Shown in pieces: positions 1 through 64,000 of a DNA stretch of 64,000 nt. The notes below the pieces were generated by a model that worked only from the letters and a program-made list of their open reading frames with translations, was not told where the DNA came from and did not search any database. The translations under genes and the position numbers were made by a program. The DNA is from an uncultured Chloroflexia bacterium. Lineage in GTDB: Bacteria > Chloroflexota > Limnocylindria > Limnocylindrales > CSP1-4. The stretch lies in the NCBI GenBank assembly GCA_963712745.1, contig CAVQJC010000001.1, forward strand, positions 160,001 to 224,000, written 5' to 3'. The stretch's first letter is position 1. Every line of letters begins with the position of its first letter.

Positions 1-15
1 CCTCCTCGTCGGCAG

Positions 16-209
16 ACGGCGGCTCAACAACGCGAGGCGGCGGATCTACTGGAGCTGGCCCCGACCGACCGCATCCAGTCGGTCACGGATGCTGAAGACG
101 GGGTTGCCCAGAGTGGCCTGGAGTCGCCCACAGAGGGCATCCCACGAGGGGATGGTGGCTCCGGGCGCGCCCGGAGGGATTTCGAACCCCGACCAATCGG
201 CCCACAGCC
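16..209 (+). repeat. att-like unit A: integrase C-terminal tail + conserved arm + degenerate antisense tRNA 3' half
   Basis: Frame from 16 reads TAAQQREAADLLELAPTDRIQSVTDAEDGVAQSGLESPTEGIPRGDGGSG, matching unit B. TGGCTCCGG at 156 and CGACCAATCGG..ACAGCC at 190-209 match the antisense tRNA-Asn at 58348. Confidence 0.85.
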
Positions 210-366
210 CGATTTCGCGAGACGGTGGCGGCGCGAGACCTGTGGCAGAGGACGAGACGGGGCGGCTCTGGCGGGGCGGCCCCAAGGTCCGCGGAGTAGG
301 CGAGGAGGACGTCAGGATGGTGGGGGCGCGGAACTCGACGCTCGAACCAGATAGCAGCCACCGCGT

Positions 367-1473
367 CTACCCCCTGCGCGTGCCGAACCCTACGCGTTGC
401 GCGTGCGGTCCGGTGGAGCCCCGGAGGACTAACGTGGTGCGCAGTACCACTGTCTGCGCCGGCTCGTCTACCTTCCGGATGCGCCGAAGCAACTGCCGTG
501 TGGCTGTCACGCCGATGTCGTGGACAGGCTGCGCGATGACCGTCAACGGTGGCTCGATGAAGGTCGCCCAAGGCAGATCATCGAAGCTCACGACGGAAAT
601 GTCCCCCGGAATCTTGAGCCCCAGTTCCCGCACGGCGTCGAGCGCTCCCAAGGTCATGGTTTCGTCCGTGGCCACGATCGCGGTCGGCGCCGACGGCGAG
701 GCCAACGCCTTCAACGTCGCTCGACGGGCGTCCGCACGCTCGTACCTCGCCTGGAGGATGAGCGCGTCGGCCACGGGCAGACCTGCCTCCCGCATCGCGG
801 AAGCCCAACCAAGGAGGCGCAGCCGGCTCGGTATCCCGCTATTGGGAGCAAGGCGCAAAGTAGAGAGTTCGACCGCCGGCATGGCGGAACTCGCTTCCAC
901 CACGATGGCCACGCGCGAATGGCCGAGACGAACAAGATGTCGGACCGCGTTGCGCGCCGCCGCCGCGTTGTCGACCACGACCATGTCGCAATCCAGCGCG
1001 GGTGCGCCACGATCGAACAAGACGAGGGGAATCCCACGCTCCCCGACCTCCTGCAGGTGCGCGGTCTCCATTGGGTCGGCGGGCGCGACCAGCATCCCAT
1101 CCACCCGCTTGTCGAGGAGCACACCGACGGCTGCGCGCTCGGCCGCGAGATCCTCGTCCGTATTCGTGAGGATGACCTCGAACCCCGCGCCATGTGCCGT
1201 GTCCGCGATCCCCCGGACGGCCTGCGAGAAAAAGGCGAGCTGGATGTCCGACACCACCACCCCGAGCGTGCGGGTGCTCCCCGAGCGGATTCCGCGCGCG
1301 AGAGTGTTAGGCCGGTACCGCAGGCGGCTCGCGGCGGTGAGCACTCGTTCGTGCGCGCCCGCGCTCGCGGGCCCATAGCCGCCAAGGACGCGTGCCGCGG
1401 TCGCCCGGGACACGCCGGCCTCATGGGCTACGTCATCAAGGGTGGGATGTCCGGTTCGGGACCGTGGGCTCAT
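367..1473 (-). CDS. LacI-family transcriptional regulator
   Basis: N-terminal HTH TLDDVAHEAGVSRATAARVL, YRPNTLARG hinge, C-terminal sugar-binding domain (PGDISVVSFDD, PPLTVIAQP). Confidence 0.95.
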   Translation of the reverse strand: MSPRSRTGHPTLDDVAHEAGVSRATAARVLGGYGPASAGAHERVLTAASRLRYRPNTLARGIRSGSTRTLGVVVSDIQLAFFSQAVRGIADTAHGAGFEVILTNTDEDLAAERAAVGVLLDKRVDGMLVAPADPMETAHLQEVGERGIPLVLFDRGAPALDCDMVVVDNAAAARNAVRHLVRLGHSRVAIVVEASSAMPAVELSTLRLAPNSGIPSRLRLLGWASAMREAGLPVADALILQARYERADARRATLKALASPSAPTAIVATDETMTLGALDAVRELGLKIPGDISVVSFDDLPWATFIEPPLTVIAQPVHDIGVTATRQLLRRIRKVDEPAQTVVLRTTLVLRGSTGPHAQRVGFGTRRG

Positions 1474-1535
1474 TGGTCACTCGATTACAGCGTAGCGGGG
1501 TCACCGCCATCGCGACACAGGCACGGGTGCTCCCG

Positions 1536-2426
1536 CTACTTGCCAAAGCCCTCGGATAGACCCCGGATGAACTGTCGCTGGCTGATCAGGAACAGGATGA
1601 TGATGGGGATCGAGGCGAGGACGAGGGCCGCGAACAGGACCGGCCAATCGGAGAGGACCCGTCCCTTCATCAGGAGCAGGCCCACCGGCAGCGTCTTGAG
1701 GTCGGTATCGTTGATGAAGACGAGCGCGAACGCGAACTCGTTCCACGCGAACAGCGCCTGAAGCAGTGCCGCGGACACGATGATGGGGCGCGACAGCGGC
1801 ATGATGATGAACCAGAACGCCTGCCAGTTGCTCGCGCCATCCACGATGGCTGCATCCTCCATCTCGCGCGATATGGTGATCATGTAGGCGCGGATGAGGA
1901 ACACCGTGAACGGGATGCGAAACGCCGTGTACAGGATGATGAGCGCCCAGTAGGTGTTGAAGATGCCGAGTGTCTGGAGGAGCCTGAACAGCGGGATGAG
2001 CGCCACCGCGGGGGCCAGCATCATGCCCCCCAAGATGAACACGGTGATGGCTCTGGCGAAGGGGATCTGGTGGCGCGCAAGGGCGTACGCGGCCATCGAG
2101 CTGAACAGGACTACGGTGACCACCGAGGCGCTCGTGACGATGACGCTGTTGAACAGGTACCGCACGACACCCAGGTCCCATGCCTGACGATAGTTCTCCC
2201 AGCGCAGCTCGGATGGCAGGCCCCACGGGTTGCCGAACAGCTCCAGGTTCGATTTGAACCCGTTGAGGATCGCCCATGCCATGGGGTAGACGATGGCAAC
2301 GACGAGTACGATCAGCACGACCCAGGCGACGGTGCGGGTGATGGCAGGCCCGACGCCGATACCGGTCCGCGATACACGTGCGACGCCGGACCTGCTCGAA
2401 GGATCGCGAGTGATGCCCCCAGCCAT
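1536..2426 (-). CDS. Carbohydrate ABC transporter permease (MalG-like)
   Basis: EAA loop EMEDAAIVDGASNWQAFW, AWNEF, TLPVGL. Start MAGG at 2426 overlaps the upstream TGA. Confidence 0.93.
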   Translation of the reverse strand: MAGGITRDPSSRSGVARVSRTGIGVGPAITRTVAWVVLIVLVVAIVYPMAWAILNGFKSNLELFGNPWGLPSELRWENYRQAWDLGVVRYLFNSVIVTSASVVTVVLFSSMAAYALARHQIPFARAITVFILGGMMLAPAVALIPLFRLLQTLGIFNTYWALIILYTAFRIPFTVFLIRAYMITISREMEDAAIVDGASNWQAFWFIIMPLSRPIIVSAALLQALFAWNEFAFALVFINDTDLKTLPVGLLLMKGRVLSDWPVLFAALVLASIPIIILFLISQRQFIRGLSEGFGK

Positions 2427-3316
2427 CAGAACTGCACCATCCTGCCGCGGGCGATGAAGAGCTGGACGATCGCCGCCCCCATGGTGATGACGAAGATGAC
2501 CACCGCGATCGCGGATGCGTAGCCGAACTGGTCGTTGAAGAAGGCGGACTTGTAGAGCCAGGACGCCAGGGTGTGGCTGGAATTGTTGGGCCCGCCAGCC
2601 GTCATCACCCATACCTCGTTGAAGACGAGGAACGCGCCCGAGATCGTGATGATCGTCGCGAGCAGGGTCATCTGGCGGACGAGCGGCACCGTGATGTGAC
2701 GGAATGCGGCGACCCGGGACGCCCCATCGAGATAGGCAGACTCATACAGGTCTCGAGGGATCCGCTGCATGGCCACGATGAACAGCACCATCATGTAGCC
2801 CACGTTCTGCCACTGGCTCATGGCGATGATCGACCAGATCGCTGTAGCGGATTCGCCGAGCCACGAGTGCTTCAGTCCCTCGAGGCCCACCAAGTCCAGG
2901 AACCCGTTGACGAGTCCGATCTGCGGGTTGTAGATGAACGTGAACAGGAGGCCAACGACGGTGAGCGACAGCACGGCCGGAACGAAGTAGACCGTGCGCA
3001 GGAAACCCTTGAGCGGGCCGTGCACGAGCTCTTCGAGGACCGCCGCGAGCACGAGTCCGCCGGCGACCTGGCACACGACCGAGACGACCGCATAGGCGGT
3101 GTTGTTGAAGAGCGCTCCCCAGGCGACCGAATCCGCCGCCAACTCACGATAATTGTCGAGCCCCACGAACGCTTCCTGCGTGAACGGGCTCCACCGGTAG
3201 AGGCTCAGGCGGAGGTTCTCGAGGATCGGGTAGTAGGCGAAGACCGCGAGCAGCACGACTGCAGGAGCGACCCATAGGAGCATGGACCATCGGCCGATTC
3301 GGGTCGTTCCGGGCAT
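2426..3316 (-). CDS. Carbohydrate ABC transporter permease (MalF-like)
   Basis: FVGLDNY, DLYESAYLDGAS, TAGGP, FGYASA motifs. Confidence 0.95.
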   Translation of the reverse strand: MPGTTRIGRWSMLLWVAPAVVLLAVFAYYPILENLRLSLYRWSPFTQEAFVGLDNYRELAADSVAWGALFNNTAYAVVSVVCQVAGGLVLAAVLEELVHGPLKGFLRTVYFVPAVLSLTVVGLLFTFIYNPQIGLVNGFLDLVGLEGLKHSWLGESATAIWSIIAMSQWQNVGYMMVLFIVAMQRIPRDLYESAYLDGASRVAAFRHITVPLVRQMTLLATIITISGAFLVFNEVWVMTAGGPNNSSHTLASWLYKSAFFNDQFGYASAIAVVIFVITMGAAIVQLFIARGRMVQF

Positions 3317-3383
3317 TGCCTGGTCGTTACTGCTGCAGCGATCGTGCGGGAGGCAGGGTCACCGCCTCCCGCGCTCTGGTGGG

Positions 3384-4716
3384 CTATTCGGCGGTGGAGG
3401 CCTTGGCGCTGACCGCCGCCGCCTGGACATCCGCGACCACGTCGGCGGGCGTCTTCGTCCCGTCGAGCATCGCCTGGACGCCGTCGAGGTACGCATTGGC
3501 GACATCGATGTGGGTCACGGTGTCGAGCCAGATGGCCATGCTCGACGCCTCGTTGATGTCCTCCACCACGCGCACGTTCTGCGGGAACGTGTTCTCGGCG
3601 GTCGCGGAGCCGATCGATCGGGCTCAGCCAGCCTAGCTGCGAGGTGAGCTGCTGGGCGTTGTCAAGGCTCGTAAGGAACTTGAGGAAGTCGATCGCGATA
3701 TCGGTGTGCTCGGAGCTCGGGTTGACGAGGAAACCGTCGGGGGCCCCTTCGAGCGTCCCCGTGTCGCCAGCGGCATCCGCCGGCGGAGGGAGCTTGATGA
3801 AGTCCCAGTTCGCAGCGATCTCGGGGGGCGCCCCACCGGACTCGGTGAGGACCTGGTACTCGACCGCCTCGATGTAGTGCATGGGGGAGTTGCCGGTCAG
3901 GAAGTTCGCCTGGGCGAGCTCGTGTGAGACCCCGTTCGCACCCTGTGTCAGGCAGCGGCTGTTGATGTCAGCGAAAGCCTGAAGTGCCGCCAGGTAGCCA
4001 GGGTCGGTGAAGTCGCCGGTGGCGGGATCGTAGTCGGTGGCGAGGATGTCCGCTGGGACGTAGTAGGGGTTGAGCTGGGTCATGAAGTGGATCGCCGGCC
4101 AGCCGAACTGGTTGCCGAAGGCGATCGGGTCCGTGATGCCGTTCGCCTTGAAGGCGTCACAGGCGGAGAGGAGCTCTTCCAGCGTCGTCGGGACCGCGAC
4201 CCCGTTGTCCTCGAACATCTGGTTGTTGAAGACGAGGTACTTCGCGTCGAGCGTGATGGGCACGCCGTAGAGCTGGCCGTCATAGGTGTACGCGTCGAGC
4301 GCGGCGGGGATGAAGCTCGCCTGCCAGTCTCCGGTCATATCCTCGGTGAGGTCCTGCGCGAGTCCACCGCGGACGAACTTCTTGGTGAAATCGCCGGCCC
4401 ACGAGAAGTAGACGTCCGGCAGGGTGTTCGAGGCGGCCAGGACCCGTAGCTTGTCCTTGACGCCCTGGTCGGTCTCGGCTGTGACGTCGATGGTGACTCC
4501 GGGGTTCGCCTCCTCGTAGGCGGCGACCACCGAGTCGAAGTAGGGCGTGTAGCGGGGGTCGCCATACTTGTGCAGGAAGCTGATGGTGCCCTCGAGATCG
4601 TCCTGGGCGACGGCGGCGGGCACGACCGAGACGGCCGCGACGATGCCAAGGGTCGTTGCTGCTATCAGAGCGCGGAGAACTCGCCACCGCGGGCTGCCGT
4701 TGGCTTGTGATCTCAT
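3384..4716 (-). pseudogene. Carbohydrate ABC substrate-binding protein, frameshifted near 3615
   Basis: Signal peptide ..PAAVAQD, GQLYGVP. The SBP C-terminus (..DGVQAMLDGTKTPADVV..) is in another frame (ORF 3384-3575), with the shift at CGATCGATCG. May be a sequencing indel. Confidence 0.85.
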
Positions 4717-4741
4717 GAGATACCTCCTCTACCTGCTGCTC

Positions 4742-5598
4742 CTAGGTGCTGGCCGGAGCCCCGACGGGTGGCCCATCGGTGGTCCTCGGCGCAGGCTGAA
4801 CGTCCTCGATCTGGTGGCCAAAGGCCCCGTACGAGGTACATATGGTGGCCGCGAGCTCCGCGGCAGATGCGAGCGAGACGTCGAACGGCTCGTCGCGAAT
4901 GATCCCCACCAGGACGCGGGCGATGAACGCGTCGCCTGCTCCGAGCGTGTCGAGGACCCGGGCGGGGAAGGCTGGCTGTCTCAAGATTCGTCGGCCGTCG
5001 GAAAGCAGTGCTTCCGAGGCACCGCGGGTAGCGAGGACCAGCCGGGGCCCGGCCGCATGGATCAGCTCGATCCAGGCCTTCGCGTCGTCATCGCCGAGGT
5101 CAGCCAGGCTGAACTCGGCGATGGTCACGTGCGGCAGGATCGGATCCAGGTACGCACGGTCACGGCGGACCGAGAAGTCGAACGAGAGCGGCGCCACTTC
5201 AGCGAGCAGGTCGAGCTGGTCCTCGAGGTAGCTGGACTCGCTGCTGTGGATGATGCTGGCCTGGCTCAGGAAAGCGAGGTCGTCTTCGGAGAGCTGAAAG
5301 CACGACACCCCCGTGTATCCCCACCAAGGAACTCGCGGTTTCCGTGGACGAGCCCCACATCCGCGTATGCGTTGGGCCCCGACACGACGCGGACATGCGA
5401 AGCGTCGACTTGCTCGGCGTGGATGACTTCGAGGACATGGCGTCCGGCACGGTCGTCGCCCACAACACCGACGTAGGCGGCCTTTATACCTGCTCGCTGG
5501 GCGTGAACCGCCACATTGAGGGCTTGTCCACCAGGAAACATCACGCCCAGATCGCGGTAGCGGTCGACGACGTTGTCGCCTACGCCAGCCAGCTGCAT
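4742..5598 (-). pseudogene. PfkB-family kinase, fructoselysine-6-kinase (FrlD)-like, frameshifted near 5310
   Basis: N-terminus MQLAGVGDNVVDRY..FPGGQALNVAV is in one frame and C-terminal DTLGAGDAF in another. The shift is at a G5 run. Confidence 0.85.
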
Positions 5599-5600
5599 GG

Positions 5601-6650
5601 CTAGTACGGCACCTTGAACATGTAGCGGCGATTCTGAAGGTCGTGGCCGGTGGCCGCCTCGAAGTGCTGGGCGAGCCGGCTCATGACCGCGTCGAGCGCG
5701 AAGTGGGAAGCGAACGGCCGCATCTCCGCGTCGACGCCGGGCAGGCTCAGGTCGCGCGAATCGACGTAGAACGCGCGGCGCGTGAAGCGCTCGAGGAACG
5801 CCTTTGCGCGCTCGTCGATGGGACGGGTCGACTCCTCGCCCAGGTACTGGATGACCGCCGTGTCCTCGGTCACCACCTCCATCGCTCCATGCAGGAACTC
5901 CGCCGAGTCGAAGCTCGCGGCGTCCTTCCACTGCATCTCCTGCAAGTAGCACATGGCAAGGCAGTACGCGGTCCCCTGGTTTGGGCCCGCACCGATGATG
6001 TAGATGACCGGCGCATCCCGGAGCTCGCGCGCGATCGTCGCGTTGAGGTCCTCGGTCTCCTGGCACGCGGTGAGCAGCGCGGTTGGAAGTGCCGCCAGTG
6101 TCCCGATATGGTGGTCATATTCCGCGGCGTCCATATCACCCGACTCCCTCAGCAATGCGAGGCCGAGTTGCTCGAGCTGGATGCCCTTGGGGTCGCCGAC
6201 CCCGGAGTCGTCCTCGTAGCTCCACGCGATGTCAGCGGCCGAGGCCAGCGGGCTGTCCGCCTTCCTCGTTACCGCGGCGACCGTGGCGCCACGCTCCCGC
6301 GCGAAGCGGGCGGCCTCGACCACCTCGGGAGTGGTCCCGGTGTTCGAGGCGAGGACCGCGAGCGACGCGTCCCCTAGACCGGCCGGATCGCGGTATATGA
6401 ACTCGTTCGCGGAGAGAGCGAAGGCGGAAAGGCGGGTGGCCCTGCGCTCGAGCAGGTACTGGAGGCCGGCGTGGGCCAGGAGGCCCCCACCGCTGCCCAA
6501 CAGGTACAGGTTGCGAAGGCCGCGCCTGAACGACTCGGTGGCGAACTCCTCGATCTCCGCGCGCTGGCCGAGCGCACGGAGCATGCCGGGTCGGGGCTCG
6601 GTCGGGAGCGGCTTGAGCTGGGTGACAGGCGGCAGGACATCTGTGGTCAT
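5601..6650 (-). CDS. SIS-domain protein, fructoselysine-6-phosphate deglycase (FrlB)-like
   Basis: GSGGG, ASNTGTTPEVV, CYLQEMQW, AEFLHGAMEV, C-terminal RRYMFKVPY. Confidence 0.88.
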   Translation of the reverse strand: MTTDVLPPVTQLKPLPTEPRPGMLRALGQRAEIEEFATESFRRGLRNLYLLGSGGGLLAHAGLQYLLERRATRLSAFALSANEFIYRDPAGLGDASLAVLASNTGTTPEVVEAARFARERGATVAAVTRKADSPLASAADIAWSYEDDSGVGDPKGIQLEQLGLALLRESGDMDAAEYDHHIGTLAALPTALLTACQETEDLNATIARELRDAPVIYIIGAGPNQGTAYCLAMCYLQEMQWKDAASFDSAEFLHGAMEVVTEDTAVIQYLGEESTRPIDERAKAFLERFTRRAFYVDSRDLSLPGVDAEMRPFASHFALDAVMSRLAQHFEAATGHDLQNRRYMFKVPY

Positions 6651-6687
6651 CGGCAGGTGGCTCCTCGGGTGCGGCGAAGGTGATGTA

Positions 6688-7758
6688 TCACGGCCAAGTC
6701 GCGTCAGGGCCAGCCGCCAGGATGCGGTGACCCATGTAGACCCGCTCGTCGAGGTCGGTGATGCCACGCAGAAGCGCGGAATAGACCGTGAACCATTGGA
6801 GGGGCACGAGCAGCACGAACGGCGCGAACTGGGGGTGAAGATCGCCGTAGTCGGCGGCATCGAACACGAGCACGCGGGACCCGCCGGCCTCCGCGGACGC
6901 GATCGAGCGTTCCGTCATCGAGCGCGAGGCATCGGTGCCGAGTAGAGCGACGATATCCAGCCGCGAGCGCTCGAGGGCCTCGACCGGGCCGTGGCGGAAC
7001 TCGGCGGACTCGATGATGGAGCCCGCCACGCGGATGTTCTCCATGAACACCGTCAGTGCGAACTTGTAGCCGAGACCGTACAGCGGTCCACTCGCGAGCA
7101 CGGTAATCGCCGTGGCGCTCAGGAACGAGCGCGCCCGCTCGAGGCCAGCAACGTCGCCGTCGCGATATGCGCGGCCGAGCAGAGCCGGCAGCTCCGGAAG
7201 TTGAGCGAGGGCACGTTCAGCATCCTCGCGGTTGGCACTTTCGGTCTGACGGGCGAGTTCCAGTGCAAACATCGTGACCGCCGCGAGAGGCAGGATGTAC
7301 AGGCCCGTGGAGTCGTAGTCGATCAGCTCGGTGGCCTCGGCGGCCATGGGACTTTGGCCACGGTGGGCGATAGCCACGGTGTGCGCTCCGGCGTCATTCG
7401 CGTGCCGGAGCGCTGCCAGGGTGTCCTCTGTGGCGCCAGAGTAGGAAGCCAGGAACACGAGTGACCGACTACCCAGCCGCAGCGGGCTACGCCAGATCAG
7501 CTCATAGCTCGTGAGGACGTCGGACGGGACCGGGGTGTAGCGGTCGGTCAGGTACTTGCCGGAAAACATGTTCGACCAAGAGCCGCCACTGCCCACGAAG
7601 TAGACATGGTCGAACTCGCCCGCGGCGGTTCGGCGAGCCAATTGCCGAATCCGCTCACCCTGCTCCGAGAGGAACGTCGCGAGGTCGGTCTCCAGGCGGG
7701 GTGCCGTGAACAGATCACTGTGCTTCGCGGCCTCCACCAGTGTGGACAACTCAGGCAT
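6688..7758 (-). CDS. Second SIS-domain sugar-phosphate deglycase/isomerase (FrlB-like)
   Basis: FVGSGGS, ASYSGATEDT, EFRHGPVE, ERVYMG. Confidence 0.85.
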   Translation of the reverse strand: MPELSTLVEAAKHSDLFTAPRLETDLATFLSEQGERIRQLARRTAAGEFDHVYFVGSGGSWSNMFSGKYLTDRYTPVPSDVLTSYELIWRSPLRLGSRSLVFLASYSGATEDTLAALRHANDAGAHTVAIAHRGQSPMAAEATELIDYDSTGLYILPLAAVTMFALELARQTESANREDAERALAQLPELPALLGRAYRDGDVAGLERARSFLSATAITVLASGPLYGLGYKFALTVFMENIRVAGSIIESAEFRHGPVEALERSRLDIVALLGTDASRSMTERSIASAEAGGSRVLVFDAADYGDLHPQFAPFVLLVPLQWFTVYSALLRGITDLDERVYMGHRILAAGPDATWP

Positions 7759-7845
7759 CGACCTACCTCCGGTAGTACGCGAGGACCGCTGCATAGGCGT
7801 GAGTCGAGTCATCGCACGCCGTTCGAACTTGCGGGCCATGCCATT

Positions 7846-7863
7846 AGTGAGAACGTTCTCACT
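7846..7863. promoter_or_regulatory. Putative LacI-family operator; sigma70-like -35 TTGACA on the minus strand at 7900-7905
   Basis: Perfect 18-bp palindrome AGTGAGAACGTTCTCACT with a central CG, upstream of the operon that ends in the LacI gene. Confidence 0.75.
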
Positions 7864-8249
7864 TGGTGGATGAGAACTGTCGCACCCCAATCGTCCGCAT
7901 GTCAAGCCCACCGCGTGAGTTCAGGCATTCGGTCGCAAACCAACTGCGTGGGCGCCGTGTCGAAGCCGACACTGATAGAGAGATTCTCGTGACTGATCTT
8001 CTCATTCGCGCAGGTCGCCTCGGGGATTCTCCCGGTGCTGATGGGGACACCATCAAGCAGACGGCTACCGGGGAATGGGAACCCCCGCAACGGCAAAGCG
8101 CATCGTTGACACCGTGCGGAATTGGCTCTGCGAGGAGCGGCGGGCCAGAGGGCTAGCTCGGCCAAGGCTTCGGCGAATGGTCGATTCGCCGGAGCGGGAG
8201 TGGGCAACCCTGAGCGATGCCCCCAACGACCACCCCGAGTTTGCGAGTC

Positions 8250-8472
8250 CAGACGATGGCTCGCTACACCCACATGACCGCCGCACAGCAGCGCGACGTC
8301 GCCGACCTCCGCGACCAGGCGCTGACTGGCGAAATCAAGCCAATCACGAAGTCAGTCAGGGGACGCGGAAACGCGGTCGCCGAACGCGGCATGGAAACGC
8401 CCACACAGGGCGTCCCACGAGGGGATGGTGGCTCCGGCGGAAGGCTTCGAACCAGCGACCGACCGGTTGACA
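8250..8472 (+). repeat. att-like unit B: tyrosine-recombinase C-terminal remnant + arm + degenerate antisense tRNA-Asn 3' half
   Basis: QTMARYTHMTAAQQRDVADLRDQALTG resembles the catalytic-Tyr tail of tyrosine integrases. 8429-8472 matches the tRNA antisense at about 37/44 nt. Confidence 0.88.
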
Positions 8473-8633
8473 TGGCCGCCACGAGACGGATCCCTGAAGA
8501 GACCGCGCCGGACAGCACGCTCTTGGGCCGCGCTTTGCCGCAGGTGAGAGTGGTCGACGCTGCCTTGGAAGCTGCGAGGCAGCCAGGCCAGCTCGGGCTG
8601 TGGTGTCACCCCGGTTCGCTACGGGAGCGAGGC

Positions 8634-9364
8634 TCAGGCGCGCTGGCGGAAGACGTTGAACGTGAAGCGGTCGTAGCGGTGGTAGTCATGGGAGAAGATG
8701 ACCACATGTCCGTCCACGTCGAGATTGCGATGCACCAGCAGGATCCACGGTTCGCTGGTCCGCTTGCCGATGGCCTGCTGGCCGGCCTCAGGCAGGAGTC
8801 TCGACGCGCAGCTGCGCGATCGCCGAGGTCACACGCGTGCCCCCGGCCTCCAGGAGCTCCAGCAGCGAGCCTGACCAGTCGACGTCATCGACCGGCCCGG
8901 GTATGAGGTCGCGAGGGATGACATCCATCGAGTAGATGAGCGGCTCATCGCCATGACGGCGAACCCGCTCCAGTCGCACGACCGAGTCCGCCTCCGACAG
9001 TCCGAGCGAGGCAGCTTCTTCCGCTCGCGGTCGTCCGACGCCTGACGGACACGACCTGGTTCACGACCGAGTAGCCGAGGGCGTGCATCATCTCGGTCAC
9101 GCTCTCGAGCCGCGTGATGGGTCGATCGAGTGTCGCGACCTGGGAGACGTATCGTCCGGATCCGTGCCGGACGTGCACCGTGCCGTCCTGCTCGAGGAGC
9201 TTGAGAGCCTCGCGGGCTGTGGTCCGGCCCACGCCGAAACGGTCGGCGATGGCCACCTCGCTGGGCAGACGATCGCCGGGCCGCAGTCCGTCCTGTTCGA
9301 TGATGGCGAGGATCTCCTCGCGGAGCTGGATCGGTAGCGGACGACGATCTCGACGCATGCTCAT
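8634..9364 (-). pseudogene. GntR/HutC-family regulator (wHTH + UTRA) with several frameshifts
   Basis: PGDRLPSEVAIADRFGVGRTTAREAL..HGSGRYV. UTRA pieces (RLERVRRHGDEPLIYS; FSHDYHRYDRFTFNVFRQR*) lie in different frames. Confidence 0.85.
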
Positions 9365-10332
9365 CCCTGGGTGGCATCCCACGCGCGTACACCCAGCACC
9401 GCCGCCCCGGCGAGCACGCTCGAATCGCCGAGCTCCGGCCGCCGCAGCCGGACGCCCTCGCCCGCGGTGCGATGCACCAGGCGCGTGGCCTCGCGGAAGG
9501 CCGAACGCACGAAGGCAGGCTCCGAGGTTCCGACGGTGCCCCCGACGGTCACGACTTCGGGGTCGACGGTCGCCAGGATGGCAGCGATGCCGGTGGCCAG
9601 CGCATGTCGGGCCCGGGCTACGAGGGCCACTGCGTCGGCGTCGCCGGCGCGAGCAAGCGCGAAGACCGATGCGGCGTCCCGAGGGGCAGGCGAGCCGGTC
9701 GGCAGTCGCCCCTCGGGCCAGGTCTCCCGGGCTCGCCTCGCGAGACCGGCTCCAGCGCACCAGGCCTCGACGCAGTTGCGCCGCCTGCACGCGCAGCGTG
9801 GCCCGGAACGGTGGTCGACCGCCATGTGACCGATCTCGCCGGCGGCCCCGTGAGCACCATGAAGGACTCGCCCGCCCACGATGATCCCCGAACCCAGCCC
9901 GGTCCCGAGTGGCAGGTACGCGTATGGGTCGGCACCTCGTCCGGCGCCCACGATGGCCTCACCCAGGGCACCGGTGTTGGAGTCATCGTCGATGGCCACC
10001 GGCACCCTTCCGAAGCACTCGGATACCAGCGCGGAGATGGGGAAGTCGCGCCATCCGATGTTGGGAGACGTCCCCACGACGACGCCGCGCTCCAGGTCGA
10101 GCGGTCCGGGCACCCCGACGCCCACGGCGGCCGGTCGACCGCCCTCGGGCAGCACTCGATGCGCGGCATCGACGAGTGCCTGCAGGAAGGTATCGGGGTC
10201 GCTCGTCGTCGAGAATCGGACCGGGGGCCGCAGCGGGCTGAAGCCGTCACGTGGCGCACCACGAACCGCGGCCACGCTCGTCTTCGTGCCACCGACGTCG
10301 ACCGCCAGCACCAGCGGATCAGGGCCGTTCAC
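9361..10332 (-). CDS. ROK-family sugar kinase
   Basis: LAVDVGGTKT, GVGVPGPLD, DDSNTGALGE, LGTGLGSG, GAAGEIGH, CACRRRNCVE. GTG start at 10332. Confidence 0.92.
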   Translation of the reverse strand: MNGPDPLVLAVDVGGTKTSVAAVRGAPRDGFSPLRPPVRFSTTSDPDTFLQALVDAAHRVLPEGGRPAAVGVGVPGPLDLERGVVVGTSPNIGWRDFPISALVSECFGRVPVAIDDDSNTGALGEAIVGAGRGADPYAYLPLGTGLGSGIIVGGRVLHGAHGAAGEIGHMAVDHRSGPRCACRRRNCVEAWCAGAGLARRARETWPEGRLPTGSPAPRDAASVFALARAGDADAVALVARARHALATGIAAILATVDPEVVTVGGTVGTSEPAFVRSAFREATRLVHRTAGEGVRLRRPELGDSSVLAGAAVLGVRAWDATQG

Positions 10333-10352
10333 GGGATGCCCGGCACCAGGGC

Positions 10353-11607
10353 TCAGGTGGGCGACGCGTCGAGGATCTCGTCCACGAGGCGCTCCGCGAG
10401 GCTCGATGAAGGCACCATCGGGTTGGTCGCCAACGCCTCGACGAGCCGGTCGCGCCGCGCACGGACGTCGTCGCGCTGACCGACAGCCGGCCAGGGCCCG
10501 CGCCGTCGACGTCTCGAATGTCGCGTGCCTCTCGAGCAGGGTGGTGGCCGCCTGTGGCAGGGCCACCGCCGGATGTCTGCGCAGCTCCCCACCCGCCAGC
10601 ACGTCGGTCGGCAACTCCACGAACGCGTCCCGTGGTGCCCAATCGACCGCGCCCTCGTTGGGCAGGCCGAGCACCATGGGCTCGCTGGACCCGTACGTGA
10701 GCGCGTCGATAAGCGGCACGATGGAGACGGCATACCAGAGCGCCCCGCGGCGTTTGTGCTCGCTGGCCTTGATGCCGCTCGAGTACTGGTCCAACAGCTC
10801 CCCTTCGAGTCGTTTCAGCACCTGGGCGCGACTCTCGTTCGAGGCGAGCTGGGCAGCGAGCTCCTTGTCGGGGTGCAGATAGAAGCGCAGGTACGGCGAG
10901 GGCAGCGCACCGATGGCCCGCACGTCGTCGGGCTCGATGCCACGTGTGGCCGGCATCGCGGCCAGCAGCGCCTCGGTGTCGGGGTCGCCCCAGAATCCGG
11001 CGTGGTTCATGCCCGCATATGCGAGCCGGACCGACCGGACGTCGCGCTCGGCGGCCTTGGCGACGCCTTCCACGAACGTGACCGGCCCATCGCAGACCGA
11101 CACGATGGTCAGGCCGGTGTGTGCGGTGGCAGCCTGCGCGACGATGCCCGACGGGTTGGTCAGGTTGATGATGAAGGCCTCCGGTGCCCAGGCCGACAGG
11201 GCGTCCCACAGGCCGGCCAGTGCCGGGACCGTGCGCATGGCATTGGCGAACCCGCCGGGGCCCATGGTCTCCTCGCCCGGGATGCCGCTGGCGCGTGGGA
11301 ACGTCTCGTCGAAGATGCGCGCATCCAGCCCTCCGATGCGCACCTGGATGAGCACGGCAGTGGCACCTTCGAGGGCTCGCTGCAGCGACGTCTCGGCACT
11401 GACCGTGACGTTGTCGATCGATACCGGTAGCCGGCTTCGGCAGGCCTCGGCGACGAGCGCGAGCTTCTCCGCGTTGCGGCCCTGCAGGACGATCTCCAAT
11501 GCAGGTCGCCGGTCCGCGCCTCCCGGCCAGTCGGCGACCGCATCGATCAGCTCGGGCGTGGAGGTGCCGCTCCCTCCGATGACCGCGAGGCGCACGACGT
11601 CACTCAT
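10353..11607 (-). pseudogene. Glycoside hydrolase family 4 (6-phospho-beta-glucosidase-like), frameshifted near 10480
   Basis: LAVIGGSGTSTP, QVRIGGLDARIFDE, GEETMGPGG, INLTNPSG, YAGMNH, PSPYLRFY. The tail ALATNPMVPS is in another frame. Confidence 0.88.
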
Positions 11608-12752
11608 CGGACGCCGTAGAACTCGCGGATGGCCAGACCTACCCGGTCGACTTCTTGGTCGGTCAGCTCGGCGAACATGGGCAGACACAGGATGCGAGGA
11701 ACGAGCGACCGGGCCACGGCCATGTCGTCCGAGGCCCGCCATGGGTTGTCGACATAGGCTCCCTGGTCGGGCACCAGCTTGGGATAGACGACCTGTGTCC
11801 CAACGCCGCGCGCATCGAGGAAGACGCGTAGCTCCTCTCGTCTGGGGAGATGGACGGTGTACATGTAGTAGGCGTGCCGACCCGAATCCTCGACCGGGGG
11901 CAGCTCCGCGGGTGTCCCGGCCAGCAGCTCGTCGTATCGGGCCGCGACTCGTGCACGGCCGGCCAGCTGGTCCTCCAGGTGGCGCAGCTTGATGCGCAGG
12001 AAGGCGCCCTGGATCTCGTCGAGGCGCTCCTGGTAGCCGAGGATCAGGTGCTCATGCTTGACGGACTTCTGGCCCATGTAGCGCAGCTGGCGCAGCCTGG
12101 CATCGAGTTCCGGGTCCGAGGTGGTGACGATGCCGCCGTCGCCCAGCGCGCCCATCACCTTCGCGGGATAGAAGCTGAATGCCGCGATGTCACCGAGGCT
12201 ACCGGCCTTGCGCCCGTCGCGAGTGGCGCCGTGTGCGTGCGCCGCATCCTCGAGCACCGGGATGCCCGGCGCCGCGGCCCGGATGGCATCGACGTCCACG
12301 CAGCGCCCGTACATGTGCACGGGCAGGATCGCCTTGGTGGCCGGAGTGATGGCAGCCGCGACCCGCGCCGGGTCCATGTTGACCGTCTCCGGGTCGACGT
12401 CCACGAACACGGGGGTGGCGCCCACGTAGCTGATGGCGAAGACGGTCGCGACGTAGGTGTTGGGAACGGTGACCACCTCGTCGCCGTGGCCCACCCCAAG
12501 GGCTCGCAGCGCCAGGGTGAGCGCGGCCGTCCCACTGGAGACGCCGACCGCGAAGTCAGCGTCGCAATAGGTGGCGAACTCCTCCTCGAAGGCGGCTAGG
12601 TTGGGTCCCAGCGTGAAACGGTGCTTGGGTAGGCACGACTGAAAGGCCTCGACCAGTTCATCGGCGATGGCTGCATGCCAGCGCGTGACATCCTCGACCG
12701 GGACCGGCGCGGCCTCGGGCGAGGCCGCTTCTGCTTGTGTTCTGATGGCCAC
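11604..12752 (-). CDS. DegT/DnrJ/EryC1/StrS-family PLP sugar aminotransferase
   Basis: SSGTAAL, EDAAHAHGA, FSFYPAKVMGALGDGG, RLDEIQ. RBS AAGGAGG upstream. Confidence 0.93.
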   Translation of the reverse strand: MAIRTQAEAASPEAAPVPVEDVTRWHAAIADELVEAFQSCLPKHRFTLGPNLAAFEEEFATYCDADFAVGVSSGTAALTLALRALGVGHGDEVVTVPNTYVATVFAISYVGATPVFVDVDPETVNMDPARVAAAITPATKAILPVHMYGRCVDVDAIRAAAPGIPVLEDAAHAHGATRDGRKAGSLGDIAAFSFYPAKVMGALGDGGIVTTSDPELDARLRQLRYMGQKSVKHEHLILGYQERLDEIQGAFLRIKLRHLEDQLAGRARVAARYDELLAGTPAELPPVEDSGRHAYYMYTVHLPRREELRVFLDARGVGTQVVYPKLVPDQGAYVDNPWRASDDMAVARSLVPRILCLPMFAELTDQEVDRVGLAIREFYGVR

Positions 12753-12781
12753 GCGTCGCGCTCCCTCCTTGTGGATTCTTC

Positions 12782-12794
12782 AGACGTCAGACGA
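12782..12794. promoter_or_regulatory. Putative GntR/HutC operator (AGACGTCAGACGA)
   Basis: A near-identical motif, AGATGTCAGACAA, lies at 17269-17281 upstream of the SBP gene. Both precede operons of the same locus. Confidence 0.5.
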
Positions 12795-12929
12795 CTTTAC
12801 TTCAGCCGGGCCGGGCCGGAGGCGTCCTCTTCGGACGGTGTCGCCGGCGCCCGCTGATCGGCCCGCCGGTACCAGTAGCGGACGCTGCCGGCGCAGCCTA
12901 GACTCGAGGCGATGGTGCGCTCACGGGCG

Positions 12930-14108
12930 ATGCTCGCTCCTCCGCGGATAACCGGCACGGTCCTGCTGCCTGGCGGTGTGCTGGACCGAGCCGTGGTTCA
13001 CGTCGCGGATGGCCGTCTCGAGGGCATCGAGCAGGGCATCTCGCGGTCGACCGAGCGGGCGCTGCGTCGAGACGGCAAGGGCGACTTCCTGACCGACCGC
13101 CAGGTGCTGGCGCCAGCCTATGTCGATGTCCACTGCCACGGTGCGGGTGGTGGGAGCGCGTCCGGCAGCGAGGCCTCGCTGCGGTCGATGGCCGCGACGC
13201 TGCTGGCCCATGGCGTGGCCGGGTTCGTCGCCGCCCTCATGACGGCCCCGCTCACGGAGATGCTGGCGGCCGCAGGCCGGGCCGGGCACCCGGCGGACCC
13301 GCAGGCCGACAGGGGGCAGGTGCCCTACGTGGCCACCCTGCTGGGACTGCACTTCGAAGGCCCCGCGCTCTCCCCGGACTGGTCCGCCGGGCACGATGCC
13401 GCAGCGCTGACGCCGCCGCTTGGACTGTCGCGCTCCCTGGCGGCCGCGCCGGAGGCCTGGCGCTCCGTGCGCATCGTGACCCTGGCGCCAGAGCTGGAAG
13501 GTGGCTTGCAGCTGGTCGATGACCTGGTGCGCGCCGGCATCGTCGCATCGGTCGGCCACACCGGCGCCAGCATCGACGTGGCCGCGAGTGCCTACGCATC
13601 CGGCGCCCGGTCCACTACGCACCTCTTCAACGGCATGCCGCAGCTGCACCACCGCGCCCCCGGTCCCGTCGGTGCCGCGCTCGCGCTGGCGCCCTTCATC
13701 GAGCTCATCTGTGACGGGCTGCACGTCGATAGGCGCATCATGCCGGCTCTCGCGAGGGCCATCGGCGACGACCGGCTCGTGCTCGTCTCGGACGCGGTCC
13801 CGCTGGCAGGCAGCCGGCTGCGACGAGTCCGCGTGCCCGGCTCGAGCGCTCACATCGAGGCAGGGCGGGCGGTCCACCCTGATGGCACGCTCGCGGGCAG
13901 TCGCCTGCTGCTCGATGGCATGGTTGCCAGCGCGGTTCGCAGTGGCGTGCCGCTCACCTCGGCGCTACGCGCCGCGACCGAGAACCCTGCGCGACTGCTT
14001 GTCCTGCGGGACCGGGGCACCCTGACAGAAGGCTCGATCGCCGATCTCGTGGTGGTCTCGCGAGCTGGTCGGCTCCAGCGTGTCCTGACGAGCGGCCTGG
14101 CAGCGTAG
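12930..14108 (+). CDS. nagA: N-acetylhexosamine-6-phosphate deacetylase (NagA-like)
   Basis: DVHCHGAGG, LHFEGP, VTLAPE, SVGHT, THLFNGM, ICDGLHV, LVSDA, GTLAGS. Confidence 0.9.
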   Translation: MLAPPRITGTVLLPGGVLDRAVVHVADGRLEGIEQGISRSTERALRRDGKGDFLTDRQVLAPAYVDVHCHGAGGGSASGSEASLRSMAATLLAHGVAGFVAALMTAPLTEMLAAAGRAGHPADPQADRGQVPYVATLLGLHFEGPALSPDWSAGHDAAALTPPLGLSRSLAAAPEAWRSVRIVTLAPELEGGLQLVDDLVRAGIVASVGHTGASIDVAASAYASGARSTTHLFNGMPQLHHRAPGPVGAALALAPFIELICDGLHVDRRIMPALARAIGDDRLVLVSDAVPLAGSRLRRVRVPGSSAHIEAGRAVHPDGTLAGSRLLLDGMVASAVRSGVPLTSALRAATENPARLLVLRDRGTLTEGSIADLVVVSRAGRLQRVLTSGLAA

Positions 14109-14137
14109 CCCCGGGGACCCACGGAGCGGAGGCGGCA

Positions 14138-14965
14138 TCACCTGCCCGAGCCACTGACCAGGCCGCGGACGAGGTGCCGGTGCGCCACGATGCCGAATGC
14201 CAGCACCGGGATCAGCACAACGCTGCCTGCCGCGGCCATGCGACCCCAGTAGATCTCCTTGTTGGTCATGAAGCCCACGATGGCCACCGGGGCGGTCTTG
14301 GCGTCGTTGCCCCCGGCGGTCAGGATGAGCGCGTAGAGGAACTCGTTCCAGGTGTAGAGCAGGCACAGGACCGCGGCCGCCGCCAGTCCCGGACGCACCA
14401 GTGGCAGGACCACCTTCAGCAGGATCTGGAGTCGGCTCGCGCCGTCGACAAGCGCCGCCTCGTCGAGCTCCACCGGCAGGTCTCTCACGAAGTTCCAGAG
14501 GATCCAGACGGAGATGGGGACCGTCAAGGCGAGGTACGTGAACGACAGCGCGAAGATGTTGTCGAGCAGGCCCGTGCTGCGGAAGATCATGTAGATGGGG
14601 ATGACGACGACGATCACCGGCAGCATCTGCGGAACGAGGGCCGCGGCGACGAGGGCGCCACGTCCGCGCACGCGCATGCGGGCCAGGGCGTAGGCCGCCG
14701 GCAGCGCGACGGTCAGCGCGACGATGGTGGCGAGGGTCCCGACGATGACGCTGTTGAGCAGGAAGCGCGGGAACTCCGACTGGCCGAAGACTTGGGTGTA
14801 GCTGTCAAGCGTGGGCTCGAAGACGAACGTGGGCGGGTAGGCGAACGTCTCCGCCGCCGGCTTGATGCTGGTCAGGAAGAGCCAGGCGATGGGAAACATG
14901 AAGAAGACGAGCGCCAGCACCGTGAGCCCGTACACCAGTACCGTGGACCTGCGCGAGCGCCTCAT
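14138..14965 (-). CDS. Carbohydrate ABC permease (MalG-like)
   Basis: ELDEAALVDGAS, WNEFLYAL. Confidence 0.94.
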   Translation of the reverse strand: MRRSRRSTVLVYGLTVLALVFFMFPIAWLFLTSIKPAAETFAYPPTFVFEPTLDSYTQVFGQSEFPRFLLNSVIVGTLATIVALTVALPAAYALARMRVRGRGALVAAALVPQMLPVIVVVIPIYMIFRSTGLLDNIFALSFTYLALTVPISVWILWNFVRDLPVELDEAALVDGASRLQILLKVVLPLVRPGLAAAAVLCLLYTWNEFLYALILTAGGNDAKTAPVAIVGFMTNKEIYWGRMAAAGSVVLIPVLAFGIVAHRHLVRGLVSGSGR

Positions 14966-14975
14966 CTCGCGCTCC

Positions 14976-15902
14976 TCACCACGATCTCCGGCCGAGCAGC
15001 CGGTACTCGATGGCCAGGATGACCACCAGGCCCAGGATGATGAGGTAGGAGACTGCCGATGCGAACCCCAGGTTGAACGAGGCGAAGCCCTCGCGGTAGG
15101 CGTAGATGCTGATCGTCGTCGTGGTGTTGTACGGCCCGCCGCTGGTCAGCACCCAGACGACGTCGAAGATGCGGAAGAGGTCGACGGTGCGCCAGACGAC
15201 CGCGACGAAGATGACTGGCCTGAGCAGCGGCAGGGTGATGAAGCGGAAGACCTGCCAAGAGGATGCACCGTCTGCGCGTGCTGCCTGCCTGGGCTCGTCG
15301 GGGACCGCAGCCAGGCCGGCCAGGACGAGCAGCGCCACGAAGGCGGTCGTGTTCCAGATGTCCACGATGACCAGCGACCACAGGGCCATGCCTGGATCGC
15401 CCAGCCAGGCCACCCTCGAGATGCCCAGCAGCGACAGGAACCAGTTGACGACCCCGAAGTCGAAGCTCAGCAAGATGCGCCAGACGAGGCCGATGACCAC
15501 GTTGGTGACGAACATCGGCAGCAGCAACAGGACGAGGGCAGTCCGGCGGCCACGGAAGGACTGGTCGAGCAGGACGGCCAGCCCGATGCCCAGTACCACC
15601 TCGATGGACAGGGCGACGACCAGCAGGGTCACCGTCACCTGCATCGAATGCCAGAACGCGGGGTCGGCGACCGCTTCGGCGTAGTTGTCGAGGCCCACGA
15701 AGGGCACGCCCTGCTTGAAGGTCGCCATCTTCCACTGGTGGAAGCTCAGATACAGGCTGTAGACGACCGGGATACCGACGACGGCCAGGATGGCGCCATA
15801 GGCAGGCAGCAGGAACACCCACGTCCGGTCCTTGGGACCGCGAGCGCGGGTGTTCCTGCGGTTCTTCGTCGCCGCTGAGCCCACGTCGTCGGCAACGGTC
15901 AT
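14976..15902 (-). CDS. Carbohydrate ABC permease (MalF-like)
   Basis: FVGLDNY, QAARADGAS, TSGGP, GFASA. Confidence 0.94.
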   Translation of the reverse strand: MTVADDVGSAATKNRRNTRARGPKDRTWVFLLPAYGAILAVVGIPVVYSLYLSFHQWKMATFKQGVPFVGLDNYAEAVADPAFWHSMQVTVTLLVVALSIEVVLGIGLAVLLDQSFRGRRTALVLLLLPMFVTNVVIGLVWRILLSFDFGVVNWFLSLLGISRVAWLGDPGMALWSLVIVDIWNTTAFVALLVLAGLAAVPDEPRQAARADGASSWQVFRFITLPLLRPVIFVAVVWRTVDLFRIFDVVWVLTSGGPYNTTTTISIYAYREGFASFNLGFASAVSYLIILGLVVILAIEYRLLGRRSW

Positions 15903-15951
15903 ATCACTGGAGCTACCGCCGTCGGGGTCGCCGATCGGCCCCGATCAGCGA

Positions 15952-17229
15952 CTACTTGAGCCCGGCCTCGACGAGGGCGTTCTCAACGGCCACGGCGGCA
16001 TCGTCCATGGCCTGCTGCGGTGTCTTTGCGCCGGCGACGGCTGCTGCCGCAGCCTCCGCCATGCCCTGCACGATCTGGTCGGACGTCGTCAGCAGGGGCG
16101 TGATGTGGCGATACTGCATCGCTTCGGCAAGCAGCTCGAACTGCGGGACCTGCGCCACCACCTCGGGATCCCCGAGCGCGGCGCTGTTCGACGGGATCCC
16201 ACCATTGAGAGCCCAGAGCTTGGCGCCGGGACCGCCTACAAGCCACTCGATGAACTTGTAGCCGGCCTCCTTCTCGCCGGCAGCCGACGGGATGGCCCAA
16301 CCCCAGGAGCTACCTCCGAAGCCGTACTCACCGGCCACGGAGGGCGGGATGAGCTGGTAGGCCAGCTTGTCACACACGTCGGGTGAGACATCGCAGGAAG
16401 TCAGGTCCTGGGTCGCCGCCATCCACTCCACGCCCATGGCTGCGTTGTCGTTCTGCAGGGCGGTGAGGATCTCGTTGTAGCCGTAGGTGGTGACGTCCGG
16501 CGAAACGACGCCGTGCTTCTGCAGCAGGTCGGAGTAGAACTGGAGAGCCGCGACACCCTGTTCGTTGTTGACGGTGACCTCATAGGTCTCCGGGTCGTAG
16601 ATCTGGCCACCGAAGGCCCAGAAGTAGTGCATGAAGTCCCACCAGGCCTCGTCGGTCCGCGACCCGATGACCATGCCGAAGCGATCGGGCGGCTGGTTCA
16701 GAGCCAGCGCCGCTGCGAGCATCTCGTCCATCGTCTGGGGAGGCGCAAGACCGGCCTCCTCGAGCAGGTCGGTGCGATAGAAGAGCCAGGCGGTGTCACC
16801 CTCGGACGGGAAGCCGTAGATGCTGCCATCGAAGGTCAGGTCGGAGACACTCGGCTGCAGGTCTTCGATGTTCAGGAAATCGGCGGGCATCGAGGCGATG
16901 TACTCGTCGAACGGCTCCAGCCCGTCCGCCGCGATGAAGGCCGGCATCCAGTCGGACGACATGTACAGGACATCGAACTCGCCACCACCACCGATGACCG
17001 ACGTCCGGAGGCTGTCAGCGTAGCCGTCCCGGGCGATCTCCTCGATCGCGACCGGGTTCCCCGTGGCCGCGGTGTATTCCGCGGCGACCAGGCGCAGATT
17101 GTCGGCTTCGGGCCCGCTCCACACGGCGACTCGGATCTCGGGCAGTGGCTCCTGGGCCAGGGCGGCGGGTGCGGCGGTCGCCGTCAGGGCCAGCGACGCG
17201 GTGAGTGCTACCAGGACTCGTGATCTCAT
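15952..17229 (-). CDS. Carbohydrate ABC substrate-binding protein
   Basis: Signal peptide ..PAALAQE, DGSIYGFP, LFYRTDLL, PQTMDE. Confidence 0.93.
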   Translation of the reverse strand: MRSRVLVALTASLALTATAAPAALAQEPLPEIRVAVWSGPEADNLRLVAAEYTAATGNPVAIEEIARDGYADSLRTSVIGGGGEFDVLYMSSDWMPAFIAADGLEPFDEYIASMPADFLNIEDLQPSVSDLTFDGSIYGFPSEGDTAWLFYRTDLLEEAGLAPPQTMDEMLAAALALNQPPDRFGMVIGSRTDEAWWDFMHYFWAFGGQIYDPETYEVTVNNEQGVAALQFYSDLLQKHGVVSPDVTTYGYNEILTALQNDNAAMGVEWMAATQDLTSCDVSPDVCDKLAYQLIPPSVAGEYGFGGSSWGWAIPSAAGEKEAGYKFIEWLVGGPGAKLWALNGGIPSNSAALGDPEVVAQVPQFELLAEAMQYRHITPLLTTSDQIVQGMAEAAAAAVAGAKTPQQAMDDAAVAVENALVEAGLK

Positions 17230-17268
17230 GTTCCTCTCCTCATGAGTCGCCGGGCTTCGTGTCATGAA

Positions 17269-17281
17269 AGATGTCAGACAA
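17269..17281. promoter_or_regulatory. Putative GntR/HutC operator (AGATGTCAGACAA)
   Basis: Matches 12782-12794 at 11/13 nt. Confidence 0.5.
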
Positions 17282-17435
17282 GCCGGCTCGGTCGAGTATA
17301 TGCCCGCCCTGTGGGCACGAACGTCAGAGCCGACGGGGCCGAGACCGACGGGCCGAGGGTCGCGTACGCCGAGGGCCCTCGGCCAGCGGGTCGGGACTGC
17401 CGGCCTCGCGGGACTGTCGGCCTCGCGGGCCTCGC

Positions 17436-18281
17436 TCAGGGAGCGGCGTCGAGCAACTCGGCCACTCGCGCCCAGACCCGTGGGGACGCCAGTGGGAACC
17501 GGGCTGGATCGGAGAGCCAGGCGAACTCGACCGGGTCATCACGGAACGACTCGTACAACGATCCGCGCCCCGGGCCCGACCAGTCGACGGCCTGGACCTC
17601 CTCGAGGGCGGGCGGGCTCGCGTAGCGATCATTGGCGCGCAACGAGCCGTCGGCCCCTATGTACCATCCGAATCCCTGGGCCGCGACGACGTCCGTGTAG
17701 ACGCCCGCGGCCCGCCGGTCGATGACATCGCTGAAGACGAGCGGCCCGGCGCCGAGGTCGATGGTCACATGTGCCAGCAGCGGCGGGAAGACCACCCAGT
17801 CACCTGGGTGCGCCCGCACCAGCCAGGCACGCGAACTCACAGGGCCTTCCGGCCTCACAGCGAGGTCCTGTATGAGGAACCCGGCCTCGCCATGCAGAAC
17901 CTCGACGATCTCCGGGTATCCCAGGCTCGCGCCGGGCGGGCGAACATGGACGTGGCCCGCGGTCTTGGCGGCCTCCCAGCCGATGGCGCGGCCGGTCATC
18001 GCGGTGAGCTCGTAGCGCAGTATGTGGTCCGTCAGGTGCGAGTCCTGTGACAGGCGCACGCCGTTGAGCATGCGGTACTCGACGCGCTCCCCATCTTGCT
18101 CGATCGGCTCGGCCGCGACGCCGGCCAGCTCTGAGAGCTGCCGCACGAAGTCTTCCTCGACGCTCACGTGGGGACCGATGCTGAGCTGCCCGTCGCGGAG
18201 CGCGACCGGGAGGCCACACTGAGGAGCAAGGTCGGCAGTAGGCTCGATGGGAGCGGCGATGTCGATCCGTCCGGCATCCAC
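17436..18281 (-). CDS. Cupin-type (archaeal-type) glucose-6-phosphate isomerase family protein
   Basis: KTAGHVH and YPEIVEVLHGEAGFLIQ (cupin motif 1), GDWVVFPPLLAHVTID (motif 2). Confidence 0.8.
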   Translation of the reverse strand: MDAGRIDIAAPIEPTADLAPQCGLPVALRDGQLSIGPHVSVEEDFVRQLSELAGVAAEPIEQDGERVEYRMLNGVRLSQDSHLTDHILRYELTAMTGRAIGWEAAKTAGHVHVRPPGASLGYPEIVEVLHGEAGFLIQDLAVRPEGPVSSRAWLVRAHPGDWVVFPPLLAHVTIDLGAGPLVFSDVIDRRAAGVYTDVVAAQGFGWYIGADGSLRANDRYASPPALEEVQAVDWSGPGRGSLYESFRDDPVEFAWLSDPARFPLASPRVWARVAELLDAAP

Positions 18282-18624
18282 GCAGCGAGGGTATCAGGAA
18301 CTCTGCGACTGCTCGAGTCGTCCCCGAGGCCCTCGATGTCACGCGGACCGGTCCCCGATCGGCCGCTGGGACGGCGCGGGCGCATCGGAGGGTCACGCGG
18401 GAGCTCGTGAGGCCGCGCCAAGGCCGCACGACCGAGGCTGGCCTGCGGGAGCTGACAGAAGTCAACCCCAGGCGCATCCGTTTGCGACAGCGTCGCACCA
18501 TAGGCGAGGTCAGGCACTCCCTGATTCGGATTCACGACCGCTCGGTTGGCAGCCGCCGGGCTCGCCGGTCATCCTGAGCGCGAATCTGGCGTTGTCAACC
18601 GCGTGGTCACGGTCCCCGAGCCGC

Positions 18625-18858
18625 GCCAGCCATTTGGGCCTTCTGTGTGCTGACGGTCTCGCCCGGCGCTCGCGCCTACTACGACGACAATGACCCGGGG
18701 CCGCATACCTCGAAGGTCGCCCGTCGCAAGCTCGCCAACAGGCTCGTCGGCGTCCTCCACGGTCGCCTGGCACACCGGACGCTCTATGACGAGGAACGGG
18801 CCTGGCATCGGGCAGCGGCGGAGCTTGCCGCTTGACGAGTTACGGACCTGGGGTGTCT
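18625..18858 (+). mobile_element. IS110-family transposase 3' remnant and right end
   Basis: WAFCVLTVSPGARAYYD..RKLANRLVGVLHG..TLYDEERAW is the typical C-terminus of actinobacterial-type IS110 transposases. It is followed by GCTTGAC..GGGGTGTCT. Confidence 0.8.
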
Positions 18859-19981
18859 AGAGCGTGCCGGCCTTGAAGGCCTGGAGCGCCTCAACCATGC
18901 GGCCATCGCCCCGGAGCTCGTTCTCGAGGAAGTCGACCCAGTGATAGACCATCACGCCATCGGCCGGGGACGCGGTGACCGCCCGCAGCGACTCGAGGTA
19001 CTCCTCGAAGGGGATGGTCGGGTTCCGCCGACCCGGTGCGTAGATCTGGTCCATGTAGTCGGGCTTGCCCTGGATGCAGGCCAGGAGCGTCATGTCGGTC
19101 CGCGGCCGCATCTCGGCGGTCAGGCTCTCGATCCAAGCCGCCGCATCGCGACGTGAGATCTGGTGGTAGTACATCAGCTCGATGGCATCCGCGACCTCGC
19201 CGATGGCCTCCGGAGACTGCCCCAGCACCTCGCTGACGGCGTTGTCGTAGTCGGTGCGGCCAAAGGCCACGCCATTGATGAGGACCTCGACGTCGGAGCG
19301 CTGGCGCTTGGCGGCGTCCCCCAGCGTCTTGATGACACCGGCGATGACGTCGCACTTCCAGGCCGTCCATTCATCGCGGAGCTCGTTGAGGATGATCGCG
19401 CTGCGGTCGGCCGTAGAGCCCGCAGGCAGCTGGTTGCCGGTCTCGTCACCAAAGCGCCGCAGGCAACGTTCGCAGAAGCAGTACTCCACGATGTCCGAGC
19501 GTGACGTCTCGGGCATCCAAAGCTCCCAGAAGCCCGCGAACCGGATGAACGAGATGAAGACGCCGTCTGGCTGCAGGTCAGCCACGACCTCCTCCATGAC
19601 CGCGGCTCGCTCGGCCAGATAGCTGGGGCTGGTGGGGCAGAGGCCCACGTACCAGCCGAATTTCTCCATGGTGCGACCCTCCGAATCGACCGGCCGCAGG
19701 TCCGGATGGGCATCGTAGGCATCGGGGCGGAAGAACACGGCCGTGGCCTCGAAGACCTTGAGGCCTTGCTGTTTGAGGGCGTCTCGGAACCGTCGGTCTT
19801 CATAGGGCGGGCCGGGCATCTCTTGGATGACCGCGGACGTGGGCAGCGGATCGCGCAGGTTCTGCACCGCGACCCAGTCTATGCCATGACGGTCCATGGC
19901 CTCGGCAGCCTGGACCTCGGTCAGTCCGTACTGCAGGTACCACTCGAACCCGTAGTTCTTGACGGCGACGATGTCGTTCAT
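18857..19981 (-). CDS. Hypothetical TIM-barrel protein, glycoside-hydrolase-like
   Basis: LCPTSP, PDGVFISFIRF, YCFCERC, WTAWK motifs seen in GH-like/DUF4015-type proteins. Last gene of an ABC operon. Confidence 0.6.
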   Translation of the reverse strand: MNDIVAVKNYGFEWYLQYGLTEVQAAEAMDRHGIDWVAVQNLRDPLPTSAVIQEMPGPPYEDRRFRDALKQQGLKVFEATAVFFRPDAYDAHPDLRPVDSEGRTMEKFGWYVGLCPTSPSYLAERAAVMEEVVADLQPDGVFISFIRFAGFWELWMPETSRSDIVEYCFCERCLRRFGDETGNQLPAGSTADRSAIILNELRDEWTAWKCDVIAGVIKTLGDAAKRQRSDVEVLINGVAFGRTDYDNAVSEVLGQSPEAIGEVADAIELMYYHQISRRDAAAWIESLTAEMRPRTDMTLLACIQGKPDYMDQIYAPGRRNPTIPFEEYLESLRAVTASPADGVMVYHWVDFLENELRGDGRMVEALQAFKAGTL

Positions 19982-21510
19982 GCGGCCTCCCCGAGCGTGC
20001 CAGTGGTAGTCACCGCGAGCAGGGTCTCACGGTCGATCGATGTAGCGGGCAGGACGGCGACCGGGCCACCGCCATGCATGATGAGGACTCGATCGGACAG
20101 CAACAGCAGTTCGTCGAGGTCGTCGGAGATGACGACCACGGCGACGCCTTCGCGCGTCACCGTGCGGATGTGCTCGTACTGCTCGGCCTTGGCGCCGACA
20201 TCGACACCAGCGGTGGGCTGGTCAAGGATGAGTACACGCGCCCCGGCCCCGAAGGCACGCGCCATCAGCACCTTCTGCTGGTTGCCGCCAGATAGGGTCT
20301 GCACCGTACGATCGGGGTCGCTGGGCGTGATCCGCAGCCGGTCGATGAGGCCGCGAACCAGCTGTGAGCGCGCCGCGCGGCGCACGAATCCGTAGCGAGT
20401 CAGGCTAAGGCCCAGCGCGGTGAGCGAGACGTTGCGGCCGATAGACGAAGGCAGCACCAAGCCGTCCCGTCGCCGGTCCTCCGGCAGCATGACGACACCG
20501 GCCCTGGCCGCCTCACCCGGTGAGCGGGCGGCCATCTCCTGGCCCGCGACCTTGATGTGCCCGGTCCAGGGCGCGGCGCCGACGATGGCACGCGCCAGCC
20601 GGCTGCGGCCCGAACCCACGAGGCCGGCCACACCGACAACCTCGCCCGGGGCCAGGTCCAGTGAGATCGGGGGTCGCCCCACGACCGAGACGTCCTGCAG
20701 CTCCAGGGCGGGCACCTCCGAGGTCGCCACCTCCGTCGTGCTGCGCTTGGTCACCGCGACCTCGGAGCCGACGAGCAGCGAAGCGAGACTGGCCAGGTCG
20801 AGCAAATCCGTGGGCTGCGAGGCCACCACATCACCGTCGCGGAGCACGGTCACCACGTCGGCGACGGCGAAGACCTCCTCGAGGAAGTGGCTGATGTAGA
20901 CGAGACCGACACCACGTTCACGCAGCTGACGCATGGCATCGAAGAGGCGATCGCGCTCGGCCGGTGAGAGGCGGGCGGTGGGCTCATCCATGACCAGGAT
21001 GCGCGCGTCGCGCGACAGCGCCTTGACGATCTCCGTGAGCTGCTGATCAGCCACGCCCAGCCTGCGGACGGGCTCATCCATGGGCAGCGCGATGCCCTGG
21101 GCCGCTGCCTCTGCTTCCGAGCGACGGCGCAGCGAGCGACGGTCGATGAGGCCGCGCGCGCCCAGCTCGGGTTCTCGCCCCAGGCCGATGTTCTCGGCCA
21201 CGGAGAGCTCCGGAACGAGAGAGAAGTCCTGGTAGATGACGGCCACACCGGCAGCGAGCGCGGCATGCGGCGACGACAGGTCCACCTCGGTGCCGTCGAT
21301 GGCGACTGATCCCGTGTAGTCCGGGTAGACGCCACCGAGCACCTTCATCAGCGTCGACTTGCCGGCGCCGTTCTGCCCGACAAGGGCGTGGATCTGCCCC
21401 CGCTCGAGCGTGAAATCGACCCCGTGGAGGACCTCGCCGGCAGCGAACCGCTTGCGCACCTGACGCATGGCGAGGAGCGGTGCAGCGGCTTCAGTCACAG
21501 GGTTCCCCAC
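19978..21510 (-). CDS. Monosaccharide ABC ATP-binding protein (RbsA-like)
   Basis: GQNGAGKSTL, MDEPTA, LSGGNQQKV; two ABC domains. Confidence 0.95.
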   Translation of the reverse strand: MGNPVTEAAAPLLAMRQVRKRFAAGEVLHGVDFTLERGQIHALVGQNGAGKSTLMKVLGGVYPDYTGSVAIDGTEVDLSSPHAALAAGVAVIYQDFSLVPELSVAENIGLGREPELGARGLIDRRSLRRRSEAEAAAQGIALPMDEPVRRLGVADQQLTEIVKALSRDARILVMDEPTARLSPAERDRLFDAMRQLRERGVGLVYISHFLEEVFAVADVVTVLRDGDVVASQPTDLLDLASLASLLVGSEVAVTKRSTTEVATSEVPALELQDVSVVGRPPISLDLAPGEVVGVAGLVGSGRSRLARAIVGAAPWTGHIKVAGQEMAARSPGEAARAGVVMLPEDRRRDGLVLPSSIGRNVSLTALGLSLTRYGFVRRAARSQLVRGLIDRLRITPSDPDRTVQTLSGGNQQKVLMARAFGAGARVLILDQPTAGVDVGAKAEQYEHIRTVTREGVAVVVISDDLDELLLLSDRVLIMHGGGPVAVLPATSIDRETLLAVTTTGTLGEAA

Positions 21511-21545
21511 GGGGTCGGGTCGCTAGGCTCTGCTACTCGAGCTGA

Positions 21546-22529
21546 TCAGCCACCCCACGCGGGCGGGAAGTCAGCCACGTTCTCCGCGGTGACGATGGGA
21601 AGCGGCAGGAACACGGTCGGGGTCGGGACCTCGTCCGCGCGTCCGGTCAGCACCAGGCAAGCCATATCGACGGCAGTGGTGCCCTGCGGATAGGGGTCCT
21701 GGTCCACGGTGCCGTAGATGTAGCCGGCTTCGATGCCGGTCTTCACGTCTGCCGGGTAGTCACCCATCATGAACAGGATCTCGTCGCGGCCGTTCTCATG
21801 CGCGAACTGCGCAGCGGTCGCACCCTCGGGACCCTGGTCGATGATGGCGTCGATCTCGCCGGCGCCGTACTTGTTGAGCCAGTCCTGGGTGATGGCGAGG
21901 GCGGCAGCGTTGTCCCAGTCGGCCGACTGCGTCTCGATGATCTCGATGTTGTCGACGTCCTGGAGGGCATCCATGAGTCCGTCCTCGCGCAGGATCTGTG
22001 CGGACACACCAAGGTGACCCATGATGTAGCCGACCTTGCCGCCGTCGGGCAGCGCGGCCTTCAGCATCTCGCCCTGCATCTGGCCGAACTCGAAGTCGTT
22101 GGCTCCGACGTAGGTGACGGTCTCGGCGCCATCGCCGACGGTGCTGTTGACCTCGATGACCGGGATGCCGGCCTCGTTGGCCTGCAGGATGACCGGGACG
22201 ATGCCCTCGGCGTCGCTGGGTGACACCAGGATGGCGTCCACGCCCTCGGAGATGAACTGCTGGATGACCGCGACCTCGGTGCCGATGTCGCCGTTGCCGT
22301 TGCGAACCTCGACGGTGATGCCGTGTTTCGCGCCCTGCTCCTGCTCACCGGCGATGAGGTTGGAGTAGAACGGGACCGAGGTGTTCCAAATCATCGATCC
22401 GATGGTGTACTCGGCGTCACCGACGTCGCACATCACCTCGGTGGAATCCTGCGCGGCGGCGGGCAGGCCGACCAGCATCAAACCGGCGGCCACTACAGCG
22501 GCGCCCTTCAGGTGGCTGGACCTTCTCAT
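21546..22529 (-). CDS. Monosaccharide ABC substrate-binding protein (RbsB-like)
   Basis: Signal peptide, GVDAILVSP, AGIPVI, TVDQDP. Confidence 0.93.
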   Translation of the reverse strand: MRRSSHLKGAAVVAAGLMLVGLPAAAQDSTEVMCDVGDAEYTIGSMIWNTSVPFYSNLIAGEQEQGAKHGITVEVRNGNGDIGTEVAVIQQFISEGVDAILVSPSDAEGIVPVILQANEAGIPVIEVNSTVGDGAETVTYVGANDFEFGQMQGEMLKAALPDGGKVGYIMGHLGVSAQILREDGLMDALQDVDNIEIIETQSADWDNAAALAITQDWLNKYGAGEIDAIIDQGPEGATAAQFAHENGRDEILFMMGDYPADVKTGIEAGYIYGTVDQDPYPQGTTAVDMACLVLTGRADEVPTPTVFLPLPIVTAENVADFPPAWGG

Positions 22530-22588
22530 CTTGTCGATCCTCCTATGTGCCCCGCGCCCGGTTGCTCCGGGCCGAATCGGTGCCTTGG

Positions 22589-23584
22589 TCAGGTGCTGCC
22601 GGCGCGCTTGCGCTGGTAGCTGTCGAGGCCGACCGCGATGATGATCACCAGACCCGTGATCGCGGGCTGCCAGAACGGGGAAACGCTGAAGAGGTTGAGT
22701 CCGTTGGCCACGACACCGAGCAGCAACGTGCCTAGCACCGCGGCGCTGACGCCACCGACCCCACCGGTCAATGGCACGCCACCGACGACCACCGCAGCGA
22801 TCGCGGCCAGGGGCCAGGCCTCCGCGGTGGCCGGCTGGCCGATGTTGGTCTGGCCCAGAAGGACCAGGCCGGCGATGGCAGCGAACAGACTGCCGATGCC
22901 GTAGGTGGCGATGGTGACGCGGTCGACGTTGACGCCGGCCAACCAGCTGGCATCGCGGCTGCCACCGACCGAGTAGATGTGCTGGCCGAAGGTGGTACGT
23001 CGCAGGATCAGCCAGGTGACCGCGATGACCACGCCGTAGATGACCACCGCGACCGGCACCGGGCCGATCTTGCCAAGACCCACCCAGGTGAACCCGGGGG
23101 GCAATCCGTACACGGGTCGAGCATCGGTGGCCACGAACAGCAGGCCATAGATCAGCACCTGCGTGCCCAGCGTGGCCACGAACGGGTTGATGCCTATCTT
23201 GGCGATGAGCGAGCCGTTGAGGATGCCCACGCCGAGGCCACAGGCGACGGCGGCGACGAGGCCGGGCACCAGGCCGAAGTTGATGATGGTGGCAGCAGCC
23301 ACCACACCGGACATGGCGCCGACCGCGCCGACCGAGAGGTCGAATCCGCCGACTACGATCATCAGCAACATGCCGCAGGCGACGATGCCGATGATGGAGT
23401 TCTGCTGCAGGATGTTGATGAGGTTCTGCGGCGAGCGGAAGTCCTCGTTGGTGATGAGCAGGACGCCCACGAGGATGGCGAAGATGGCCGCCATGCCATA
23501 GCGCGAGAGGAACTCGGCGCGTGTCATGCGCCGCACCTGGGGAATGAGCGGCGAGGCCGCCGGCACCGGTGTCTCAGCTGACAT
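22589..23584 (-). CDS. Monosaccharide ABC permease (RbsC-like)
   Basis: GGFDLSVGA, INPFVATL, AIAAVVVGG. Confidence 0.94.
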   Translation of the reverse strand: MSAETPVPAASPLIPQVRRMTRAEFLSRYGMAAIFAILVGVLLITNEDFRSPQNLINILQQNSIIGIVACGMLLMIVVGGFDLSVGAVGAMSGVVAAATIINFGLVPGLVAAVACGLGVGILNGSLIAKIGINPFVATLGTQVLIYGLLFVATDARPVYGLPPGFTWVGLGKIGPVPVAVVIYGVVIAVTWLILRRTTFGQHIYSVGGSRDASWLAGVNVDRVTIATYGIGSLFAAIAGLVLLGQTNIGQPATAEAWPLAAIAAVVVGGVPLTGGVGGVSAAVLGTLLLGVVANGLNLFSVSPFWQPAITGLVIIIAVGLDSYQRKRAGST

Positions 23585-24789
23585 GGGCGGTCACCGGGGG
23601 CGGCATGGGTCGGCGGGACTGGATCTGGGGTGTGGCCTGCTGACGATCCAGCCACAGCGCTGTGGCGATGGCGCCGAGCACGGTCGGCACGGGACCCAGC
23701 TGCGAGACCGCCAATCGCGGCCGCCAGGGGATGTGGCGCGCCATGGAGGCGCTGAGGCGATCGAGATAAGGCTCCAGCGAACGACCCACACCGCCGTCGA
23801 TGATGATCAGCTCCGGGTCCGCGGTCGCGGTCATGGCGATCAGGGCCATGGCCAAGCCGTCGAGGACTTCCTCCACCACCAGCACTGCCACGCGGTCTCC
23901 GGTCAGCGCGGCGGTGAGCACGTCGCGGCTGGAGACGGAGTCGATATCCAGGTCACTGCCCGATGCGTCAGCCGCCAGCAGCTCGCGGGCGCGTGCGGCG
24001 ATGCCGGGGCCAGAGATGATCCGCTCCACGCCACCCAGCTGGTCGGCATGTGGCTCGCTCAACTGGGAGGGGCTGGTGATGAGGTAGCCCAGCTCGCCGG
24101 CCCCGTTGTTGCGACCGCGCACGAGCTCTCCGTTGGCGACGACCGCGCCGCCGACTCCGGTTCCCAGCGACAGAGTGGCGAAATCGGACAGGCCGCGTCC
24201 CAGCCCACGCCATGCCTGGGCCATGGCCGCGAGCTTGACGTCGTTGTCCACCCGGAAGGGCACGTCCAGCGTGCGCTTGAGCTCATCGACGATGGCGAAG
24301 TCGTGCCAGTGGACGTTGGGGCCACCCAGCACCACGCCGGTGGGATCGATGATGGCGGGCACGCCGATGGCGGCCGCGACGAGGGGCGTGGTGGCGGCCT
24401 CGGTCAGGTGCTCGATGGAGGCGATGAGGGTCTCGTACGGGGTACCGTCCTGCGCCGTCGGCCGCACGTCCTCGATGAGCATCGCACCGGAGAGGTCAGC
24501 CAGAGCCCCGTGGCACTTGGTGCCGCCGAGGTCGATGGCGAGCACGCAGCCGGCACGCTCGTTGAGGTGCAGGCGGCCAGCCGGGCGCCCCCTGCCCGCT
24601 GCGGCACTACTCGAATTCGGTGACCAGGCCTGAGCGGAGCAGGCGCGCGGTGATGCGACTGACACTGGCTGCGGAGAGACCCAGCTCACGCGAGATCGCC
24701 GACCGCGACGCGCCGTCGTGGTCACGGACGTAGTCGAGCACGAGGGACTCGTTCAGCGCGCCCGTCGTTGCCTGTCGCAGCGCTGTCAT
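23574..24789 (-). pseudogene. ROK-family repressor (NagC/XylR-like), frameshifted near 24610
   Basis: HTH SRSAISRELGLSAASVSRITARL (ORF 24607-24789) and the ROK domain (GRP.., IDLGGT, DNDVK, GTGVGG) are in different frames. Confidence 0.87.
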
Positions 24790-24889
24790 CCATTTCCTTT
24801 CGAGGTGGACAGAAAAATCATACGGGACGCGTCAAGCGGGCTTGCTGCCGCGTGTTGACAGAACAACTGGAACAGGACCGGGCCCTCGA

Positions 24890-25048
24890 AACCATCGGAC
24901 GCGACCATCGTCGTGACCAGCGGGGACTCCTTATCGCATGAAGGAGGCGCGAGCCCGAGGAGGTGGGCTACTGCCGACGGCCTGAAACCTCCTCTGGGAG
25001 TAGGGACTTCTCGTGGCCACAGGTGGGGACTTCTACTTGGCCATTGAC
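24890..25048 (+). mobile_element. istB: IS21-family remnant: istB 3' end and right terminal repeat
   Basis: ATIVVTSGDS/YRMKEAR resembles the IstB C-terminus. The terminal sequence GGGACTTCTCGTGGCCACAGGTGGGGACTTCTACTTGGCCATTGACA has internal repeats and a TGTCAA end. Confidence 0.8.
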
Positions 25049-25373
25049 AGGTGTTGGAGGTCGGCCTGTTTGTGCGGTCCGTTTCACGCATCCGCAAGTT
25101 GCACCCGAGGTATCGTTTCGAGCCCTGGCCTGGCAGTCACGCTCGCGGTCGCACTCCTCCTGGTTGGGCATCTGGATGAGGCGGGGCTGCTGCACGGTAT
25201 AGGCACCGCGTTGCCCGAAGACCTCGAAGAGGCTGGTTCGGCCGGTATCGACGACGTGCTCGATACCGCAGTCGCCGGATAGAGCGCCTACCGGATCGCC
25301 TCGGGCGAAGCCGGGTCGTTCCCCACGACCGGAGTGCGGCAGGCGTGCAGGAGCCTCGGCGAGCGGATATGCG

Positions 25374-26558
25374 CTACGTTGCCACGACCCCCTTCCACTC
25401 ATCGATGAGGGCGTCGACGTTCGCCTGAGCCTTCGGCTCATCACTGCGGACGTTATCGACAGGAGACAAGATGAATCCGGTCGGCCCGAGCGCCGCGACG
25501 GCTTCTCTGACTTCGGCTCGCACATCCTCCGGTACTCCCTGCTCAACGGTGAGGTGTCCGTTCACGCCGCCCCACAGCGCGACGTGACCGCCAAGCTGCA
25601 GTTTGGCCTCCTCTAGGTCCCACTCGCGTGGGTCAACACCGATCAAGACGTCCACGCCCACGTCCTTGAGTAGCGGCAGGATGGGCATGCAGTTGGACGT
25701 GATGATGTAGCCGAACATGGCCCCTCGGCTGTGTGCAAGTTCGACATCGGAGCGGGTGTTCGGCAGGACGAACTCTTCCCACGTGGTGGGAGTCCAGAAG
25801 TCGAGGTTCTCGTACCAGGCGCGCTTGATGTACAGGTCGATCCCGGCGTCGAGCACCACCTTCATCCTCTCGGAGTTCCATCGGCCGACGAGATCAACGA
25901 GCTCCCGAACGAGTCCGGGTCGCTCATAGACCGCGTACACAAGGTTCTCGAGCCCGAACACCCAGCAGAGTAGGTCGACGCCGACCCCCCAGCCGCCGGC
26001 GACAAGGAGGTCGCGCGCACGGGCTAGGTCGAGGACGGGCTCGCTAGCTCGCCGGAACTCCGTCACCTCGTCGGGCGTCGGCGGGACGAGTAGGTACCGC
26101 AGCGCATCAAGGTCCTCGTGCCGCTCGATCAGGAACTTGCGTGACCGCGGTTCGATGTGGTCGTCGAGGAACGGAACGTGGTCGCCCCACCGCCAGTCGG
26201 GCGTACGCCACACCTCAGCACGAAGGGACCCAGCAGGGGTGACGTATTCCTTGACCAAGAGTGGATATCGCTGCTTCGGGTCCCGCTCGACGTACTCGCG
26301 AACGCGAACACGCGGGTCGTATGTGACGGGTAGCCCATGAAGGTTGTGGTAGTCGGTCTCTACCCTGGGGGGTCGGGGTGGCAGCTGGACGAACGAGTCG
26401 AGTCCCATGTCGAGTTGCAGCTCGATGAACTCCTCGTAGCTTGCGCAACGCTCCTTGAGCCCGCCATGGATCATGAATGCGCAAGGGATGTGATCGACAT
26501 CGCCATGAGACATCGCCGCGATCATCCGCTGCCGGGAGGACATGTGTTGGTGGGGCAT
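25374..26558 (-). CDS. Uroporphyrinogen-decarboxylase/MtaA-superfamily protein
   Basis: MSSRQRMIAAM..DHIP, TPAGSL, FGLENL, LWGGVN, GFILSP. Lacks the HxC zinc motif. Confidence 0.8.
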   Translation of the reverse strand: MPHQHMSSRQRMIAAMSHGDVDHIPCAFMIHGGLKERCASYEEFIELQLDMGLDSFVQLPPRPPRVETDYHNLHGLPVTYDPRVRVREYVERDPKQRYPLLVKEYVTPAGSLRAEVWRTPDWRWGDHVPFLDDHIEPRSRKFLIERHEDLDALRYLLVPPTPDEVTEFRRASEPVLDLARARDLLVAGGWGVGVDLLCWVFGLENLVYAVYERPGLVRELVDLVGRWNSERMKVVLDAGIDLYIKRAWYENLDFWTPTTWEEFVLPNTRSDVELAHSRGAMFGYIITSNCMPILPLLKDVGVDVLIGVDPREWDLEEAKLQLGGHVALWGGVNGHLTVEQGVPEDVRAEVREAVAALGPTGFILSPVDNVRSDEPKAQANVDALIDEWKGVVAT

Positions 26559-26614
26559 GAGGAACGCTCCTTGGGGTGCACGGGCGAGTCGGTGAGTGAC
26601 TCCGGATAGGGTGT

Positions 26615-26785
26615 TCATCGGTCGTTGCCTCCGACATCGATGACGCTGTGCCAGGCGGCTGCACCCGCCAATGCGACGTCATCGGCCAAGGCCGCGACCC
26701 GGACATCGATGGGCAGGCCGTCGCCGCGTCGCCGCGCCTCGACGAAGTCGCGCTCGATCTCTTCCAGCGATCGCCTACCAGCCAT
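26615..26785 (-). pseudogene. Chimeric remnant: AbiEii-like toxin N-terminus fused to a ROK-protein C-terminus
   Basis: MAGRRSLEEIERDFV (resembles the AbiEii 'EKDY' N-terminal motif) is joined to IDVRVAALADDVALAGAA (ROK tail). Confidence 0.5.
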
Positions 26786-26795
26786 AGACCCGCCA

Positions 26796-27515
26796 TCAGG
26801 TGGAGTACGGTCCACGTCGACCAGGCGTCAGCTCCGTCCGGGCAACAGGAGCGAAGGTCTCGAGCGCTCGGGGCATAGGGAGTCGCGCCTCCTCGATGAG
26901 ATAGCCCAGCCGCGCCGCCGCCGCCTTGCTGCGCAGCAGCGCCGCTTCAGCGGCTGTCTCGACATCCCGGGGTGCCGGCTGCACCAGCACCTCGGGGAGC
27001 AGCGTACGGTGGGTCATCCACTCGGGTTGTGCGAGCCCATCGACCAGGGCCTGCGCGGGGGTCGCCAGTGAGACCTTGTAGCCGTCGCGCAACGTCGTGT
27101 TGAACCCGGCCCTCGCGAGCCTGCTCGTTGCCATCCAGACCGCTCGAATCGTGGCGCGCCCGACCGTGACCGACTTGGTCTTCTTCCGGACGACGACCGT
27201 GATGACCGGCACTGGCTGGTCGATCAGTCCCTCCGCCTCCAAGGCAGCGTCCGTCGTGATGTAGTGCACCGCGTCTCTGAAGATGGCATCGGCGACCACG
27301 AGTGACGGTGGTTCTCGGGACGGATCGACCACCTGCCACAGACCACGGGCGAGCTGCCTGACCCTACCGGCCTCAGCTAGCCGCCGCAGGCACGTGGTGT
27401 TCTCGTAGCCCGGTGGCAGCAGCTGCGAGCGAACCTCGAGCCAAGTCGCGGAACTCGTGTCGATCACAGGGATTCGCTGACGCAGATACCAATCCGGAAC
27501 GTCGGCGCAGCTCAC
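26796..27515 (-). CDS. Type IV toxin-antitoxin AbiEi-family antitoxin
   Basis: LRRLAEAGRVRQLARGLW, YITTDAALEAEGLIDQ, ATPAQALVD, ARLGYL. Possible premature TGA before WRVYGW. Confidence 0.78.
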   Translation of the reverse strand: MSCADVPDWYLRQRIPVIDTSSATWLEVRSQLLPPGYENTTCLRRLAEAGRVRQLARGLWQVVDPSREPPSLVVADAIFRDAVHYITTDAALEAEGLIDQPVPVITVVVRKKTKSVTVGRATIRAVWMATSRLARAGFNTTLRDGYKVSLATPAQALVDGLAQPEWMTHRTLLPEVLVQPAPRDVETAAEAALLRSKAAAARLGYLIEEARLPMPRALETFAPVARTELTPGRRGPYST

Positions 27516-27547
27516 GACAAGGCCTATCTAGGGTGTCCTATTCCTCT

Positions 27548-27571
27548 TAACCGTACAGATTCGTACGGTTA
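27548..27571. promoter_or_regulatory. Inverted repeat upstream of abiEi (putative autoregulatory operator)
   Basis: TAACCGTAC-N6-GTACGGTTA. Confidence 0.6.
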
Positions 27572-27600
27572 CTGACGACAGACTACCCTGGACAGCGTCT

Positions 27601-27630
27601 GCACCGACAGCCACTCGGCTAGCAGCCGGC
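27601..27630 (+). repeat. Short degenerate tRNA-Asn anticodon-arm (att-like) site
   Basis: GCACCGACAGCCACTCGGCTAGCAGCCGGC versus tRNA antisense GAACCTACGACCAATCGGTTAACAGCCGAC, about 22/30 ungapped. Confidence 0.5.
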
Positions 27631-27815
27631 TTGTTTGACGATCTTCCTGCGCACCAACACCCGACGGCCTGTCAAGCGGCCGGGACAGGCGTGTGCACCA
27701 AGGACGGTTGGCAAGTCCGCCTTCGGGGCGGGACTCCGCGGCGGACAGGCGAGGCGGCTCCTGCGTCCGGGCGGGCCACGGAAGTACGCCGGCGCGTCTC
27801 GCCGACCGAAGCTCG

Positions 27816-27864
27816 TGTCTCATAACATTGACATAACGCGATGTTGTGTCTAATCTATGAGACA
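27816..27864 (+). promoter_or_regulatory. hipBA promoter (TTGACA-N17-TAATCT) framed by an inverted repeat; probably leaderless
   Basis: -35 at 27828-27833, -10 at 27851-27856, IR TGTCTCATA/TATGAGACA, ATG at 27864. Confidence 0.75.
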
Positions 27865-28169
27865 TGAAGAAGTCGAAGCCACTCTACCCACGGCAACAGC
27901 GCGCGGCTTCAGAACTGGGCGCGCGGCTTCGACTTGCCCGAGAGCGCCGACGTATGCCCGCAGCGGAGCTCGCGGAGCGCGCCGACACCTCTCGGATGAC
28001 GATCTACCGCCTCGAGCACGGCGACACGAGTGTCAGCCTCGGCGTGCTCGTGCGGGTGCTTGGCGTTCTCGGGCTGGTCGACGACCTCGGTGCAGTCGCC
28101 CGGGACGACGTCCTCGGCCGCCAGCTTCAGGACGCCGCCCTGCCGCGTCCCTCGCGGTCGTTGCGCTGA
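27864..28169 (+). CDS. hipB: XRE-family HTH antitoxin (HipB-like)
   Basis: LGARLRLARERRRM..ELAERADTSRMTIYRLEHGD. Coupled to the downstream hipA by TGATG. Confidence 0.87.
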   Translation: MKKSKPLYPRQQRAASELGARLRLARERRRMPAAELAERADTSRMTIYRLEHGDTSVSLGVLVRVLGVLGLVDDLGAVARDDVLGRQLQDAALPRPSRSLR

Positions 28170-29425
28170 TGTCGAGGCTGGAGGCTGCCACCGTCTTCCT
28201 CGACGCACACGACCTCGGTCCGTGCCGCGTGGTCGGCACACTCCGGCCCGCCGGCCGTGCGCCCGACAGCCCGATCGGCTTCGTCTACGCCGCGGAATGG
28301 TGGTCCGAGCCCGCCGCGTTCCGGCTCGACCCGAGCCACTACGAACAGACCGTACAGCCGCAGTATCCGGAGCCGGGTCACGGACTCGCGCCCGTGTTCT
28401 CCGACGCCTCGCCTGACCGATGGGGGCGACTCCTGCTCGACTACCGGGAGCAGGACCGGGCAAGGGCAGAGGGTCGACGGCCCCGGCCGCTCGGCGAGTG
28501 GGACTATCTGCTCGGCGTCAACGATGAGCTTCGCATGGGCGCGCTGCGCTTTGCCGCGCCAGCAGCAGGTTCTCCGTTCCTCGACGACGGCCCGGGCTCC
28601 GTCCCGCCGCTCGCGGACCTTCGGGAGCTGGAACAGGCAGCTCGGATCGTCGACGACCCGGGTCATGATGATCCGTCCGCCATCCGCGACGCACTGCGGC
28701 CTCTTCTCGCCCCCGGCAGCCCGATGGGTGGTGCCCGTCCCAAGGCGAACTTCCTTGATCCTGCAGGCGCGCTGTGGTTCGCGAAGTTCCCATCGCACAA
28801 CGACCGCAGAGACATGGGCGGATGGGAATACGTCCTTAATCGCCTCGCTGCAGATGCGGGAATCGACGTCCCGGAGGTCGACCTTCGGATGTTGTCCGGG
28901 CCGTACAACACGTTCCTCGCGCGTCGCTTCGACCGAGAGGGGAACGGCCGACGTCTGTTCGCGTCGGCCATGACGATGCTCGGCAAGCGGGACCGTGAGC
29001 CATCTTCCTACGCCGAGATCGCCGAGGCCATCGACCTGAACGGGGCAACCGGTCACATCGAAGAGGATCTCGCCCAGCTGTTCCGCCGGCTCGTGTTCAA
29101 CATCGTGACCGGTCATCGCGATGACCATCTGCGCAATCACGGATTCTTGCGGGCCCCTGCCGGATGGCGTCTGGCTCCCGCCTATGACCTCAACCCGATG
29201 CCCGAGATGTCGCAACACGAAGTGGCTGTCGGGCTTGCGACCAAGGGCCCCGATGTCGAGGTTGCCGTCAGCGAGACCGCGCCGTTCTGCCGGCTGACCC
29301 CGGCCGCGGCTCGCGACATCGTGAGCGAGGTCCGTTCCGCGGTTGCAGAGTGGCGATCGGTCGCGCGCGAGGTGGGCCTGTCCCGCATGGACATCGAGGC
29401 GGTGTCGCCGGCATTCGACGAGTGA
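28169..29425 (+). CDS. hipA: HipA-family Ser/Thr kinase toxin
   Basis: SPDRWGR, GSPMGGARPKA, AKFPS, RRFDR, DDHLRNHGF, LAPAYDLNP. Confidence 0.95.
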   Translation: MSRLEAATVFLDAHDLGPCRVVGTLRPAGRAPDSPIGFVYAAEWWSEPAAFRLDPSHYEQTVQPQYPEPGHGLAPVFSDASPDRWGRLLLDYREQDRARAEGRRPRPLGEWDYLLGVNDELRMGALRFAAPAAGSPFLDDGPGSVPPLADLRELEQAARIVDDPGHDDPSAIRDALRPLLAPGSPMGGARPKANFLDPAGALWFAKFPSHNDRRDMGGWEYVLNRLAADAGIDVPEVDLRMLSGPYNTFLARRFDREGNGRRLFASAMTMLGKRDREPSSYAEIAEAIDLNGATGHIEEDLAQLFRRLVFNIVTGHRDDHLRNHGFLRAPAGWRLAPAYDLNPMPEMSQHEVAVGLATKGPDVEVAVSETAPFCRLTPAAARDIVSEVRSAVAEWRSVAREVGLSRMDIEAVSPAFDE

Positions 29426-29578
29426 GAGGCCCAAGGCGTCGTGCCGCAACCGCGACGACCGTCCTTGTCGCACATGGGGACAGGTCGAGCACGAACCCGG
29501 GTCAAGTCCAGCAGGTTGTGTAACGGCGACGTGGCATGTCCTGGGACTTGACCTCGACGTCCTCGACCAGTGGGCGAC

Positions 29579-29718
29579 CAGTCAGGCACGCAGTCAGTCA
29601 CGGAACCCGAAAACGCGGTCGTTCGGAGTCGGACGGAGTCGCCCACAGAGGGCATCCCACGAGGGAAAGGTGGCTCCGGCGGTAAGATCCGAACGTACGA
29701 CCGATCGGTTGACAGCCG
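29579..29718 (+). repeat. att-like unit C: arm + degenerate antisense tRNA-Asn 3' half
   Basis: 29579-29684 matches 56909-57014 at about 99/106 nt. 29671-29718 matches the tRNA antisense at about 43/48. Confidence 0.92.
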
Positions 29719-30147
29719 CTTGGCTCCGACAGTCCGACCAGGAGACACTTCCTTTCCTGAGGTGCACTCACGCCACGCATGAACGGCCAATGCGTGGCGT
29801 GTGAGCCCAGACCCATCAGCGCCTACTCGACCGCCTGAGCGCCGGACGGCCAGCGCTACTGGCTGACCAGGATGATGATCAACCGCTGTTGGCTTGACAG
29901 CGTGGAACCCCTGCGCCTCGTCAGCGACGGAGCGCAGCCGGCTCCGGACTGGGACGGTCCGCCGCGGGCACCGGGTGGCATCGGCACCTACGAGCCGGAC
30001 GGGAACGGCAAGTGGTGGCCGACCAGGCTGTCCTCGCGAGTGGCTTCGAGCCATGCAAGGCCTGTCGCCGACCGCGGTCTCACAGAAGCTGACGGGACTG
30101 TTCAGCGAGGTCGCAGGCGCCTACCGTCTGGGCGATGCCCGGTCCGT

Positions 30148-30543
30148 TTACCAGGGTCGCGACCGCTTGACGCATTCACGGAAGAAGGCCAGCAGCGGAG
30201 CTGCTGGCTCGCCAACCTGCTCCGTCAGTGTGGCATCCAGGGTCTTGATGGTGACGATGACGATGCGGGCACTCGCGGGCGTCGTCTCGATCCTCAGGGA
30301 ACACCCCGAGATCTCTTGCCAAGGCGTCAGTTGGGCACCGTACCGCTGCGTCTCGTCGATCGACACGACGAACACGCCGAACGCGGTCGTGACGTACACC
30401 ACCATGTTCGGCTCGTCGAAGTAGACGAACTTGTCCTTGAGCTCTGCCTCTTGCAGGTAGACTCGAGTGCGCTCGATGAGCTTTCCGGCAGGGCCCGCGT
30501 CAGGTCCCTCACCGAACTGCCTGGAGTAGCCGGACAGGTTCAT
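30148..30543 (-). CDS. Hypothetical protein (131 aa)
   Basis: GGGAG RBS, protein-like composition, no recognised motif. Confidence 0.55.
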   Translation of the reverse strand: MNLSGYSRQFGEGPDAGPAGKLIERTRVYLQEAELKDKFVYFDEPNMVVYVTTAFGVFVVSIDETQRYGAQLTPWQEISGCSLRIETTPASARIVIVTIKTLDATLTEQVGEPAAPLLAFFRECVKRSRPW

Positions 30544-30741
30544 CGTCTACTCCCATACGCTCAGGCTTGATCGCCAGAGGCTGAGCTGAAGATACCAGAC
30601 GGGGCGGGCACCTCCGGCAGGCTCGCGACCCAGCCTCGACGTGCCGCTGGCCCGAGCCAGCCACAGCCGACTCTGCGATTTCAGTGCAGCATTGACACGT
30701 ACGCGTCCGACCCGAGTGGCGCGTCGAAAGGGACCACACCT

Positions 30742-31725
30742 GTGCTATTGATCCTCTTCATCGTCATCGGCCTCGTGCTCATCGTGGCCGCCGGCGTCAT
30801 CATCGCTCAGTCGGTGTCGGACTACGGCGATGACTTCACGGTCGGCAAGGGCGCCGCGGCCGGTGCGCTCATCCTCGGCGGTCTGGCGCTCATCGTCGTC
30901 GGCTTCGGCTGGCGTGAGATCGGCGCGGGCCAGGTCGGCGTGAAGACACGCTTCGGCGCTGTCCAGGAGGGCACGCTCCTGCCCGGCCTGCATTGGATCA
31001 TCCCCGCAGTCGATGGCATCACCGTCTTCGACGGCCGTGTCCAGGCCTACAACTTCGAGGAGATCGAGAGCGTCACCCGCGACCTCCAGTCGGTCCAGCT
31101 CTCCGGTCTCATCAACTTCCGTATCGACAGCGCGAAGGCGGACCGCATCCTCCAGGAGGTCGGCCAGCCGGATGACTACGCGGAGAAGGTCTTCCTGCGG
31201 CCCTCGAACACGGCGCTCAAGGAGATCACGCCCGAGTACGACGCCTTCAACGTCATCAGCAAGCGAGACGAGATCGGCCAGCGGACGCTGGCGAACCTGC
31301 GCGAGCGGATGGAGGACTTCAACATCATCGTCGAGCGCGTGTCGGTCGAGAACATCCGCCTCAACGAACAGTTCCTGACGTCGGTGGAGGCCAAGCAGAT
31401 CGCCGAACAGGATCTGGCCAGGGCCTTCTTCGAGGCCGACCGCGACGTGCGCCTGGCCGAGGGCTCACGAGATGCGCGCATCACACGTGCCGAGGGTGAG
31501 GCGCAGGCGAACGACCTCATCAACTCCTCGCTGAGCGAGCAGCTACTGCAGTGGACTTACATCCAGCGGCTGGCAGACAACGTACAGCTGATGCTCGTGC
31601 CGTCCGACCAGGGGCTGATCTTCGACCTTGGCGCGATCACCGAGACCGGGGGGTCGAGCGAGGCACCGCAAGCGCTGCCGGAGGCGCTGCCCGAGGCGGT
31701 CGAGCCGAGCGACGAAACGCAGTGA
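30742..31725 (+). CDS. SPFH/prohibitin (band 7) membrane protein
   Basis: N-terminal TM helices, GQVGVKTRFG, PGLHWIIP, TRDLQSV, VEAKQIAEQ, AEGEAQAN. Confidence 0.92.
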   Translation: MLLILFIVIGLVLIVAAGVIIAQSVSDYGDDFTVGKGAAAGALILGGLALIVVGFGWREIGAGQVGVKTRFGAVQEGTLLPGLHWIIPAVDGITVFDGRVQAYNFEEIESVTRDLQSVQLSGLINFRIDSAKADRILQEVGQPDDYAEKVFLRPSNTALKEITPEYDAFNVISKRDEIGQRTLANLRERMEDFNIIVERVSVENIRLNEQFLTSVEAKQIAEQDLARAFFEADRDVRLAEGSRDARITRAEGEAQANDLINSSLSEQLLQWTYIQRLADNVQLMLVPSDQGLIFDLGAITETGGSSEAPQALPEALPEAVEPSDETQ

Positions 31726-32196
31726 CCTCCTGACCACGCAGCCACCCTGGCGACGCGCGGCGTGGTCGCCCTACGCAGCGCCGCCTTCCTTGGGCGCGAC
31801 GTTACCGGGTCGGCCGGGTCCGACTCCTGGTCCGTGCCGGGTTCACTGCCGGTCTCCTCGGTGTCGCTGCCCTCCGAGGAACCACCTGACCCTCCCGCGA
31901 GCGGGTCGTTCAGGTCGCCGGTCGGAGACTGCTCGGGCTCGCCACCACCCTCATCCAGCCCCAGGCCCGCCAAGGCGTCCATGCCGATGCCCGATCCTTC
32001 CTCATCTTCGGTGGCCCCGGCGGGCACCGCCGACGCGACCATGAGCCCGGGACAGCAGCCCGAGCACGCGCAGCCCAAGGTCTCGACGGACCCTGGCACT
32101 AGTGCAGCCGTTGGCGATGTCGACACGATGTCGTCATCGCGTGGCTTGCGAGGGCCGCAGCTGGTCGCCTAGGCGCGCCTGTCGCAGAATGGCCGA

Positions 32197-32607
32197 GTGA
32201 AACGCGAAGCGCCGTCCGCAGAAGCCGACGAACGATCAGGGCGCCCCTCCTGGCGTTCCCTGCCCCGTCGTGCCCTGGGCTTCCGTGTCGCTCACATCGC
32301 CTGGGGCGTCATCGAACTCGGAGCCCTGACCCATGTATGGGGCAGCGCTCTGCTGCGACGTCGAGACCGCTACCTGTGGGCCTCGATGCTGCTGTTGCTG
32401 TTACAGGGCGCAGCACTCGTGGTGGGTCGAGGCAACTGCCCGTTCGGACCCGTCCAGCGGCAGCTGGGCGATCCCGTGCCGATGTTCGAGCTGGCCCTGC
32501 CCCCGCGAGCAGCCAAAGCCGCGATCCCCGTCCTCTTCGTGGTCGCGGTGGCTGGGATCATCGCCGCGATCGTGCGATCCCCGGCGCGACCGTCCTCGCT
32601 GAGCTGA
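32197..32607 (+). CDS. Small membrane protein (DUF2784-like)
   Basis: Hydrophobic helices with the GNCPFGPVQRQLGD motif. Confidence 0.6.
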   Translation: MKREAPSAEADERSGRPSWRSLPRRALGFRVAHIAWGVIELGALTHVWGSALLRRRDRYLWASMLLLLLQGAALVVGRGNCPFGPVQRQLGDPVPMFELALPPRAAKAAIPVLFVVAVAGIIAAIVRSPARPSSLS

Positions 32608-32634
32608 CCGAGGGTCCCGGACGCTCCCCTGGCG

Positions 32635-33633
32635 CTACGGTGCGACGCGACCTGTTCGCGCCTGCATCACGGGCGCGATCTGCACCAGGACCACGCCGCC
32701 CATGGCCAGCACGATCCCGACGATCTGTGCGATATCGAGGCCTTCACCGAGCACGACCCACCCGAGCAGTGCGATCTGCACGATGGTCAGGTCGCCGAGG
32801 ACGCTCGACTCTACGGCTCGGAGCGAGCGCTGCGACTGGGCCCAGAGCGTGTAGGTCAAGGCGGTGTTGACCACAGCCAGCCAGACGATGAGCAGCCAGG
32901 CGGTGGGGCTGAACGTGGGCACGCCCTCGACCAGCAGCGCGAGCACCAGGGTCATGGCCGCGCCGAAGAGCATGGCGATGGCGGTCATGCTCGCCGGTCC
33001 TCCGTAACTGCTCGAGTCCACCGCGACACGGCGACCGAGGACCGCGGCTCCACCCACCACGATCGGGATGGACACGGCCGCGAGCAGTCCGGGCGTGGCA
33101 CCGCCGGAGGGTGCCTCCAGCCCGAAGTAGACGAGGATCCCCGCGATCAGGACGGCGATGCCGCCGAGCTGGAGCGGGCTTGCGCGCTCGCGCCTGCTGC
33201 GCAGCGCCACCGCTGCGGTGACCACGGGGGCCAGGCCCATGAAGAGGCCGACCGTCGAGGCCTCCAGCTGCCCGAGCGCCACGTAGAAGCCCACTTGGGC
33301 GAGGCCGAAGAGCAACAGGCCGTAGATGGCCACGCCGGACAGCCACCGACGGCTTCCGTGCCAGGTAGGAGCAGCCCGGATCCCTGGCAGTGCGAGGGGC
33401 AGCAGCAGCATCGCCGCCACTGCGAACCGTGTGCCCGCGAAACCGATGGGCTGGATGTCCTCGTCACTCACGCCGATGCGGATCAGCACCACCGACGTCG
33501 CCCACAGGAAGGTGACGACGACGCCGATGGTGACAGCCACTCGTCGACTCGAAGCCGGCCTGTCCAGCCATCGACCGGGCAGGTCCGCCCGTTGCTCCGT
33601 CATGCGGCTCCACGGTAGCCGACGCGCGTTCAC
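32635..33633 (-). CDS. DMT/EamA-family transporter
   Basis: FLWATS, RFAVA, about 10 TM helices, LGWVVLGE. Confidence 0.9.
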   Translation of the reverse strand: MNARRLPWSRMTEQRADLPGRWLDRPASSRRVAVTIGVVVTFLWATSVVLIRIGVSDEDIQPIGFAGTRFAVAAMLLLPLALPGIRAAPTWHGSRRWLSGVAIYGLLLFGLAQVGFYVALGQLEASTVGLFMGLAPVVTAAVALRSRRERASPLQLGGIAVLIAGILVYFGLEAPSGGATPGLLAAVSIPIVVGGAAVLGRRVAVDSSSYGGPASMTAIAMLFGAAMTLVLALLVEGVPTFSPTAWLLIVWLAVVNTALTYTLWAQSQRSLRAVESSVLGDLTIVQIALLGWVVLGEGLDIAQIVGIVLAMGGVVLVQIAPVMQARTGRVAP

Positions 33634-33729
33634 TCATGGCCAGCAGATGCGAGGGTCGTCCGCTCAGCGTCAGTCAGATCGGATCGGGCCGTCGCGACAC
33701 CGTCGACCGGCACATGGCCGACGACACGG

Positions 33730-34761
33730 TCAGCTGGGCCGATAGCCCAGACCGTCGGCCAGGGCCAGACGCTCGCTGACCGTGCCGATGCCGTCCGACG
33801 TGTGCGCATCTCGGATGCACGCTGCGGCCGCAGCGGCGCCAAGTCGGAGGCAGGCCTCCACGGACCAGCTCTCGTGCAGCCCGTAGATGACGCCCGCAGC
33901 GAACGCGTCGCCGGCGCCAGTCGTGCTGATGACCTGATCCGGGGCCAGGCGTACGGAACCTTGCCGCCACACCTGCCCATCCGGCATCGCCGCAACGGCG
34001 CCGGCGGGGAAGTGCACGACCGCGAGCGAGGAGACACCACGCTCGATCAGCCCGCGCGCCAGCTCTTCCATGGCCGCCCAATCCACCGGCGCATCCGCGT
34101 CCGGCGCTGACGCACGGATGCCGGTCAGGGCACTGGCCTCCAGCTCGTTGATGATGACCGAATCGAGGTACGGCAGGCACGGGCCGACCACTCGCTCCAG
34201 GCGCTCCGGCGCCAGCGTGGCGAGCTCGAGATTGGCGTGTATGCCCGCCGCCCGAGCAGCCGCCAGCAGCCGCGACCATCCGCTGGAACCGTCCGATTCG
34301 GTCTGCTCCATGAGCGGATGGAAGCCAAGATTGCCGACATGCAGGATGCGCGCCTCGAACTCCACGAGCGCGCTGGGCTCGACTTCGAGCAGGCCGTTCG
34401 TTCCGAGGTAGGTGAAGAACGTGCGCCGGCCACCTTCGCGCTCCACCATCACGTCCGTGAAGGCGGTGGTGGCCCCGTCGCGGACCCTGACTCGCCCGGT
34501 CTCGATGGCATCGCCGGCGCAGGCCTCCAGGATGAATGCGCCGTCGGCATCATCAGCAACACACCCAAGGAGCTCGACCGGGAATGCCGCCCCGAGTCGC
34601 CGCAGGTCCCGTGACAGGTTGAGTGCAGCGCCGCCCGTGCTCCGGGAGATGTCCTCGATCGTGGCGAGGGCGTCGATGGGCGGGTAGGCGTCAATGGTCT
34701 TGCCGTAGTCGACGAGCGCCGATCCGATGCAGAGGACCCCGCTCCGCTCCGCGCCAGTCAT
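33730..34761 (-). CDS. PfkB-family carbohydrate kinase
   Basis: TGGAALN, INELEA, STTGAGDAFAAG. Confidence 0.92.
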   Translation of the reverse strand: MTGAERSGVLCIGSALVDYGKTIDAYPPIDALATIEDISRSTGGAALNLSRDLRRLGAAFPVELLGCVADDADGAFILEACAGDAIETGRVRVRDGATTAFTDVMVEREGGRRTFFTYLGTNGLLEVEPSALVEFEARILHVGNLGFHPLMEQTESDGSSGWSRLLAAARAAGIHANLELATLAPERLERVVGPCLPYLDSVIINELEASALTGIRASAPDADAPVDWAAMEELARGLIERGVSSLAVVHFPAGAVAAMPDGQVWRQGSVRLAPDQVISTTGAGDAFAAGVIYGLHESWSVEACLRLGAAAAAACIRDAHTSDGIGTVSERLALADGLGYRPS

Positions 34762-35762
34762 TCGGAACGCAGCACCGGGTCTGTCAGCTCCAGGTCCTCG
34801 TCAAGGGTCCGGCGCGGTCGCACATCTGCCCGCGCGAGGGCCTCGTGGTACGCCCGCACTGCGTCTGCCGAGCTCAGCTCGCCGCGCAGCACCGGGCGTA
34901 GCAGGTCGACCAGGTCGAGCTGGGATTCCGCATGCTGGATCTTGCGGCCGAAGAGCGCCACCCGAGCGCCGTGCTCATGCGCTCGATGCAGCAGCTCGAA
35001 GGTGTCACGGGTGGTGCCCACGGCACCGCCGTAGACCCCGACGACCAGCGACGGATCGTGCTCGGTGAGCTCCAGCAAGGCATCCGCACCGTTGTAGCCC
35101 AGCTTGAGGAAGACCGGTCGTTGCGCCTGCGTGACTCCGGCGAGCGCTCGCACGATCGAGTCATTGACGAACGAGGCCATCTGCTCCGGCTCCAGGCGGC
35201 TCGGCGCATTGGGATTGAACACCTCCAGGAAGTGGCGCATGCCGATCGATGCGGCCTCGCGGCGGAACGCGGCGTACGCCTCCAGCGAGACCAGGTCCGC
35301 CTCGAGGTCATTGTTGAAGGTGATGGAGTACAGGACCAAGTCGCAGAACGGCCGGATGGCGGCCAGGTCCACGGTCCGGAACGGGCGGGACGGCATGGAC
35401 GCGTATCCGGCTCCGCGCCCGACCCACACGTCGCTGGTGTCATTGGCGCGGATGGCCAGGGTGATGTCCGCCGGCAGGGAGCCATCGGCCGCGAGGCGCT
35501 CGCCGTTGGGGGCCGAGGTCAGCAGGATGTCGATGACGCCGCGATCGGCCTGGGCGCGCATGTCCTCGAGGTACCGCGCCCGGGTCCGGGAGCGACCCGG
35601 GCCGAGCACTCCATCGGGCGCCTCGTCGACGGGCCCAGCGGCAGTGAGCCCGAAGCCCATGTCCGCGTCCTTGGCGTCTGCGATCACGAAATCGTCCGGC
35701 GTGTATCGCCCCTCCGCCATGGCACGGAGCTTGCGGTCAAGTCTGCGGTCGAGTTCGATCAC
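34758..35762 (-). CDS. Putative class I aldolase-like TIM-barrel protein
   Basis: IADAKDADMGFG, HFLEVFNPN, VFLKLGYNG (candidate Schiff-base Lys), GARVALFGRKI. Coupled to pfkB. Confidence 0.6.
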   Translation of the reverse strand: MIELDRRLDRKLRAMAEGRYTPDDFVIADAKDADMGFGLTAAGPVDEAPDGVLGPGRSRTRARYLEDMRAQADRGVIDILLTSAPNGERLAADGSLPADITLAIRANDTSDVWVGRGAGYASMPSRPFRTVDLAAIRPFCDLVLYSITFNNDLEADLVSLEAYAAFRREAASIGMRHFLEVFNPNAPSRLEPEQMASFVNDSIVRALAGVTQAQRPVFLKLGYNGADALLELTEHDPSLVVGVYGGAVGTTRDTFELLHRAHEHGARVALFGRKIQHAESQLDLVDLLRPVLRGELSSADAVRAYHEALARADVRPRRTLDEDLELTDPVLRSE

Positions 35763-35920
35763 GCTTTGGCTCCGGGGCAGCTGTTCGGTGGCAGGGTCGA
35801 TGAGAGCGGTAGCGCAACGCGCGGATCTCACCGGTCGTCATCTCGACCGGACCCTGCTAGCGAAGCTGACCTCGCGACGTGCACGCGATCCCTGGCCCAG
35901 GCAGCGTCGTCAAGCCAGCA

Positions 35921-35950
35921 CCACGGCCAATCGGTTGACAGCCGCCCGCT
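35921..35950 (+). repeat. Short degenerate tRNA-Asn anticodon-arm (att-like) site
   Basis: CCACGGCCAATCGGTTGACAGCCGCCCGCT matches the tRNA antisense at about 26/30. Confidence 0.8.
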
Positions 35951-36090
35951 GCGCCAGCAGCGCCAGCAGGTCTCGCTCGGCACCAGGATGCTGTCTGCGA
36001 GGCTGGCTCGCCGAGCCAGGTCCGGTCCTGATGGCCCTTGTGCCTCACGGTCGCCGGGTGCAGCGTGTGCTCCGCAGCACGGGGTAAGGC

Positions 36091-37608
36091 GTGATGAAGC
36101 TACAGTTCGTGGGAGCGGCCACCACGGTCACCGGCTCCCAGTTCCTCCTCACCACCGACCAGGCTCGAGTGCTCGTCGACTGCGGTATGTTCCAAGGCCT
36201 GCCCTCGGACGTGGAGCGTAACCGCGCGGCCCTCCCCTACGACCCTGCCTCGTTGGACGCGGTGCTCCTCACGCATGCCCACCTGGACCACTGCGGCTAC
36301 CTGCCGGTGGTCGTGCGGGACGGATTCGATGGTCCCGTCGTCCTCACCTCCGCAACCGCCGACCTGACGATGCTGATCCTGACCGACAGCGCGAAGATCC
36401 AGCTGGAGCGGGCCCGCCGTCGCGATCGCCGCAAGCACCACCGCTCGCATGACGCTGACGCGCGTCCCGATCAGAGGGGCGAGCGCCAACAGGACGAGGA
36501 GGCACTTCTGCGGGCACAGCCCCCTGAAGTCAGGTTGCGCGACGACGAGCCGCTCTACGACCTCGGCGACGTCCTCGAAGCGTCGCAGCGATTCCGGACG
36601 GTCCGCTACGGCGAGCCGAGAGCAGTGGCACCCGGCGTCACAGCCACGTTCGAAGATGCCGGCCACATCCTCGGCTCGGCCATCATCGTGCTCGAGGTCG
36701 AGGAGGCCGGGCGCTCGTGGCGGCTCGTGTTCTCGGGGGATCTGGGACGCCCCGGCACGCCCATCATCGAGGATCCGACGCCCATCACCGCCGGCGCCGA
36801 CTTCGTCATCACCGAATCGACGTATGGGGGACGCCACCACGAGCCGGCCGCCGAGGCGGTCGAGCAACTGGCCGATGCGGTGCGGGAGACCGTCGATGGT
36901 CACGGAGTGCTACTCATCCCCTCCTTCGCGGTGGGCCGGACCCAGGAGATCGTGTGGCACCTGGACCGCCTGCTGAGCGCCGGCGAGATCCCACACGTGC
37001 CGCTCTACCTCGACTCGCCGATGGCGTCGCTCGCGAGTGACATCTACCGCAAGCATCCGGGCTACTACGATGAGGAGACGCGCCACCTGCTGGAGACCGG
37101 GGAGACGCCGCTCGACTACCCCGGTGCGGTCGTCGCGGACACCGCCCGCCGCTCACGTGCCATCGCCACGGCGCCACGGCCGATGATCATCGTGGCCTCC
37201 AGCGGCATGCTCACCGGCGGGCGCGTACTCAACCACCTCGCCGACCTCGTCGATGACCCGGCCATGACGCTGCTCTTCGTGGGCTACCAGGGTCAGGGCA
37301 CGCTGGGCGCGCACATCCAGGGCGGTGCCCGAGCGGTGAAGCTCGATGGCGCCCAGCGGGAGGTCCACTGCCGCATCCGCACCATCGACGGGTTCTCCGC
37401 GCATGCAGACGAGACGGAGCTGCTCGACTGGCTGGCCCACTTCGCTCGCGCCGAGCGGAAGCCGCAGCGGGTCTTCCTCGTGCACGGCGACCCGGAGGCA
37501 TCGGCAGCGCTGGAGCCCAAGGTCCGGGCGCTTGGCCTCGAGACCTATCGACCGGGCTGGCGAGAGGAAGTGGTCCTGAGCGAACCACCGCGGGAGGCCG
37601 ACGGCTGA
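36091..37608 (+). CDS. MBL-fold beta-CASP ribonuclease
   Basis: GAATTVTGS, VDCGMFQG, THAHLDHCG, AGHILGS, FSGDLG, ESTYG, FAVGRTQE, FSAHAD, VHGD. Confidence 0.95.
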   Translation: MMKLQFVGAATTVTGSQFLLTTDQARVLVDCGMFQGLPSDVERNRAALPYDPASLDAVLLTHAHLDHCGYLPVVVRDGFDGPVVLTSATADLTMLILTDSAKIQLERARRRDRRKHHRSHDADARPDQRGERQQDEEALLRAQPPEVRLRDDEPLYDLGDVLEASQRFRTVRYGEPRAVAPGVTATFEDAGHILGSAIIVLEVEEAGRSWRLVFSGDLGRPGTPIIEDPTPITAGADFVITESTYGGRHHEPAAEAVEQLADAVRETVDGHGVLLIPSFAVGRTQEIVWHLDRLLSAGEIPHVPLYLDSPMASLASDIYRKHPGYYDEETRHLLETGETPLDYPGAVVADTARRSRAIATAPRPMIIVASSGMLTGGRVLNHLADLVDDPAMTLLFVGYQGQGTLGAHIQGGARAVKLDGAQREVHCRIRTIDGFSAHADETELLDWLAHFARAERKPQRVFLVHGDPEASAALEPKVRALGLETYRPGWREEVVLSEPPREADG

Positions 37609-37642
37609 GCGGCTGCTGGTCGTAGCTCTGGTGGCCCGGGTG

Positions 37643-38422
37643 TCAGGGAGCGGTGGGTCGTCCCCCGTGGGAGGCGATGAAGCGTCGCACGGCCGACCAT
37701 GCATCCGTCGCAGCCTCGGCGTGGTCTGCCTGGGCGCGGTCGAAGAACGAATGCGGCGCGTTCTCATACGTTCGGATGTCGTGCTCGACCGACGCGGCTG
37801 CGAGCGCCTTCCTGAACGACTCCACATCGGTCGCAGGGATCTTCTGGTCCGCTCCGCCGAAGATGCGGAGCACCGGCGACTCCAACTTGCCCGCGACCGC
37901 AGCCGGCGCGGGTGTGTCATTGAGGAACGGGCCCACCGGCCAGCCGTAGAACCCGATGACGCCGGCCATCCGCAGCGCTGGCAGCGAGCCCAGCAGGAAT
38001 GACACGCGACCGCCGAAGCAGAAGCCGATGGAGAAGAGGGACTCGACGTGTCGGCGCATCCTCAGATGAGCGGCCGCGGCCGTGACGTCGGCCTGCAGCT
38101 CCGTCCACTTCGTCTGGCCAGCGAGTCGCTGAGGCTCGAACGAGGCGTCGCGTGGCGGTGGCCCGGCGATGCGGTCGTAGTAGTCGATGGCCACGGCATC
38201 GATGCCGTCCTCCGCGAAGCGCAGCGCCAGCTCGCGGTAGAAGCCGGTGAGCCCGTTGTAGTCGGGCAGCACGATGATGCCGATGCCTGTGGGTCGGGCT
38301 GCGTCGGCCTGATAGGCGGTACAGCGGCTACCGTCCTCGACGATGAGGCCGATCTCGTGACCGCTGGCCGAGCTGTGGGCGGCAGGGTCGATCGGAGGGT
38401 GGCTGTCAGGATCCGAGCACAT
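37643..38422 (-). CDS. Dienelactone hydrolase family protein
   Basis: MCSDPDSHPP start, IGFCFGG, FYG, YENAPHSFFD. Confidence 0.92.
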   Translation of the reverse strand: MCSDPDSHPPIDPAAHSSASGHEIGLIVEDGSRCTAYQADAARPTGIGIIVLPDYNGLTGFYRELALRFAEDGIDAVAIDYYDRIAGPPPRDASFEPQRLAGQTKWTELQADVTAAAAHLRMRRHVESLFSIGFCFGGRVSFLLGSLPALRMAGVIGFYGWPVGPFLNDTPAPAAVAGKLESPVLRIFGGADQKIPATDVESFRKALAAASVEHDIRTYENAPHSFFDRAQADHAEAATDAWSAVRRFIASHGGRPTAP

Positions 38423-38539
38423 CGTTGGGGTCTCCTGTCGCTAGGACACCACGCTATCAGCGCGCGCCAGAGGCCGGCTGACGGCAGCCACGCACCGGGA
38501 CCTCGTTCGCTGATCGACGAGCACGGCGCCGCTGGCTAA

Positions 38540-38595
38540 AACCTACGACCAATCGGTTAACAGCGTCCACGCTCGCGACCACATGGCTAGCAGCC
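38540..38595 (+). repeat. Tandem att-like sites: a perfect 25-nt tRNA-Asn fragment plus a degenerate copy
   Basis: 38540-38564 AACCTACGACCAATCGGTTAACAGC is identical to 58369-58393. 38576-38595 is CGACCACATGGCTAGCAGCC. Confidence 0.85.
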
Positions 38596-38695
38596 CAAGC
38601 GCTCGCGGGACGTCTCCACGTTAGTCACCGGATACCACGCCCGCGTTTGGCAATGCATCCGCTCTGAGTCCGTGCCATCGCCACACGGTGACGAG

Positions 38696-39409
38696 CTACC
38701 GTGTGGACAGGCGGCCCAGTGCAACCCGGCCATCGGCTGCAGCGGGGATCCCCACCCATGCTTCGTGGCCTGGATCTGTCAGGACGGACTGCCTGCGCAA
38801 GTAGCCGCGCTCGCGGGAGGTCAGCTCTTCACGCATGGACCCGGGGTCGGGTACCAACACCAGCAGCCGCGCGAGATCACGGTGGTCTCGAGTCGTCCGC
38901 GACGGTGAGGTGGCGGCACGGGCCTTCATCACGATAGCCCCCGCGAGCGACGGGACCGGCACTTCGAACGTGATGTTTTTGGCAGAGACAGTCACGGTCC
39001 GTTTCCGCTGGAGGGCTTGTCTGCCGCCGGGGGCCTCGATCGTCTCGCCGGGTGGAACCGTGACGATGTCTGCTCGTTCGCCGAGATGGTCGGGCGCCAT
39101 CACATCAACGCTGTCCGAGCCACGTACGAACCGGTAGGTGGCCTCCGTCTCTCTGCTCGGCTCGTACCCCACCTCGACCAAACGCTGCGCCGCGACGCGC
39201 GGAGAACTGAAGACCCCGTTGACGCCCACGACGATGTCGACGTCGGTGGTAGTCCTGCCTACGATCCCGCCGAACTCGGCCTCGAGAACAGCGACCATCT
39301 GACCGCCGACGAGCACCCAGTCGACGTCCGCCAGAAGTCCGCACACCTCAGCGGTGGCTGCCCACAGGCGCTCGTCCTGGTCGGTCAGGACCGGGACCGA
39401 GATGCTCAG
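38696..39409 (-). CDS. Nucleotidyltransferase-fold putative toxin (AbiEii/MenT-like); start uncertain
   Basis: WVLVGGQMV, RTTTDVDIV, MKARA, RDHRDL motifs. Coupled to the upstream HTH gene. Confidence 0.7.
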   Translation of the reverse strand: MSISVPVLTDQDERLWAATAEVCGLLADVDWVLVGGQMVAVLEAEFGGIVGRTTTDVDIVVGVNGVFSSPRVAAQRLVEVGYEPSRETEATYRFVRGSDSVDVMAPDHLGERADIVTVPPGETIEAPGGRQALQRKRTVTVSAKNITFEVPVPSLAGAIVMKARAATSPSRTTRDHRDLARLLVLVPDPGSMREELTSRERGYLRRQSVLTDPGHEAWVGIPAAADGRVALGRLSTR

Positions 39410-40089
39410 TGCTCGTACTCCGACAGGACCGCCTCACCGACCGATCGAGCCCTCGGGTCGCGATCGCTCGCGAGGTCTAGTGCGACTGCCGATCGCGGGG
39501 CGATGGGCCGGGCCTTCCACTGATGGCCCAGGTCGGGAAGTTGGCGGAGGACTGCATTCCCCTCGCGGCTTGGCTCGAGTGCGTATTTGCCGACAAGGTC
39601 ACGGATCCTCTCGGCCGAGGCATACGCGTCGAGTCGATCGGGATCCGTGAGGCCCATGGACAACTGCGCGGCAGCAGACCCCCCTGAGAGCATCAGGTCT
39701 GGCTCTCGTGCCAGCCGGGCGATATCGGACGGATGGGCTCGGTACCTGTGAGGTTGACCGCGCGTATCCAGGCGTGATGACAGCTCGTTGATCGACCGAC
39801 GCTTCAGGTGCGAGCGCAGTTTGCTGACGCTGACGTTGTCGAGCCACGGCGCGCCGAGGCCATCCGCTAGGAATAGCAGGCCCCAAGCACGCGCAGGTGA
39901 AAAGTGTCTTCCGCTCTTGACCCTGCTTCGGGCACGGTCCTCCAGGGAGGCGACGTCCACGACCCAACTGTTGCCGATCCGCTGAGCTCCAAGCCTTCCG
40001 TCAGCTATCAGCATGAGGACCCGTCGATGAGTCAGACCGAGCCTCTCGGCCGCGTCTGAAACACTGATGACGCGCTGCTTGTTTGCCAT
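39406..40089 (-). CDS. Excisionase-like HTH protein with AbiEi-like C-terminus (putative antitoxin)
   Basis: ISVSDAAERLGLTHRRV..GRLGAQRIGNSWVVD, SGGSAA, AVALDLASDRDPRAR. Confidence 0.72.
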   Translation of the reverse strand: MANKQRVISVSDAAERLGLTHRRVLMLIADGRLGAQRIGNSWVVDVASLEDRARSRVKSGRHFSPARAWGLLFLADGLGAPWLDNVSVSKLRSHLKRRSINELSSRLDTRGQPHRYRAHPSDIARLAREPDLMLSGGSAAAQLSMGLTDPDRLDAYASAERIRDLVGKYALEPSREGNAVLRQLPDLGHQWKARPIAPRSAVALDLASDRDPRARSVGEAVLSEYEH

Positions 40090-40093
40090 GTCA

Positions 40094-40145
40094 ATTGCCT
40101 CAACCATTCCTATAAGAGAATAGTTGTGGCAATCATGGGTGTCAA
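40094..40145 (-). promoter_or_regulatory. Promoter TTGACA-N17-TATTCT overlapped by a 40-bp imperfect inverted repeat
   Basis: ATTGCCTCAACCATTCCTATAAGAGAATAGTTGTGGCAAT at 40094-40133. -35 at 40140-40145 on the minus strand. Confidence 0.7.
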
Positions 40146-40207
40146 GGCTCGGGACGGGCGTTCGACCGTATCGCACCTCTTGACACTTGCGAGATCGTTC
40201 GATCGCA

Positions 40208-40250
40208 AGTGGTCAGATCCAAACTGATAGCCAGACGGCTAGCAGCCGAC
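40208..40250 (+). repeat. Degenerate tRNA-Asn T-arm/anticodon-arm (att-like) site
   Basis: About 28/43 ungapped identity to the tRNA antisense. Shares the GGCTAGCAGCC variant with the 27.6- and 38.6-kb sites. Confidence 0.55.
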
Positions 40251-40429
40251 GGGGTCGAGGAACTCTCCGAGCGTGCGGAAGAGACCGCGCAGCGGGCTCG
40301 TCTAGCTCCCCTATCTGTCAGGCTGAGGTGCGCATTCGGGTGGAGCTATCTGGCTAGGAACCGGCCCGCGGCCAGCAACAGCCTCTGGCGCCCCGGTACC
40401 CGGACCCACCCGGCGAGGCCGCCGTCGGG

Positions 40430-40570
40430 CCGATAGCGCCCATGGCGATGGGCCGCCTCGACGAAGGCGTGCATGTTGTCGGCCGGCGTCTCGGGCGGCA
40501 GAGCGCAGCCGTGCCCGATGGTGAGCCCGCCACCGGGCGCAAGCACCGACAGCTCTTCGCGCACTGGCTC
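40430..40570 (-). pseudogene. C-terminal remnant of a URO-D/MtaA-family gene
   Basis: VREELSVLAPGGGLTIGHGCALPPETPADNMHAFVEAAHRHGRY parallels the tail of 54970-56002 (..GPGCALGPETPADNIHALIEAARKYGTY). Confidence 0.8.
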
Positions 40571-40726
40571 GATAAGGCCGTCACCCACGCTTGGGCTAGC
40601 GATCGTTCGGTGCGTCCGGCGCGAGGTGGATGGGGAGGAGACGACTTGAGTAGCGGGGTCAGCTGTCGCCTTTGAACAGTTCGCCGAGTGCGGCGCTGGT
40701 CGGCGGAGACAGAAGCCGGTACCCCA

Positions 40727-41792
40727 TCAGCGGACCTCGCCGTCTTCGTCGATACCATTGATGCGGTCGCGATCGTCGTACGCCACGGCGATGAGGCGCG
40801 ACTCGAGCCTGCCCTCCGCGGGGAGGGTCACGGCGCTGCCGTTGTCGATCGCTTCTAGCAGCCCAGAGTCTGGCCAGCTGGTCCACGGCTCGAGCGCACA
40901 CGTGTACTCGCGGCCCCACCAGGGTGCATCCGGCTCTCCCCCCCACACCTGCCAGAACCAGAGGTACGGGAAGAGCGACGCATCCCACCGCAGTCCGAAG
41001 CCGACTCGCTTTCGGCCGCTGGTGATGCCGTACCAGCCCTCGTCGAAGCCACGAAGACAGACCCACTCGGAGCGACGGGCGTCCACGGACGGCACCACAC
41101 TGAGGTCGAGCGTGCCGCCATCGGCCAGCCGGGCATGGGGCCAGCGGAACTCATGGTCGAACTCAAGTGTGCTCGTCGGCAGCGGGCCTGATCGCCGCGT
41201 GCTCCCCTGGCATTCGGGCAAGTCGATGCGGCAGCTGTCGTCGAGGAAGGGTGCCCCGAACGCCGGGTGCTGCCCCCACATCAACTGGATGGGCACCATT
41301 GAGAGGTTGTTCACTGTCTCGTCGATGATCAGCGCAGACGATCCCGCACGAAGCGACAATCGCTTCTCCACCCGGAACGGCGTGAGCGGGGTCTCGACAG
41401 ACAGTGCGATCGTGACTAGCTCGGGCCTGTCGACCTCGACAACGGCATTCCAGCGGGAGGACCATAGCTCACCGTGGAATGGGGTACTCAGCACCGCGGT
41501 ACGTGACGCCCGGGCCGCCGTTGGGCAGGCATTCCTGCCAACCGCCCTCCCACTCGTCGAGGAAAGCGAAGACGCCCGAGGCTGACCGGCGACCGCCCGG
41601 CATCGGTGGCTGCAGTCCAGCAGAGCTTCGCCACAGGAAGTCCGTATCGGATGGCTTGTGCACGAAGGACGTGACATCGGAGCCTTTATCCGGCAGAAGC
41701 TCCACCCGGACCACCTCGTTCTCGAGTGAGAGGACGCGGCGGCCGGCTTCGACGTAGTCGCGAATCCGAGCGCCGAAGTGACGCGCAACCAT
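40727..41792 (-). pseudogene. Aldose-1-epimerase/DUF4432-family protein, frameshifted near 41485
   Basis: LENEVVRVELLPDKGSD, GGWQECLPNGG, then PFHGE, MWGQHPAFGAPFL, ALEPWTS in another frame. Confidence 0.83.
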
Positions 41793-42427
41793 CAGATGCT
41801 CATGCCCAAGGCACGTTGCACCACGTCGACGGCCCGAGCCGCGTCGGGCGCAAACCCGTCCGCACCGATCTGCCTCGCGTACTCCTCGGTGACCGGGGCG
41901 CCACCGACGACGATCTTGGTGTCGGCGATGTCGCTGGCACGCACCGCATCGACGACATCGGCCATGGCAGTCATGGTCGTCGTCAACAGGGCCGATAGAC
42001 CGATGACGGCGGCATTGTTCTCGCGGGCTGCGTCGACGAACCGTTGGGCCGGGACGTTCGTGCCCAGGTCGACGACTTCGAGGTTGGCGCCCTTCCACAT
42101 CATCGAGACAAGGCCCTTGCCGATGTCGTGCAGGTCGCCCTGGACCGTTCCGATTACGACTGTGTGCACCGGCTGGATGCCGGATTCGACGAGCGCCGGC
42201 TCGAGTTCGGCGAGCGCCTCTTTCATGGCTCGCGCCGCGATGAGCATGCCCGAGACGTAGACGTCTCCGGCCTGGAAGCGATCGCCGATTGCGGCCATGG
42301 ACGCGGTCATTGCGCCCAGGATCTCTGGGGCAGGGTAACCCTCCGCGAGTGCTTCACGGGTGAGCGACCGCGCGGCATTGGCGTCGCCGTCTTCGATGGC
42401 GGTGCCCAGTGAGGCGAGATCGGTCAT
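41792..42427 (-). CDS. Corrinoid (B12-binding) protein, MtaC/MttC-like
   Basis: B12 cap domain plus GTVQGDLHDIGK (DxHxxG), SALLTTTM, VGGAPVT. Confidence 0.95.
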   Translation of the reverse strand: MTDLASLGTAIEDGDANAARSLTREALAEGYPAPEILGAMTASMAAIGDRFQAGDVYVSGMLIAARAMKEALAELEPALVESGIQPVHTVVIGTVQGDLHDIGKGLVSMMWKGANLEVVDLGTNVPAQRFVDAARENNAAVIGLSALLTTTMTAMADVVDAVRASDIADTKIVVGGAPVTEEYARQIGADGFAPDAARAVDVVQRALGMSI

Positions 42428-43635
42428 GGCGTTGTGCTTCTCCCTTCGTATGCCTCGATCAGGTACTCGTATACCTCGCGCGGGCTGTCGGTGCGGCGAT
42501 CGGGGACCGGCTCATACCGTCCGTCCGCAAGCAGGCCGAGGATGGGCGAGTAGTCCTGCAGGAAAGCGACCCCTCGCAGCTCGATCGAGTCCGCCATGCG
42601 GTCGAAATACGATCGGTAGTCGAGCGGGGTGAAATCGCCGATGAAGAGCACCAGGCGGTCCTTGACACGCTCGTGCAACTCCACCAGTGCATCAAAGTCG
42701 TGCAGGGTGAACACGTTCAGGCCCTTCAGCCCGTCCATGGCTAGGAAGCTTTCGGCGTGATGGCTAGCGTCGCCGCAGTAGTGGACGATGCCGCCATCGA
42801 ATGCTTTGAGGATGCGGGAGTTGTAGGGCACCACGTACTCGCGGTACAGGTCGGCGTCGATGAGGACGGCGTCGTCGTCGGACAACCACACTCCGATGTT
42901 CTCGCCGGTGTACATCGACTGGTTGGCGATGCAATAGCCGGGAGGATCACCAATCACTTCTTTCTGGGCCTGGACCCAAGTGATAAGACCGTCGGTGATG
43001 ATGTCCATCAACTGGTGCATGGCCACCGGGTCATCCATCATGAGATAGATGAGTTTGTCGTAGCCCATCAACTGGTTGGCGGTCGTGAGCGGACCCTGGT
43101 GGTCGGTGAAGCCGACCGGCAGGTCGCTGTTCTCCTTCATGTAGCGCAGGTACTCGAGCACGGTGGGCATCAAGCCATCGCGCTCGGGATCTGGGACACG
43201 CAGTCGGCGGATGTCATCCGGACCCTGCACGGGGTAGTACGTGGGATCAGCAGCCGGATCCTGGCCGGGGTGGAACTCCACGCGACAACCGAAGGCGGAG
43301 GCCGCCACGACCGTGCCGAACCACGGCATCAGGTAGGGCACCCAGTCGTCGTCGACGTTGCGGAGATGGTTCAGGTACCAGCGCTCCTGGGCACTGACTG
43401 CCGCGGCGGGGTCGGTATAGAACGCATCCGGGATGGTCTCCGGCGCATGCCCGAATACCCAAGCCACGGCGTCGGTCACCGAAGCGACTGGCCGCTCGAG
43501 GGGCTCGAAGGCGAACACCGCGTCCATGCGTGGTTTGGTGCGAGCGAGCCGCTCCTCGTACCGGCGCCGCAGCTCGGCACGCTCTGCCGCTTCGAGCGGC
43601 ACCCCGTAGTCCTGCTGGTCGTTTGGATGGTTCAT
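42424..43635 (-). CDS. URO-D/MtaA-superfamily protein (putative methyltransferase)
   Basis: ASAFGC, DPERDG, TDHQGPLTTANQLMG, LSDDDA, YREYVVPY, HYCGD. Confidence 0.8.
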   Translation of the reverse strand: MNHPNDQQDYGVPLEAAERAELRRRYEERLARTKPRMDAVFAFEPLERPVASVTDAVAWVFGHAPETIPDAFYTDPAAAVSAQERWYLNHLRNVDDDWVPYLMPWFGTVVAASAFGCRVEFHPGQDPAADPTYYPVQGPDDIRRLRVPDPERDGLMPTVLEYLRYMKENSDLPVGFTDHQGPLTTANQLMGYDKLIYLMMDDPVAMHQLMDIITDGLITWVQAQKEVIGDPPGYCIANQSMYTGENIGVWLSDDDAVLIDADLYREYVVPYNSRILKAFDGGIVHYCGDASHHAESFLAMDGLKGLNVFTLHDFDALVELHERVKDRLVLFIGDFTPLDYRSYFDRMADSIELRGVAFLQDYSPILGLLADGRYEPVPDRRTDSPREVYEYLIEAYEGRSTTP

Positions 43636-43705
43636 TTGCGTTTGGTCCCTCCCTGTCGACGGCCTCGTTGGTTCCGTACCTTGCCGCCGACCTCCATGCC
43701 ACATG

Positions 43706-44590
43706 TCATCCGGCGAACTCGTTCGTGGCCAGTCCTGTGACGCCGGGCCGACAGACGAAAGTGGCGCCCGCGAGCGGCTGGTCCCGAAGGGCATCGGCAT
43801 CCAAGGCATACGCTGCGGACGTGATGTATAGATCCCCGAGGTCAGGACCACCGAAGCACACGCTCGTCGGCTGCTTGACTGGGAGGCCGATGCTGCCCCG
43901 CAGAACACCGTCGGGCCCGTAGCAGCGCACTTCGCCTCCGTAGAAGAGCGCCACCCAGACATTGCCCTCTGCATCGACTGTCAATCCATCTGGCATTCCC
44001 TCGTCCTGCGCGAACGTGACGAGCCGGGATGGTTCACCGAGTGCACCACTCGTGGCGTCAAACGGGAAGGCATCGATCGCGTAGTTGCCCGAGTCGATGA
44101 AGTACATGACGTCGCCGCTGGGGCTCCAGCCCAAGCCGTTGGCGATCGTGAGGTCGGGGAGGACGCGAGTCACCGAGTGATCCACGTCCACGCGATACAG
44201 GGAGGCGGCGCCCGCCGCGAAGTCGAACGACATCGTCCCCGCCCAGAGCCGGCCCTGCGGGTCGCACTTGGCATCATTCATCCGGTTCCCGGGGTTGTCA
44301 CCTTCGATCGGGGCGAAGATCCGAACGGCGCCATCGGAGTCTCCAAGGAAGCCGATCCCGTCCCGCATGGCGACCACGAGCCCACCCTGAGCTCGCGGGA
44401 TCACAGCTCCCACTTCCTGACCAACGCTGATCGTGTCGAGCGATCCACTCGCCGGATCGAGGCGGTAGATCAGCCCCGGCGACACATCCACGAACAGCAA
44501 CGTGCCGGTCCGCGCATCCCACGATGGACCTTCGCCCACGTCGGCACCGACCTCAGCGACCGGGGCCACCTTCACATCGTCGAACACCAT
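43706..44590 (-). CDS. SMP-30/gluconolactonase family sugar lactonase
   Basis: GEGPSW, RMNDAKCDPQGRLWAGTM, ANGLGWSP, PDGLTVD. Confidence 0.93.
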   Translation of the reverse strand: MVFDDVKVAPVAEVGADVGEGPSWDARTGTLLFVDVSPGLIYRLDPASGSLDTISVGQEVGAVIPRAQGGLVVAMRDGIGFLGDSDGAVRIFAPIEGDNPGNRMNDAKCDPQGRLWAGTMSFDFAAGAASLYRVDVDHSVTRVLPDLTIANGLGWSPSGDVMYFIDSGNYAIDAFPFDATSGALGEPSRLVTFAQDEGMPDGLTVDAEGNVWVALFYGGEVRCYGPDGVLRGSIGLPVKQPTSVCFGGPDLGDLYITSAAYALDADALRDQPLAGATFVCRPGVTGLATNEFAG

Positions 44591-44607
44591 CTCGCTTCTC
44601 TCCGGGA

Positions 44608-45357
44608 CTAGAAGTTGCCCAGCGAAGAGCCGCCGTCGACCAGGTACGTCGACCCGGTCACACTGGCTGCCGCCGGGGTACACAGGAAGAGCATCACTGC
44701 CGCCACGTCTTCGGGTTCCTGGAGCATCCCCAGGGGTACGGCCTTGGCGGCCCGGGCTGCGTACTCGGGATTGCGCTCAGCCTCGGCCCGTGCCAGTCCC
44801 GCATTCACGATGCCCGGCGCGACAAGGTTGCAGCGGATGCCGTCCTTCGCGTGTTCCAAGGCGATCGACCGCGCCAACATCTGAAGCGCGGCCTTCGAGC
44901 TCGAATAAGGAGCGATCTCCGGCCACGGTCGCTCGCCCACCCATGACCCGTTCAGCACGATGGAGCCCTTGGTCCTGTCGCGCAGGAACCGGCGGACAGC
45001 CGCCTGGGTGACGTGGAAGTTGCCGGTCAGGTTGACATCGATCTGACGCCGCCAAGAGTCGACCGTGACATCGACGAACGGGGCCGGCTCGACGATCCCG
45101 GCGTTGCCGATGACGAAGTCCAATCGGGCCGCTCCCTCGATCGCAGCATCGACTGCCGGGCGGTCGGTCACGTCAGCGGTCACGTAGCTGATCTGATTGG
45201 CTGGCAGGCCTTCGAGCAGTGCCCGCGCGTCATCGGCGCTCGACCGACCCACCGCGATGACATCTGCCCCCGCTTCGATGAATGCCCGGCAGACGGCGCG
45301 TCCGATGTCGCCGGCTGCACCAGTCACCAGCACGGTCTTGCCTCTCAAGTCACTCAC
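44608..45357 (-). CDS. SDR-family oxidoreductase
   Basis: TGAAGDIG, NAG, YSSSK, VTGSTYLVDGG. Confidence 0.93.
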   Translation of the reverse strand: MSDLRGKTVLVTGAAGDIGRAVCRAFIEAGADVIAVGRSSADDARALLEGLPANQISYVTADVTDRPAVDAAIEGAARLDFVIGNAGIVEPAPFVDVTVDSWRRQIDVNLTGNFHVTQAAVRRFLRDRTKGSIVLNGSWVGERPWPEIAPYSSSKAALQMLARSIALEHAKDGIRCNLVAPGIVNAGLARAEAERNPEYAARAAKAVPLGMLQEPEDVAAVMLFLCTPAAASVTGSTYLVDGGSSLGNF

Positions 45358-46531
45358 GAGACGCCTCCATAGTCGACTCCGGCCGGAGGTCCACGACCTC
45401 CATGATCGAGTTTGCGCTGAACAGGGCCGGGTCGATAGGCTCGTACGGGTGCTGTGAGATCGCGGCGTGGTCGAGTTCGACGCCCAGGCCCGGCGCCTCG
45501 GAGACATCGACATGGCCGTCGGTCACGCGCGGCGCTCCGACCACGACCTCGTGTCGCCAAGGCACATCCCAGGGCTCAAGCATCTCCTGGATCTGGAAGT
45601 TGGGACTCACGACGTCAACGGCGAGGGTGGCAGCGGTGGCGACGGCGCCGTTGGGATTGTGCGGCGCGATCTGGACGAACCAGGTCGCGGCCATGGCCGC
45701 GATGTCGCGAGCCTCGGCGATGCCGCCCACGTGCAGGATGTCGGGTTGGAGGATGTGGACCGCACCGAGCTCGAGCAGTCGTCGCACCTCAAGTCGGGAG
45801 TAGCAGCGCTCGCCAGCCGCGATGGGCACTCGGCTGTGCTCGGCCACGTGCCGCATCGCCTCAGGATTGCCCGGCGGGACCGGCTCCTCGAAGAAGAAGG
45901 GGTCGAAAGGCTCGAGGCGGCCGGCGATGGTCCGCGCCGCGTGAACGCTGAAGCGGCCGTGTCCCTCGATCAGCAGCGCCACTTTGGGTCCCAGCTCCCG
46001 TCGGAGCGCGGCTACGACCTCGACCGCTGCATCGCTCTCCGCGACCGTCGGCGCCAGGTCCGCTCGCCCGAAGGGGTCGAACTTCAGCGCCCGATAACCC
46101 AGTTCCACGACCTCGCCGGCTCGTTCGACCCACTCATCGACCGTCTGGACCCCGAAGTACCAGCCGTTGGCATAGACCGGCATCGGGCCGTGAACACGCC
46201 CTCCGAGCAAGCGCCATACCGGCTGGCCGAGCTGCTTGCCCATGATGTCCCACAGGGCGATCTCGACGGCAGCCAAGCCCGTGCCGGCAACATACCCACC
46301 GACCCAGAACGGGTCGCGGGTGAGCAGGCGACGGACTCCGGAGATGGAGGTGGCGTCTGCTCCGACAAGCACGCGCTTGAGGTCCTCAAGGTGGCCCTGG
46401 ATCGTGAGTTCACGGCCTTCGAGCGTGGCCTCACCAAGGCCGATGATGCCGTTGTCGGTCTCGACTTCGACGAAGACCCAGTTTCGCCACCCGGCGTGGC
46501 ATGGGTAGCAGCGGATGTCAGCGATTCTCAT
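45350..46531 (-). CDS. Mandelate racemase/enolase-superfamily sugar-acid dehydratase (DgoD-like)
   Basis: EIALWDIMGK, YANGW, ALKFDPF, IEGHGR, FFEEP, AAGER, APHNP. Confidence 0.92.
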   Translation of the reverse strand: MRIADIRCYPCHAGWRNWVFVEVETDNGIIGLGEATLEGRELTIQGHLEDLKRVLVGADATSISGVRRLLTRDPFWVGGYVAGTGLAAVEIALWDIMGKQLGQPVWRLLGGRVHGPMPVYANGWYFGVQTVDEWVERAGEVVELGYRALKFDPFGRADLAPTVAESDAAVEVVAALRRELGPKVALLIEGHGRFSVHAARTIAGRLEPFDPFFFEEPVPPGNPEAMRHVAEHSRVPIAAGERCYSRLEVRRLLELGAVHILQPDILHVGGIAEARDIAAMAATWFVQIAPHNPNGAVATAATLAVDVVSPNFQIQEMLEPWDVPWRHEVVVGAPRVTDGHVDVSEAPGLGVELDHAAISQHPYEPIDPALFSANSIMEVVDLRPESTMEASRE

Positions 46532-47606
46532 TCGCGCCTCCGGGTGGGGGTGCGTCATCAGCGGCGACACCGGCTACCGACTGGCGGAACATCCGCCTCT
46601 TTCGAACTTGGTCCAGCGCGGCAGCAAGGATGACGACAGCGCCGACGAAGAGGTTCTGGAGCGTGGGATCGACCCTTAGCAGGATGAGTCCTGTGGTCAG
46701 GACGCTCAGCAGGATGGCTCCCATGACCGTGCCCCGGATGGTCCCGATGGAGCCGCCGATGCTGGTGCCGCCGATGACGACGGCTGCGATCACCTGAAGC
46801 TCGAAGCCTGCCCCGAACGAGGGAGACCCCGAGCTGAGCCGGGAGGCCATCAGCACGCCGGCGAAGGCGGCGAGGCCGCCCCCGAGCATGTATGTGGCGG
46901 TCGAGACCCTGCGCACGTTGATTCCGAAACGGCGAGATCCCTCACGGTTGCCGCCGACAGCACGGATGGTCCAGCCGATCTTCGTCTTCTCGAGCAGGAT
47001 GTCCATCAGTATCGCCACGATCGCAGCGATGACAATCAGGAGCGGGATGCCAAGGATCTCGCCTTGGCCGATGTCCGTGAATTCATCGGGTAAGGGTCCG
47101 ATCGGATTGCCGCCCGAAAGGGCGACGACGAGCGAGCGCACGGCGAACAACGTCCCAAGCGTGACGATGATGGGCGAGATGTCCAAGTAGTTCACGAGGG
47201 CGCCGTTGAGGAGGCCCACGACGATCCCGACCGAAATCCCGAAGAGGAACACAGCTGGGACGATCCAGCCGGCGTCGGCCGCCCACGCCGCGCTGACCGC
47301 CCCCGCAGCGAAGACCGACCCGATCGAGAGGTCGAGACCGCCACCAACCATGACCACGGTTGAGCCTGTTCCTACGATGATGAGGAAGACAGCGTTGCGG
47401 AGGATGTTTGTCCAGGTCTGCTGGTCGAGAAAGCGCTCGTTCTGTGTCGCGCCGAGCACGACGAAGAGCACGATGACCACGATCAGGCCGCTGGCCGTGC
47501 TACCGAGGATGCGGCGCCAGGGGGACTGCGAGACGGAGGCGAGGTCGACCTCGGCAACGTCCGTGGCTCCGCCCACTGCGTCGTTGGTCACGGCACCACC
47601 GTTCAT
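46518..47606 (-). CDS. Monosaccharide ABC permease
   Basis: GGLDLSIGS, ISPIIVTLG, ELQVIAAVVIGGTS. Confidence 0.93.
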   Translation of the reverse strand: MNGGAVTNDAVGGATDVAEVDLASVSQSPWRRILGSTASGLIVVIVLFVVLGATQNERFLDQQTWTNILRNAVFLIIVGTGSTVVMVGGGLDLSIGSVFAAGAVSAAWAADAGWIVPAVFLFGISVGIVVGLLNGALVNYLDISPIIVTLGTLFAVRSLVVALSGGNPIGPLPDEFTDIGQGEILGIPLLIVIAAIVAILMDILLEKTKIGWTIRAVGGNREGSRRFGINVRRVSTATYMLGGGLAAFAGVLMASRLSSGSPSFGAGFELQVIAAVVIGGTSIGGSIGTIRGTVMGAILLSVLTTGLILLRVDPTLQNLFVGAVVILAAALDQVRKRRMFRQSVAGVAADDAPPPGGANENR

Positions 47607-48424
47607 TCCGGGCTTCCGTCGTGCTCAGCCCCACCTGCATGGTCACCAGGGATGGCGCCGGTGATGAGCCCCACAAGCTCTTCGGGCGTCGTGCGCGCAA
47701 CATCTCTGATGCCCTGTACCCGCCCCAGACGCATGACTTGGACGCGGTCGGCGACATCGAACACGAACGAAACGTCGTGGCTGATAAGGACCACAGCCTT
47801 GCCCTGCGACCGCAGCTGGCCCACGATCTCTCCCACCTGACGAGTCTCTCTTACACCCAGAGCTGCAGTCGGCTCGTCCATCATCACGATAGGGTTGTCA
47901 TCCCTGATGGCCCGCGCGATGGCGACGCCCTGGCGCTGGCCTCCGGAAAGCTCACCCACGGGCACGCGCACGGAAGGCAAGCGGACCTTCAGGCTTTGCA
48001 CGGTCCTGGCGGACTCCTCGATCATCCTCCGTCGGTCGGCGAAGAAGCGCCACCGACTCAGTTGGGCGCCGAGGAACATGTTCGCCGCCACGTCGAGCGT
48101 CTCGATGAGCGCCAGGTCCTGGAAGACCACGGAGACTCCCATCGCCCGAGCCAGGTGAGGGTCGCTGCCGGGCAAGACCTTGCCGCGGATCCGGACCTCA
48201 CCCCGGTCGAGCGCGTAGACGCCCGAGATGACCTTGACCATCGTCGACTTGCCGGCTCCGTTGTCCCCGACGACCGCCAGGACCTCACCGGGCCAGGCGC
48301 TCATCGAGACGTCACGAAGCGCGACGACGTGACCGAAGGACTTCCAGGCCCCCGCCAGCTCGAGTGCTGGCGGGGCGTCCTGGCGATCGGCCGGCTGAGT
48401 CGCCGGGTGTGACTGGACTGACAC
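47603..48424 (-). CDS. Monosaccharide ABC ATP-binding protein (single domain)
   Basis: GDNGAGKST, LSGGQRQ, MDEPTAALG. Confidence 0.94.
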   Translation of the reverse strand: MSVQSHPATQPADRQDAPPALELAGAWKSFGHVVALRDVSMSAWPGEVLAVVGDNGAGKSTMVKVISGVYALDRGEVRIRGKVLPGSDPHLARAMGVSVVFQDLALIETLDVAANMFLGAQLSRWRFFADRRRMIEESARTVQSLKVRLPSVRVPVGELSGGQRQGVAIARAIRDDNPIVMMDEPTAALGVRETRQVGEIVGQLRSQGKAVVLISHDVSFVFDVADRVQVMRLGRVQGIRDVARTTPEELVGLITGAIPGDHAGGAEHDGSPE

Positions 48425-48435
48425 GTCGGGAGCTC

Positions 48436-49419
48436 TTACTCCTCGCTGGCCAGGCTTGGGATGATGTCCGTTGGGCAGCCGGCATACGGCAGGCGGTCGG
48501 CGGTCACTGGATCGACGTCGATCGGCCAAAGCGTCTGCTCGGGGCCCTCACCGGCCTGAGCGGCCTTGATGAGCTCAGCGGCGAACGGCGAGGCCCAGAA
48601 GTAGCACTGGTTCAACGTCGTCGTGATCCACCCGTCCTCGATGGCGGCCAGTGTGGGGTCCAGAGCGTCGATCGAGAGCACGAACACGTCGCCGGGGGAC
48701 TTGCCTGCCTCGGCGAAGGCCTGAGGCACGACGCCGGGAGCAGCACCCTCGATGAGCCACAGCGCGTCCATCTCAGGGTAGGCAAGGCTGATGGCCCCGA
48801 GCTTCTCTGCCGCCTCACCGGGGTCGGAGTTATCGGTCTCCCAGGCGAGCTCGGTCATGTCGGGGTACTTCTCGGCCACCTGAGCCCGGAAAGCCTCGAC
48901 CTGGGCTACCTGGTTGGGAGTTTCCCGGGCGGTGCCCAGGATGACCACATTGGCTTCCGGGCCGACCTCTTCGGCGATGATGTCAGCGGAGAGCCGGCCG
49001 TATGCCACGTTGTCTGTGCCGACCGTGTAGTCCGCCTGCTCATCGATGCAGCCGATTGAGACGACGGTGATGCCGGCCTCCTGCGCCTGTCCGATGACAC
49101 CGCCGAAGGCGGCAGGATCAAGGCTGCAGGTGATGATGCCGTCGGCCTCGTCGGCGATGGCCTCCTCCATCATCGCGACCATGGCAGGGATGTCGATCGT
49201 GTTAGGCCCCACGATCGTCGGGTCGTACCCGATACGGTCAGCCGCCTCGGCGAAAGCGTCGTTCGACTGGCCCCAGGCCTGGAAGCTCGGTAGCGGGTTC
49301 ACATACCAGATGTTCAGCGCCTCCCCGTCATCCTGGGCCTGGACAGGCCCCACTGCGGCAGCCGCCAGGGTCACGCTTGCCAGCGCAGCGACCATCTTGG
49401 AGCGTGCACGTCGTTGCAT
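48436..49419 (-). CDS. Monosaccharide ABC substrate-binding protein
   Basis: Signal peptide ..VQAQD, ADGII, AGITVV, VGTDN. Confidence 0.92.
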   Translation of the reverse strand: MQRRARSKMVAALASVTLAAAAVGPVQAQDDGEALNIWYVNPLPSFQAWGQSNDAFAEAADRIGYDPTIVGPNTIDIPAMVAMMEEAIADEADGIITCSLDPAAFGGVIGQAQEAGITVVSIGCIDEQADYTVGTDNVAYGRLSADIIAEEVGPEANVVILGTARETPNQVAQVEAFRAQVAEKYPDMTELAWETDNSDPGEAAEKLGAISLAYPEMDALWLIEGAAPGVVPQAFAEAGKSPGDVFVLSIDALDPTLAAIEDGWITTTLNQCYFWASPFAAELIKAAQAGEGPEQTLWPIDVDPVTADRLPYAGCPTDIIPSLASEE

Positions 49420-49646
49420 TGGTTCCCAGACCTCCCCGTTCTGCTCCGATGCACCGAGTATTCTCGGCGTGACATATGATGTCGTATCTCATGATGCTCT
49501 ACCGTGTCAATCCCTCCTGATGGAGCGCCGCGGACTTGCCGCTCCCAGTGCGAACTCGAGTGCGTTGCCAGCACATGTATGATGTCCCGGTGAACGTCCG
49601 CGAGAGACCCGGCGGCCCTCGACCACGAACCACCGACCAGCGCCTG

Positions 49647-50360
49647 ATGGCAGATGCCGGCGGGTCGCGCACCGAGATACTCATAAGCCAGCTCATCGAC
49701 CGGATCATCAGCGGTGTCTACGCTCCCGGCGACACGATCCCCACCGAAGCGCAGCTGGGAGATGCGTTCGGGGTCAGCCGCACGGTCGTGCGAGAGGCAA
49801 TCAAGGTGCTGGCCGAGAAGCAGCTCGTGCGCGTCGACCGTGGGCGCGGGACCGTCGTGCGACCCCGCCGTGAATGGCGGATGCTGGATGCCGCCAACCT
49901 CTCGGCCCAGATCCGCCACGGCGACCGAGAGGTGGTCATCCGTGAGTTGATTTTGATGCGCAAGGGCATCGAGCCGGAGCTGGCAGCGATCGCCGCCGCA
50001 TCAGCGACACCGGAAGCGGTCGCATCGATCGGTGCGCGCGTCGATGCTCTCGCGCGTGCAGTCGACGACGAGCCGGCGTATCACATCGCTGATGGCCAGT
50101 TTCACGAGGCGATCGCCGAGACGGCTGGTGTCTCCATCGCCGTCGAGTTCCTTCAAGTGATGCGCGAGCCCCTCGACCTCGCTCGGCAGCTCACGGACCG
50201 AATCCCGGACGCCATCCTCAGCGCTCATCGGCATCACCTCGACGTGTTCACAGCCATCGCTCAGCGAGACCCAGATGGGGCTCGAAGCGCGATGCGACGC
50301 CATCTCGAGTGGGCGGAGGAGCGGCTCGGACTCGCATTCGACCCTAAGCGCGCGGGATGA
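49647..50360 (+). CDS. GntR/FadR-family regulator
   Basis: PGDTIPTEAQLGDAFGVSRTVVREAIK plus an FCD domain. ACAT(GT)ATGATGT motifs at about 49472 and 49573 are candidate operators. Confidence 0.93.
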   Translation: MADAGGSRTEILISQLIDRIISGVYAPGDTIPTEAQLGDAFGVSRTVVREAIKVLAEKQLVRVDRGRGTVVRPRREWRMLDAANLSAQIRHGDREVVIRELILMRKGIEPELAAIAAASATPEAVASIGARVDALARAVDDEPAYHIADGQFHEAIAETAGVSIAVEFLQVMREPLDLARQLTDRIPDAILSAHRHHLDVFTAIAQRDPDGARSAMRRHLEWAEERLGLAFDPKRAG

Positions 50361-51019
50361 GAGACGCCAAGGCTCTCGAGCTGGTCGAAACCCTCCGGCG
50401 TGTCGGATACAGCGCCGTCGTTTCTGACTGTTGCGATCAAGTCGGACTGCGCGACCAGACGATGTCGGCGGGAATCACCCCCGTGTCGGGTGGTCCGGGT
50501 GTCTTGGTCGGCTTTGCCCGGCCCGTGCTGAGCGTCGCCGTGGACGGGATTCCGGACGAGCCCTATCGCGCAGAGATCGACTTCATCGACTCGCTTGGCC
50601 CGGACGACGTGGTGGCCGCAACGGTCGAGGCTCCGGGGGCGTTCTGGGGAGAGCTCTTCTCAACCGCTGCCAAGGCTCGTGGCGCGGCCGGTGTCGTAGT
50701 CGATGGTCTGGTGCGAGATCAGACACGCATCAGGCAACTGGGGTTCCCCGTCTATGCACGTGGCGCCCGGCCGACCGATAGCCTCGGCCGCATCTCCATC
50801 GGCGCATGCGATACCGCCACCCTCATCGGCGGGATCAGTGTGGGCCCGGGGGACCTTGTGGTGGCCGACGTCGACGGCGTGACGGTGGTGCCCGTGGATG
50901 CGATCGAGGAGGTCGCAACACGCGCGATTGAGAAAGCGACCACTGAGAACCACGCTCGCGAGATGCTGGAGGGCGGTGCGTTGCTGCGCGATGCGTGGGA
51001 CCGGTTCCGGGTGTTGTGA
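50357..51019 (+). CDS. RraA-family protein (HMG/CHA aldolase-like)
   Basis: AVVSD, AFWGEL, VVDGLVRD, PGDLVVADVDGV. Confidence 0.9.
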   Translation: MRDAKALELVETLRRVGYSAVVSDCCDQVGLRDQTMSAGITPVSGGPGVLVGFARPVLSVAVDGIPDEPYRAEIDFIDSLGPDDVVAATVEAPGAFWGELFSTAAKARGAAGVVVDGLVRDQTRIRQLGFPVYARGARPTDSLGRISIGACDTATLIGGISVGPGDLVVADVDGVTVVPVDAIEEVATRAIEKATTENHAREMLEGGALLRDAWDRFRVL

Positions 51020-51897
51020 CGGGCCTCGCCGGGATCTACGCCCCGATCTGCACGCCGTTCCTTCCCGACGAGGAGCTCGATCTCAGGGGCCTGCGCGCGA
51101 ACCTCGAGCGCTACGCGGATACGGGGGTCCATGGTCTGCTCGCGCTGGGCAGCAACGGCGAGAACCGAAGCCTGGACGAGGCCGAGCGCCTGAAGGTGCT
51201 CGACGCGGTGGTGTGTCACAAGGGCCGCGACCAGGCCGTGATGGCCGGCGCTACCTACGACGCACAGCGTTCCGCGGAGCGGTTCCTGGCCGCTGCTGCC
51301 GACCTCGGCGCCGACTACGGACTGGTCCTCTCACCCGGCTACCACCGCAAGCAGATGACCGAGGAGGTCCTGTACCGCTTCTTCTCGACCCTCGCGGACG
51401 TGTCGGCGATTCCGCTGATCGTATACAACGCCCCCGGCTTCAACGGCATCACGCTCACGCCCGAGTTGGTCGGGCGGCTGTCGGAACACCCCAACATCGC
51501 TGGGCTCAAGGACAGCGCCGCGGCCGGGTTCGAGCACTTCCTGCCCCTCCAGCGTCCGGACTTCGCCGTGCTCGCGGGCTCCGCCGACTTCCTCTTCGCG
51601 GCCATGATCGGCGGCGCACCCGGCGGCACGGTCTCGCTGGCGAACTCGTTCCCAGCACTCGCGTTGGCGTTGTACGAGCTGGGACGGTCGCGCAACTCGG
51701 AGGACGGAACCGTCCTGCAGGAGCGGGTGAGCCGCATCAACCGCGCCATCTCCGGGGCCTTTGGCGTAGCCGGGGTCAAGGCGGCCATGGATCTGGCCGG
51801 ACTCGTGGGCGGCATCCCTCGACGACCACTGCTCCCCTTGACCGAGAACGAGCGCCAGCAGTTGCGTGCCACCCTGGAGGCGGAAGGGCTCATCTGA
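51016..51897 (+). CDS. Dihydrodipicolinate-synthase-family aldolase/dehydratase (HOGA/KDG-aldolase-like)
   Basis: LGSNGE, IVYNAPG, HPNIAGLKDS. Confidence 0.9.
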   Translation: MTGLAGIYAPICTPFLPDEELDLRGLRANLERYADTGVHGLLALGSNGENRSLDEAERLKVLDAVVCHKGRDQAVMAGATYDAQRSAERFLAAAADLGADYGLVLSPGYHRKQMTEEVLYRFFSTLADVSAIPLIVYNAPGFNGITLTPELVGRLSEHPNIAGLKDSAAAGFEHFLPLQRPDFAVLAGSADFLFAAMIGGAPGGTVSLANSFPALALALYELGRSRNSEDGTVLQERVSRINRAISGAFGVAGVKAAMDLAGLVGGIPRRPLLPLTENERQQLRATLEAEGLI

Positions 51898-53264
51898 TGG
51901 GCACCGACATCCTGGCACTCGACGTGGGAACGAGTGGGCTTAAGGCAGGGGTCTATACCTCGGATCTGCGGCTCGAGCGCGCGGTAACCCACGGGTACGA
52001 GCCGGACATCAGTGCCGGCGGCCAGGCGGACATATGGCCCGAACGGTGGTGGTCGGCCATCACCGCTGCCTGCGCCGAGCTTGGGTCCTCCCTTGCGGAC
52101 GTCAGCGTCATCAGCCTGGGCGTGACCACTCCTGGCCTGACGCCGATGGCAGCGGATGGCACCGCCCTGGGTCCGGCCATCCTGATGATGGACGGACGCT
52201 CGCGGAACCAGGCGGCGGCCATTCGCAAAGCCGTGGGCGAGGAACGCTTCCTGGCACAGGCCTGCAACTTGCCGGTGTCAGGCGGATCGTCGCTCGCGAG
52301 CATCCTCTGGATCCGCGACGAGCGTCCCGAGGTCTGGGCCAAGGCCGCGATCTTCGGACACACCAACACGTACGTGGTAAAGCGGCTGACGGGGCAGTGG
52401 GCCATCGACCCGTCCACGACATCGATCACCGGCCTGTACGCAACCGCGCGCAACGATCTGACCTGGATTGCCGAGGTGCTCGAGGCGGCCCATCTCGACC
52501 CTGCGAGACTGCCGCCTCTGATGCACTCGTTCGACCCGGTCGGGCGGATCTTACCAGCGGTCGCCGATGCGCTCGGATTGCCTCGCGAGGCGGTGGTGTT
52601 GTGCGGTGCGAATGACGCAGCCCTCGCAGCATGGTCAGGCGGGCTGTCCGAGCCCGGTGATGCCAACATCATCAGCGGTACCACCGACATCGCCAATGTC
52701 TGTACCGACGCGCCCGTGGCCTCGCCAGACTTCAACGTCCGCTGTCATGTCGTCCCCGGGCGCTGGCTCACGTTCTTCGTGCTCAACACCGGTGGCGTGG
52801 CCTATGACTGGTTCCGGCGCACCTTCTGCCGCGAGTTTGCGGTTGACGACTTCTACGCCGAGTACCTACCCGGCGTGTTAGAGGGCTTCCTCGGCGATCC
52901 CGCGGTCGATGGGCGAGAGGCCGAGCTGCCGACCTACCTGCCCTTCCTCGCCGGCAGCCGCTACTCGACCGAGCCACTTACGGCGTCATTCTCCGGTATC
53001 GGGCTCCAGACCACGCGAGAAGACCTGCTCCTGGCCATCGTGTGCGGCAACCTGCAGTACCTCGGCCAGCACCTCGAGCAGGTCGCCGCGCACGTACGCG
53101 TCAACCCGACGGTCGGCATCTCCGGTGGCGCAGCCCGGATCAGGGGCATGCTCGAAGCACGTCGGCGCTGGACGGGTGACTTCGAGTACGTCTTCCAGGA
53201 CCAATCGTCGCTGCTCGGGGCGGCCATGCTCGGGCAGGTGTATCAGCGTGGTGGCGCGGTATGA
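51897..53264 (+). CDS. FGGY-family sugar kinase (xylulokinase-like)
   Basis: LDVGTSGLK, DGRS, GANDA, YLPFLAGSR, SGG. Confidence 0.9.
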   Translation: MGTDILALDVGTSGLKAGVYTSDLRLERAVTHGYEPDISAGGQADIWPERWWSAITAACAELGSSLADVSVISLGVTTPGLTPMAADGTALGPAILMMDGRSRNQAAAIRKAVGEERFLAQACNLPVSGGSSLASILWIRDERPEVWAKAAIFGHTNTYVVKRLTGQWAIDPSTTSITGLYATARNDLTWIAEVLEAAHLDPARLPPLMHSFDPVGRILPAVADALGLPREAVVLCGANDAALAAWSGGLSEPGDANIISGTTDIANVCTDAPVASPDFNVRCHVVPGRWLTFFVLNTGGVAYDWFRRTFCREFAVDDFYAEYLPGVLEGFLGDPAVDGREAELPTYLPFLAGSRYSTEPLTASFSGIGLQTTREDLLLAIVCGNLQYLGQHLEQVAAHVRVNPTVGISGGAARIRGMLEARRRWTGDFEYVFQDQSSLLGAAMLGQVYQRGGAV

Positions 53265-53289
53265 GGCAGGCAAGGAGCGTGTGATAGCG

Positions 53290-54135
53290 ATGGCAGCGAC
53301 CAGAACCATGGTGGCCACGGCCATGCAGGGCGGCTACGCCGTGCCGGCGATCAACGTCGTCGACCAGCTGTCCATGGAAGCGGTGCTGGCGGCGGCCCAG
53401 GAGCTGCGCAGCCCGGTCATCGTGCAGACCTCGGTCAAGACCGTGCGCTCCATCGGCCTCGAGGTGCTGAAGGCGATGTGGGACACGACGGCCGCCTCGG
53501 TCGACGTGCCCGTGGCGCTGCACCTGGACCACTGCCCCGACCGAGGGGTCATCAGCGACTGCCTCGCCGCAGGCTGGGACTCGGTGCTGTTCGATGCACA
53601 CGAGCTCTCGGTCGAGGAGAACGAGCGCCAGTGCATCGAGGTCGTGGCCGAGGCGCGGCGCCACGGTGCCGACGTGGAGGGCGAGATCGAGGGCATCCGC
53701 GGCGTGGAGGACGGCATCGGTTCCGACGTTGCCAGCGTCATCCGGTCGCTCGAGGTCGCCGTCGGATTCATCGAGCGCACGGGCGTGGATATCTTCGCCC
53801 CGGCCATCGGCAACGCCCACGGCATGTACGCCGCACAGCCGACGCTCGACCACCAGCGCATCAGCGACCTCGTCGCGGCCACCGGCATCCCCATGGCGCT
53901 GCACGGCGGCACCGGCCTCAGCCCCGAGCAGTTCCGCGACCTGATCGCCCGCGGCTGCGCCAAGGTCAACGTCTCGACCGCCCTGAAGATGGCCTACATC
54001 GAGGCCAGCCGGGCCTACCTCGATGAGCACCCCGACGCGGCCGACCCGCCCAGGCTCTTCGCCCACGTGCGCGAGGCAGTGATGGAGATGACGCGGGCAC
54101 ACATCCGCATGTTCGGCTCGGAGGGGAGGGCATGA
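53290..54135 (+). CDS. Class II ketose-bisphosphate aldolase
   Basis: YAVPAIN, LHLDH, VEGEI, AIGNAHG, ALHGGTG, KVNVST. Confidence 0.93.
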   Translation: MAATRTMVATAMQGGYAVPAINVVDQLSMEAVLAAAQELRSPVIVQTSVKTVRSIGLEVLKAMWDTTAASVDVPVALHLDHCPDRGVISDCLAAGWDSVLFDAHELSVEENERQCIEVVAEARRHGADVEGEIEGIRGVEDGIGSDVASVIRSLEVAVGFIERTGVDIFAPAIGNAHGMYAAQPTLDHQRISDLVAATGIPMALHGGTGLSPEQFRDLIARGCAKVNVSTALKMAYIEASRAYLDEHPDAADPPRLFAHVREAVMEMTRAHIRMFGSEGRA

Positions 54136-55019
54136 GCGCGCTCCTCTTCGACTGCGACGGCGTCCTCGCCGACACCGAGCGCCACGGGCACCTGCCCGCC
54201 TTCAACCGGGCCTTCGCCGAGTTCGGGTTGCCCGTCCGCTGGTCGGAGGAGGAATACGGCAGGGCCCTGCATATCGGTGGCGGCAAGGAGCGCCTGGCCT
54301 CCCTGCTCACCCCCGAGCTCGTGGCCGAGGCTGGTCTGCCGACCGACCCGGAGGGCCAGGCTGTCGAGGTCGCGAGGTGGCACCGGCGCAAGACCGAGCT
54401 GTATGTCGAGCTGGTCCGCGCGGGCCGGCTGCCACCGCGCCCTGGCATCGCCCGCATCGTGGACGAAGCGCGCGTCGCAGGATGGCAGCTCGCGGTCTGC
54501 TCGACCTCGGCCGAGCCCTCGGTCCGCGCCATCCTGGAGACGGCGGTCGGGACCGACGCGGCGGCGGACTTCCTCGTGCTGGCCGGGGACATCGTGGCGG
54601 CCAAGAAGCCGGCGCCGGACATCTACGAGCTCGCGCTCGAGCGGCTCGGCATCGAGCCTGAGGAGGCGGTCGTCGTCGAGGACTCGCGCAACGGGCTGCT
54701 CGCAGCCCACGCCGCTGGGCTGGCCACCGTCGTCACTGTCAACGGCTACACCCGCGACCAGGACTTCGGCGAGGCCGCCCTCGTGGTCTCGTCACTGGGC
54801 GACCCTGGGGCTGAGCCTATCGAGGTGCTGGCCGATCGGGCAGGAGTGGGGGCAGGAGCCTACCTGACGCTGCCGGACCTCCAGGCATGCCGTCCGTGCC
54901 AGCCGAAGCAGCGGGCCCGAAACCTCATCCCAGAAGTACATCCGGTCCATGCAGCGAAGGGAGCATCACATGAACTCGATCGAACGTGTCGCAGCGGCGA
55001 TCGAACTGCGGAACCCTGA
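54132..55019 (+). CDS. HAD-IA phosphatase, CbbY-like
   Basis: FDCDGVLADTERHGH, GGGKER, KKPAPDIY, EDSRNG. Confidence 0.9.
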   Translation: MSALLFDCDGVLADTERHGHLPAFNRAFAEFGLPVRWSEEEYGRALHIGGGKERLASLLTPELVAEAGLPTDPEGQAVEVARWHRRKTELYVELVRAGRLPPRPGIARIVDEARVAGWQLAVCSTSAEPSVRAILETAVGTDAAADFLVLAGDIVAAKKPAPDIYELALERLGIEPEEAVVVEDSRNGLLAAHAAGLATVVTVNGYTRDQDFGEAALVVSSLGDPGAEPIEVLADRAGVGAGAYLTLPDLQACRPCQPKQRARNLIPEVHPVHAAKGASHELDRTCRSGDRTAEP

Positions 55020-56002
55020 CCGGGTTCCCGTAGATCTACACAACTTCCTGCCTGCTGCGCAGGCATTTGGACGCCCGTTCACGGAGACGTTCAGGGACGG
55101 GGAGTTGCTGGCCCAGGCCATGCTGGACGCGTGGCGCGAGTTCGGCCACGACATGATCCTCCTCGAGAACGGGACCGGCTGCAATGCCGAGGCCTGCGGG
55201 GCCGAGGTCAGCTATCGCGATGATGCCTCGCCCGTGGCCGAGAAGCCGCTCATCTCATCGCTCGACCAAGTCGCAGATCTGGTCGTGCCGGACCCTGAGA
55301 CGACCTTCCCACAGAATGAGATCCTCAAGGCCACGAGCGATCCTGTCCAAGGAAATCGGGGACCAAGCCTGGATCGTGGCGCGAGCGGACCAGGGACCGT
55401 TCGACCTTGCCGCCCAGCTCTTCGGGATGGAGGACCTGATGATGGCCATGGCCATGGGCGAGACCGAGGGCGTGAAGACGCTGCTCTCCTACTGCCGTGA
55501 GGTCACCACTCGCTACGCCTACGCATTGCTGGACGCAGGCGGTCGCTCGACGTCGATCGGAGAGCCGGTCTCCGGTCCCGGCCTCATCTCGCCGAAGGAC
55601 TACCAGCGCTTCGCGATGCCGCAGCAGCGCCAGCTCGTGGAGGACGTCACAGCCCACGGTGGCATCGTCGCTAACCACATCTGCGGCGACACGATCCCGA
55701 TCTTCGACGACTTCATGGCCACAGGTGCCCAGATCCTGGAGATCGACCACGTCACCGACAAGCAGGCGGCCAAGGACCTCGCTCGTGGCCGCACCTGTCT
55801 GCTCGGTACGCTCGACACCAACACCATCACCATGGGCACGCCCGCCGAGGTCGAGGACGAAGTGCGTGAAGCGATCGCCATCCTGGCACCCGATAGCGGC
55901 TTCATCATCGGTCCGGGCTGCGCGCTCGGGCCGGAGACCCCGGCGGACAACATCCATGCGCTGATTGAGGCTGCGCGCAAGTACGGGACCTATCCAGTCT
56001 GA
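54970..56002 (+). pseudogene. MtaA/CmuA-type (URO-D superfamily) methyltransferase, frameshifted near 55335
   Basis: MNSIERV..PDRVPV, AEACGA, then QGPFDLA, HICGD, GPGCAL (complete HxC..C zinc motif) in another frame. Confidence 0.85.
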
Positions 56003-56171
56003 CCCGGTCACGGCGAGAGGACTGCTCACTCGGCAAGTCAGTCGGCAGGGCCAGAGCGATGGAACTCACGCCTAGGATGCGAAGACTGCTCCCGTCAATC
56101 AACCTCGACCGGCATCAGCTCGGCGGACCCATCCAGGTTCGGACAATCTGCAAGGAGGAGGGACACGATCC

Positions 56172-56804
56172 ATGGCTGACCTGACCGCACTGACCGCGGC
56201 CGTCGAAGCGGGCAACCGGGCCGAGGCGGTGAGCCTCACCCAGGCCGCCATCGACGCGGGTACCCCACCCCAGGAGATCCTCGACGCCATGACGACGGCG
56301 ATGACCGAGGTCGGCCGCAAGTTCGCCTGCAACGAGGGCGTGTACGTGCCCGAGATGCTCATCAGCGCCCACGCCATGAAGGAAGCCAGTGCGCTGCTCG
56401 AGCCGCTGCTGGCCGCCTCGGGTATCAAGCCCGAGCACACCGCCGTCATCGGCACGGTGCAGGGCGACCTCCACGACATCGGCAAGAACCTCGTGGGCAT
56501 GATGCTGAAAGGCGCCAACTTCGAGATCGTGGACCTGGGCACCAACGTCAGCCCCGAGGCCTTCGCCGAGGCGGCGGTGGAGCACGGCGCCACCATCGTC
56601 GGCATCAGCGCCCTGCTGACGACCACGATGGTGGGCATGAAGGCCGCCGTGGAGGCCATCCGGGCGGCCGACCCCAAGGCCAAGATCCTCGTCGGCGGGG
56701 CGCCCGTGACCGACGAGTTCGCCGCCGAGATCGGCGCCGACGGCTTCGCCAAGGACGCCGCCACCGCGGCCAACGTGGCCCAGGCACTGCTGGCGGCGCG
56801 GTAG
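56172..56804 (+). CDS. Corrinoid (B12-binding) protein, second copy
   Basis: GTVQGDLHDIGKNLV, SALLTTTM, VGGAPVT. Strong RBS AAGGAGG. Confidence 0.95.
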   Translation: MADLTALTAAVEAGNRAEAVSLTQAAIDAGTPPQEILDAMTTAMTEVGRKFACNEGVYVPEMLISAHAMKEASALLEPLLAASGIKPEHTAVIGTVQGDLHDIGKNLVGMMLKGANFEIVDLGTNVSPEAFAEAAVEHGATIVGISALLTTTMVGMKAAVEAIRAADPKAKILVGGAPVTDEFAAEIGADGFAKDAATAANVAQALLAAR

Positions 56805-56863
56805 GGCAGCGAGCAGCACATAGCGCGTGCCCTGGTGGGGCTCCTGAGCAAGTGCCCGATCCG

Positions 56864-57015
56864 CACGATGCCGCGGGTTCGCCCAGATAGGCACCAACTG
56901 GCCAAATCCAGTCAGTCACGCAGTCAGTCACGGAACCCGAAAACGGGGTCGTCCGGAGTGGGACGGAGTCGCCCGTAGAGGGCATTCCACGAGGGAAAGG
57001 TGGCTCCGGCGGTAG
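56864..57015 (+). repeat. att-like unit D (original tRNA-proximal island end): decayed integrase tail + arm + tRNA 3' end
   Basis: Frame HDAAGSPR*APTGQIQSVTQSVTEPENGVVRSGTESPVEGIPRGKGGSGG. Tandem CAGTCAGTCACG x2 at 56909-56932. Confidence 0.92.
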
Positions 57016-58346
57016 TGTCTGAGTTCAGGACATAGGTGACACCTGATAGGTCACAGGTGAGTCGGGACATCGGTGACAGTCCGGTGCATGTCGAAGCATC
57101 GGGTGGCCGTCCTGAAGGTCCTCACGCATCAGTCGTCCGTCACCGCTGCCGCAGCCGAGGTGGGCCTGAGTCGGGGCTACCTGCAGCGACTCCTGCGCCG
57201 CTGCCGCGAGGGCGGACTCGAGGCGCTCGAGCCACGGTCGCGGCGGCCACGTACCAGCCCCGGCCGCATACCCGAGGCGGTCCGCGAGCGCATCGTCGCG
57301 TTGCGCACCGAGCTCACCGCCCAGGGCCTCGATGCCGGCCCCGTCACGATCGTTTGGCACCTCGAGCGCGAAGGGCTCCGCGTGCCTTCGGACTCGACGA
57401 TCCGGCGGGTCCTCCATGCCGCGGGCCTCGTCGTGCCCGAGCCGCGCAAGCGCCCGCGCAGCTCGTGGCACCGCTTCGAGGCCACGATGCCCAACGAGCT
57501 GTGGCAGTCGGACGTGACCCACTGGCGGCTCGCCGATGGGAGCGAGGTCGAGATCTGCTCCTGGCTCGACGACCACGCCCGCTACCTGCTCGACTGCACG
57601 GCCTTCCGACACGTCGACGGTGACGACGTGGTGGCCTCGTTCTGCGCCGCGGGCGAGGCCCACGGTTGGCCCGCGGCCACGCTCACCGACAACGCCGCGG
57701 TCTACACCTCGCGCTTCACGGGCGGGCGCAACGCCTTCGAGTACCTGCTCGCCTACCTCGGTATCCAGCAGAAGAACGGGGCGCCCGGCCATCCCCAGAC
57801 GCAGGGCAAGATCGAGCGCTTCCACCAGACCTTGAAGCGCTGGCTCGCACAGCGAGCCCGCCGCACGGACCATCCCTGAGCTGCAGGCGCAGCTCGATGC
57901 CTTCCGGGCGACCTACGACGAGGAGCGTCCGCACCGGGCCATCGGCCGACGCACCCCGGCCGAGGCCTACCGGGCGAGCCCGAAGGCCCACCCCGCCGGG
58001 CGCGGCGCCCCAGGGCATCTGCGCCTGCGCTACGACCTGGTCGACAAGGGCGGCCGCATCACGTTGCGCCGGGCCGGTCGCCTGCACCACCTGGGGATCG
58101 GGGCCGCCCATGCCCGCAAGCGCGTCCTGGCCATCGTCGATGAGCGCGCGGTCACGGTCGTCGACCTCGGGACCGGCGAGGTCCTCTCAAGCCATCTGAT
58201 CGCGCCCGATCGCGACTACTGGCGCAACCAACGACGAGACCCCGGCCGGTGGCCGGGGTCCCAAGCGACTCGATGACGTCTGAGCTGGTTCATCGGTTGT
58301 CACCGATGTCCCGACTCATCTGTCACCTATGTCGCGACTCATGACA
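57016..58346 (+). mobile_element. IS481-family insertion sequence flanked by a 16-bp direct repeat
   Basis: TGT..ACA ends with repeated GACAT(A/C)GGTGACA subterminal motifs. GTGGCTCCGGCGGTAG is present at 57000-57015 and 58347-58362. Confidence 0.92.
57088..58276 (+). pseudogene. IS481-family DDE transposase, frameshifted near 57855
   Basis: PRSRRPRTSP, PNELWQSD, LDDHAR, LTDNA, PQTQGKIERFHQTLK, then YDEERPHRAI..YWRNQ in another frame. Confidence 0.9.
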
Positions 58347-58347
58347 G

Positions 58348-58422
58348 TGGCTCCGGCGGTAGGATTCGAACCTACGACCAATCGGTTAACAGCCGACCGC
58401 TCTACCACTGAGCTACGCCGGA
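58348..58422 (-). tRNA. tRNA-Asn (GTT) with encoded CCA
   Basis: TCCGGCGTAGCTCAGTGGTAGAGCGGTCGGCTGTTAACCGATTGGTCGTAGGTTCGAATCCTACCGCCGGAGCCA forms a full cloverleaf. Confidence 0.98.
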
Positions 58423-58606
58423 ACGGGTCCTGGTCGCACGTCGGATGGACCCGGACGTGCCGACACAAACACCACGCGACTGGTGGTGCCGGAAGAGGAT
58501 AGCACCTCCACGCTCGAGCCCCGCTCTGCCGAGGTCCCCGACCTTGCCGCGGGAGTACTTCCGGACCCCTTTCGTGGTGCGTCGCCGCGCCAGTAGCATC
58601 GCGAGC

Positions 58607-59707
58607 GTGGACGACGACATCTTCACGCCCTGGCTGCTGCTCGTCGCGGCCGGCCTCGTCGGCGGCATCGTGCTGTTCGTGCGCGGCTTGGTGGCGTACC
58701 GGCGCGACCGCCTCATCTCCTCGGTGGCCACCTCCAGCCTCGACGGCATCGCCGCGGGCGAGGTCCGCGTCACCGGCCTGGTCGAGCCCATCGAGCAGAC
58801 GCTCATCTCGCCGCTCCAGTCGAAGCCCTGCGTCTGGTACCGGGCACGCGTCGAGACCACCGGTGACAACAGCCGCGTCCTGCTCGACGAGGAGAAGTCG
58901 CAGGAGTTCCGCATCCGCAACGAGAGCGGTGAGATCCGCGTGGTCCCCCGCGGCGCACGCTGGGAGATCGGCACGGCCTACGACGAGTCGACCAGCATGT
59001 TCGGCGACGAACCCCCGGGGCTGGACCGTCGCCGAGGTGCGGTCTACGCCAGCGTGCTCCAGCGCGACCCCGAGCACATGACCGACATCGAGCGCGAGAC
59101 CGCGGCCCAGGCCCTGCTGACCGTGCAGCAGCCGGAGCCATCGAGCTGGGATGCCGGCGATCCGAGCGTGGTCGACTTCGGGGCACCCTTGGGCAAGGAG
59201 ACCGGCCGGCGCTATCGCGAAGCCCGCCTGGAGCCCGGCCAGACCATCACCGTCCTCGGCCAGGCCTGGCCCTGGGGCGAGGTGTGCGAGGTGCTGCTCA
59301 CCTGGACTCCCAGCAGCAACGTCGAGGCAGATATGGCCGGCGATCTGGCCTATGCCCGGGAGATGGGCATCCTCGCGGCCAGCCCGGAGGAGGCCTGGGG
59401 TAACGCCGCCATCCCCGGCTTCGGCATCGGCCAACCGACCGCCGCCCCGGAGCTCGACCCGCGAGCCAACGCCCCCGAGGTGCCCGAGGACGAATCGATC
59501 CACCGCGACGCGCTCGAGAAGTACGACATCCCCGACGAGGAGCTGGTCCTCTCGCGGGGGCTCAAGGGCGGCCTGGCCATCTACGCGGGCAACCCGGCCG
59601 AGGCCACGCAACACCACGACTTCGACTTCATGCTCGGGGTGATCGGGGCGGTGATGGCAGCACTCTGCGCCTTCGGACTCGGCGCCCTGCTCACCGGTAC
59701 GCTGTAG
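58607..59707 (+). CDS. Membrane protein with GIDE-like domain (LemA-associated)
   Basis: N- and C-terminal TM helices, GEVRVTG, LISPLQSKPCVWY, RYREARLEPG. Directly upstream of lemA. Confidence 0.7.
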   Translation: MDDDIFTPWLLLVAAGLVGGIVLFVRGLVAYRRDRLISSVATSSLDGIAAGEVRVTGLVEPIEQTLISPLQSKPCVWYRARVETTGDNSRVLLDEEKSQEFRIRNESGEIRVVPRGARWEIGTAYDESTSMFGDEPPGLDRRRGAVYASVLQRDPEHMTDIERETAAQALLTVQQPEPSSWDAGDPSVVDFGAPLGKETGRRYREARLEPGQTITVLGQAWPWGEVCEVLLTWTPSSNVEADMAGDLAYAREMGILAASPEEAWGNAAIPGFGIGQPTAAPELDPRANAPEVPEDESIHRDALEKYDIPDEELVLSRGLKGGLAIYAGNPAEATQHHDFDFMLGVIGAVMAALCAFGLGALLTGTL

Positions 59708-59709
59708 CC

Positions 59710-60285
59710 ATGGCCATCCAGCTCGCCCTGACGGTCGGTGTCGTGCTCGCCATCGTGCTCGTCGTGTTCCTCGTGGTCATCACCTACAACACCGTGGTCG
59801 CACTCCAGCGTCGCTGCCAGCGGGCGTGGGCCAACATCGACGTGGCCCTCAAGCAGCGCCACGACCAGCTGCCCAACCTCGTCTCCGCAGTGCGGGGCGT
59901 CATGGCCTTCGAGGAGCAGGTGCTCGAGGAGGTCACGCGCGCTCGCGCGGCCTACTCGCCCGACGCCTCGATCCACGACCAGGCCGTCGTCTCCGAGCAG
60001 ACCTCGGAAGCGGTGCGCTCGCTGTTCGCCGTGGTCGAGGACTACCCCGACCTCAAGTCACACGCCAACGTCATGGCTCTGCAGGAGGAGATCGAGCGAG
60101 TCGAGACGCTCATCGCCCGCCGCCGGGAGCTCTTCAACAACCAGGTCTATCAGTACAACGTGAGCATCAAGACCGTCCCCGGCACTCTCATCCGGCCCCT
60201 GTTCGGATGGCGCGAGGTCGACATGTTCGAGGCTACGGAGGAGGAGCGGGTCAAGCCCGAGACGGTGTTGTACGAGGCGCACTAG
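59710..60285 (+). CDS. lemA: LemA-family protein
   Basis: YN..AWANIDVALKQRHDQLPNLV, VEDYPDLKS, RRELFN..YN. Confidence 0.95.
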   Translation: MAIQLALTVGVVLAIVLVVFLVVITYNTVVALQRRCQRAWANIDVALKQRHDQLPNLVSAVRGVMAFEEQVLEEVTRARAAYSPDASIHDQAVVSEQTSEAVRSLFAVVEDYPDLKSHANVMALQEEIERVETLIARRRELFNNQVYQYNVSIKTVPGTLIRPLFGWREVDMFEATEEERVKPETVLYEAH

Positions 60286-60648
60286 CGGCCCCGCCCCCGA
60301 GGCCGGTGACCACGCCGCCCCGAGCGCCCTGAAGGGCGCCACTTGCTGAGCACGAGATACCCTCCTCCTCGGCTGCGAGGGCAGGAGCGACCGTAGCCCA
60401 ACGCAGTCCTCGCGCGGCTGATGTACCGAGGACGTGCCTAGTGACCCACGCTACCCGAGGAATGTGCTCCGGGACTGCCATCTCGCGCAAGAGGCAGGGG
60501 TCACGTCCACACTACGCAGCGATGGTCTGGGCCTGCGGCCGTCCCTCGCATCGCGCCACATGTGCGAACGCTGCTGTCGGGCCGTCTGGCTCTTGATGCG
60601 CCCGCCTTGGCCCGGGGAGCATGCTGCCCATCAGCCAGGGAGTCGGAC

Positions 60649-61692
60649 GTGACAGAACACCACCGCGTCGTCGTGTCTCACCACGGCGGGCCGGATGTGT
60701 TGCAGGTCGTGGAAGAGAAGCTCCCCGAGCCCGGGGCCGGCGAGGTCCGGGTGAGGGTCCTGGCCGCCGGGGTCTCTGCCTTCGATCTCATGTACCGCCG
60801 ATCGGGTCGGCTCCCAGGTTCGGCGAAGGTGCCGTTCACGCTGGGTGAGGACATCGTCGGCGTCGTGGACGAACTGGGCGATGGGGTGTCGGGACTCGAA
60901 CCGGCCCAGATGGTCGCCGGCGGGACGTGGGTACTCGGCCTCGGTGGGGGCTATGCCGAGTACGTCTGCCTGCCCGCAGGCGAGTTGGTGCCTGTCCCTG
61001 ACGGAGTGGATCCTGCCCAAGCCGTCTGCCTGGTGGCGAACTACCTCACCGCGCACCTGCACCTCCACGGTTGCGCCGATGTTCGGTCCGGCGAGCGCGT
61101 CCTCATCCACGGTGCGGCTGGAGGCATCGGCACGGCCCTGTTGGAGCTCGGCGGCCTGGCCGGGCTGGAGGTGTACGGCACGGCATCCGCGCGCAACCAG
61201 GAGCTCGTGGCCAGTCTCGGGGCCACGCCGATCGACTACCGCGCAGAGGACTTCGTCGAGCGCATCCACAGCCTGACCGGCGATGGAGTGGATGCCGTGA
61301 TCGACCCCGTCGGCGGCGCTCGCCAGCTGTGGCGCTCATGGCGGACCCTGCGCCGCGGCGGGCGGCTGGTGTGGCTGGGCTCGGCCGCAACGAAGGGGCG
61401 GACACCTTGGGCCGGTCTGCTGAGCTTGCCGATGATCGGCCTTCTCAGACTGATCCCGGATGGCAGGCGAGTGCCGCTCTGTCCGGACCTGGGCAAGTTC
61501 GCGAAGGCGCACCACGATTGGTACCGCGAGACCCTGGCTGGACTGCTCGACTCGCTGGCCGCGGGCGCGATCAAGCCGGTCGTGGCGGAGCGCATCCCTT
61601 TGGCCGAGGCCGCTCGTGCTCACGAACTGCTCGAGCGCGGCGGCCACGCCGGCAAGGTGGTCCTCGTGACCAGCGCCTGGTCGCAGAGGTAG
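60649..61692 (+). CDS. Medium-chain dehydrogenase/reductase (NAD(P)H:quinone oxidoreductase-like)
   Basis: GGPDVLQ, GGGYAEY, LIHGAAGGIG, AHELLE..GKVVL. Confidence 0.92.
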   Translation: MTEHHRVVVSHHGGPDVLQVVEEKLPEPGAGEVRVRVLAAGVSAFDLMYRRSGRLPGSAKVPFTLGEDIVGVVDELGDGVSGLEPAQMVAGGTWVLGLGGGYAEYVCLPAGELVPVPDGVDPAQAVCLVANYLTAHLHLHGCADVRSGERVLIHGAAGGIGTALLELGGLAGLEVYGTASARNQELVASLGATPIDYRAEDFVERIHSLTGDGVDAVIDPVGGARQLWRSWRTLRRGGRLVWLGSAATKGRTPWAGLLSLPMIGLLRLIPDGRRVPLCPDLGKFAKAHHDWYRETLAGLLDSLAAGAIKPVVAERIPLAEAARAHELLERGGHAGKVVLVTSAWSQR

Positions 61693-61923
61693 CCACCGAC
61701 CATCACCAAGCCCCCACCGCCCTCGACGTAGTCGCGGATCGCCAGGAGACGATCCGACATTCACCACCGAGCGCTCGAACGTCTCTGGATGGAGCAGGAG
61801 CGTATTGGCACCGATGTCGCTGAGGACGACCACGTCCCAGGCTTGCAGCGCCTCGGGCGTGCCGGGGAACTCGGCCGAGCGGAGGGCCCCACGCCATTGC
61901 GCGTTCGTGTGCGGGTTGCGGCC

Positions 61924-61974
61924 CCGCTTCAGGTCCGCTTCAGGTCCGCTTCAGGTCCGCTTCAGGTCCGCTTC
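61924..61974. repeat. Tandem repeat of the 11-bp unit CCGCTTCAGGT (4 full copies + partial)
   Basis: Direct reading of the sequence. Overlaps the stop codon of the alpha/beta hydrolase. Confidence 0.95.
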
Positions 61975-62834
61975 GAGCGGATGTAGGCGGCTGCCTCGTC
62001 CGGGTACCAGTAGAGCGCATGGCCGACCACCTCGATGCTGTCAGCGTCGGACCCGCGCACCGCGGCCAGGTGCGCGGCGATCTGCCGGAAGAGCGGGATC
62101 GAGGCTGCCCCGTAGGAGAAGCGGATGTCGGTCGGCGTCGACGACAAGCGTCGCTCGTCGAGGACCTCACGGGTGAGGATCGGGATGTCGTCACGCACGA
62201 AGGCCTCGGCGTTCGATCGCTCGCGCCCCGCGTACCACTCCTTCCCCGGGGGTGGGGCAAGGAAGCCGTGATCATCGGTCAACCCCGGTCCCGCGACCGC
62301 ACGCAGGAAGGCGTCGTAGGCCCCCGGCCAATCACCAGGGTGCTCGGTCAGGTACCGGGCGACCGCGTCGGCCGCGGGTCGGGCGAAACTCGCACCACCG
62401 GGGACGTTCCCGAAGTAGCCGGGCTCGAACACGAGGGCCAGTCGGATCCGGGACGGGTAGCGCAGCGCCAACTCCACCGCCACGATCCCGGCCGAGCTGC
62501 CACCGAAGACCACCGCATCATCGATCCCGAGTGCGTCGAGCAGCGCGGCGGCATCATCGGCATGCTGCATGGACCCTCGGCCGGGCCAGTCGTCCCTCCC
62601 GCTGCGCAGGGTGCCCCTGCGGTCATAGGTGACGACGAGGTGGCCCGGCAGTCGTTCGGCGACCGGCCGCCACCCTTCCGCGTCCTCGGCACCACCGGGG
62701 ATGATGAGGATGGCCGGGCCGTCGCCTCGGACCTCGGCGTAGATCTCGGTCCCACCCATCCGGACCCGCTCGACGCGAGGGCGTGGGGCGTCGGGCACTG
62801 CCTCAGGATTCGTCCGCCAGTCATCGGTCCTCAT
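61962..62834 (-). CDS. Alpha/beta-fold hydrolase
   Basis: YAEVRGDGP, YDRRG, GGSSAG nucleophile elbow, GH near the C-terminus. Confidence 0.9.
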   Translation of the reverse strand: MRTDDWRTNPEAVPDAPRPRVERVRMGGTEIYAEVRGDGPAILIIPGGAEDAEGWRPVAERLPGHLVVTYDRRGTLRSGRDDWPGRGSMQHADDAAALLDALGIDDAVVFGGSSAGIVAVELALRYPSRIRLALVFEPGYFGNVPGGASFARPAADAVARYLTEHPGDWPGAYDAFLRAVAGPGLTDDHGFLAPPPGKEWYAGRERSNAEAFVRDDIPILTREVLDERRLSSTPTDIRFSYGAASIPLFRQIAAHLAAVRGSDADSIEVVGHALYWYPDEAAAYIRSKRT

Positions 62835-63064
62835 CGGTGAAGTCTACGAACGTCAGCCTGGCGGGGCAGGCAGGGGCTCGACCAGGCGCGGACTGCCGCT
62901 GGACGATGGTTCGTCCAGTCGGCCCATCCACCCACCAATCACAGCGTCGTGCTGGTCCCAGCTTGGGCGGGTCGCGGGCTCGAGGCCCGATTCGATCTGT
63001 TGACAGATGAGGATCGCACGAGACCGCCGACGTGACGCGAGCGATCGAGTGTGCGCAAGGTCGT

Positions 63065-63961
63065 TCAGCCTCCCCGGGCGAGCATCGCCTTCTGCGGATC
63101 GAGTCGGTCGCCGAGGGAGTCTGCGAGACCACGGAGCTGGTCGAGGTCGGAGCCGACCGGAACGAAGATGAGCTCGTCCGCCCCGGCCGCCTCGAACGCG
63201 TCTGTTGAGGCCCGCAACTCGGCGGCGTCGGCGGGGATGCCCTGGGCCATCCCTGGTCCCCAGTCGCCGTAGTAGTCCGACAGGTAGGTCGTGGCCCTCT
63301 CGCGGCCGCCCTCACCGAGCACGAAGTACGTGAGCGCCCAGAGCTTGGGTGCACCCTCGCGACCCGCGGCCATCCAGGCGGCGCGCGCCTGCTCGAAGAG
63401 GTCCTTGGCCTGAACCGGGCTCCCTCCACCGGCAGTGAAGCCGACGCCGTGAGCGGCGACGCGCCTGAAGGCAGCGGCAGCGGTGCCGCCGAAGGCCATC
63501 GGCACCGAGCGGCCGTCGGTCGGCGTCGGCGTCAGACCCTTCGTGGCACCCTCGACGAGCTCGCCGCGCCAGGCGCGCAGCATGTACTCGATCGCCTCGT
63601 CGAAGCGCTTGCCGCGCTCGCCATAGGCCTTGCCGGCGATCGTGAAGTCCTCCTCCCGCCAGCCGACGGCGAGACCCATCGTGAAGCGGCCCTCCGAGAT
63701 CTGGTCAAGGCCTGCTGCGAGCTTGGCCAGCAACGCCTTGTCGTAGACGGGGCCGATGGCCGTGTTCGTGAAGAGCTCGATGCGCTCGGTGACGGCCGCG
63801 GCCGCAGTGAGTGCCTGGAATTCCTCGTAGGTCGGGAAGACGAGGCGGCCGATCGTCGCGAGTGTCGAGAAGCCGAGTCCCTCCGCCTCCCTCGCCCATT
63901 CGACGAGACGGCGACCTGGGGTGTCTGGGATCGTGTTGGGCAGGCCGACTCCGATGCGCAC
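63065..63961 (-). CDS. LLM-class (luciferase-like) flavin/F420-dependent oxidoreductase
   Basis: RIGVGLP, AEGLGF, AAVTERIEL, LDQISEGRFTMGLAVGWREED, AGADEL. Confidence 0.92.
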   Translation of the reverse strand: MRIGVGLPNTIPDTPGRRLVEWAREAEGLGFSTLATIGRLVFPTYEEFQALTAAAAVTERIELFTNTAIGPVYDKALLAKLAAGLDQISEGRFTMGLAVGWREEDFTIAGKAYGERGKRFDEAIEYMLRAWRGELVEGATKGLTPTPTDGRSVPMAFGGTAAAAFRRVAAHGVGFTAGGGSPVQAKDLFEQARAAWMAAGREGAPKLWALTYFVLGEGGRERATTYLSDYYGDWGPGMAQGIPADAAELRASTDAFEAAGADELIFVPVGSDLDQLRGLADSLGDRLDPQKAMLARGG

Positions 63962-64000
63962 GTCAGGGTCCCTTTCGTCGCAGATGTGGTTCATGGCGAT

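Follow-up and report, generated by a model that had tools for sequence, protein, structure and literature searches.

A 117-kb stretch of tRNA-Asn 3'-half repeats and integrase tails in a Chloroflexota genome, probably a decayed tandem array of integrative islands

Introduction

In the site-specific accretion of streptococcal ICEs and IMEs, CIMEs that lack recombination genes share att sites in tandem. The tRNA-Asn locus that we describe here resembles these ICEs, IMEs, and CIMEs in holding tandem elements with common att sites, some members having no recombination genes and being movable, in principle, by a neighbour's integrase. Unlike the streptococcal CIMEs, it has no integrase-bearing partner in its own assembly, no conjugation or mobilisation genes were seen in the scanned ORFs, and in-trans movement is here only a candidate. 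Like an integron, the locus stacks gene units in one direction at a single recombination site; unlike one, it lacks a resident integrase, attI, attC, or a common promoter, and its repeats are tRNA 3' halves.

The account of Prochlorococcus tycheposons includes a proposal of tRNA-seeded islands, in which newer elements push older ones outward and leave fragmented integrases and scattered partial tRNAs (10.1101/2020.12.28.424599). Like the tycheposons as outlined there, our locus has a full tRNA at one end, partial copies between elements, fragmented integrases that mark older events, and adaptive metabolic cargo. It differs from that outline in that (i) its host belongs to the Chloroflexota, (ii) none of its units keeps an integrase, (iii) the array measures 117 kb and bears ~12 scars, and (iv) the integrase frame overlaps the tRNA. 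What we describe is, on our preferred reading, a known kind of island formation, in a large array.

Results and Discussion

One tRNA-Asn gene anchors an array of its own 3' halves

The window is the whole 64,000-nt stretch of DNA analysed, and positions in it are prefixed w; G000 denotes the window's own genome (a 4.2-Mb MAG, 84.55% complete, with 5.03% contamination) and C1 its contig. The array begins at a tRNA gene whose 5' side is bordered by conserved chromosome:

58348..58422, minus strand: intact tRNA-Asn(GTT), the array anchor (attB), found by ARAGORN and by Rfam RF00005 (75.1 bits)
58544..60285, plus strand: conserved chromosomal flank on the tRNA 5' side, comprising GIDE-like and LemA genes (Pfam) and adjoining tRNA-Asn in the genus members checked

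A single intact tRNA-Asn had been claimed in a preliminary description of this DNA, and ARAGORN, which reports 47 tRNAs for the assembly, indeed finds no other. We ran a repeat model (nhmmer, built on the 48-nt tRNA 3' half) over the whole genome. C1 carries all six matches at E<=1e-12, in minus-strand orientation and toward the 3' side of the tRNA; they comprise tRNA-Asn itself and five internal copies of 45-48 nt, two in the window (w29671-29717 and w8429-8473) and three outside it (C1:137325, C1:128064, and C1:101336). The only comparable match beyond the C1 array is another tRNA gene, on C3. By blastn and genome-wide nhmmer, then, the 3'-half copies lie exclusively downstream of tRNA-Asn on a single strand, a locus-specific pattern and not one of scattered sites. 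The repeats begin at about tRNA position 28 and extend to the CCA end. The array spans 117 kb in total (G000:C1:101336-218347) and extends 58 kb beyond the left edge of the window, within which the following sites were recorded:

29554..29807, minus strand: complete att remnant, with P arm (29699-29807), tRNA 3' half (29671-29718, 43/48 identical), and P' arm (29554-29684)
8294..8476, minus strand: tRNA 3'-half copy (39/48) and P' arm, with integrase remnant residues 342-419
33..209, minus strand: hybrid tRNA 3'-half copy and P' arm, with integrase remnant residues 354-415
38540..38595, minus strand: truncated tRNA 3'-half copy with a second, variant copy before it; 25/25 bases identical, blastn E=2.2e-7
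35922..35950, minus strand: truncated tRNA 3'-half copy of ~22-24 nt, marginal; blastn E=0.05, nhmmer E=0.07
40208..40250, minus strand: weak att-like site, its anticodon loop a variant that occurs also in a site of relative G022
27611..27656, minus strand: degenerate P arm and start of a tRNA-like repeat, where the hipBA unit ends distally; P-arm model E=0.043
18523..18640, minus strand: att remnant, with P arm and the tRNA 3' half over its first ~32 nt; repeat E=1.4, P arm like those of G009 and G016 sites

At least eight same-orientation copies had been counted in the window. Among these, w29671 and w8429 are strong, w38540 is weaker (w38540-38565, nhmmer E=1.2e-3), and w156 is upheld by its arm: the repeat at w156-200 scores E=0.38 by itself, and a strong arm then adjoins it. 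This arm is nearly identical to the one at C1:128064, with few differences as judged by eye, and over a longer stretch, hybrid repeat included, identity is 89.2% in 195 columns (blastn). The copy at w57000, however, is no att remnant but a duplication made by an insertion sequence. The site at w35921 is marginal (E=0.07), and w27601 and w40208 had no match to the repeat model in the genome-wide scan; their support is indirect, in that both have an anticodon-loop variant in common with a bona fide repeat-plus-arm site of G022. The G022 homologue of w27611-27656 scores E=4.9e-4 with the P-arm model, and w40208-40250 is possibly an old boundary. The earlier list was also incomplete, having missed w18523-18554, whose P arm resembles those of other sites; this site was among the inputs of the P-arm model, which makes its own score against that model circular, and homology to G010 stops 260 bp from it.

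Identity to the tRNA is 43, 39, 41, 43, and 42 of 48 positions at 28.7, 49.9, 81, 90, and 117 kb from it, respectively. The proposed degeneration with distance thus fails over the whole array, and because identity does not fall with distance, a clock-like series with the newest member proximal is not demonstrated.

The shared arms are integrase tails

Four units had been said to share an arm of ~100 bp, and this proved correct: w29578-29684 and w56908-57014 share 93.5% identity over 107 nt (blastn), and an arm model finds six copies in the genome, all within the array and on one strand, four of them in the window and two upstream. The copy nearest the tRNA is part of the following feature:

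56866..57015, minus strand: 15-bp copy of the tRNA 3' end made by an insertion sequence, then the tRNA-proximal unit's P' arm (integrase 3' tail); arm model E=2.5e-40

Read as protein, the arm gives the C terminus of a tyrosine integrase, and the reading frame continues into the tRNA fragment. The suggested search for a full-length integrase with the same tail succeeded: a 425-aa protein with a Pfam Phage_integrase match is encoded at the tRNA-Asn of congener G007, near DUF3631 and ResIII genes, and a second MAG (locus L044) carries a 73%-identical copy at its tRNA-Asn. A full-length integrase that ends in the arm sequence bears out the earlier suspicion that the arm is an integrase tail. This integrase is at most 32% identical to any integrase from phage records.

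In G000, only tails of 44-103 residues are left (that of w29554-29684 covers residues 378-421), and their break points vary from residue 319 to 395 of the 425-aa protein. As the preliminary description held, the region contains no full integrase: PF00589 has four matches in the G000 genome, none of them on C1, and no intact integrase matching the arm was found in the 84.55%-complete assembly with either PF00589 or the G007 integrase as query, although one could lie in the unassembled part. Likewise, the scanned ORFs (59 in the window and 40 upstream) yielded no family linked to conjugation or phages. Three sites (C1:101336, C1:137325, and w38540) have no arm, so that one has to suppose at least a second element family, or additional deletions.

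Occupancy of the locus and integrase decay across the genus

A comparison of relatives shows the locus to be variable. Among 49 genus genomes, in 36 of which the GIDE-like/LemA flank has a match, we measured the locus between that flank and homologues of C1:90042-99402 on the other side, and it spans from about 0.15 to 117 kb. G024 and G013 have essentially empty sites, with flanks 0.15-1.6 kb from the tRNA and no arm; the flanks are 28-59 kb apart in G016, G062, G010, G022, G009, and G008, and 117 kb apart in G000.

The integrase at the tRNA is intact in one of the 49 genomes (G007), has one stop in G017, and is split in G004; G008, G010, and G016 hold fragments, internally deleted forms occur, and many others keep the tail alone. 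Ordinary decay, which the preliminary description had named as the observation that would count against its view of minimal non-autonomous islands, is therefore what the genus displays. An integron-like platform of deliberately minimal islands is not supported, given this full decay series, the varying tail breaks, the cognate integrase not found in the 84.55%-complete assembly, and units that are multi-gene operons with their own regulators where promoterless cassettes would be expected.

Probable serial insertion followed by decay

The pattern first described is largely real. We consider it likely that this 117-kb pile-up, in which no integrase gene is left, arose as a tandem array of at least ~12 old integrative islands, which were inserted serially into the single tRNA-Asn gene and then decayed. 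Tandem accretion by a tyrosine integrase crossing near the anticodon loop had been proposed before, and it is supported by the extent of the repeats, their confinement to the locus in one orientation, and, in relatives, empty sites and arrays of about 0.15 to 59 kb.

From the sequence we infer an order of events, a set of deletions, and a crossover position, as follows. The islands would belong largely to one element family, with a tyrosine integrase gene beside the tRNA, convergent with it and reading into it. The integrase would recombine the element-borne 3' part of the tRNA (anticodon stem to CCA) with the tRNA gene, and each integration would restore the tRNA while pushing the older 3' half and the older islands outward. 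Each island would then lose its integrase, plus any replication and excision genes, through separate deletions, and would retain its cargo with a short scar in which a tRNA fragment adjoins an integrase tail. The cargo so kept would include catabolic genes for sugars and amino sugars, ABC transporters, genes for corrinoid methyltransferases, and toxin-antitoxin pairs. An IS481-like element would subsequently have landed between the tRNA and the youngest tail.

Most of the module gene content agrees with the first description, including (by Pfam) the catabolic, transporter, and corrinoid methyltransferase genes, and the units are multi-gene loci with regulators of their own (LacI, ROK, and GntR). 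The NTase-type toxin-antitoxin module, however, was not confirmed, since Pfam found no NTase family there (HTH_17 only at w39406-40176, and no match at w38696-39346). No cargo is duplicated in an internal comparison of the array, and the scars are the sole sequences common to otherwise unrelated units.

The hipBA unit and possible exchange between species

Two observations on one small unit run counter to the history above:

27954..29425, plus strand: hipB-hipA toxin-antitoxin pair (Pfam HTH_3 and HipA_C), cargo of a ~2.1-kb integrase-less unit

A described Shewanella composite island at tRNA-Trp includes HipAB, with toxin-antitoxin stabilisation (PMC8978831). The pair here likewise sits inside a composite tRNA island, beside a former integrase position; it differs from the Shewanella island as described in that source in forming, in this genus, the whole cargo of a 2-kb unit, and its stabilising role is putative.

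The hipBA unit is 97.3% identical in nucleotides to that of G022, 95.2% to that of G021, and 92.1% to that of G009, a range of 92-97% across species whose core flanks are 77-82% identical. First, all units of G000 lack an integrase, including those acquired after the hipBA unit, which is 3-5% diverged from the copies of other species; therefore, either deletion is fast or some units arrived without an integrase. Second, two species share the integrase-less tail-hipA junction but have it at different positions of the array, internal in G000 and adjoining the tRNA in G021 (95.2% over 2041 bp, adjacent core 77%).

These observations bring in a different account, in which some units are CIME-like non-autonomous islands with att ends only, moved by the in-trans integrase of an autonomous relative, and the array is an exchange platform across the genus. 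Besides the G021 junction, several features point that way: the homology of the hipBA block between G000 and G022 stops within the distal tRNA-like repeat; C1:155691-159994 shares 94.2% identity with G014 and begins beside an arm in both genomes; and G009 has a 3.0-kb integrase-less unit, with both arms present, between the tRNA and a repeat identical to it over 50 nt. A 9-nt motif occurs twice in the P' arms and again at about -60 in three P arms, as might be expected of arm-type binding sites, and, more weakly, contigs from three runs (Logan) each continue into a different flank on leaving the hipBA block at w27595-27616. Against this, the cognate integrase was not found in the 84.55%-complete assembly and is intact at the tRNA in one genus genome only; tail break points differ between units, as independent deletions of full genes predict; and most P arms of the G000 array are unrecognisable with the P-arm model. 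Moreover, whereas the proximal hipBA att site of G000 retains 43/48 identity and both arms, the distal one is degenerate, in the same form in G000 and G022, and the identity across species could equally reflect homologous recombination or transfer before integrase loss. We regard this account as unlikely. The preliminary claim of minimal, integron-like islands mobilised in trans is not supported as a whole, although its in-trans component keeps a foothold in the hipBA unit (95% in G021).

Alternatively, homologous recombination following the uptake of DNA may have passed units from one species to another, with the tRNA and the scars (110-190 bp, 80-97% identical) as portable anchors and no site-specific recombinase needed for recent exchanges. 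The scars, being the only sequence that unrelated units share, would suit such a role, as would the tRNA, which matches at 100% over 81 nt in G000 and G021, and the arm nearest the tRNA in G000, which is 97.3% identical to the arm adjoining the tRNA in G021; shared blocks, too, start within about 40-140 bp of arms. But such anchors offer little length and in many cases only about 80% identity, one G000/G022 block boundary falls inside a tRNA-like repeat and not in a long identical stretch, and the process cannot create the array initially; we hold this explanation to be improbable. A broader proposal, which we hold to be doubtful, combines the two: the scars would be working cassette ends, integrase-less units such as that of hipBA would have moved between species through the in-trans integrase of a rare autonomous element or scar recombination, the locus would serve the whole genus as a platform for exchanging catabolic and toxin-antitoxin modules, and the IS would lock arrays by splitting the tRNA from the arm. 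Serial insertion and decay remains our preferred reading.

An insertion sequence beside the tRNA

An insertion sequence occupies the interval between the tRNA and the first arm:

57016..58347, minus strand: IS481-like insertion sequence of 1332 bp, directly after the tRNA CCA end (Pfam rve, HTH_32, and HTH_28)

It has imperfect inverted ends and a 15-bp direct repeat of the tRNA end, w57001-57015 being the duplication that flanks its insertion at the tRNA 3' end. Its transposase scores 202.9 bits against NF033577 (cut-off 224; model positions 4-249 of 284), in a frame-shifted copy whose longest frame is 272 aa vs ~404 aa in six of the ten other full-length copies.

This element raises the question of whether the repeats were made by a tRNA-seeking IS or by local duplication of the tRNA region, without an integrase. 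Indeed, it has copied the terminal 15 nt of the tRNA, arms at w57016 and C1:105018 in G000 adjoin IS remnants, and the w156 repeat has an IS-type hybrid end: the acceptor end at w33-209 resembles that of tRNA-Arg(TCG), which we read as the footprint of a tRNA-seeking IS. An IS explains only repeats of ~15 bp, however, whereas the five internal copies cover 45-48 nt beginning at the anticodon stem, with integrase tails after them; in addition, the absence of duplicated cargo argues against local duplication, and the empty sites in relatives identify the DNA between repeats as inserted. The 48-nt repeats with integrase tails largely refute such an origin, which we consider most improbable.

As a separate observation, the IS481-like element inserts specifically at tRNA 3' ends.

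Extent of the tRNA-Asn array

The array is anchored by one intact tRNA-Asn(GTT) gene, the sole tRNA-Asn among the 47 tRNAs of the assembly, with partial copies of this gene downstream and cargo genes between them. The whole 4.2-Mb assembly was searched with the tRNA by blastn-short and with an nhmmer model built from the 48 nt at its 3′ end. Long copies of the 3′ half (anticodon stem to CCA end) were found on contig C1 only, all sharing the strand of the tRNA and lying 3′ of it. These genome-wide blastn and nhmmer searches rule out a chance or dispersed repeat.

tRNA-Asn and its partial copies (w, window coordinate; C1, contig coordinate)
w58348-58422, minus strand: intact tRNA-Asn(GTT)
w38540: truncated 3′-half copy, 25 of 25 bases identical (nhmmer E=1.2e-3)
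w35922: truncated 3′-half copy, marginal (nhmmer E=0.07)
w29671, minus strand: long 3′-half copy
w8429, minus strand: long 3′-half copy
w156, minus strand: long 3′-half copy
C1:137325, minus strand: long 3′-half copy, past the window's left edge
C1:128064, minus strand: long 3′-half copy, past the left edge
C1:101336, minus strand: long 3′-half copy, past the left edge

The array measures 117,012 bp (C1:101336-218347), twice the ~57 kb of the preliminary description, which makes the observation of a tRNA-anchored array stronger than was stated there. Among the eight tRNA-like sites proposed in that description, those at w156, w8429, w29671, w35921, and w38540 are sound, the last two being short, whereas w27601 and w40208 are weak: the repeat model misses both, and they have an anticodon-loop variant in common with a genuine repeat-plus-arm site in G022, another genome of the genus. 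The stretch w27611-27656 matches a model of the P arm, the flank on the other side of the site (E=0.043). The sequence at w57001-57015 is not a tRNA-half remnant; it is a 15-bp duplication made by an insertion sequence (IS) placed exactly after the tRNA CCA end. A further site, w18523-18554, was absent from that list and has a recognisable P arm.

The proposal that the units decay with distance from the tRNA did not hold over the full array, as repeat identity at increasing distance is 43, 39, 41, 43, and 42 of 48. Direct sequence listings show by eye the near-identity of two shared arms lying 32 kb apart (w33-164 and C1:127941-128077); over a longer stretch of 195 columns that includes the hybrid repeat at w156, blastn gives 89.2% identity. 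Segmental duplication of cargo is likewise rejected: apart from the arms and the IS, a self-blast of the array returned nothing but a single pair of paralogues with 68% identity. Foreign base composition was uninformative, with 67.5% G+C in the array (segments, 65.7-70.3%) against 68.5% in the genome.

The shared arm and its relation to an integrase

At six places the tRNA fragment is followed by a P′ arm of ~100 bp. An arm model run over the whole genome found six arms (E=2.5e-40 to E=3.6e-27) and no other copy.

P′ arms following tRNA fragments
w56866-57014: window
w29554-29684: window
w8294-8442: window
w33-164: window
C1:127941-128077: upstream of the window
C1:104881-105015: upstream of the window

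Read on the plus strand, the arm encodes the C-terminal end of a tyrosine integrase, in a frame that runs on into the tRNA fragment, and the shared arm is explained as the tail of an integrase gene. The remnant at C1:128064 keeps ~100 integrase residues, including the region around the catalytic tyrosine, with one in-frame stop and with the catalytic tyrosine itself replaced. A full-length gene with the same tail lies at tRNA-Asn in the congeneric genome G007, where it encodes 425 aa with a Pfam Phage_integrase match and has a DUF3631 protein and a ResIII helicase nearby. In a second metagenome-assembled genome, an intact copy, 73% identical to that of G007, is likewise located at tRNA-Asn and adjoins an HTH_17 protein. 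This integrase shares at most 32% identity with those of phage records. A 9-nt arm motif, allowing at most one mismatch, occurs 49 times in the array against 23 expected, an enrichment that is not useful as a test because the matches lie mostly outside the arms.

The array itself contains no integrase, as the preliminary description had stated for its 57 kb. The integrase family PF00589 was detected at four places in the genome and at none on C1, and the G007 protein matched only remnants on C1 (residues 319-421, 342-419, 354-415, and 378-421), together with weak Xer-like sequences on contig C4. As the assembly is 84.55% complete, absence of the integrase from the organism is not thereby proven.

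Empty sites and integrase decay across the genus

The locus was compared with a genus collection holding one genome per species, in which the core flanks have 72-82% DNA identity to the source genome. On the tRNA 5′ side, GIDE-like and LemA genes adjoin tRNA-Asn in the genus members checked, with a match in 36 of 49 genomes, and homologues of C1:90042-99402 mark the flank on the other side of the locus. The distance from the tRNA to this far flank is ~0.15 kb in G024 and 1.6 kb in G013, both of which lack the arm and represent empty sites; it is ~28-59 kb in six other genomes (G016, G062, G010, G022, G009, and G008) and 117 kb in the source genome. This variation indicates that everything from the tRNA to C1:101336 is inserted DNA, and that the locus is a genus-wide hotspot.

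Scanning the 49 genomes with the integrase yielded a decay series at tRNA-Asn. The gene is intact in G007, interrupted by one stop in G017, split in G004, and present as fragments or with internal deletions in G008, G010, and G016, and in many other genomes only the tail is left. The remnants start anywhere from residue 319 to residue 395, a scatter that would be expected of independent deletions.

Tandem integration at tRNA-Asn is well supported as the origin of the array. The proposal of an integron-like array trans-mobilised by design finds no support in the integrase decay series. We consider such an array unlikely, a reading kept alive by an integrase-less unit that has crossed species (see below). 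The locus agrees with the model of island growth from tRNA genes that has been published (10.1101/2020.12.28.424599), and the array is therefore an unusually large further case of a known phenomenon. It comprises ~2.8% of the genome of an uncultured Chloroflexota lineage, mostly carbohydrate catabolism, assembled at one tRNA gene; the genus series, from intact element to bare scar, supports the model outside cyanobacteria and proteobacteria.

Units common to several species

Three array blocks are shared with the relatives' own tRNA-Asn arrays. The amino-sugar block (C1:169374-178265) has 72-77% identity to G010, which is core-like; C1:155691-159994 has 94.2% identity to G014 and begins beside an arm in both genomes; and the block holding the hipBA unit, ~2 kb with hipB-hipA, has identities of 97.3% (G022), 95.2% (G021), and 92.1% (G009). 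The G021 match, 2041 bp in length, includes the tRNA 3′ half, the truncated integrase tail, and the same tail-hipA junction, and it lies directly at the functional tRNA in G021 and 28.7 kb from it in the source genome. These comparisons show that the integrase-less hipBA unit, either alone or as part of a larger piece, has moved horizontally.

Three routes fit such a transfer: a trans-acting integrase, homologous recombination between conserved scars, and transfer before loss of the integrase. Homology between the source genome and G022 stops inside the distal tRNA-like sequence of the unit; this distal attachment site is degenerate in the same way in both genomes, which counts against recent site-specific use of that end. 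In public reads, 20 runs from 16 studies hold 0.18-0.44 of the sampled words of w27300-30300, and four of these, examined as Logan contigs, gave no joints, which speaks neither for nor against excision. Contigs of three runs leave the hipBA block at w27595-27616 and continue into three distinct flanks; this is weak support, given that any branch of the assembly graph ends a Logan contig. Should integrase-less units turn out to be mobile, trans-mobilised mini-islands would have a natural model in this locus.

In G009, a 3.0-kb integrase-less unit (C14:101194-104185) is enclosed by tRNA-Asn on one side and, on the other, by a repeat that matches the tRNA at all of 50 nt; its encoded 393-aa protein carries a putative Fic motif.

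An insertion sequence at tRNA 3′ ends

IS481-like copies in the source genome
w57016-58347: IS of 1332 bp; transposase with rve and HTH_32 domains
C6:227556-228761: IS copy at the 3′ end of a tRNA-Glu-like gene
C1:105018-105342: old IS remnant, abutting another 15-bp-plus-arm scar

The window copy is frame-shifted and scores 202.9 bits against NF033577 (IS481 family; cut-off, 224); its longest frame is 272 aa, whereas 10 further full-length copies were examined and 6 of them have a frame of ~404 aa. The genome G014 has two copies in the same placement relative to tRNA-Asn sequences. From a genus search, we extracted the junctions of 30 loci (L050-L079, with L076 duplicating L056). At 12 distinct places, ARAGORN called an intact tRNA that ends no more than a few bases from the left end of the IS, involving tRNA-Asn, Arg-TCG, Arg-TCT, Glu, Ala, Gln, and Cys. 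Judged by eye, CCA closes 24 of the 26 distinct left junctions, and a T-loop motif shortly precedes ~22 of the 26. On the right, 14-16 nt repeat the 3′ end of a tRNA, and in several loci (L053, L054, L055, L057, and L059) this copy derives from a different tRNA type than the left; some mixed-end loci have a tRNA body with another tRNA's acceptor end. The IS may carry ~15 nt of its donor tRNA end, or copies at different tRNAs may recombine; the hybrid repeat at w156 can likewise be read as an IS footprint.

Literature searches brought up no evident account of a tRNA-targeting IS481-type element, which is not proof that it is unpublished. The element, ~1330 bp long, is found across the genus immediately behind the CCA of at least seven tRNA gene types, and it may be useful for studying how sequence or structure directs a DDE transposase to its target. 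In G014, a ~345-bp insertion (C10:133122-133473, in L039 and L075) separates tRNA-Asn from the IS; it has terminal inverted repeats together with an 8-bp direct repeat and resembles a miniature transposable element.

Cargo of the array

Cargo families identified by Pfam in 59 window ORFs and 40 upstream ORFs
Window: LacI, ABC transporter, PfkB, and SIS genes
Window: GH4-ROK, DegT aminotransferase, amidohydrolase, and two ABC systems
Window: ROK, URO-D-like protein, and truncated AbiEi
Window: hipBA
Window: Band7, EamA, and PfkB
Window: beta-CASP RNase and dienelactone hydrolase
Window: HTH_17 protein
Window, 17-kb block: URO-D-like and B12-binding proteins, gluconolactonase, SDR, enolase-superfamily enzyme, ABC system, GntR, RraA-like, DHDPS-like, FGGY, class II aldolase, and HAD
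Upstream: TadE/Tad-like proteins, PKD protein, and IS110 fragment
Upstream: AT3-SGNH acyltransferase, dihydroxyacetone kinase subunits, class I aldolase, and CLC channel
Upstream: ABC system, Fe-ADH, ALDH, and M20 peptidase
Upstream: TetR, glycyl-radical enzyme and its activase, GH127, and LacI

None of these window and upstream ORFs fell into a conjugation, replication, or phage family. The modules listed initially were largely right, except that the Pfam scan of the window ORFs did not confirm an NTase-type toxin-antitoxin system. PADLOC, applied to eight window ORFs, reported AbiEi for the truncated gene at w26796-27299 and a weak HipA match only. The HTH_17 protein at w39406-40176, a candidate relic of an excision module, has only the 50-residue HTH domain in common with the HTH_17 protein of locus L044, which adjoins an intact integrase.

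Genes for URO-D-like (MtaA-type) and B12-binding corrinoid proteins recur across different units (w25374-26525, w40346-40588, w41792-43635, w55376-56804, and C1:141801-142847), and contig C20 carries a paralogue, at 91.6% identity, of the copy at w56157-56794. The beta-CASP RNase gene (w36091-37621) has an 87%-identical paralogue at C5:364425-365967. At w9361-11607, one 748-aa frame joins a family 4 glycosyl hydrolase to a ROK-family domain, either a true fusion or two genes merged by the ORF call. In an upstream unit (C1:145463-150765; L016:5463-10765), a glycyl-radical enzyme (PFL-like) and its radical-SAM activase lie beside a GH127 beta-L-arabinofuranosidase-like gene. Just outside the array, a conserved segment of ~650 bp (C1:99524-100178; L013:19492-19983, P0002) encodes a 163-aa protein; copies of 84-86% identity lie on contigs C16 and C17, and genomes throughout the genus hold several copies each.

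Follow-up and report, generated by a model that had tools for sequence, protein, structure and literature searches.

Why does one reading frame stay open through every copy of a short repeated segment and then run into the antisense strand of a tRNA gene? The question is raised by a stretch of Chloroflexota DNA of 64,000 nt (G000:C1:160001-224000; hereafter the window), in which a conserved "peptide" recurs at a tRNA-Asn island hotspot. We consider it probable that this peptide is DNA of an attP arm, read through in the frame of an integrase that lost its own stop codon, and that the resulting protein tail is a by-product. The conserved peptide would thereby be explained as attP arm DNA in integrase frame.

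A repeat search of the window returned two families. The first, of 107 nt, lies at 63-169, 8336-8442, 29578-29684, and 56908-57014. The second, of 49 nt, corresponds to the 3′ half of a tRNA and lies at 8428-8476, 29670-29718, and 58347-58395, always in the same orientation. ARAGORN found one tRNA gene in the window, a tRNA-Asn(gtt) on the minus strand. A decayed copy of the tRNA half is also present in unit A (~170-208), and its first 16 nt occur again in unit D (56999-57014). In all, four units within the window (A-D) and two more upstream on the contig consist of an arm of ~110 nt followed by a copy of the tRNA-Asn 3′ half. The features are as follows.

1-208, plus strand: unit A, comprising the remains of the C-terminal integrase helix (..RRQTAAQQREAADLLELAP..), a single 12-nt repeat (76-87), a spacer, and a decayed tRNA half
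8250-8476, plus strand: unit B, with an integrase remnant, attP arm, and tRNA half
8250-8335, plus strand: integrase remnant of unit B, with the Tyr box (TMARYTHM) and the last helix (TAAQQRDVADLRDQALTG)
8336-8427, plus strand: attP arm of unit B, with two 12-nt repeats, both decayed (the second at 8349-8360), and a 68-nt spacer
8428-8476, plus strand: displaced tRNA-Asn 3′-half copy of unit B, antisense (att identity block), with 76% identity to the reference copy, that of unit C
29579-29718, plus strand: unit C, with 12-nt repeats at 29579-29590 and 29591-29602, a 68-nt spacer, and a tRNA half at 29670-29718
38540-38564, plus strand: fragment E, 25 nt identical to tRNA positions 58369-58393 (from the T arm to the anticodon loop), with no conserved arm beside it
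56909-57014, plus strand: unit D, with two exact 12-nt repeats (56909-56920 and 56921-56932), a 68-nt spacer, and the first 16 nt of the tRNA 3′ end (56999-57014)
57015-58346, plus strand: IS of 1332 nt with imperfect terminal inverted repeats (TGTC..GACATAGGTGACA) and an rve DDE transposase at 57073-57879 (PF00665, PF13565)
58348-58422, minus strand: intact tRNA-Asn (gtt), whose 3′ 49 nt (58347-58395) are the att identity block
58409-58411, plus strand: TGA at which the integrase frame ends, on the antisense strand of the tRNA and 13 nt past the 49-nt identity block

All units share one orientation, and the conserved arm always stands on the 3′-end side of the tRNA copy. The first 27 nt of the tRNA-like stretch in unit B show 3 mismatches to the tRNA, where shuffled sequences are expected to give 0 matches; the tRNA half of unit A is decayed and carries a 7-nt insertion. 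Together with the two upstream units (C1:104862-105002 and C1:127897-128130 of G000), the array extends over about 115 kb (G000:C1:104862-218422) and has at least six arm-plus-tRNA-half units, all facing the same way and all lacking an intact integrase. Its segments are bounded by direct repeats of the tRNA 3′ half with the intact tRNA at one end, the arrangement that marks tRNA-integrating islands.

The initial annotation had translated the units in a single frame and placed the end of that frame at 58409-58411. We reproduced both the translations and the in-frame TGA, and every unit could be read in the same frame. Unit B (frame 8253) gives TMARYTHMTAAQQRDVADLRDQALTGEIKPITKSV..TPTQGVPRGDGGSGGRLRTSD, unit A (frame 1) gives TAAQQREAADLLE..QSVT..ESPTEGIPRGDGGSG, unit C gives QSVTEPEN..GIPRGKGGSGGKIRTYDRSVDSR, and the intact tRNA reads GSGGRIRTYDQSVNSRPLYH*. 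The amount of integrase left ahead of the arm varies from unit to unit. Among the window units, the Tyr box is kept in unit B alone; nothing is left upstream of it, in-frame stops stand at 8154 and 8211, and the ORF that covers the unit (8217-8906) has no Pfam match. Upstream of unit A the genome sequence closes the frame, and the neighbors, judged by their translations, comprise a small unrelated ORF and a large one that resembles a sugar enzyme. The upstream unit at C1:127897-128130 keeps a longer, stop-broken integrase remnant (C1:127567-127896; ..GAHPRVAQELLRHASES*MTMQVHAHVTAARRREAADLLE..). In unit C the integrase is deleted entirely and a HipA-type gene abuts the unit. This HipA-side junction adjoins an intact tRNA-Asn in two genus-mates (G228 and G380, loci L012 and L015), so the deletion there is old and shared. 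The islands had been said to have lost the integrase, and this is the case: none of the 67 window ORFs scanned matched PF00589, and the intact 425-aa integrase described below had no match in G000 at E <= 1e-60.

The in-frame stop of unit D had been put down to a decayed tail, but its actual source is the IS at 57015-58346. The IS sits 16 nt into the tRNA copy and is flanked by a 16-nt direct repeat (GTGGCTCCGGCGGTAG), which means that unit D was formerly contiguous with the intact tRNA. With this 16-nt duplication, the tRNA-Asn stays whole despite an insertion 16 nt inside its 3′ end.

The sole other copy of the IS in G000 (C6:227555-228764, 89% identical) likewise has tRNA-3′-end-like flanks (TGGTGGCGCCCC..GGATTCGAATC) with a similar duplication, and a terminal fragment of the same IS stands at the matching position of the upstream unit C1:104862-105002 (from C1:105003 onwards). 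The IS looks like one that targets tRNA 3′ ends and makes an unusually long duplication.

Intact relatives of the integrase were found in other Chloroflexota genomes. A word-indexed search with the 74-aa tail of unit B against longer proteins gave 153 candidates, none at E <= 0.01, which is weak evidence. In a six-frame search of 401 genomes from the order, 33 matched the tail of the upstream unit. In one of these, G125, the match was the end of a 433-codon open frame that encodes a 425-aa protein from the first Met, and this protein carries PF00589 (E 2.1e-15). The 425-aa integrase had matches at E <= 1e-60 in 8 of the 401 genomes, in 5 of them at tRNA-Asn. Across 34 aligned homologues, R204, K242, H314, R317, and H340 were invariant and Y351 nearly so. 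The intact relatives thus have the PF00589 catalytic domain with the R-K-H-R-H/W-Y residues that mark a tyrosine recombinase; the window itself does not, and the element is a PF00589 member through its relatives only, since the window holds just remnants. The proposal that the tail peptide is the C-terminus of a tyrosine recombinase was confirmed in this way, by full-length homologues that carry PF00589.

We examined a structure model of the G125 protein (AlphaFold). The catalytic domain is modeled with confidence and its last confident helix spans residues 356-370; residues 374-412 and 418-425 have pLDDT < 50. At the N-terminus, residues 5-55 form a three-stranded sheet and a helix, and no arm-binding family of Pfam matched the protein. 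Foldseek matched the fold to the Tn1549 and lambda integrases, with full-length lambda Int chains aligning over 371-378 columns. After the last helix the G125 frame has no stop; it continues for 53 further codons (..DAALADDPLTVTVTVTEPADGVVESGMEGPGEGDPERENGSGGRTRTYDQAVNSRPLYH*) to the TGA inside tRNA-Asn.

How general this ending is was assessed in the best 120 of 215 homologues. Sixty of these stop at most 28 aa after the catalytic Tyr, typically 22 aa after it, in the form Y[AST]HV[TS]AAQ[QE]REAADLLERAVAG (..LLERAVAG), 16 stop after 29-60 aa, and 4 are cut. The ending ..PLYH (..NSRPLYH), 69-79 aa after the Tyr, was found in 34, and their tails come in seven lengths (69, 71, 72, 74, 75, 76, and 79 aa). 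Four more read into a tRNA with another end, and two pass the arm and then diverge. The expectation that full-length homologues would show no stop before the tRNA therefore holds in the tRNA-Asn clade, which ends at the TGA, and fails in the wider family, given the 60 early stops among these 120. In three of the four with another end (P0009, P0033, and P0041), the tRNA variant lacks the TGA, and the frame goes on as ..PLYQLSYAG.. or ..PLYRLSYAG..; at locus L053 the frame also runs through a tRNA variant that lacks the TGA. The end is thus set by the tRNA and not by the protein.

Two integrase-bearing loci depart from this pattern. In G256, an intact 390-aa integrase (73% identical) adjoins the same arm and tRNA-Asn, and its linker is 1 nt shorter, with a TGA stop in repeat 1. 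On contig C17 of G109, one extra base near the tRNA makes the frame end as ..ECWLRR* 11 nt into the tRNA. An independent case of reading into an antisense tRNA is a 34%-identical homologue at tRNA-Lys (L101).

A search of the genome contigs for related loci with the 425-aa integrase returned three loci, two of them useful. The metagenome matches listed were mostly distant homologues, with L050, L053, L068, L089, and L091 the close ones among them.

Two further arrangements were seen in this material. At L050, a metagenome contig, and in P0083 and P0088, the frame crosses the arm, diverges after ~12 nt of the tRNA end, and terminates as ..GSGGPDLPAY*, ..GSGGPDPHAY*, and ..GSGGPDPPAY*, respectively; these ends could reflect an insertion at the tRNA 3′ end or another form of junction. 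At six metagenome loci with distant homologues (L055, L056, L059, L060, L062, and L073; 38-42% identical), a tRNA-Arg(cct) follows the Tyr codon at ~145 nt and points the same way as int, the reverse of the arrangement in the tRNA-Asn clade.

The arm itself has a regular layout. Two 12-nt direct repeats (CAGTCAGTCACG) stand at a fixed 68 nt from the tRNA end, and tandem 12-nt repeats follow directly after the last helix in every lineage. Units C and D and several relatives have two copies of CAGTCAGTCACG, G125 has the pair GACAGTCACC/GACAGTCACC, and G248 has two copies of GAGAGTCACGC; as peptide, the pairs read SVTQSVT, TVTVTVT, and SHAESHA. Between lineages the two copies co-vary, as paired binding sites for a protein would be expected to. 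A 43%-identical integrase beside tRNA-Thr also carries a pair of its own, GCAGGGGTCAG, which in this case follows the stop codon. In 30 aligned arms, the 68 nt from repeat 2 to the tRNA end are almost without indels, with gaps of 1-2 nt read from the alignment in 5 of the 30 rows (L006, L024, L029, L048, and L053); the stretch from the helix to repeat 1 takes up the changes in arm length. Conservation within the arm is highest in ..CCACGAGGG.., a block immediately past the tRNA end that includes a short inverted repeat, CATCCC/GGGATG. The 12-nt repeats are candidate arm-type sites for the N-terminal domain of the integrase. Such a role would agree with attP layouts in the literature, in which attP is described directly downstream of int in actinomycete elements (PMC2440964) and a common core of 30-45 bp is described as flanked by pairs of putative arm-type sites (PMC10865867).

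These observations suggest how the array may have formed. The units would be the right ends of successive, now decayed integrative islands in the 3′ half of tRNA-Asn, each made up of the 3′ end of int, the adjoining attP arm, and the tRNA half carried by that island. Each new integration would push the older unit leftwards, and the old half would be displaced to the far end of the element; the order of the integrations is the one that the arrangement suggests. Members of the family usually end ~22 residues after the catalytic Tyr, and the tRNA-Asn clade lacks that stop. Because the arm is GC-rich and of fixed length, the frame would then stay open through the arm and the antisense tRNA as far as the TGA. 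In an intact gene, a tail of ~53 aa would be translated, as a by-product of attP DNA and not as a selected part of the protein. The units have a constant geometry and a fixed spacing, the frame is open in the relatives, and a coding signature is absent (see below); we infer that the repeats serve as arm sites and that the tail is neutral.

A different account, which we regard as unlikely, is that selection keeps the stop-less frame open: the integrase would carry a disordered tail of ~53 residues whose last residues are swapped by recombination, so that its stability or activity depends on the state of the element. If true, this would be a second, integrase-borne form of integration-dependent control, and the stability or activity of the integrase would indicate whether the element is integrated or excised. 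In its favor, 38 of the best 120 of 215 homologues read into the tRNA. The integrase frame is also stop-free in 27 of 30 arms (over the 111 nt before the tRNA), compared with 13 of 30 and 20 of 30 for the other two frames and with a fraction of 0.31 for shuffled arms. This excess and the seven in-frame tail lengths would fit selection for an open frame of free sequence, as in a disordered linker. However, the weight of both points is limited because the arms are related to one another, a protein query in that very frame is what brought up most of the loci, and remnants are equally stop-free: counted from the arm rows, the frame is open in 13 of 14 remnants without an integrase and in 14 of 16 integrase-linked arms.

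We compared codon positions between the arm and the adjoining coding sequence, taking for the arm the 70 columns free of gaps that separate repeat 2 from the tRNA and setting the phase by the tRNA; the few close metagenome loci make this a small sample of DNA, with only ~six distinct integrase-bearing loci. In the 16 integrase-linked arms, the differences at codon positions 1/2/3 were 0.41/0.46/0.44 and GC3 was 0.61. The 14 remnants gave pairwise differences of 0.34/0.30/0.30 and the same GC3 of 0.61. In the adjoining helix (Tyr to ..AG, 12 loci), by comparison, pairwise differences were 0.21/0.17/0.56 and GC3 was 0.78. The equal differences across codon positions and the low GC3 of the arm indicate that the tail evolves like non-coding DNA of fixed length, with no coding signature. 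The other evidence against a selected tail comes from the structure model, in which the tail is predicted to be disordered (pLDDT < 50), and from the relatives: at the same site one intact integrase stops in repeat 1 (G256) and another is out of frame (G109:C17), the tail is absent from most of the family among the best 120 of 215 homologues, and the frame runs right through some tRNA variants (P0009, P0033, P0041, and L053). The directionality or stability switch proposed in the initial annotation finds no support in these data.

The same holds for the residues that recombination would exchange. The TGA lies 13 nt past the identity block, which ends at ~58396, so the P-L-Y-H codons and the stop are chromosomal and must differ in the excised form, where the frame would run into the element's other end. 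For the G125 and G256 elements, no second tRNA-half copy was found in the ~9 kb left on each contig, and we approximated the excised end by displaced junctions of other loci. Three such junctions in three genomes (L002, the C1:128 kb unit of G000; L025; and L027) share the ending ..SRRAGR(S/A)S*, their stops coinciding in position; in units B and C the frame continues in another way. Both the position of the TGA beyond the identity block and this shared stop count in favor of a selected tail. It had been claimed that the C-terminus differs between the integrated and excised states, and literally it does, but the difference amounts to only ~4 versus 7 residues (..SRPLYH* versus ..SRRAGRSS*) of an unconserved tail and lends no support to a switch.

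There is a precedent for such control in the mycobacteriophages BPs and Brujita, where attP is described inside the repressor gene and integration strips the repressor of a C-terminal degradation tag; Int in these phages also has a C-terminal tag for proteolysis (PMC3694055). Our locus resembles that integration-dependent immunity in form, with an att site inside an ORF and C-termini that differ between integrated and excised states. In contrast, the gene split in those phages is the repressor, which loses a functional tag, whereas here the overlapped gene is int, with ~4 codons beyond the block and no coding constraint.

Less probable still is that the arm serves the tRNA gene, as a 3′ trailer, terminator, or processing signal, and that the open frame is irrelevant. 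Arms without an integrase are indeed far commoner than the integrase (tail matches in 33 of 401 genomes, integrase at E <= 1e-60 in 8 of 401 and at tRNA-Asn in 5), and the best conserved part of the arm, with its inverted repeat, lies just past the tRNA end. Nevertheless, the intact tRNA of the window now has IS DNA rather than the arm directly 3′ of it, the displaced units A, B, and C keep the arm without a functional tRNA, and arms co-vary with the integrase lineage. Finally, we rejected chance as the source of the shared frame: although shuffled arms are stop-free over 37 codons 31% of the time and the window has many long spurious ORFs, it is highly improbable that high G+C produced the frame in units unrelated to any integrase, because the Tyr box and last helix of a PF00589 family are present in unit B and in the upstream unit, and because five other genomes have the arm directly joined to an intact integrase gene.

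With the tail read as a probable by-product of attP DNA, the system works like the tRNA-integrating tyrosine-integrase elements that have attP next to int. It shares with the actinomycete ICEs of the pSAM2, SLP1, and pMEA300 type a tyrosine integrase, an attP directly downstream of int, and an identity segment at the tRNA 3′ end; in elements of that type, att identity is reported to cover the tRNA 3′ end, and the tRNA is rebuilt on integration (PMC2440964). It differs from them in its Chloroflexota host and in that the integrase of the tRNA-Asn clade, lacking its own stop, reads through the arm into the tRNA. As in the SSV1 type, the att site overlaps the integrase ORF. Archaeal integrases of the SSV1 type contain attP inside int, and integration splits the gene into two parts. 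Here, in contrast, the catalytic domain stays whole and only the end of a non-conserved tail changes: the identity block starts 53 codons past the last conserved helix, and only PLYH and the stop lie beyond it. The lambda sib element acts at the RNA level. The present locus is like sib in that att lies just downstream of int and the sequence 3′ of int differs between prophage and excised DNA; sib retroregulation is mentioned in the survey of Panis et al. (PMC2951348). That survey describes a class with convergent int and tRNA in which the integrase promoter is clear of the att region (PMC2951348). We assign our locus to this class, as int and the tRNA converge; the relevant part of the survey concerns promoter overlap and not read-through of an ORF into the tRNA. 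A literature search that left subscription journals mostly outside its reach returned no published account of an integrase ORF reading into an antisense tRNA.

The array shows islands piling up at one tRNA, with the integrases lost and the arm beside the tRNA surviving. The relatives define a Chloroflexota integrase clade together with its target tRNA, a 49-nt identity block, and candidate arm sites. They also call for caution in annotation, as about one-third of the family's database entries (among the best 120 of 215) carry a tail of ~53 aa that is attP plus antisense tRNA and not a domain.

A family scan of the 67 window ORFs found that the islands carry sugar ABC transporters, ROK kinases, pairs of URO-D-like and B12-binding genes, HipA, and AbiEi; no conjugation or replication genes were left among them. 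The HipA-type kinase gene that abuts the arm of unit C (27857-29422, plus strand) has an AbiEi-like antitoxin gene near it (26796-27512, minus strand). Fragment E, which has no conserved arm, is probably the att remnant of a different element. About 0.9 kb away lies an ORF with an excisionase-type HTH_17 domain (39406-40173, minus strand; PF12728), and fragment E may stem from an element of another kind that used this tRNA as its att site. The island that separates fragment E from unit D has two sets of URO-D-like (MtaA-type) and B12-binding-domain genes (40346-43974 and 55184-56804), possibly island-borne corrinoid methyltransferase systems.

Follow-up and report, generated by a model that had tools for sequence, protein, structure and literature searches.

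Genes of a putative corrinoid-dependent methyl-transfer system within a sugar uptake and oxidation cluster of an uncultured Chloroflexia bacterium

The cluster lies in a window of 64,000 nucleotides (the whole stretch of DNA analysed) and comprises 17 genes in two divergent arms (Table 1). Every gene named in the preliminary description is borne out by Pfam and NCBIfam, with corrections: the gene labelled aldose epimerase encodes a DUF4432 protein, and the importer genes run in the order binding protein, ATPase, permease. On one strand, the transporter, dehydratase, SDR and lactonase genes run on contiguously into those for MT_L, CP1 and DUF4432, with stop and start codons overlapping at both the MT_L-CP1 and the CP1-DUF4432 junction.

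Table 1. Features of the cluster (positions in the window)
Feature	Position	Strand	Basis and remarks
DUF4432 protein	40727..41792	-	Pfam PF14486; two frames in window
CP1, corrinoid protein, 211 aa	41792..42427	-	PF02607 (B12-binding_2) + PF02310 (B12-binding); DxHxxG
MT_L, divergent URO-D-superfamily protein, ~403 aa	42424..43635	-	weak PF01208 match, profile positions 72-196 only
SMP-30/gluconolactonase-family sugar lactonase	43706..44683, start uncertain	-	PF08450, 8.5e-82
SDR, probable aldose 1-dehydrogenase	44608..45513, true start probably near 45360	-	Pfam adh_short
Enolase-superfamily acid-sugar dehydratase, galactonate-dehydratase-like	45350..46570	-	MR_MLE_N/C
CUT2-type sugar ABC permease	46518..47606	-	PF02653
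ABC ATPase, single nucleotide-binding domain	47603..48529	-	PF00005, one stretch
Periplasmic sugar-binding protein (Peripla_BP_4)	48436..49419	-	PF13407
Divergent intergenic region	49420..49535	.	contains a copy of the 9-mer TATGATGTC
GntR/FCD-family regulator	49536..50360	+	PF00392 + PF07729
RraA-like protein, class II pyruvate-aldolase/decarboxylase family	50357..51019	+	PF03737
DHDPS/NAL-family pyruvate aldolase-like protein	50995..51897	+	PF00701
FGGY-family sugar kinase	51897..53264	+	PF00370 + PF02782
Class II ketose-bisphosphate aldolase	53290..54135	+	PF01116, 5.9e-79
HAD-IA hydrolase, phosphatase-like	54132..55019	+	PF00702 and PF13419
MT_R, MtaA-like URO-D methyltransferase (proposed)	54970..56002	+	PF01208, two halves
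CP2, corrinoid protein, 210 aa	56172..56804	+	PF02607 + PF02310; GDLHDIGK

MT_R occupies two frames in the window and seems split because of one surplus assembly base at position 55338. Its halves match PF01208 profile positions 3-116 and 128-346, and in the congener G010 the gene lies in one frame. The surplus base is missing in contigs of the DNA runs X1, X2 and X3 (three studies) and X20. For X1, X2 and X3, one contig per run is identical to the window apart from base 55338; the MT_R gene is thus intact and the frameshift is an assembly artefact. The DUF4432 gene has a continuous frame in the congeners G010 and G005, and its two-frame reading is caused by an extra base near 41486 that the window carries relative to both.

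The left-arm enzymes resemble those of aldose oxidation. The dehydratase scores 297.9 bits against the NF010624 galactonate dehydratase model (cut-off 311), and its top PDB match is 3rr1, a 'putative D-galactonate dehydratase' (4e-62). The closest solved relatives of the SDR are Bacillus glucose 1-dehydrogenases (1e-41), and the lactonase is 89-90% identical in the congeners. The top NCBIfam matches of the CUT2 permease are monosaccharide permeases, none reaching its cut-off; the ABC ATPase has a single domain in the window, and double-domain forms of ~508 aa occur in the related loci L043, L063, L069 and L071. The PDB relatives of the binding protein are weak (best 7.6e-15), so that its ligand cannot be inferred from them, and neither this protein nor the dehydratase identified the substrate through its PDB relatives. 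On the right arm, the DHDPS-family protein matches 4-hydroxy-2-oxoglutarate aldolase (1e-47) and YagE, a 2-keto-3-deoxy-galactonate aldolase (5.5e-24). The FGGY kinase scores 165 bits against the xylulokinase model (cut-off 380), and the class II aldolase 222.4 bits against the TIGR00167 cbbA subfamily, above the cut-off of 215.6. A paralogous pair of HAD and aldolase genes adjoins another URO-D gene on contig C11.

Among the methyl-transfer candidates, MT_R is the closest to a characterized enzyme. It aligns with MtaA (4ay7, 2e-23) at both HICG and a C-terminal PGC, in agreement with the motif first reported for this protein, and the His-Cys-Cys zinc triad (H-I-C-G...G-C) is at least 90% conserved across 21 members of its family. 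MT_R thus keeps the triad of MtaA, an S-type pattern; within the URO-D/MtaA superfamily, Kountz & Balskus (PMC10418091) have His-Cys-Cys marking S/Se-methyltransferases and loss of a Cys marking O-methyltransferases. MT_R is proposed to be a methyl-corrinoid:thiol methyltransferase on the acceptor side. The DxHxxG signature ascribed to the corrinoid proteins appears as GDLHDIGK in the translations of both CP1 and CP2. CP1 falls under all NCBIfam equivalog cut-offs and is 85-93% identical in the congeners, and CP2 is ~57% identical to CP1 (57-59% against the CP1 locus).

MT_L is far more divergent. Its AF2 model (pLDDT 85.2, pTM 0.88) is a predicted structure whose top fold matches are URO-D and MtaA proteins at TM 0.6-0.7, the best being true uroporphyrinogen decarboxylases. 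The HYCG motif is invariant in the family and the third Cys is absent; across 18 aligned MT_L-family sequences an H-x-C-G in a beta-strand, followed by His-His, is likewise invariant. This metal-site pattern, judged from the sequence motifs of the family itself, is of the O-type. MT_L is proposed to be a methyl-ether:corrinoid methyltransferase on the donor side. None of its 492 relatives at E<=1e-10 has a name, no isolate carrying one turned up among the relatives searched, and few genomes of the phylum sample carry the family (4/301, G000 included, at E<=1e-80).

The preliminary description made its reading depend on the co-localisation being conserved in other genomes, and such conservation is found both in congener synteny and in a survey that spans several phyla and covers 42 related loci, each included if at least half of MT_L was present. 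Both congeners keep the left arm in full synteny, with MT_L 89% identical in G010 and 94% in G005. An MT_R-type gene (at least 50% identity) is found no more than 2.5 kb from the MT_L-type gene at 17 of the 42 loci, 16 times directly upstream on the same strand. Within 10 kb, the span used for all other partners, lie a corrinoid protein gene (14/42), a CUT2 permease (15/42), a third URO-D paralog (15/42) and a CobW-type GTPase (8/42). Restricting the survey to the 21 loci whose flanks both reach 5 kb or more gives counts of 12 for MT_R (11 directly upstream on the same strand), 11 for the corrinoid protein, 11 for the permease, 10 for the third paralog and 5 for the GTPase; seven of these loci show none of MT_R, the corrinoid protein and the third URO-D gene in their vicinity. 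Carbohydrate genes accompany 17 of the 20 Pfam-annotated loci and are absent from L056, L058 and L067. They include CUT2, CUT1, MFS and SSF sugar transporters, glycoside hydrolases (GH3, GH42, GH78, GH2 and GH127-like) and enolase dehydratases with SDRs, and in L076 and L077 DUF4432 lies immediately downstream of the MT_L-type gene. The closest parallel, L063, combines the regulator type of the window, GntR/FCD, with a CUT2 importer, enolase dehydratase, SDR, MT_R, MT_L and corrinoid protein.

These comparisons alter how the two arms are understood. Each does carry its own URO-D and corrinoid pair, as first described, but the pairs are not parallel modules, given that MT_L and MT_R are neighbours in 17/42 loci. 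They make up the proposed donor and acceptor sides of a single conserved module, adjacent in other genomes and split here, with 11 kb between the two methyltransferase genes on divergent arms; in G005 just an MT_R fragment is left beside the cluster. Conservation with the methyl-transfer module does not extend to the sugar genes of the right arm: its RraA, DHDPS, FGGY, aldolase and HAD genes occur within the genus only, in a rearranged state in G010, and G005 lacks them. A DHDPS-family gene was not found beside the module in either congener, and among 44 loci an RraA-like gene occurs in L037 only.

The genome as a whole encodes about 20 URO-D paralogs, seven corrinoid proteins of stand-alone size and two RACo activators. 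The remark that the window holds no pterin-binding MT2 or activator is upheld, the matches of this genome being on contigs C6, C11 and C20 only, and the genome search then recommended turned up two RACo-type activators and pterin-binding methyltransferases outside the window. These adjoin a Wood-Ljungdahl cluster, as does an O-demethylase-like set of a pterin-binding gene, two URO-D genes and a corrinoid protein. Among 44 loci, none has an activator in the module (a RACE gene is absent from the clusters) and two have a pterin-binding methyltransferase.

We hold with about even confidence that the two arms form one corrinoid-dependent methyl-transfer system tied to sugar uptake and oxidation. 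A B12 methyl-transfer system within a sugar cluster, together with the repetition of this pairing in related genomes, makes it probable that the cluster demethylates methylated sugars without oxygen. The observations are of gene content, synteny, recurring neighbourhoods, motifs and folds, and from them we infer every catalytic step, the transfer direction and the substrate. The CUT2 importer (binding protein, ATPase and permease) would bring in an O-methylated aldose, possibly galactose-configured. MT_L, with its His/Cys metal site and no third Cys, would move the ether methyl to Co(I) of CP1 or CP2, yielding methyl-Co(III) and free sugar. MT_R (MtaA-like, His-Cys-Cys zinc site) may pass the methyl to a thiol, candidates being homocysteine or another small thiol; alternatively, the pterin-binding methyltransferases of C11 may deliver it to tetrahydrofolate and the Wood-Ljungdahl pathway. 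The DUF4432 protein may act on the demethylated aldose in a mutarotase-like role. The SDR would oxidize C1, and the lactonase and the enolase-superfamily dehydratase would lead to a 2-keto-3-deoxy acid cleavable by a pyruvate aldolase. Oxidized corrinoid would be reactivated by one of the two RACo-type activators outside the cluster. No description of B12-dependent sugar demethylation chemistry was found in the literature searched, and to our knowledge no corrinoid methyltransferase is known for aliphatic, sugar-type methyl ethers, whose demethylation would have to expel an alkoxide, a poor leaving group.

Alternatively, the sugar genes could be chance or regulatory neighbours of URO-D and corrinoid genes that serve methylotrophy or methoxydotrophy in general (on methanol or methoxy-aromatics) and feed the Wood-Ljungdahl pathway. 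The many URO-D paralogs, the Wood-Ljungdahl cluster with its adjoining O-demethylase-like set and the rearrangement or loss of the right arm in congeners are in keeping with this, and with so many paralogs and sugar transporters some chance co-localisation is expected: 13 of 20 URO-D paralogs have a transporter match no more than 10 kb away, against 31.5% of the genome (tblastn with ABC ATPase and permease queries, the ATPase query being generic). However, the link of MT_L-type genes to sugar genes recurs across phyla (CUT2 15/42; carbohydrate genes 17/20), and MT_L and CP1 overlap their neighbours in the sugar operon, a placement kept in both congeners, which makes this explanation unlikely. 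Also unlikely, and no different in mechanism, is the case of another substrate class, in which a methylated cyclitol or polyol (pinitol-like), or a methyl glycoside, takes the place of the O-methyl aldose. The SDR, lactonase and acid-sugar dehydratase of the MT_L operon imply oxidation of an aldose at C1 and so disfavour it, although in L052, L059, L062, L072, L076 and on C11 genes of a kind typical of inositol routes, for GFO/IDH/MocA oxidoreductases and xylose-isomerase-like TIM barrels, stand next to MT_L-type or sister URO-D genes. Inositols and polyols are among the substrates of CUT2 importers, and the right-arm class II aldolase belongs to a family that presumably includes IolJ.

The triad of MT_R admits a further reading, S- or Se-methyl metabolism, with MT_R on the donor side demethylating a methylthio compound such as a methylthio-sugar; such a cluster would resemble type 1 mlp clusters. 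His-Cys-Cys as an S/Se mark (Kountz & Balskus, PMC10418091), related loci with three URO-D paralogs and a corrinoid protein, as in mlp clusters, and the CobW-type GTPase in 8/42 loci fit this. Yet sulfur or selenium metabolism genes are absent from the window and the 20 annotated loci, the Cys ligands are missing from MT_L and the third paralog, the clusters have no RACE gene, and moving a methyl group from a thioether onto oxygen would be odd on thermodynamic grounds, so that the reading is improbable. The least probable of these explanations is that MT_L is no methyltransferase at all but a cofactor-independent URO-D-like enzyme, for instance a sugar-acid decarboxylase, the corrinoid proteins serving only MT_R or other paralogs. 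Its partial match to the URO-D profile and its top folds point that way, as do several Acidobacteriota loci with MT_L beside glycoside hydrolases and no corrinoid gene nearby; all five Acidobacteriota genomes examined whose MT_L gene has no corrinoid gene nearby nevertheless encode a stand-alone-size corrinoid protein elsewhere (frames of 214-253 aa). The invariant H-x-C-G and His-His, the overlap with CP1 and the recurrence of MT_R (17/42) and corrinoid protein genes (within 10 kb, 14/42) argue for a methyl-transfer role of MT_L.

L063 resembles the window in having a GntR/FCD regulator beside the module. The divergent intergenic region, in which no inverted repeat was detected, has the 9-mer TATGATGTC at 49475; a further copy, at 49578, lies inside the longest frame of the regulator, at its 5' end. 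These two matches in the window compare with 0.10 expected, and two were reached in 0 of 100 shuffles.

The window (G000:C1:160001-224000) belongs to a 4.2-Mb genome assembled in 20 contigs (84.6% complete, ~67% G+C), and each gene listed in the preliminary description is borne out by Pfam and NCBIfam searches. The minus-strand arm encodes a DUF4432 protein, a corrinoid protein (CP1), a divergent URO-D protein (MT_L, the proposed donor-side methyltransferase), an SMP-30 lactonase, an SDR and an enolase-superfamily dehydratase, together with the import genes for a CUT2 permease, an ABC ATPase and a Peripla_BP_4 binding protein. The plus-strand arm encodes a GntR/FCD regulator, an RraA-like protein, a DHDPS-family protein, an FGGY kinase, a class II aldolase, a HAD hydrolase, an MtaA-like URO-D protein (MT_R, the proposed acceptor-side methyltransferase) and a second corrinoid protein (CP2). 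Each arm reads as an operon: by the coordinates, the stop codon of one gene overlaps the start codon of the next at MT_L/CP1, CP1/DUF4432, permease/ATPase, GntR/RraA and aldolase/HAD. Gene calling based on GC3 overlooked real genes (FGGY kinase, lactonase, aldolase), and all candidate frames were run against Pfam instead. Almost none of the cluster proteins reach NCBIfam cut-offs, the exceptions being those matching the cbbA aldolase subfamily and a generic HAD model. The closest solved relatives of the SDR are glucose 1-dehydrogenases, and the dehydratase falls 13 bits under the NCBIfam cut-off for galactonate dehydratase. Aldose 1-dehydrogenase, lactonase, acid-sugar dehydratase and 2-keto-3-deoxy-acid aldolase families, which may form a De Ley-Doudoroff-like set, are all present in the window, the aldolase not being conserved with the cluster. 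A PDB sequence search gives no match for the DUF4432 protein and only weak, non-specific sugar-binding relatives for the binding protein, from which its ligand is not inferable.

Regulatory elements were sought in the same DNA. The Rfam scan of the whole window contains no cobalamin riboswitch, its sole match being a tRNA, and an operator search of the intergenic region between the divergent arms gave no inverted repeat. Two copies of the 9-mer TATGATGTC lie in and just past the divergent promoter region, and it is absent elsewhere in the 64 kb (0.10 expected); it may be a regulator-binding half-site.

Coordinates of features in the window (plain numbers) and on other contigs of the same genome (prefixed G000)
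Feature	Position	Strand	Description
ABC ATPase	19981-21510	-	second URO-D module (19981-26618); double-domain
Binding protein	21549-22529	-	second URO-D module; Peripla_BP_4
Permease	22592-23584	-	second URO-D module
ROK protein	23577-24725	-	second URO-D module
URO-D paralog	25377-26618	-	second URO-D module; 414 aa
Extra base	near 41486		in DUF4432 gene
CP1	41792-42427	-	corrinoid protein, left arm
MT_L	42424-43635	-	divergent URO-D protein
9-mer, copy 1	49475-49483		TATGATGTC
9-mer, copy 2	49578-49586		TATGATGTC
MT_R	54970-56002	+	MtaA-like URO-D protein
Extra base	55338		in MT_R gene
CP2	56172-56804	+	corrinoid protein, right arm
tRNA	58351-58422	-	Rfam match
Frame	58445-59707		weak GIDE (E3 ligase-like) Pfam match, 26.5 bits
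HAD and class II aldolase pair	G000:C11:179790-186979		paralogs of the right-arm genes
Wood-Ljungdahl cluster (L035)	G000:C11:366000-385999		C11:366-386 kb
Four-gene URO-D locus (L036)	G000:C20:535000-554999		includes an MT_L paralog

The MT_R gene is found in two frames in the window, the two halves spanning positions 3-116 and 128-346 of the PF01208 profile (a full-length URO-D domain), while its orthologue in the congener G010 is a single frame of 343 aa; the window has one extra base. This base is missing from contigs of three DNA metagenome runs from three studies (X1, X2 and X3) and of an RNA run (X20), and one contig per DNA run agrees with the window at every other position along 151-213 bases. 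Because contigs from independent runs lack the base, MT_R is intact in nature. The two frames might otherwise have been read as a programmed frameshift or a pseudogene, but both are ruled out by these contigs and by three other genes of the assembly that are split likewise: the DUF4432 gene has one extra base relative to the congeners G010 and G005, where the frame runs unbroken, and the acetyl-CoA synthase gene (contig C11) and a CP2-like gene (contig C20) are broken in the same way as MT_R. Together, these four genes suggest that the assembly is prone to single-base insertions and deletions. Runs X1-X3 are estuary and sediment metagenomes with contigs at least 99% identical to parts of the window. 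Contigs of X20 also span parts of it and are uninformative on transcription; one piece, with 27 differences from the window, comes from a relative.

The G010 orthologue of MT_R aligns along its whole length to the methyltransferase MtaA (4ay7), across residues 6-337 (2e-23), and the HICG and PGC motifs of MT_R are in register with the H-x-C...C zinc ligands of MtaA. The H-I-C-G ... G-C pattern is at least 90% conserved in the MT_R family (21 sequences). MT_R nevertheless scores below the cut-offs of the MtaA/CmuA family TIGR01463 (135.4 bits against 235.4), the MtaA equivalog (130.9 against 400) and the hemE equivalog for uroporphyrinogen decarboxylase (65.7 against 303).

Sequence searches with MT_L give weak partial matches only, with no hemE match at 1e-5 (NCBIfam), and the best structural matches of its predicted model (pLDDT 85, pTM 0.88) are URO-D and MtaA (TM 0.6-0.7). 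MT_L belongs to an unnamed family of 492 proteins (E≤1e-10) that are ~55% identical across Anaerolineae, Caldilineales, Acidobacteriota and others and that are rare in the phylum sample (4/301 genomes, the present one included). A cluster look-up of ten relatives returned no isolate and no informative name, and the ESM Atlas returned only generic URO-D clusters. Among 40 family sequences, H-Y-C-G is kept and the third Cys is absent; a third URO-D paralog that accompanies MT_L at related loci keeps only the His of the metal ligands (25 sequences). Within the URO-D superfamily, according to Kountz and Balskus (PMC10418091), His-Cys-Cys identifies S- or Se-methyltransferases, whereas O-methyltransferases are recognised by replaced Cys ligands.

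The relationship between the two arms becomes apparent from 44 loci taken around MT_L relatives, of which the 42 with at least half of MT_L were used for counts; neighbours were scored by tblastn with the window's own proteins and a home-made ORF picker. An MT_R-type gene lies within 2.5 kb of the MT_L-type gene in 17/42 loci (12 of the 21 with at least 5 kb on both sides) and directly upstream on the same strand in 16 (11/21). Also found, within 10 kb, are a corrinoid protein (14/42; 11/21), a CUT2 permease (15/42; 11/21), the third URO-D paralog (15/42; 10/21) and a CobW-type GTPase (8/42; 5/21), and seven of the 21 loci with full flanks have no partner gene near MT_L. A typical order, seen at locus L043, is ABC ATPase, permease, double Peripla_BP_4 binding protein, MT_R, MT_L, CobW, third URO-D and corrinoid protein. 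The preliminary description had noted a URO-D and corrinoid pair in each arm, which holds, but the pairs do not represent parallel modules: MT_L and MT_R are two halves of one module, which is split in this genus, with MT_L and CP1 in the sugar operon and MT_R and CP2 at the end of the other arm. CP2 is 57% identical to CP1; both consist of B12-binding_2 and B12-binding domains and carry GDLHDIGK (DxHxxG), which is conserved in 16 family members. It was predicted that genomes with MT_L but no nearby corrinoid gene would encode such proteins elsewhere, and corrinoid-protein-sized B12-binding_2 proteins were found in 5/5 Acidobacteriota genomes of this kind. The GTPase, which is ZigA-like and a putative metallochaperone, sits between MT_L and the third URO-D gene at its eight loci (L038-L066; in two frames in L043), and there is no copy near the window's own cluster.

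Demethylation of an imported methylated sugar through cobalamin, as originally suggested, is partly supported: the co-localisation is conserved, and carbohydrate genes are found near the MT_L-type gene in 17 of the 20 related loci annotated by Pfam (L056, L058 and L067 have none). These genes include CUT2 importers (L039, L043, L047, L055, L063, L069), a CUT1 importer with a ROK protein and a fucose-isomerase-like gene (L059), an MFS sugar porter with GH2 (L068), GH3 directly upstream of the MT_L-type gene (L061, L064, L065), GH42 (L062), GH78 (L057), a GH127-like gene with DUF4432 (L076), DUF4432 with an SDR (L077), enolase dehydratases with an SDR (L072), and a GFO oxidoreductase with a 3-keto-disaccharide hydrolase (L052). 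Locus L063 repeats the window's set, with a GntR/FCD regulator, CUT2 importer, enolase dehydratase and SDR beside MT_R, MT_L and a corrinoid protein. Both G010 and G005 match the left arm in order, gene for gene, and left-arm synteny is seen at the same-genus locus L037, where MT_L is 89% identical. The right-arm sugar genes are regarded as local additions because they are absent from related loci (RraA and HAD occur only in the genus's own locus among the 44, DHDPS and the aldolase in 0/44 related loci), rearranged in G010 (where MT_R, RraA, the aldolase and HAD form a block in inverted orientation) and lost in G005, where only an MT_R fragment and CP2 remain of that side. Within the genome, 13/20 URO-D paralogs have a transporter match no more than 10 kb away, against a background of 31.5% (binomial p ~0.002), an enrichment given little weight since the ATPase query is generic and the paralogs are non-independent.

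A search for a pterin-binding methyltransferase or a reductive activator (RACE/RACo) confirms that the window contains neither; the activator is found in 0/44 related loci and a pterin-binding methyl-corrinoid:tetrahydrofolate methyltransferase in 2/44. Both were recovered elsewhere in the genome, on C11 beside Wood-Ljungdahl genes. Genome-wide, there are 22 PF01208 matches (~20 genes), seven corrinoid proteins of stand-alone size, four pterin-binding genes (two of them in this C11 region) and two RACo-type activators, both on C11. The Wood-Ljungdahl cluster comprises acetyl-CoA synthase, both CoFeSP subunits, RACo, a CooC-like gene, a pterin-binding methyltransferase, two MTHFR genes, formate-THF ligase (FTHFS) and FolD. 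Immediately after it come another pterin-binding gene, two URO-D genes and genes for a corrinoid protein and a GFO oxidoreductase. Probably owing to an assembly indel, the acetyl-CoA synthase gene lies in two overlapping frames. Given the C11 activators and pterin-binding enzymes, the components missing from the window exist in the genome, and methyl groups can enter C1 metabolism.

In the proposed pathway, each step of which is inferred from genes, motifs and neighbourhoods, an O-methyl aldose would be imported and MT_L would move its methyl group to the Co(I)-corrinoid protein. The methyl group would then be handed to a thiol by MT_R, or to tetrahydrofolate by the pterin-binding enzymes of C11. 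The SDR would oxidise the freed aldose, the lactonase would open the lactone and the galactonate-dehydratase-like enzyme would dehydrate the resulting acid. The dehydratase and the GH42 gene of L062 give only a hint of a sugar with galactose-type configuration. Pectins, xylans, algal galactans and bacterial polysaccharides all contain O-methyl sugars, and a methyl ether on a sugar blocks its normal catabolism; chemically, an aliphatic methyl ether is a more difficult substrate than an aryl ether. We tentatively put forward, as a real possibility, that MT_L founds a widespread corrinoid methyltransferase family cleaving aliphatic carbohydrate methyl ethers without oxygen, with an MtaA-like thiol methyltransferase as acceptor-side partner.

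Several known systems resemble this one in part. With the methylcobamide:coenzyme M methyltransferases of methanogens (MtaA, MtbA, MtsA; URO-D superfamily), MT_R has in common the fold, the H-x-C...C zinc triad and an adjoining DxHxxG corrinoid protein. Unlike them, it is bacterial, lies in a sugar-import cluster and has as its conserved partner MT_L instead of an MtaB- or MttB-type donor enzyme. The three-component corrinoid O-demethylases of acetogens and Desulfitobacterium (Odm, Vdm, Mtv) consist of MT I, a corrinoid protein, MT II and an activating enzyme; the substrates known for them are aryl methyl ethers, a pterin-binding enzyme serves as MT II and the activator gene usually lies in the cluster. 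The likeness to these lies in the small corrinoid carrier, the O-demethylation logic via Co(I) and the presence in the genome of tetrahydrofolate and Wood-Ljungdahl genes able to take the methyl group. However, the conserved second enzyme here is MtaA-like with His-Cys-Cys, and the cluster has no activator or pterin enzyme. MT_L, a candidate counterpart of the donor-side MT I, has a URO-D fold and H-x-C without the third Cys; the MT I of corrinoid O-demethylases is itself placed in the URO-D superfamily in PMC10418091.

The type 1 mlp clusters (Kountz and Balskus, bioRxiv 2023, PMC10418091) likewise combine several URO-D paralogs with one corrinoid protein and no tetrahydrofolate methyltransferase in the cluster, and their distribution is widespread and patchy. 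They carry a Ram/RACE activator, paralogs that are almost all His-Cys-Cys, sulfur and selenium gene neighbours, and have hosts that are obligate anaerobes, mostly Firmicutes; sugars, ABC transporters and Chloroflexi are nowhere mentioned in the main text of that source. In contrast, MT_L is without the third Cys and the third paralog retains His alone, sugar genes surround the module, and a heme-copper oxidase is encoded in the genome; Ram/RACE and sulfur or selenium genes are found neither in the window cluster nor in the annotated related loci. The cytochrome P450 carbohydrate demethylases acting on 6-O-methyl-D-galactose (PMC6292453) have in common with the MT_L system the proposed role of removing a methyl ether that blocks sugar catabolism, but they are O2-dependent monooxygenases of unrelated fold and cofactor. 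In full-text searches of the literature outside subscription journals, theirs is the only enzymatic sugar demethylation found, and no corrinoid-dependent one is described. The MT_L system is described here as a multi-component corrinoid methyltransferase whose substrate class is probably new and whose MtaA-like partner on the acceptor side is unusual.

If correct, this would be the first case of a sugar O-demethylated through B12, and would add aliphatic sugar ethers to the aryl ethers, methanol, amines and thioethers on which corrinoid methyltransferases act. In Chloroflexota, Acidobacteriota and other phyla of soil and sediment, methyl groups from plant, algal or microbial polysaccharides would pass into C1 metabolism, by way of methionine or the Wood-Ljungdahl pathway, tying polysaccharide breakdown to methyl-group metabolism and to community cobamide demand. 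Part of the large unannotated URO-D paralog expansion in soil and sediment bacteria would also be accounted for. The gene set is small, so direct in vitro work is feasible.

Further URO-D genes of this genome have sugar-related neighbours. A second sugar-linked module in the window has a CUT2-type importer, and no corrinoid gene adjoins it. At L036 on C20, one of the four URO-D genes is an MT_L paralog at 38% identity, the corrinoid gene is 93% identical to CP2 and split over two frames, and a CUT2 permease, ROK and phosphotriesterase-family genes and an NiFe hydrogenase with NuoE/F-like subunits are also present. The HAD and class II aldolase pair recurs beside URO-D genes, as paralogs of both (71% and 81%, respectively) lie on C11 within a few kb of another URO-D paralog.
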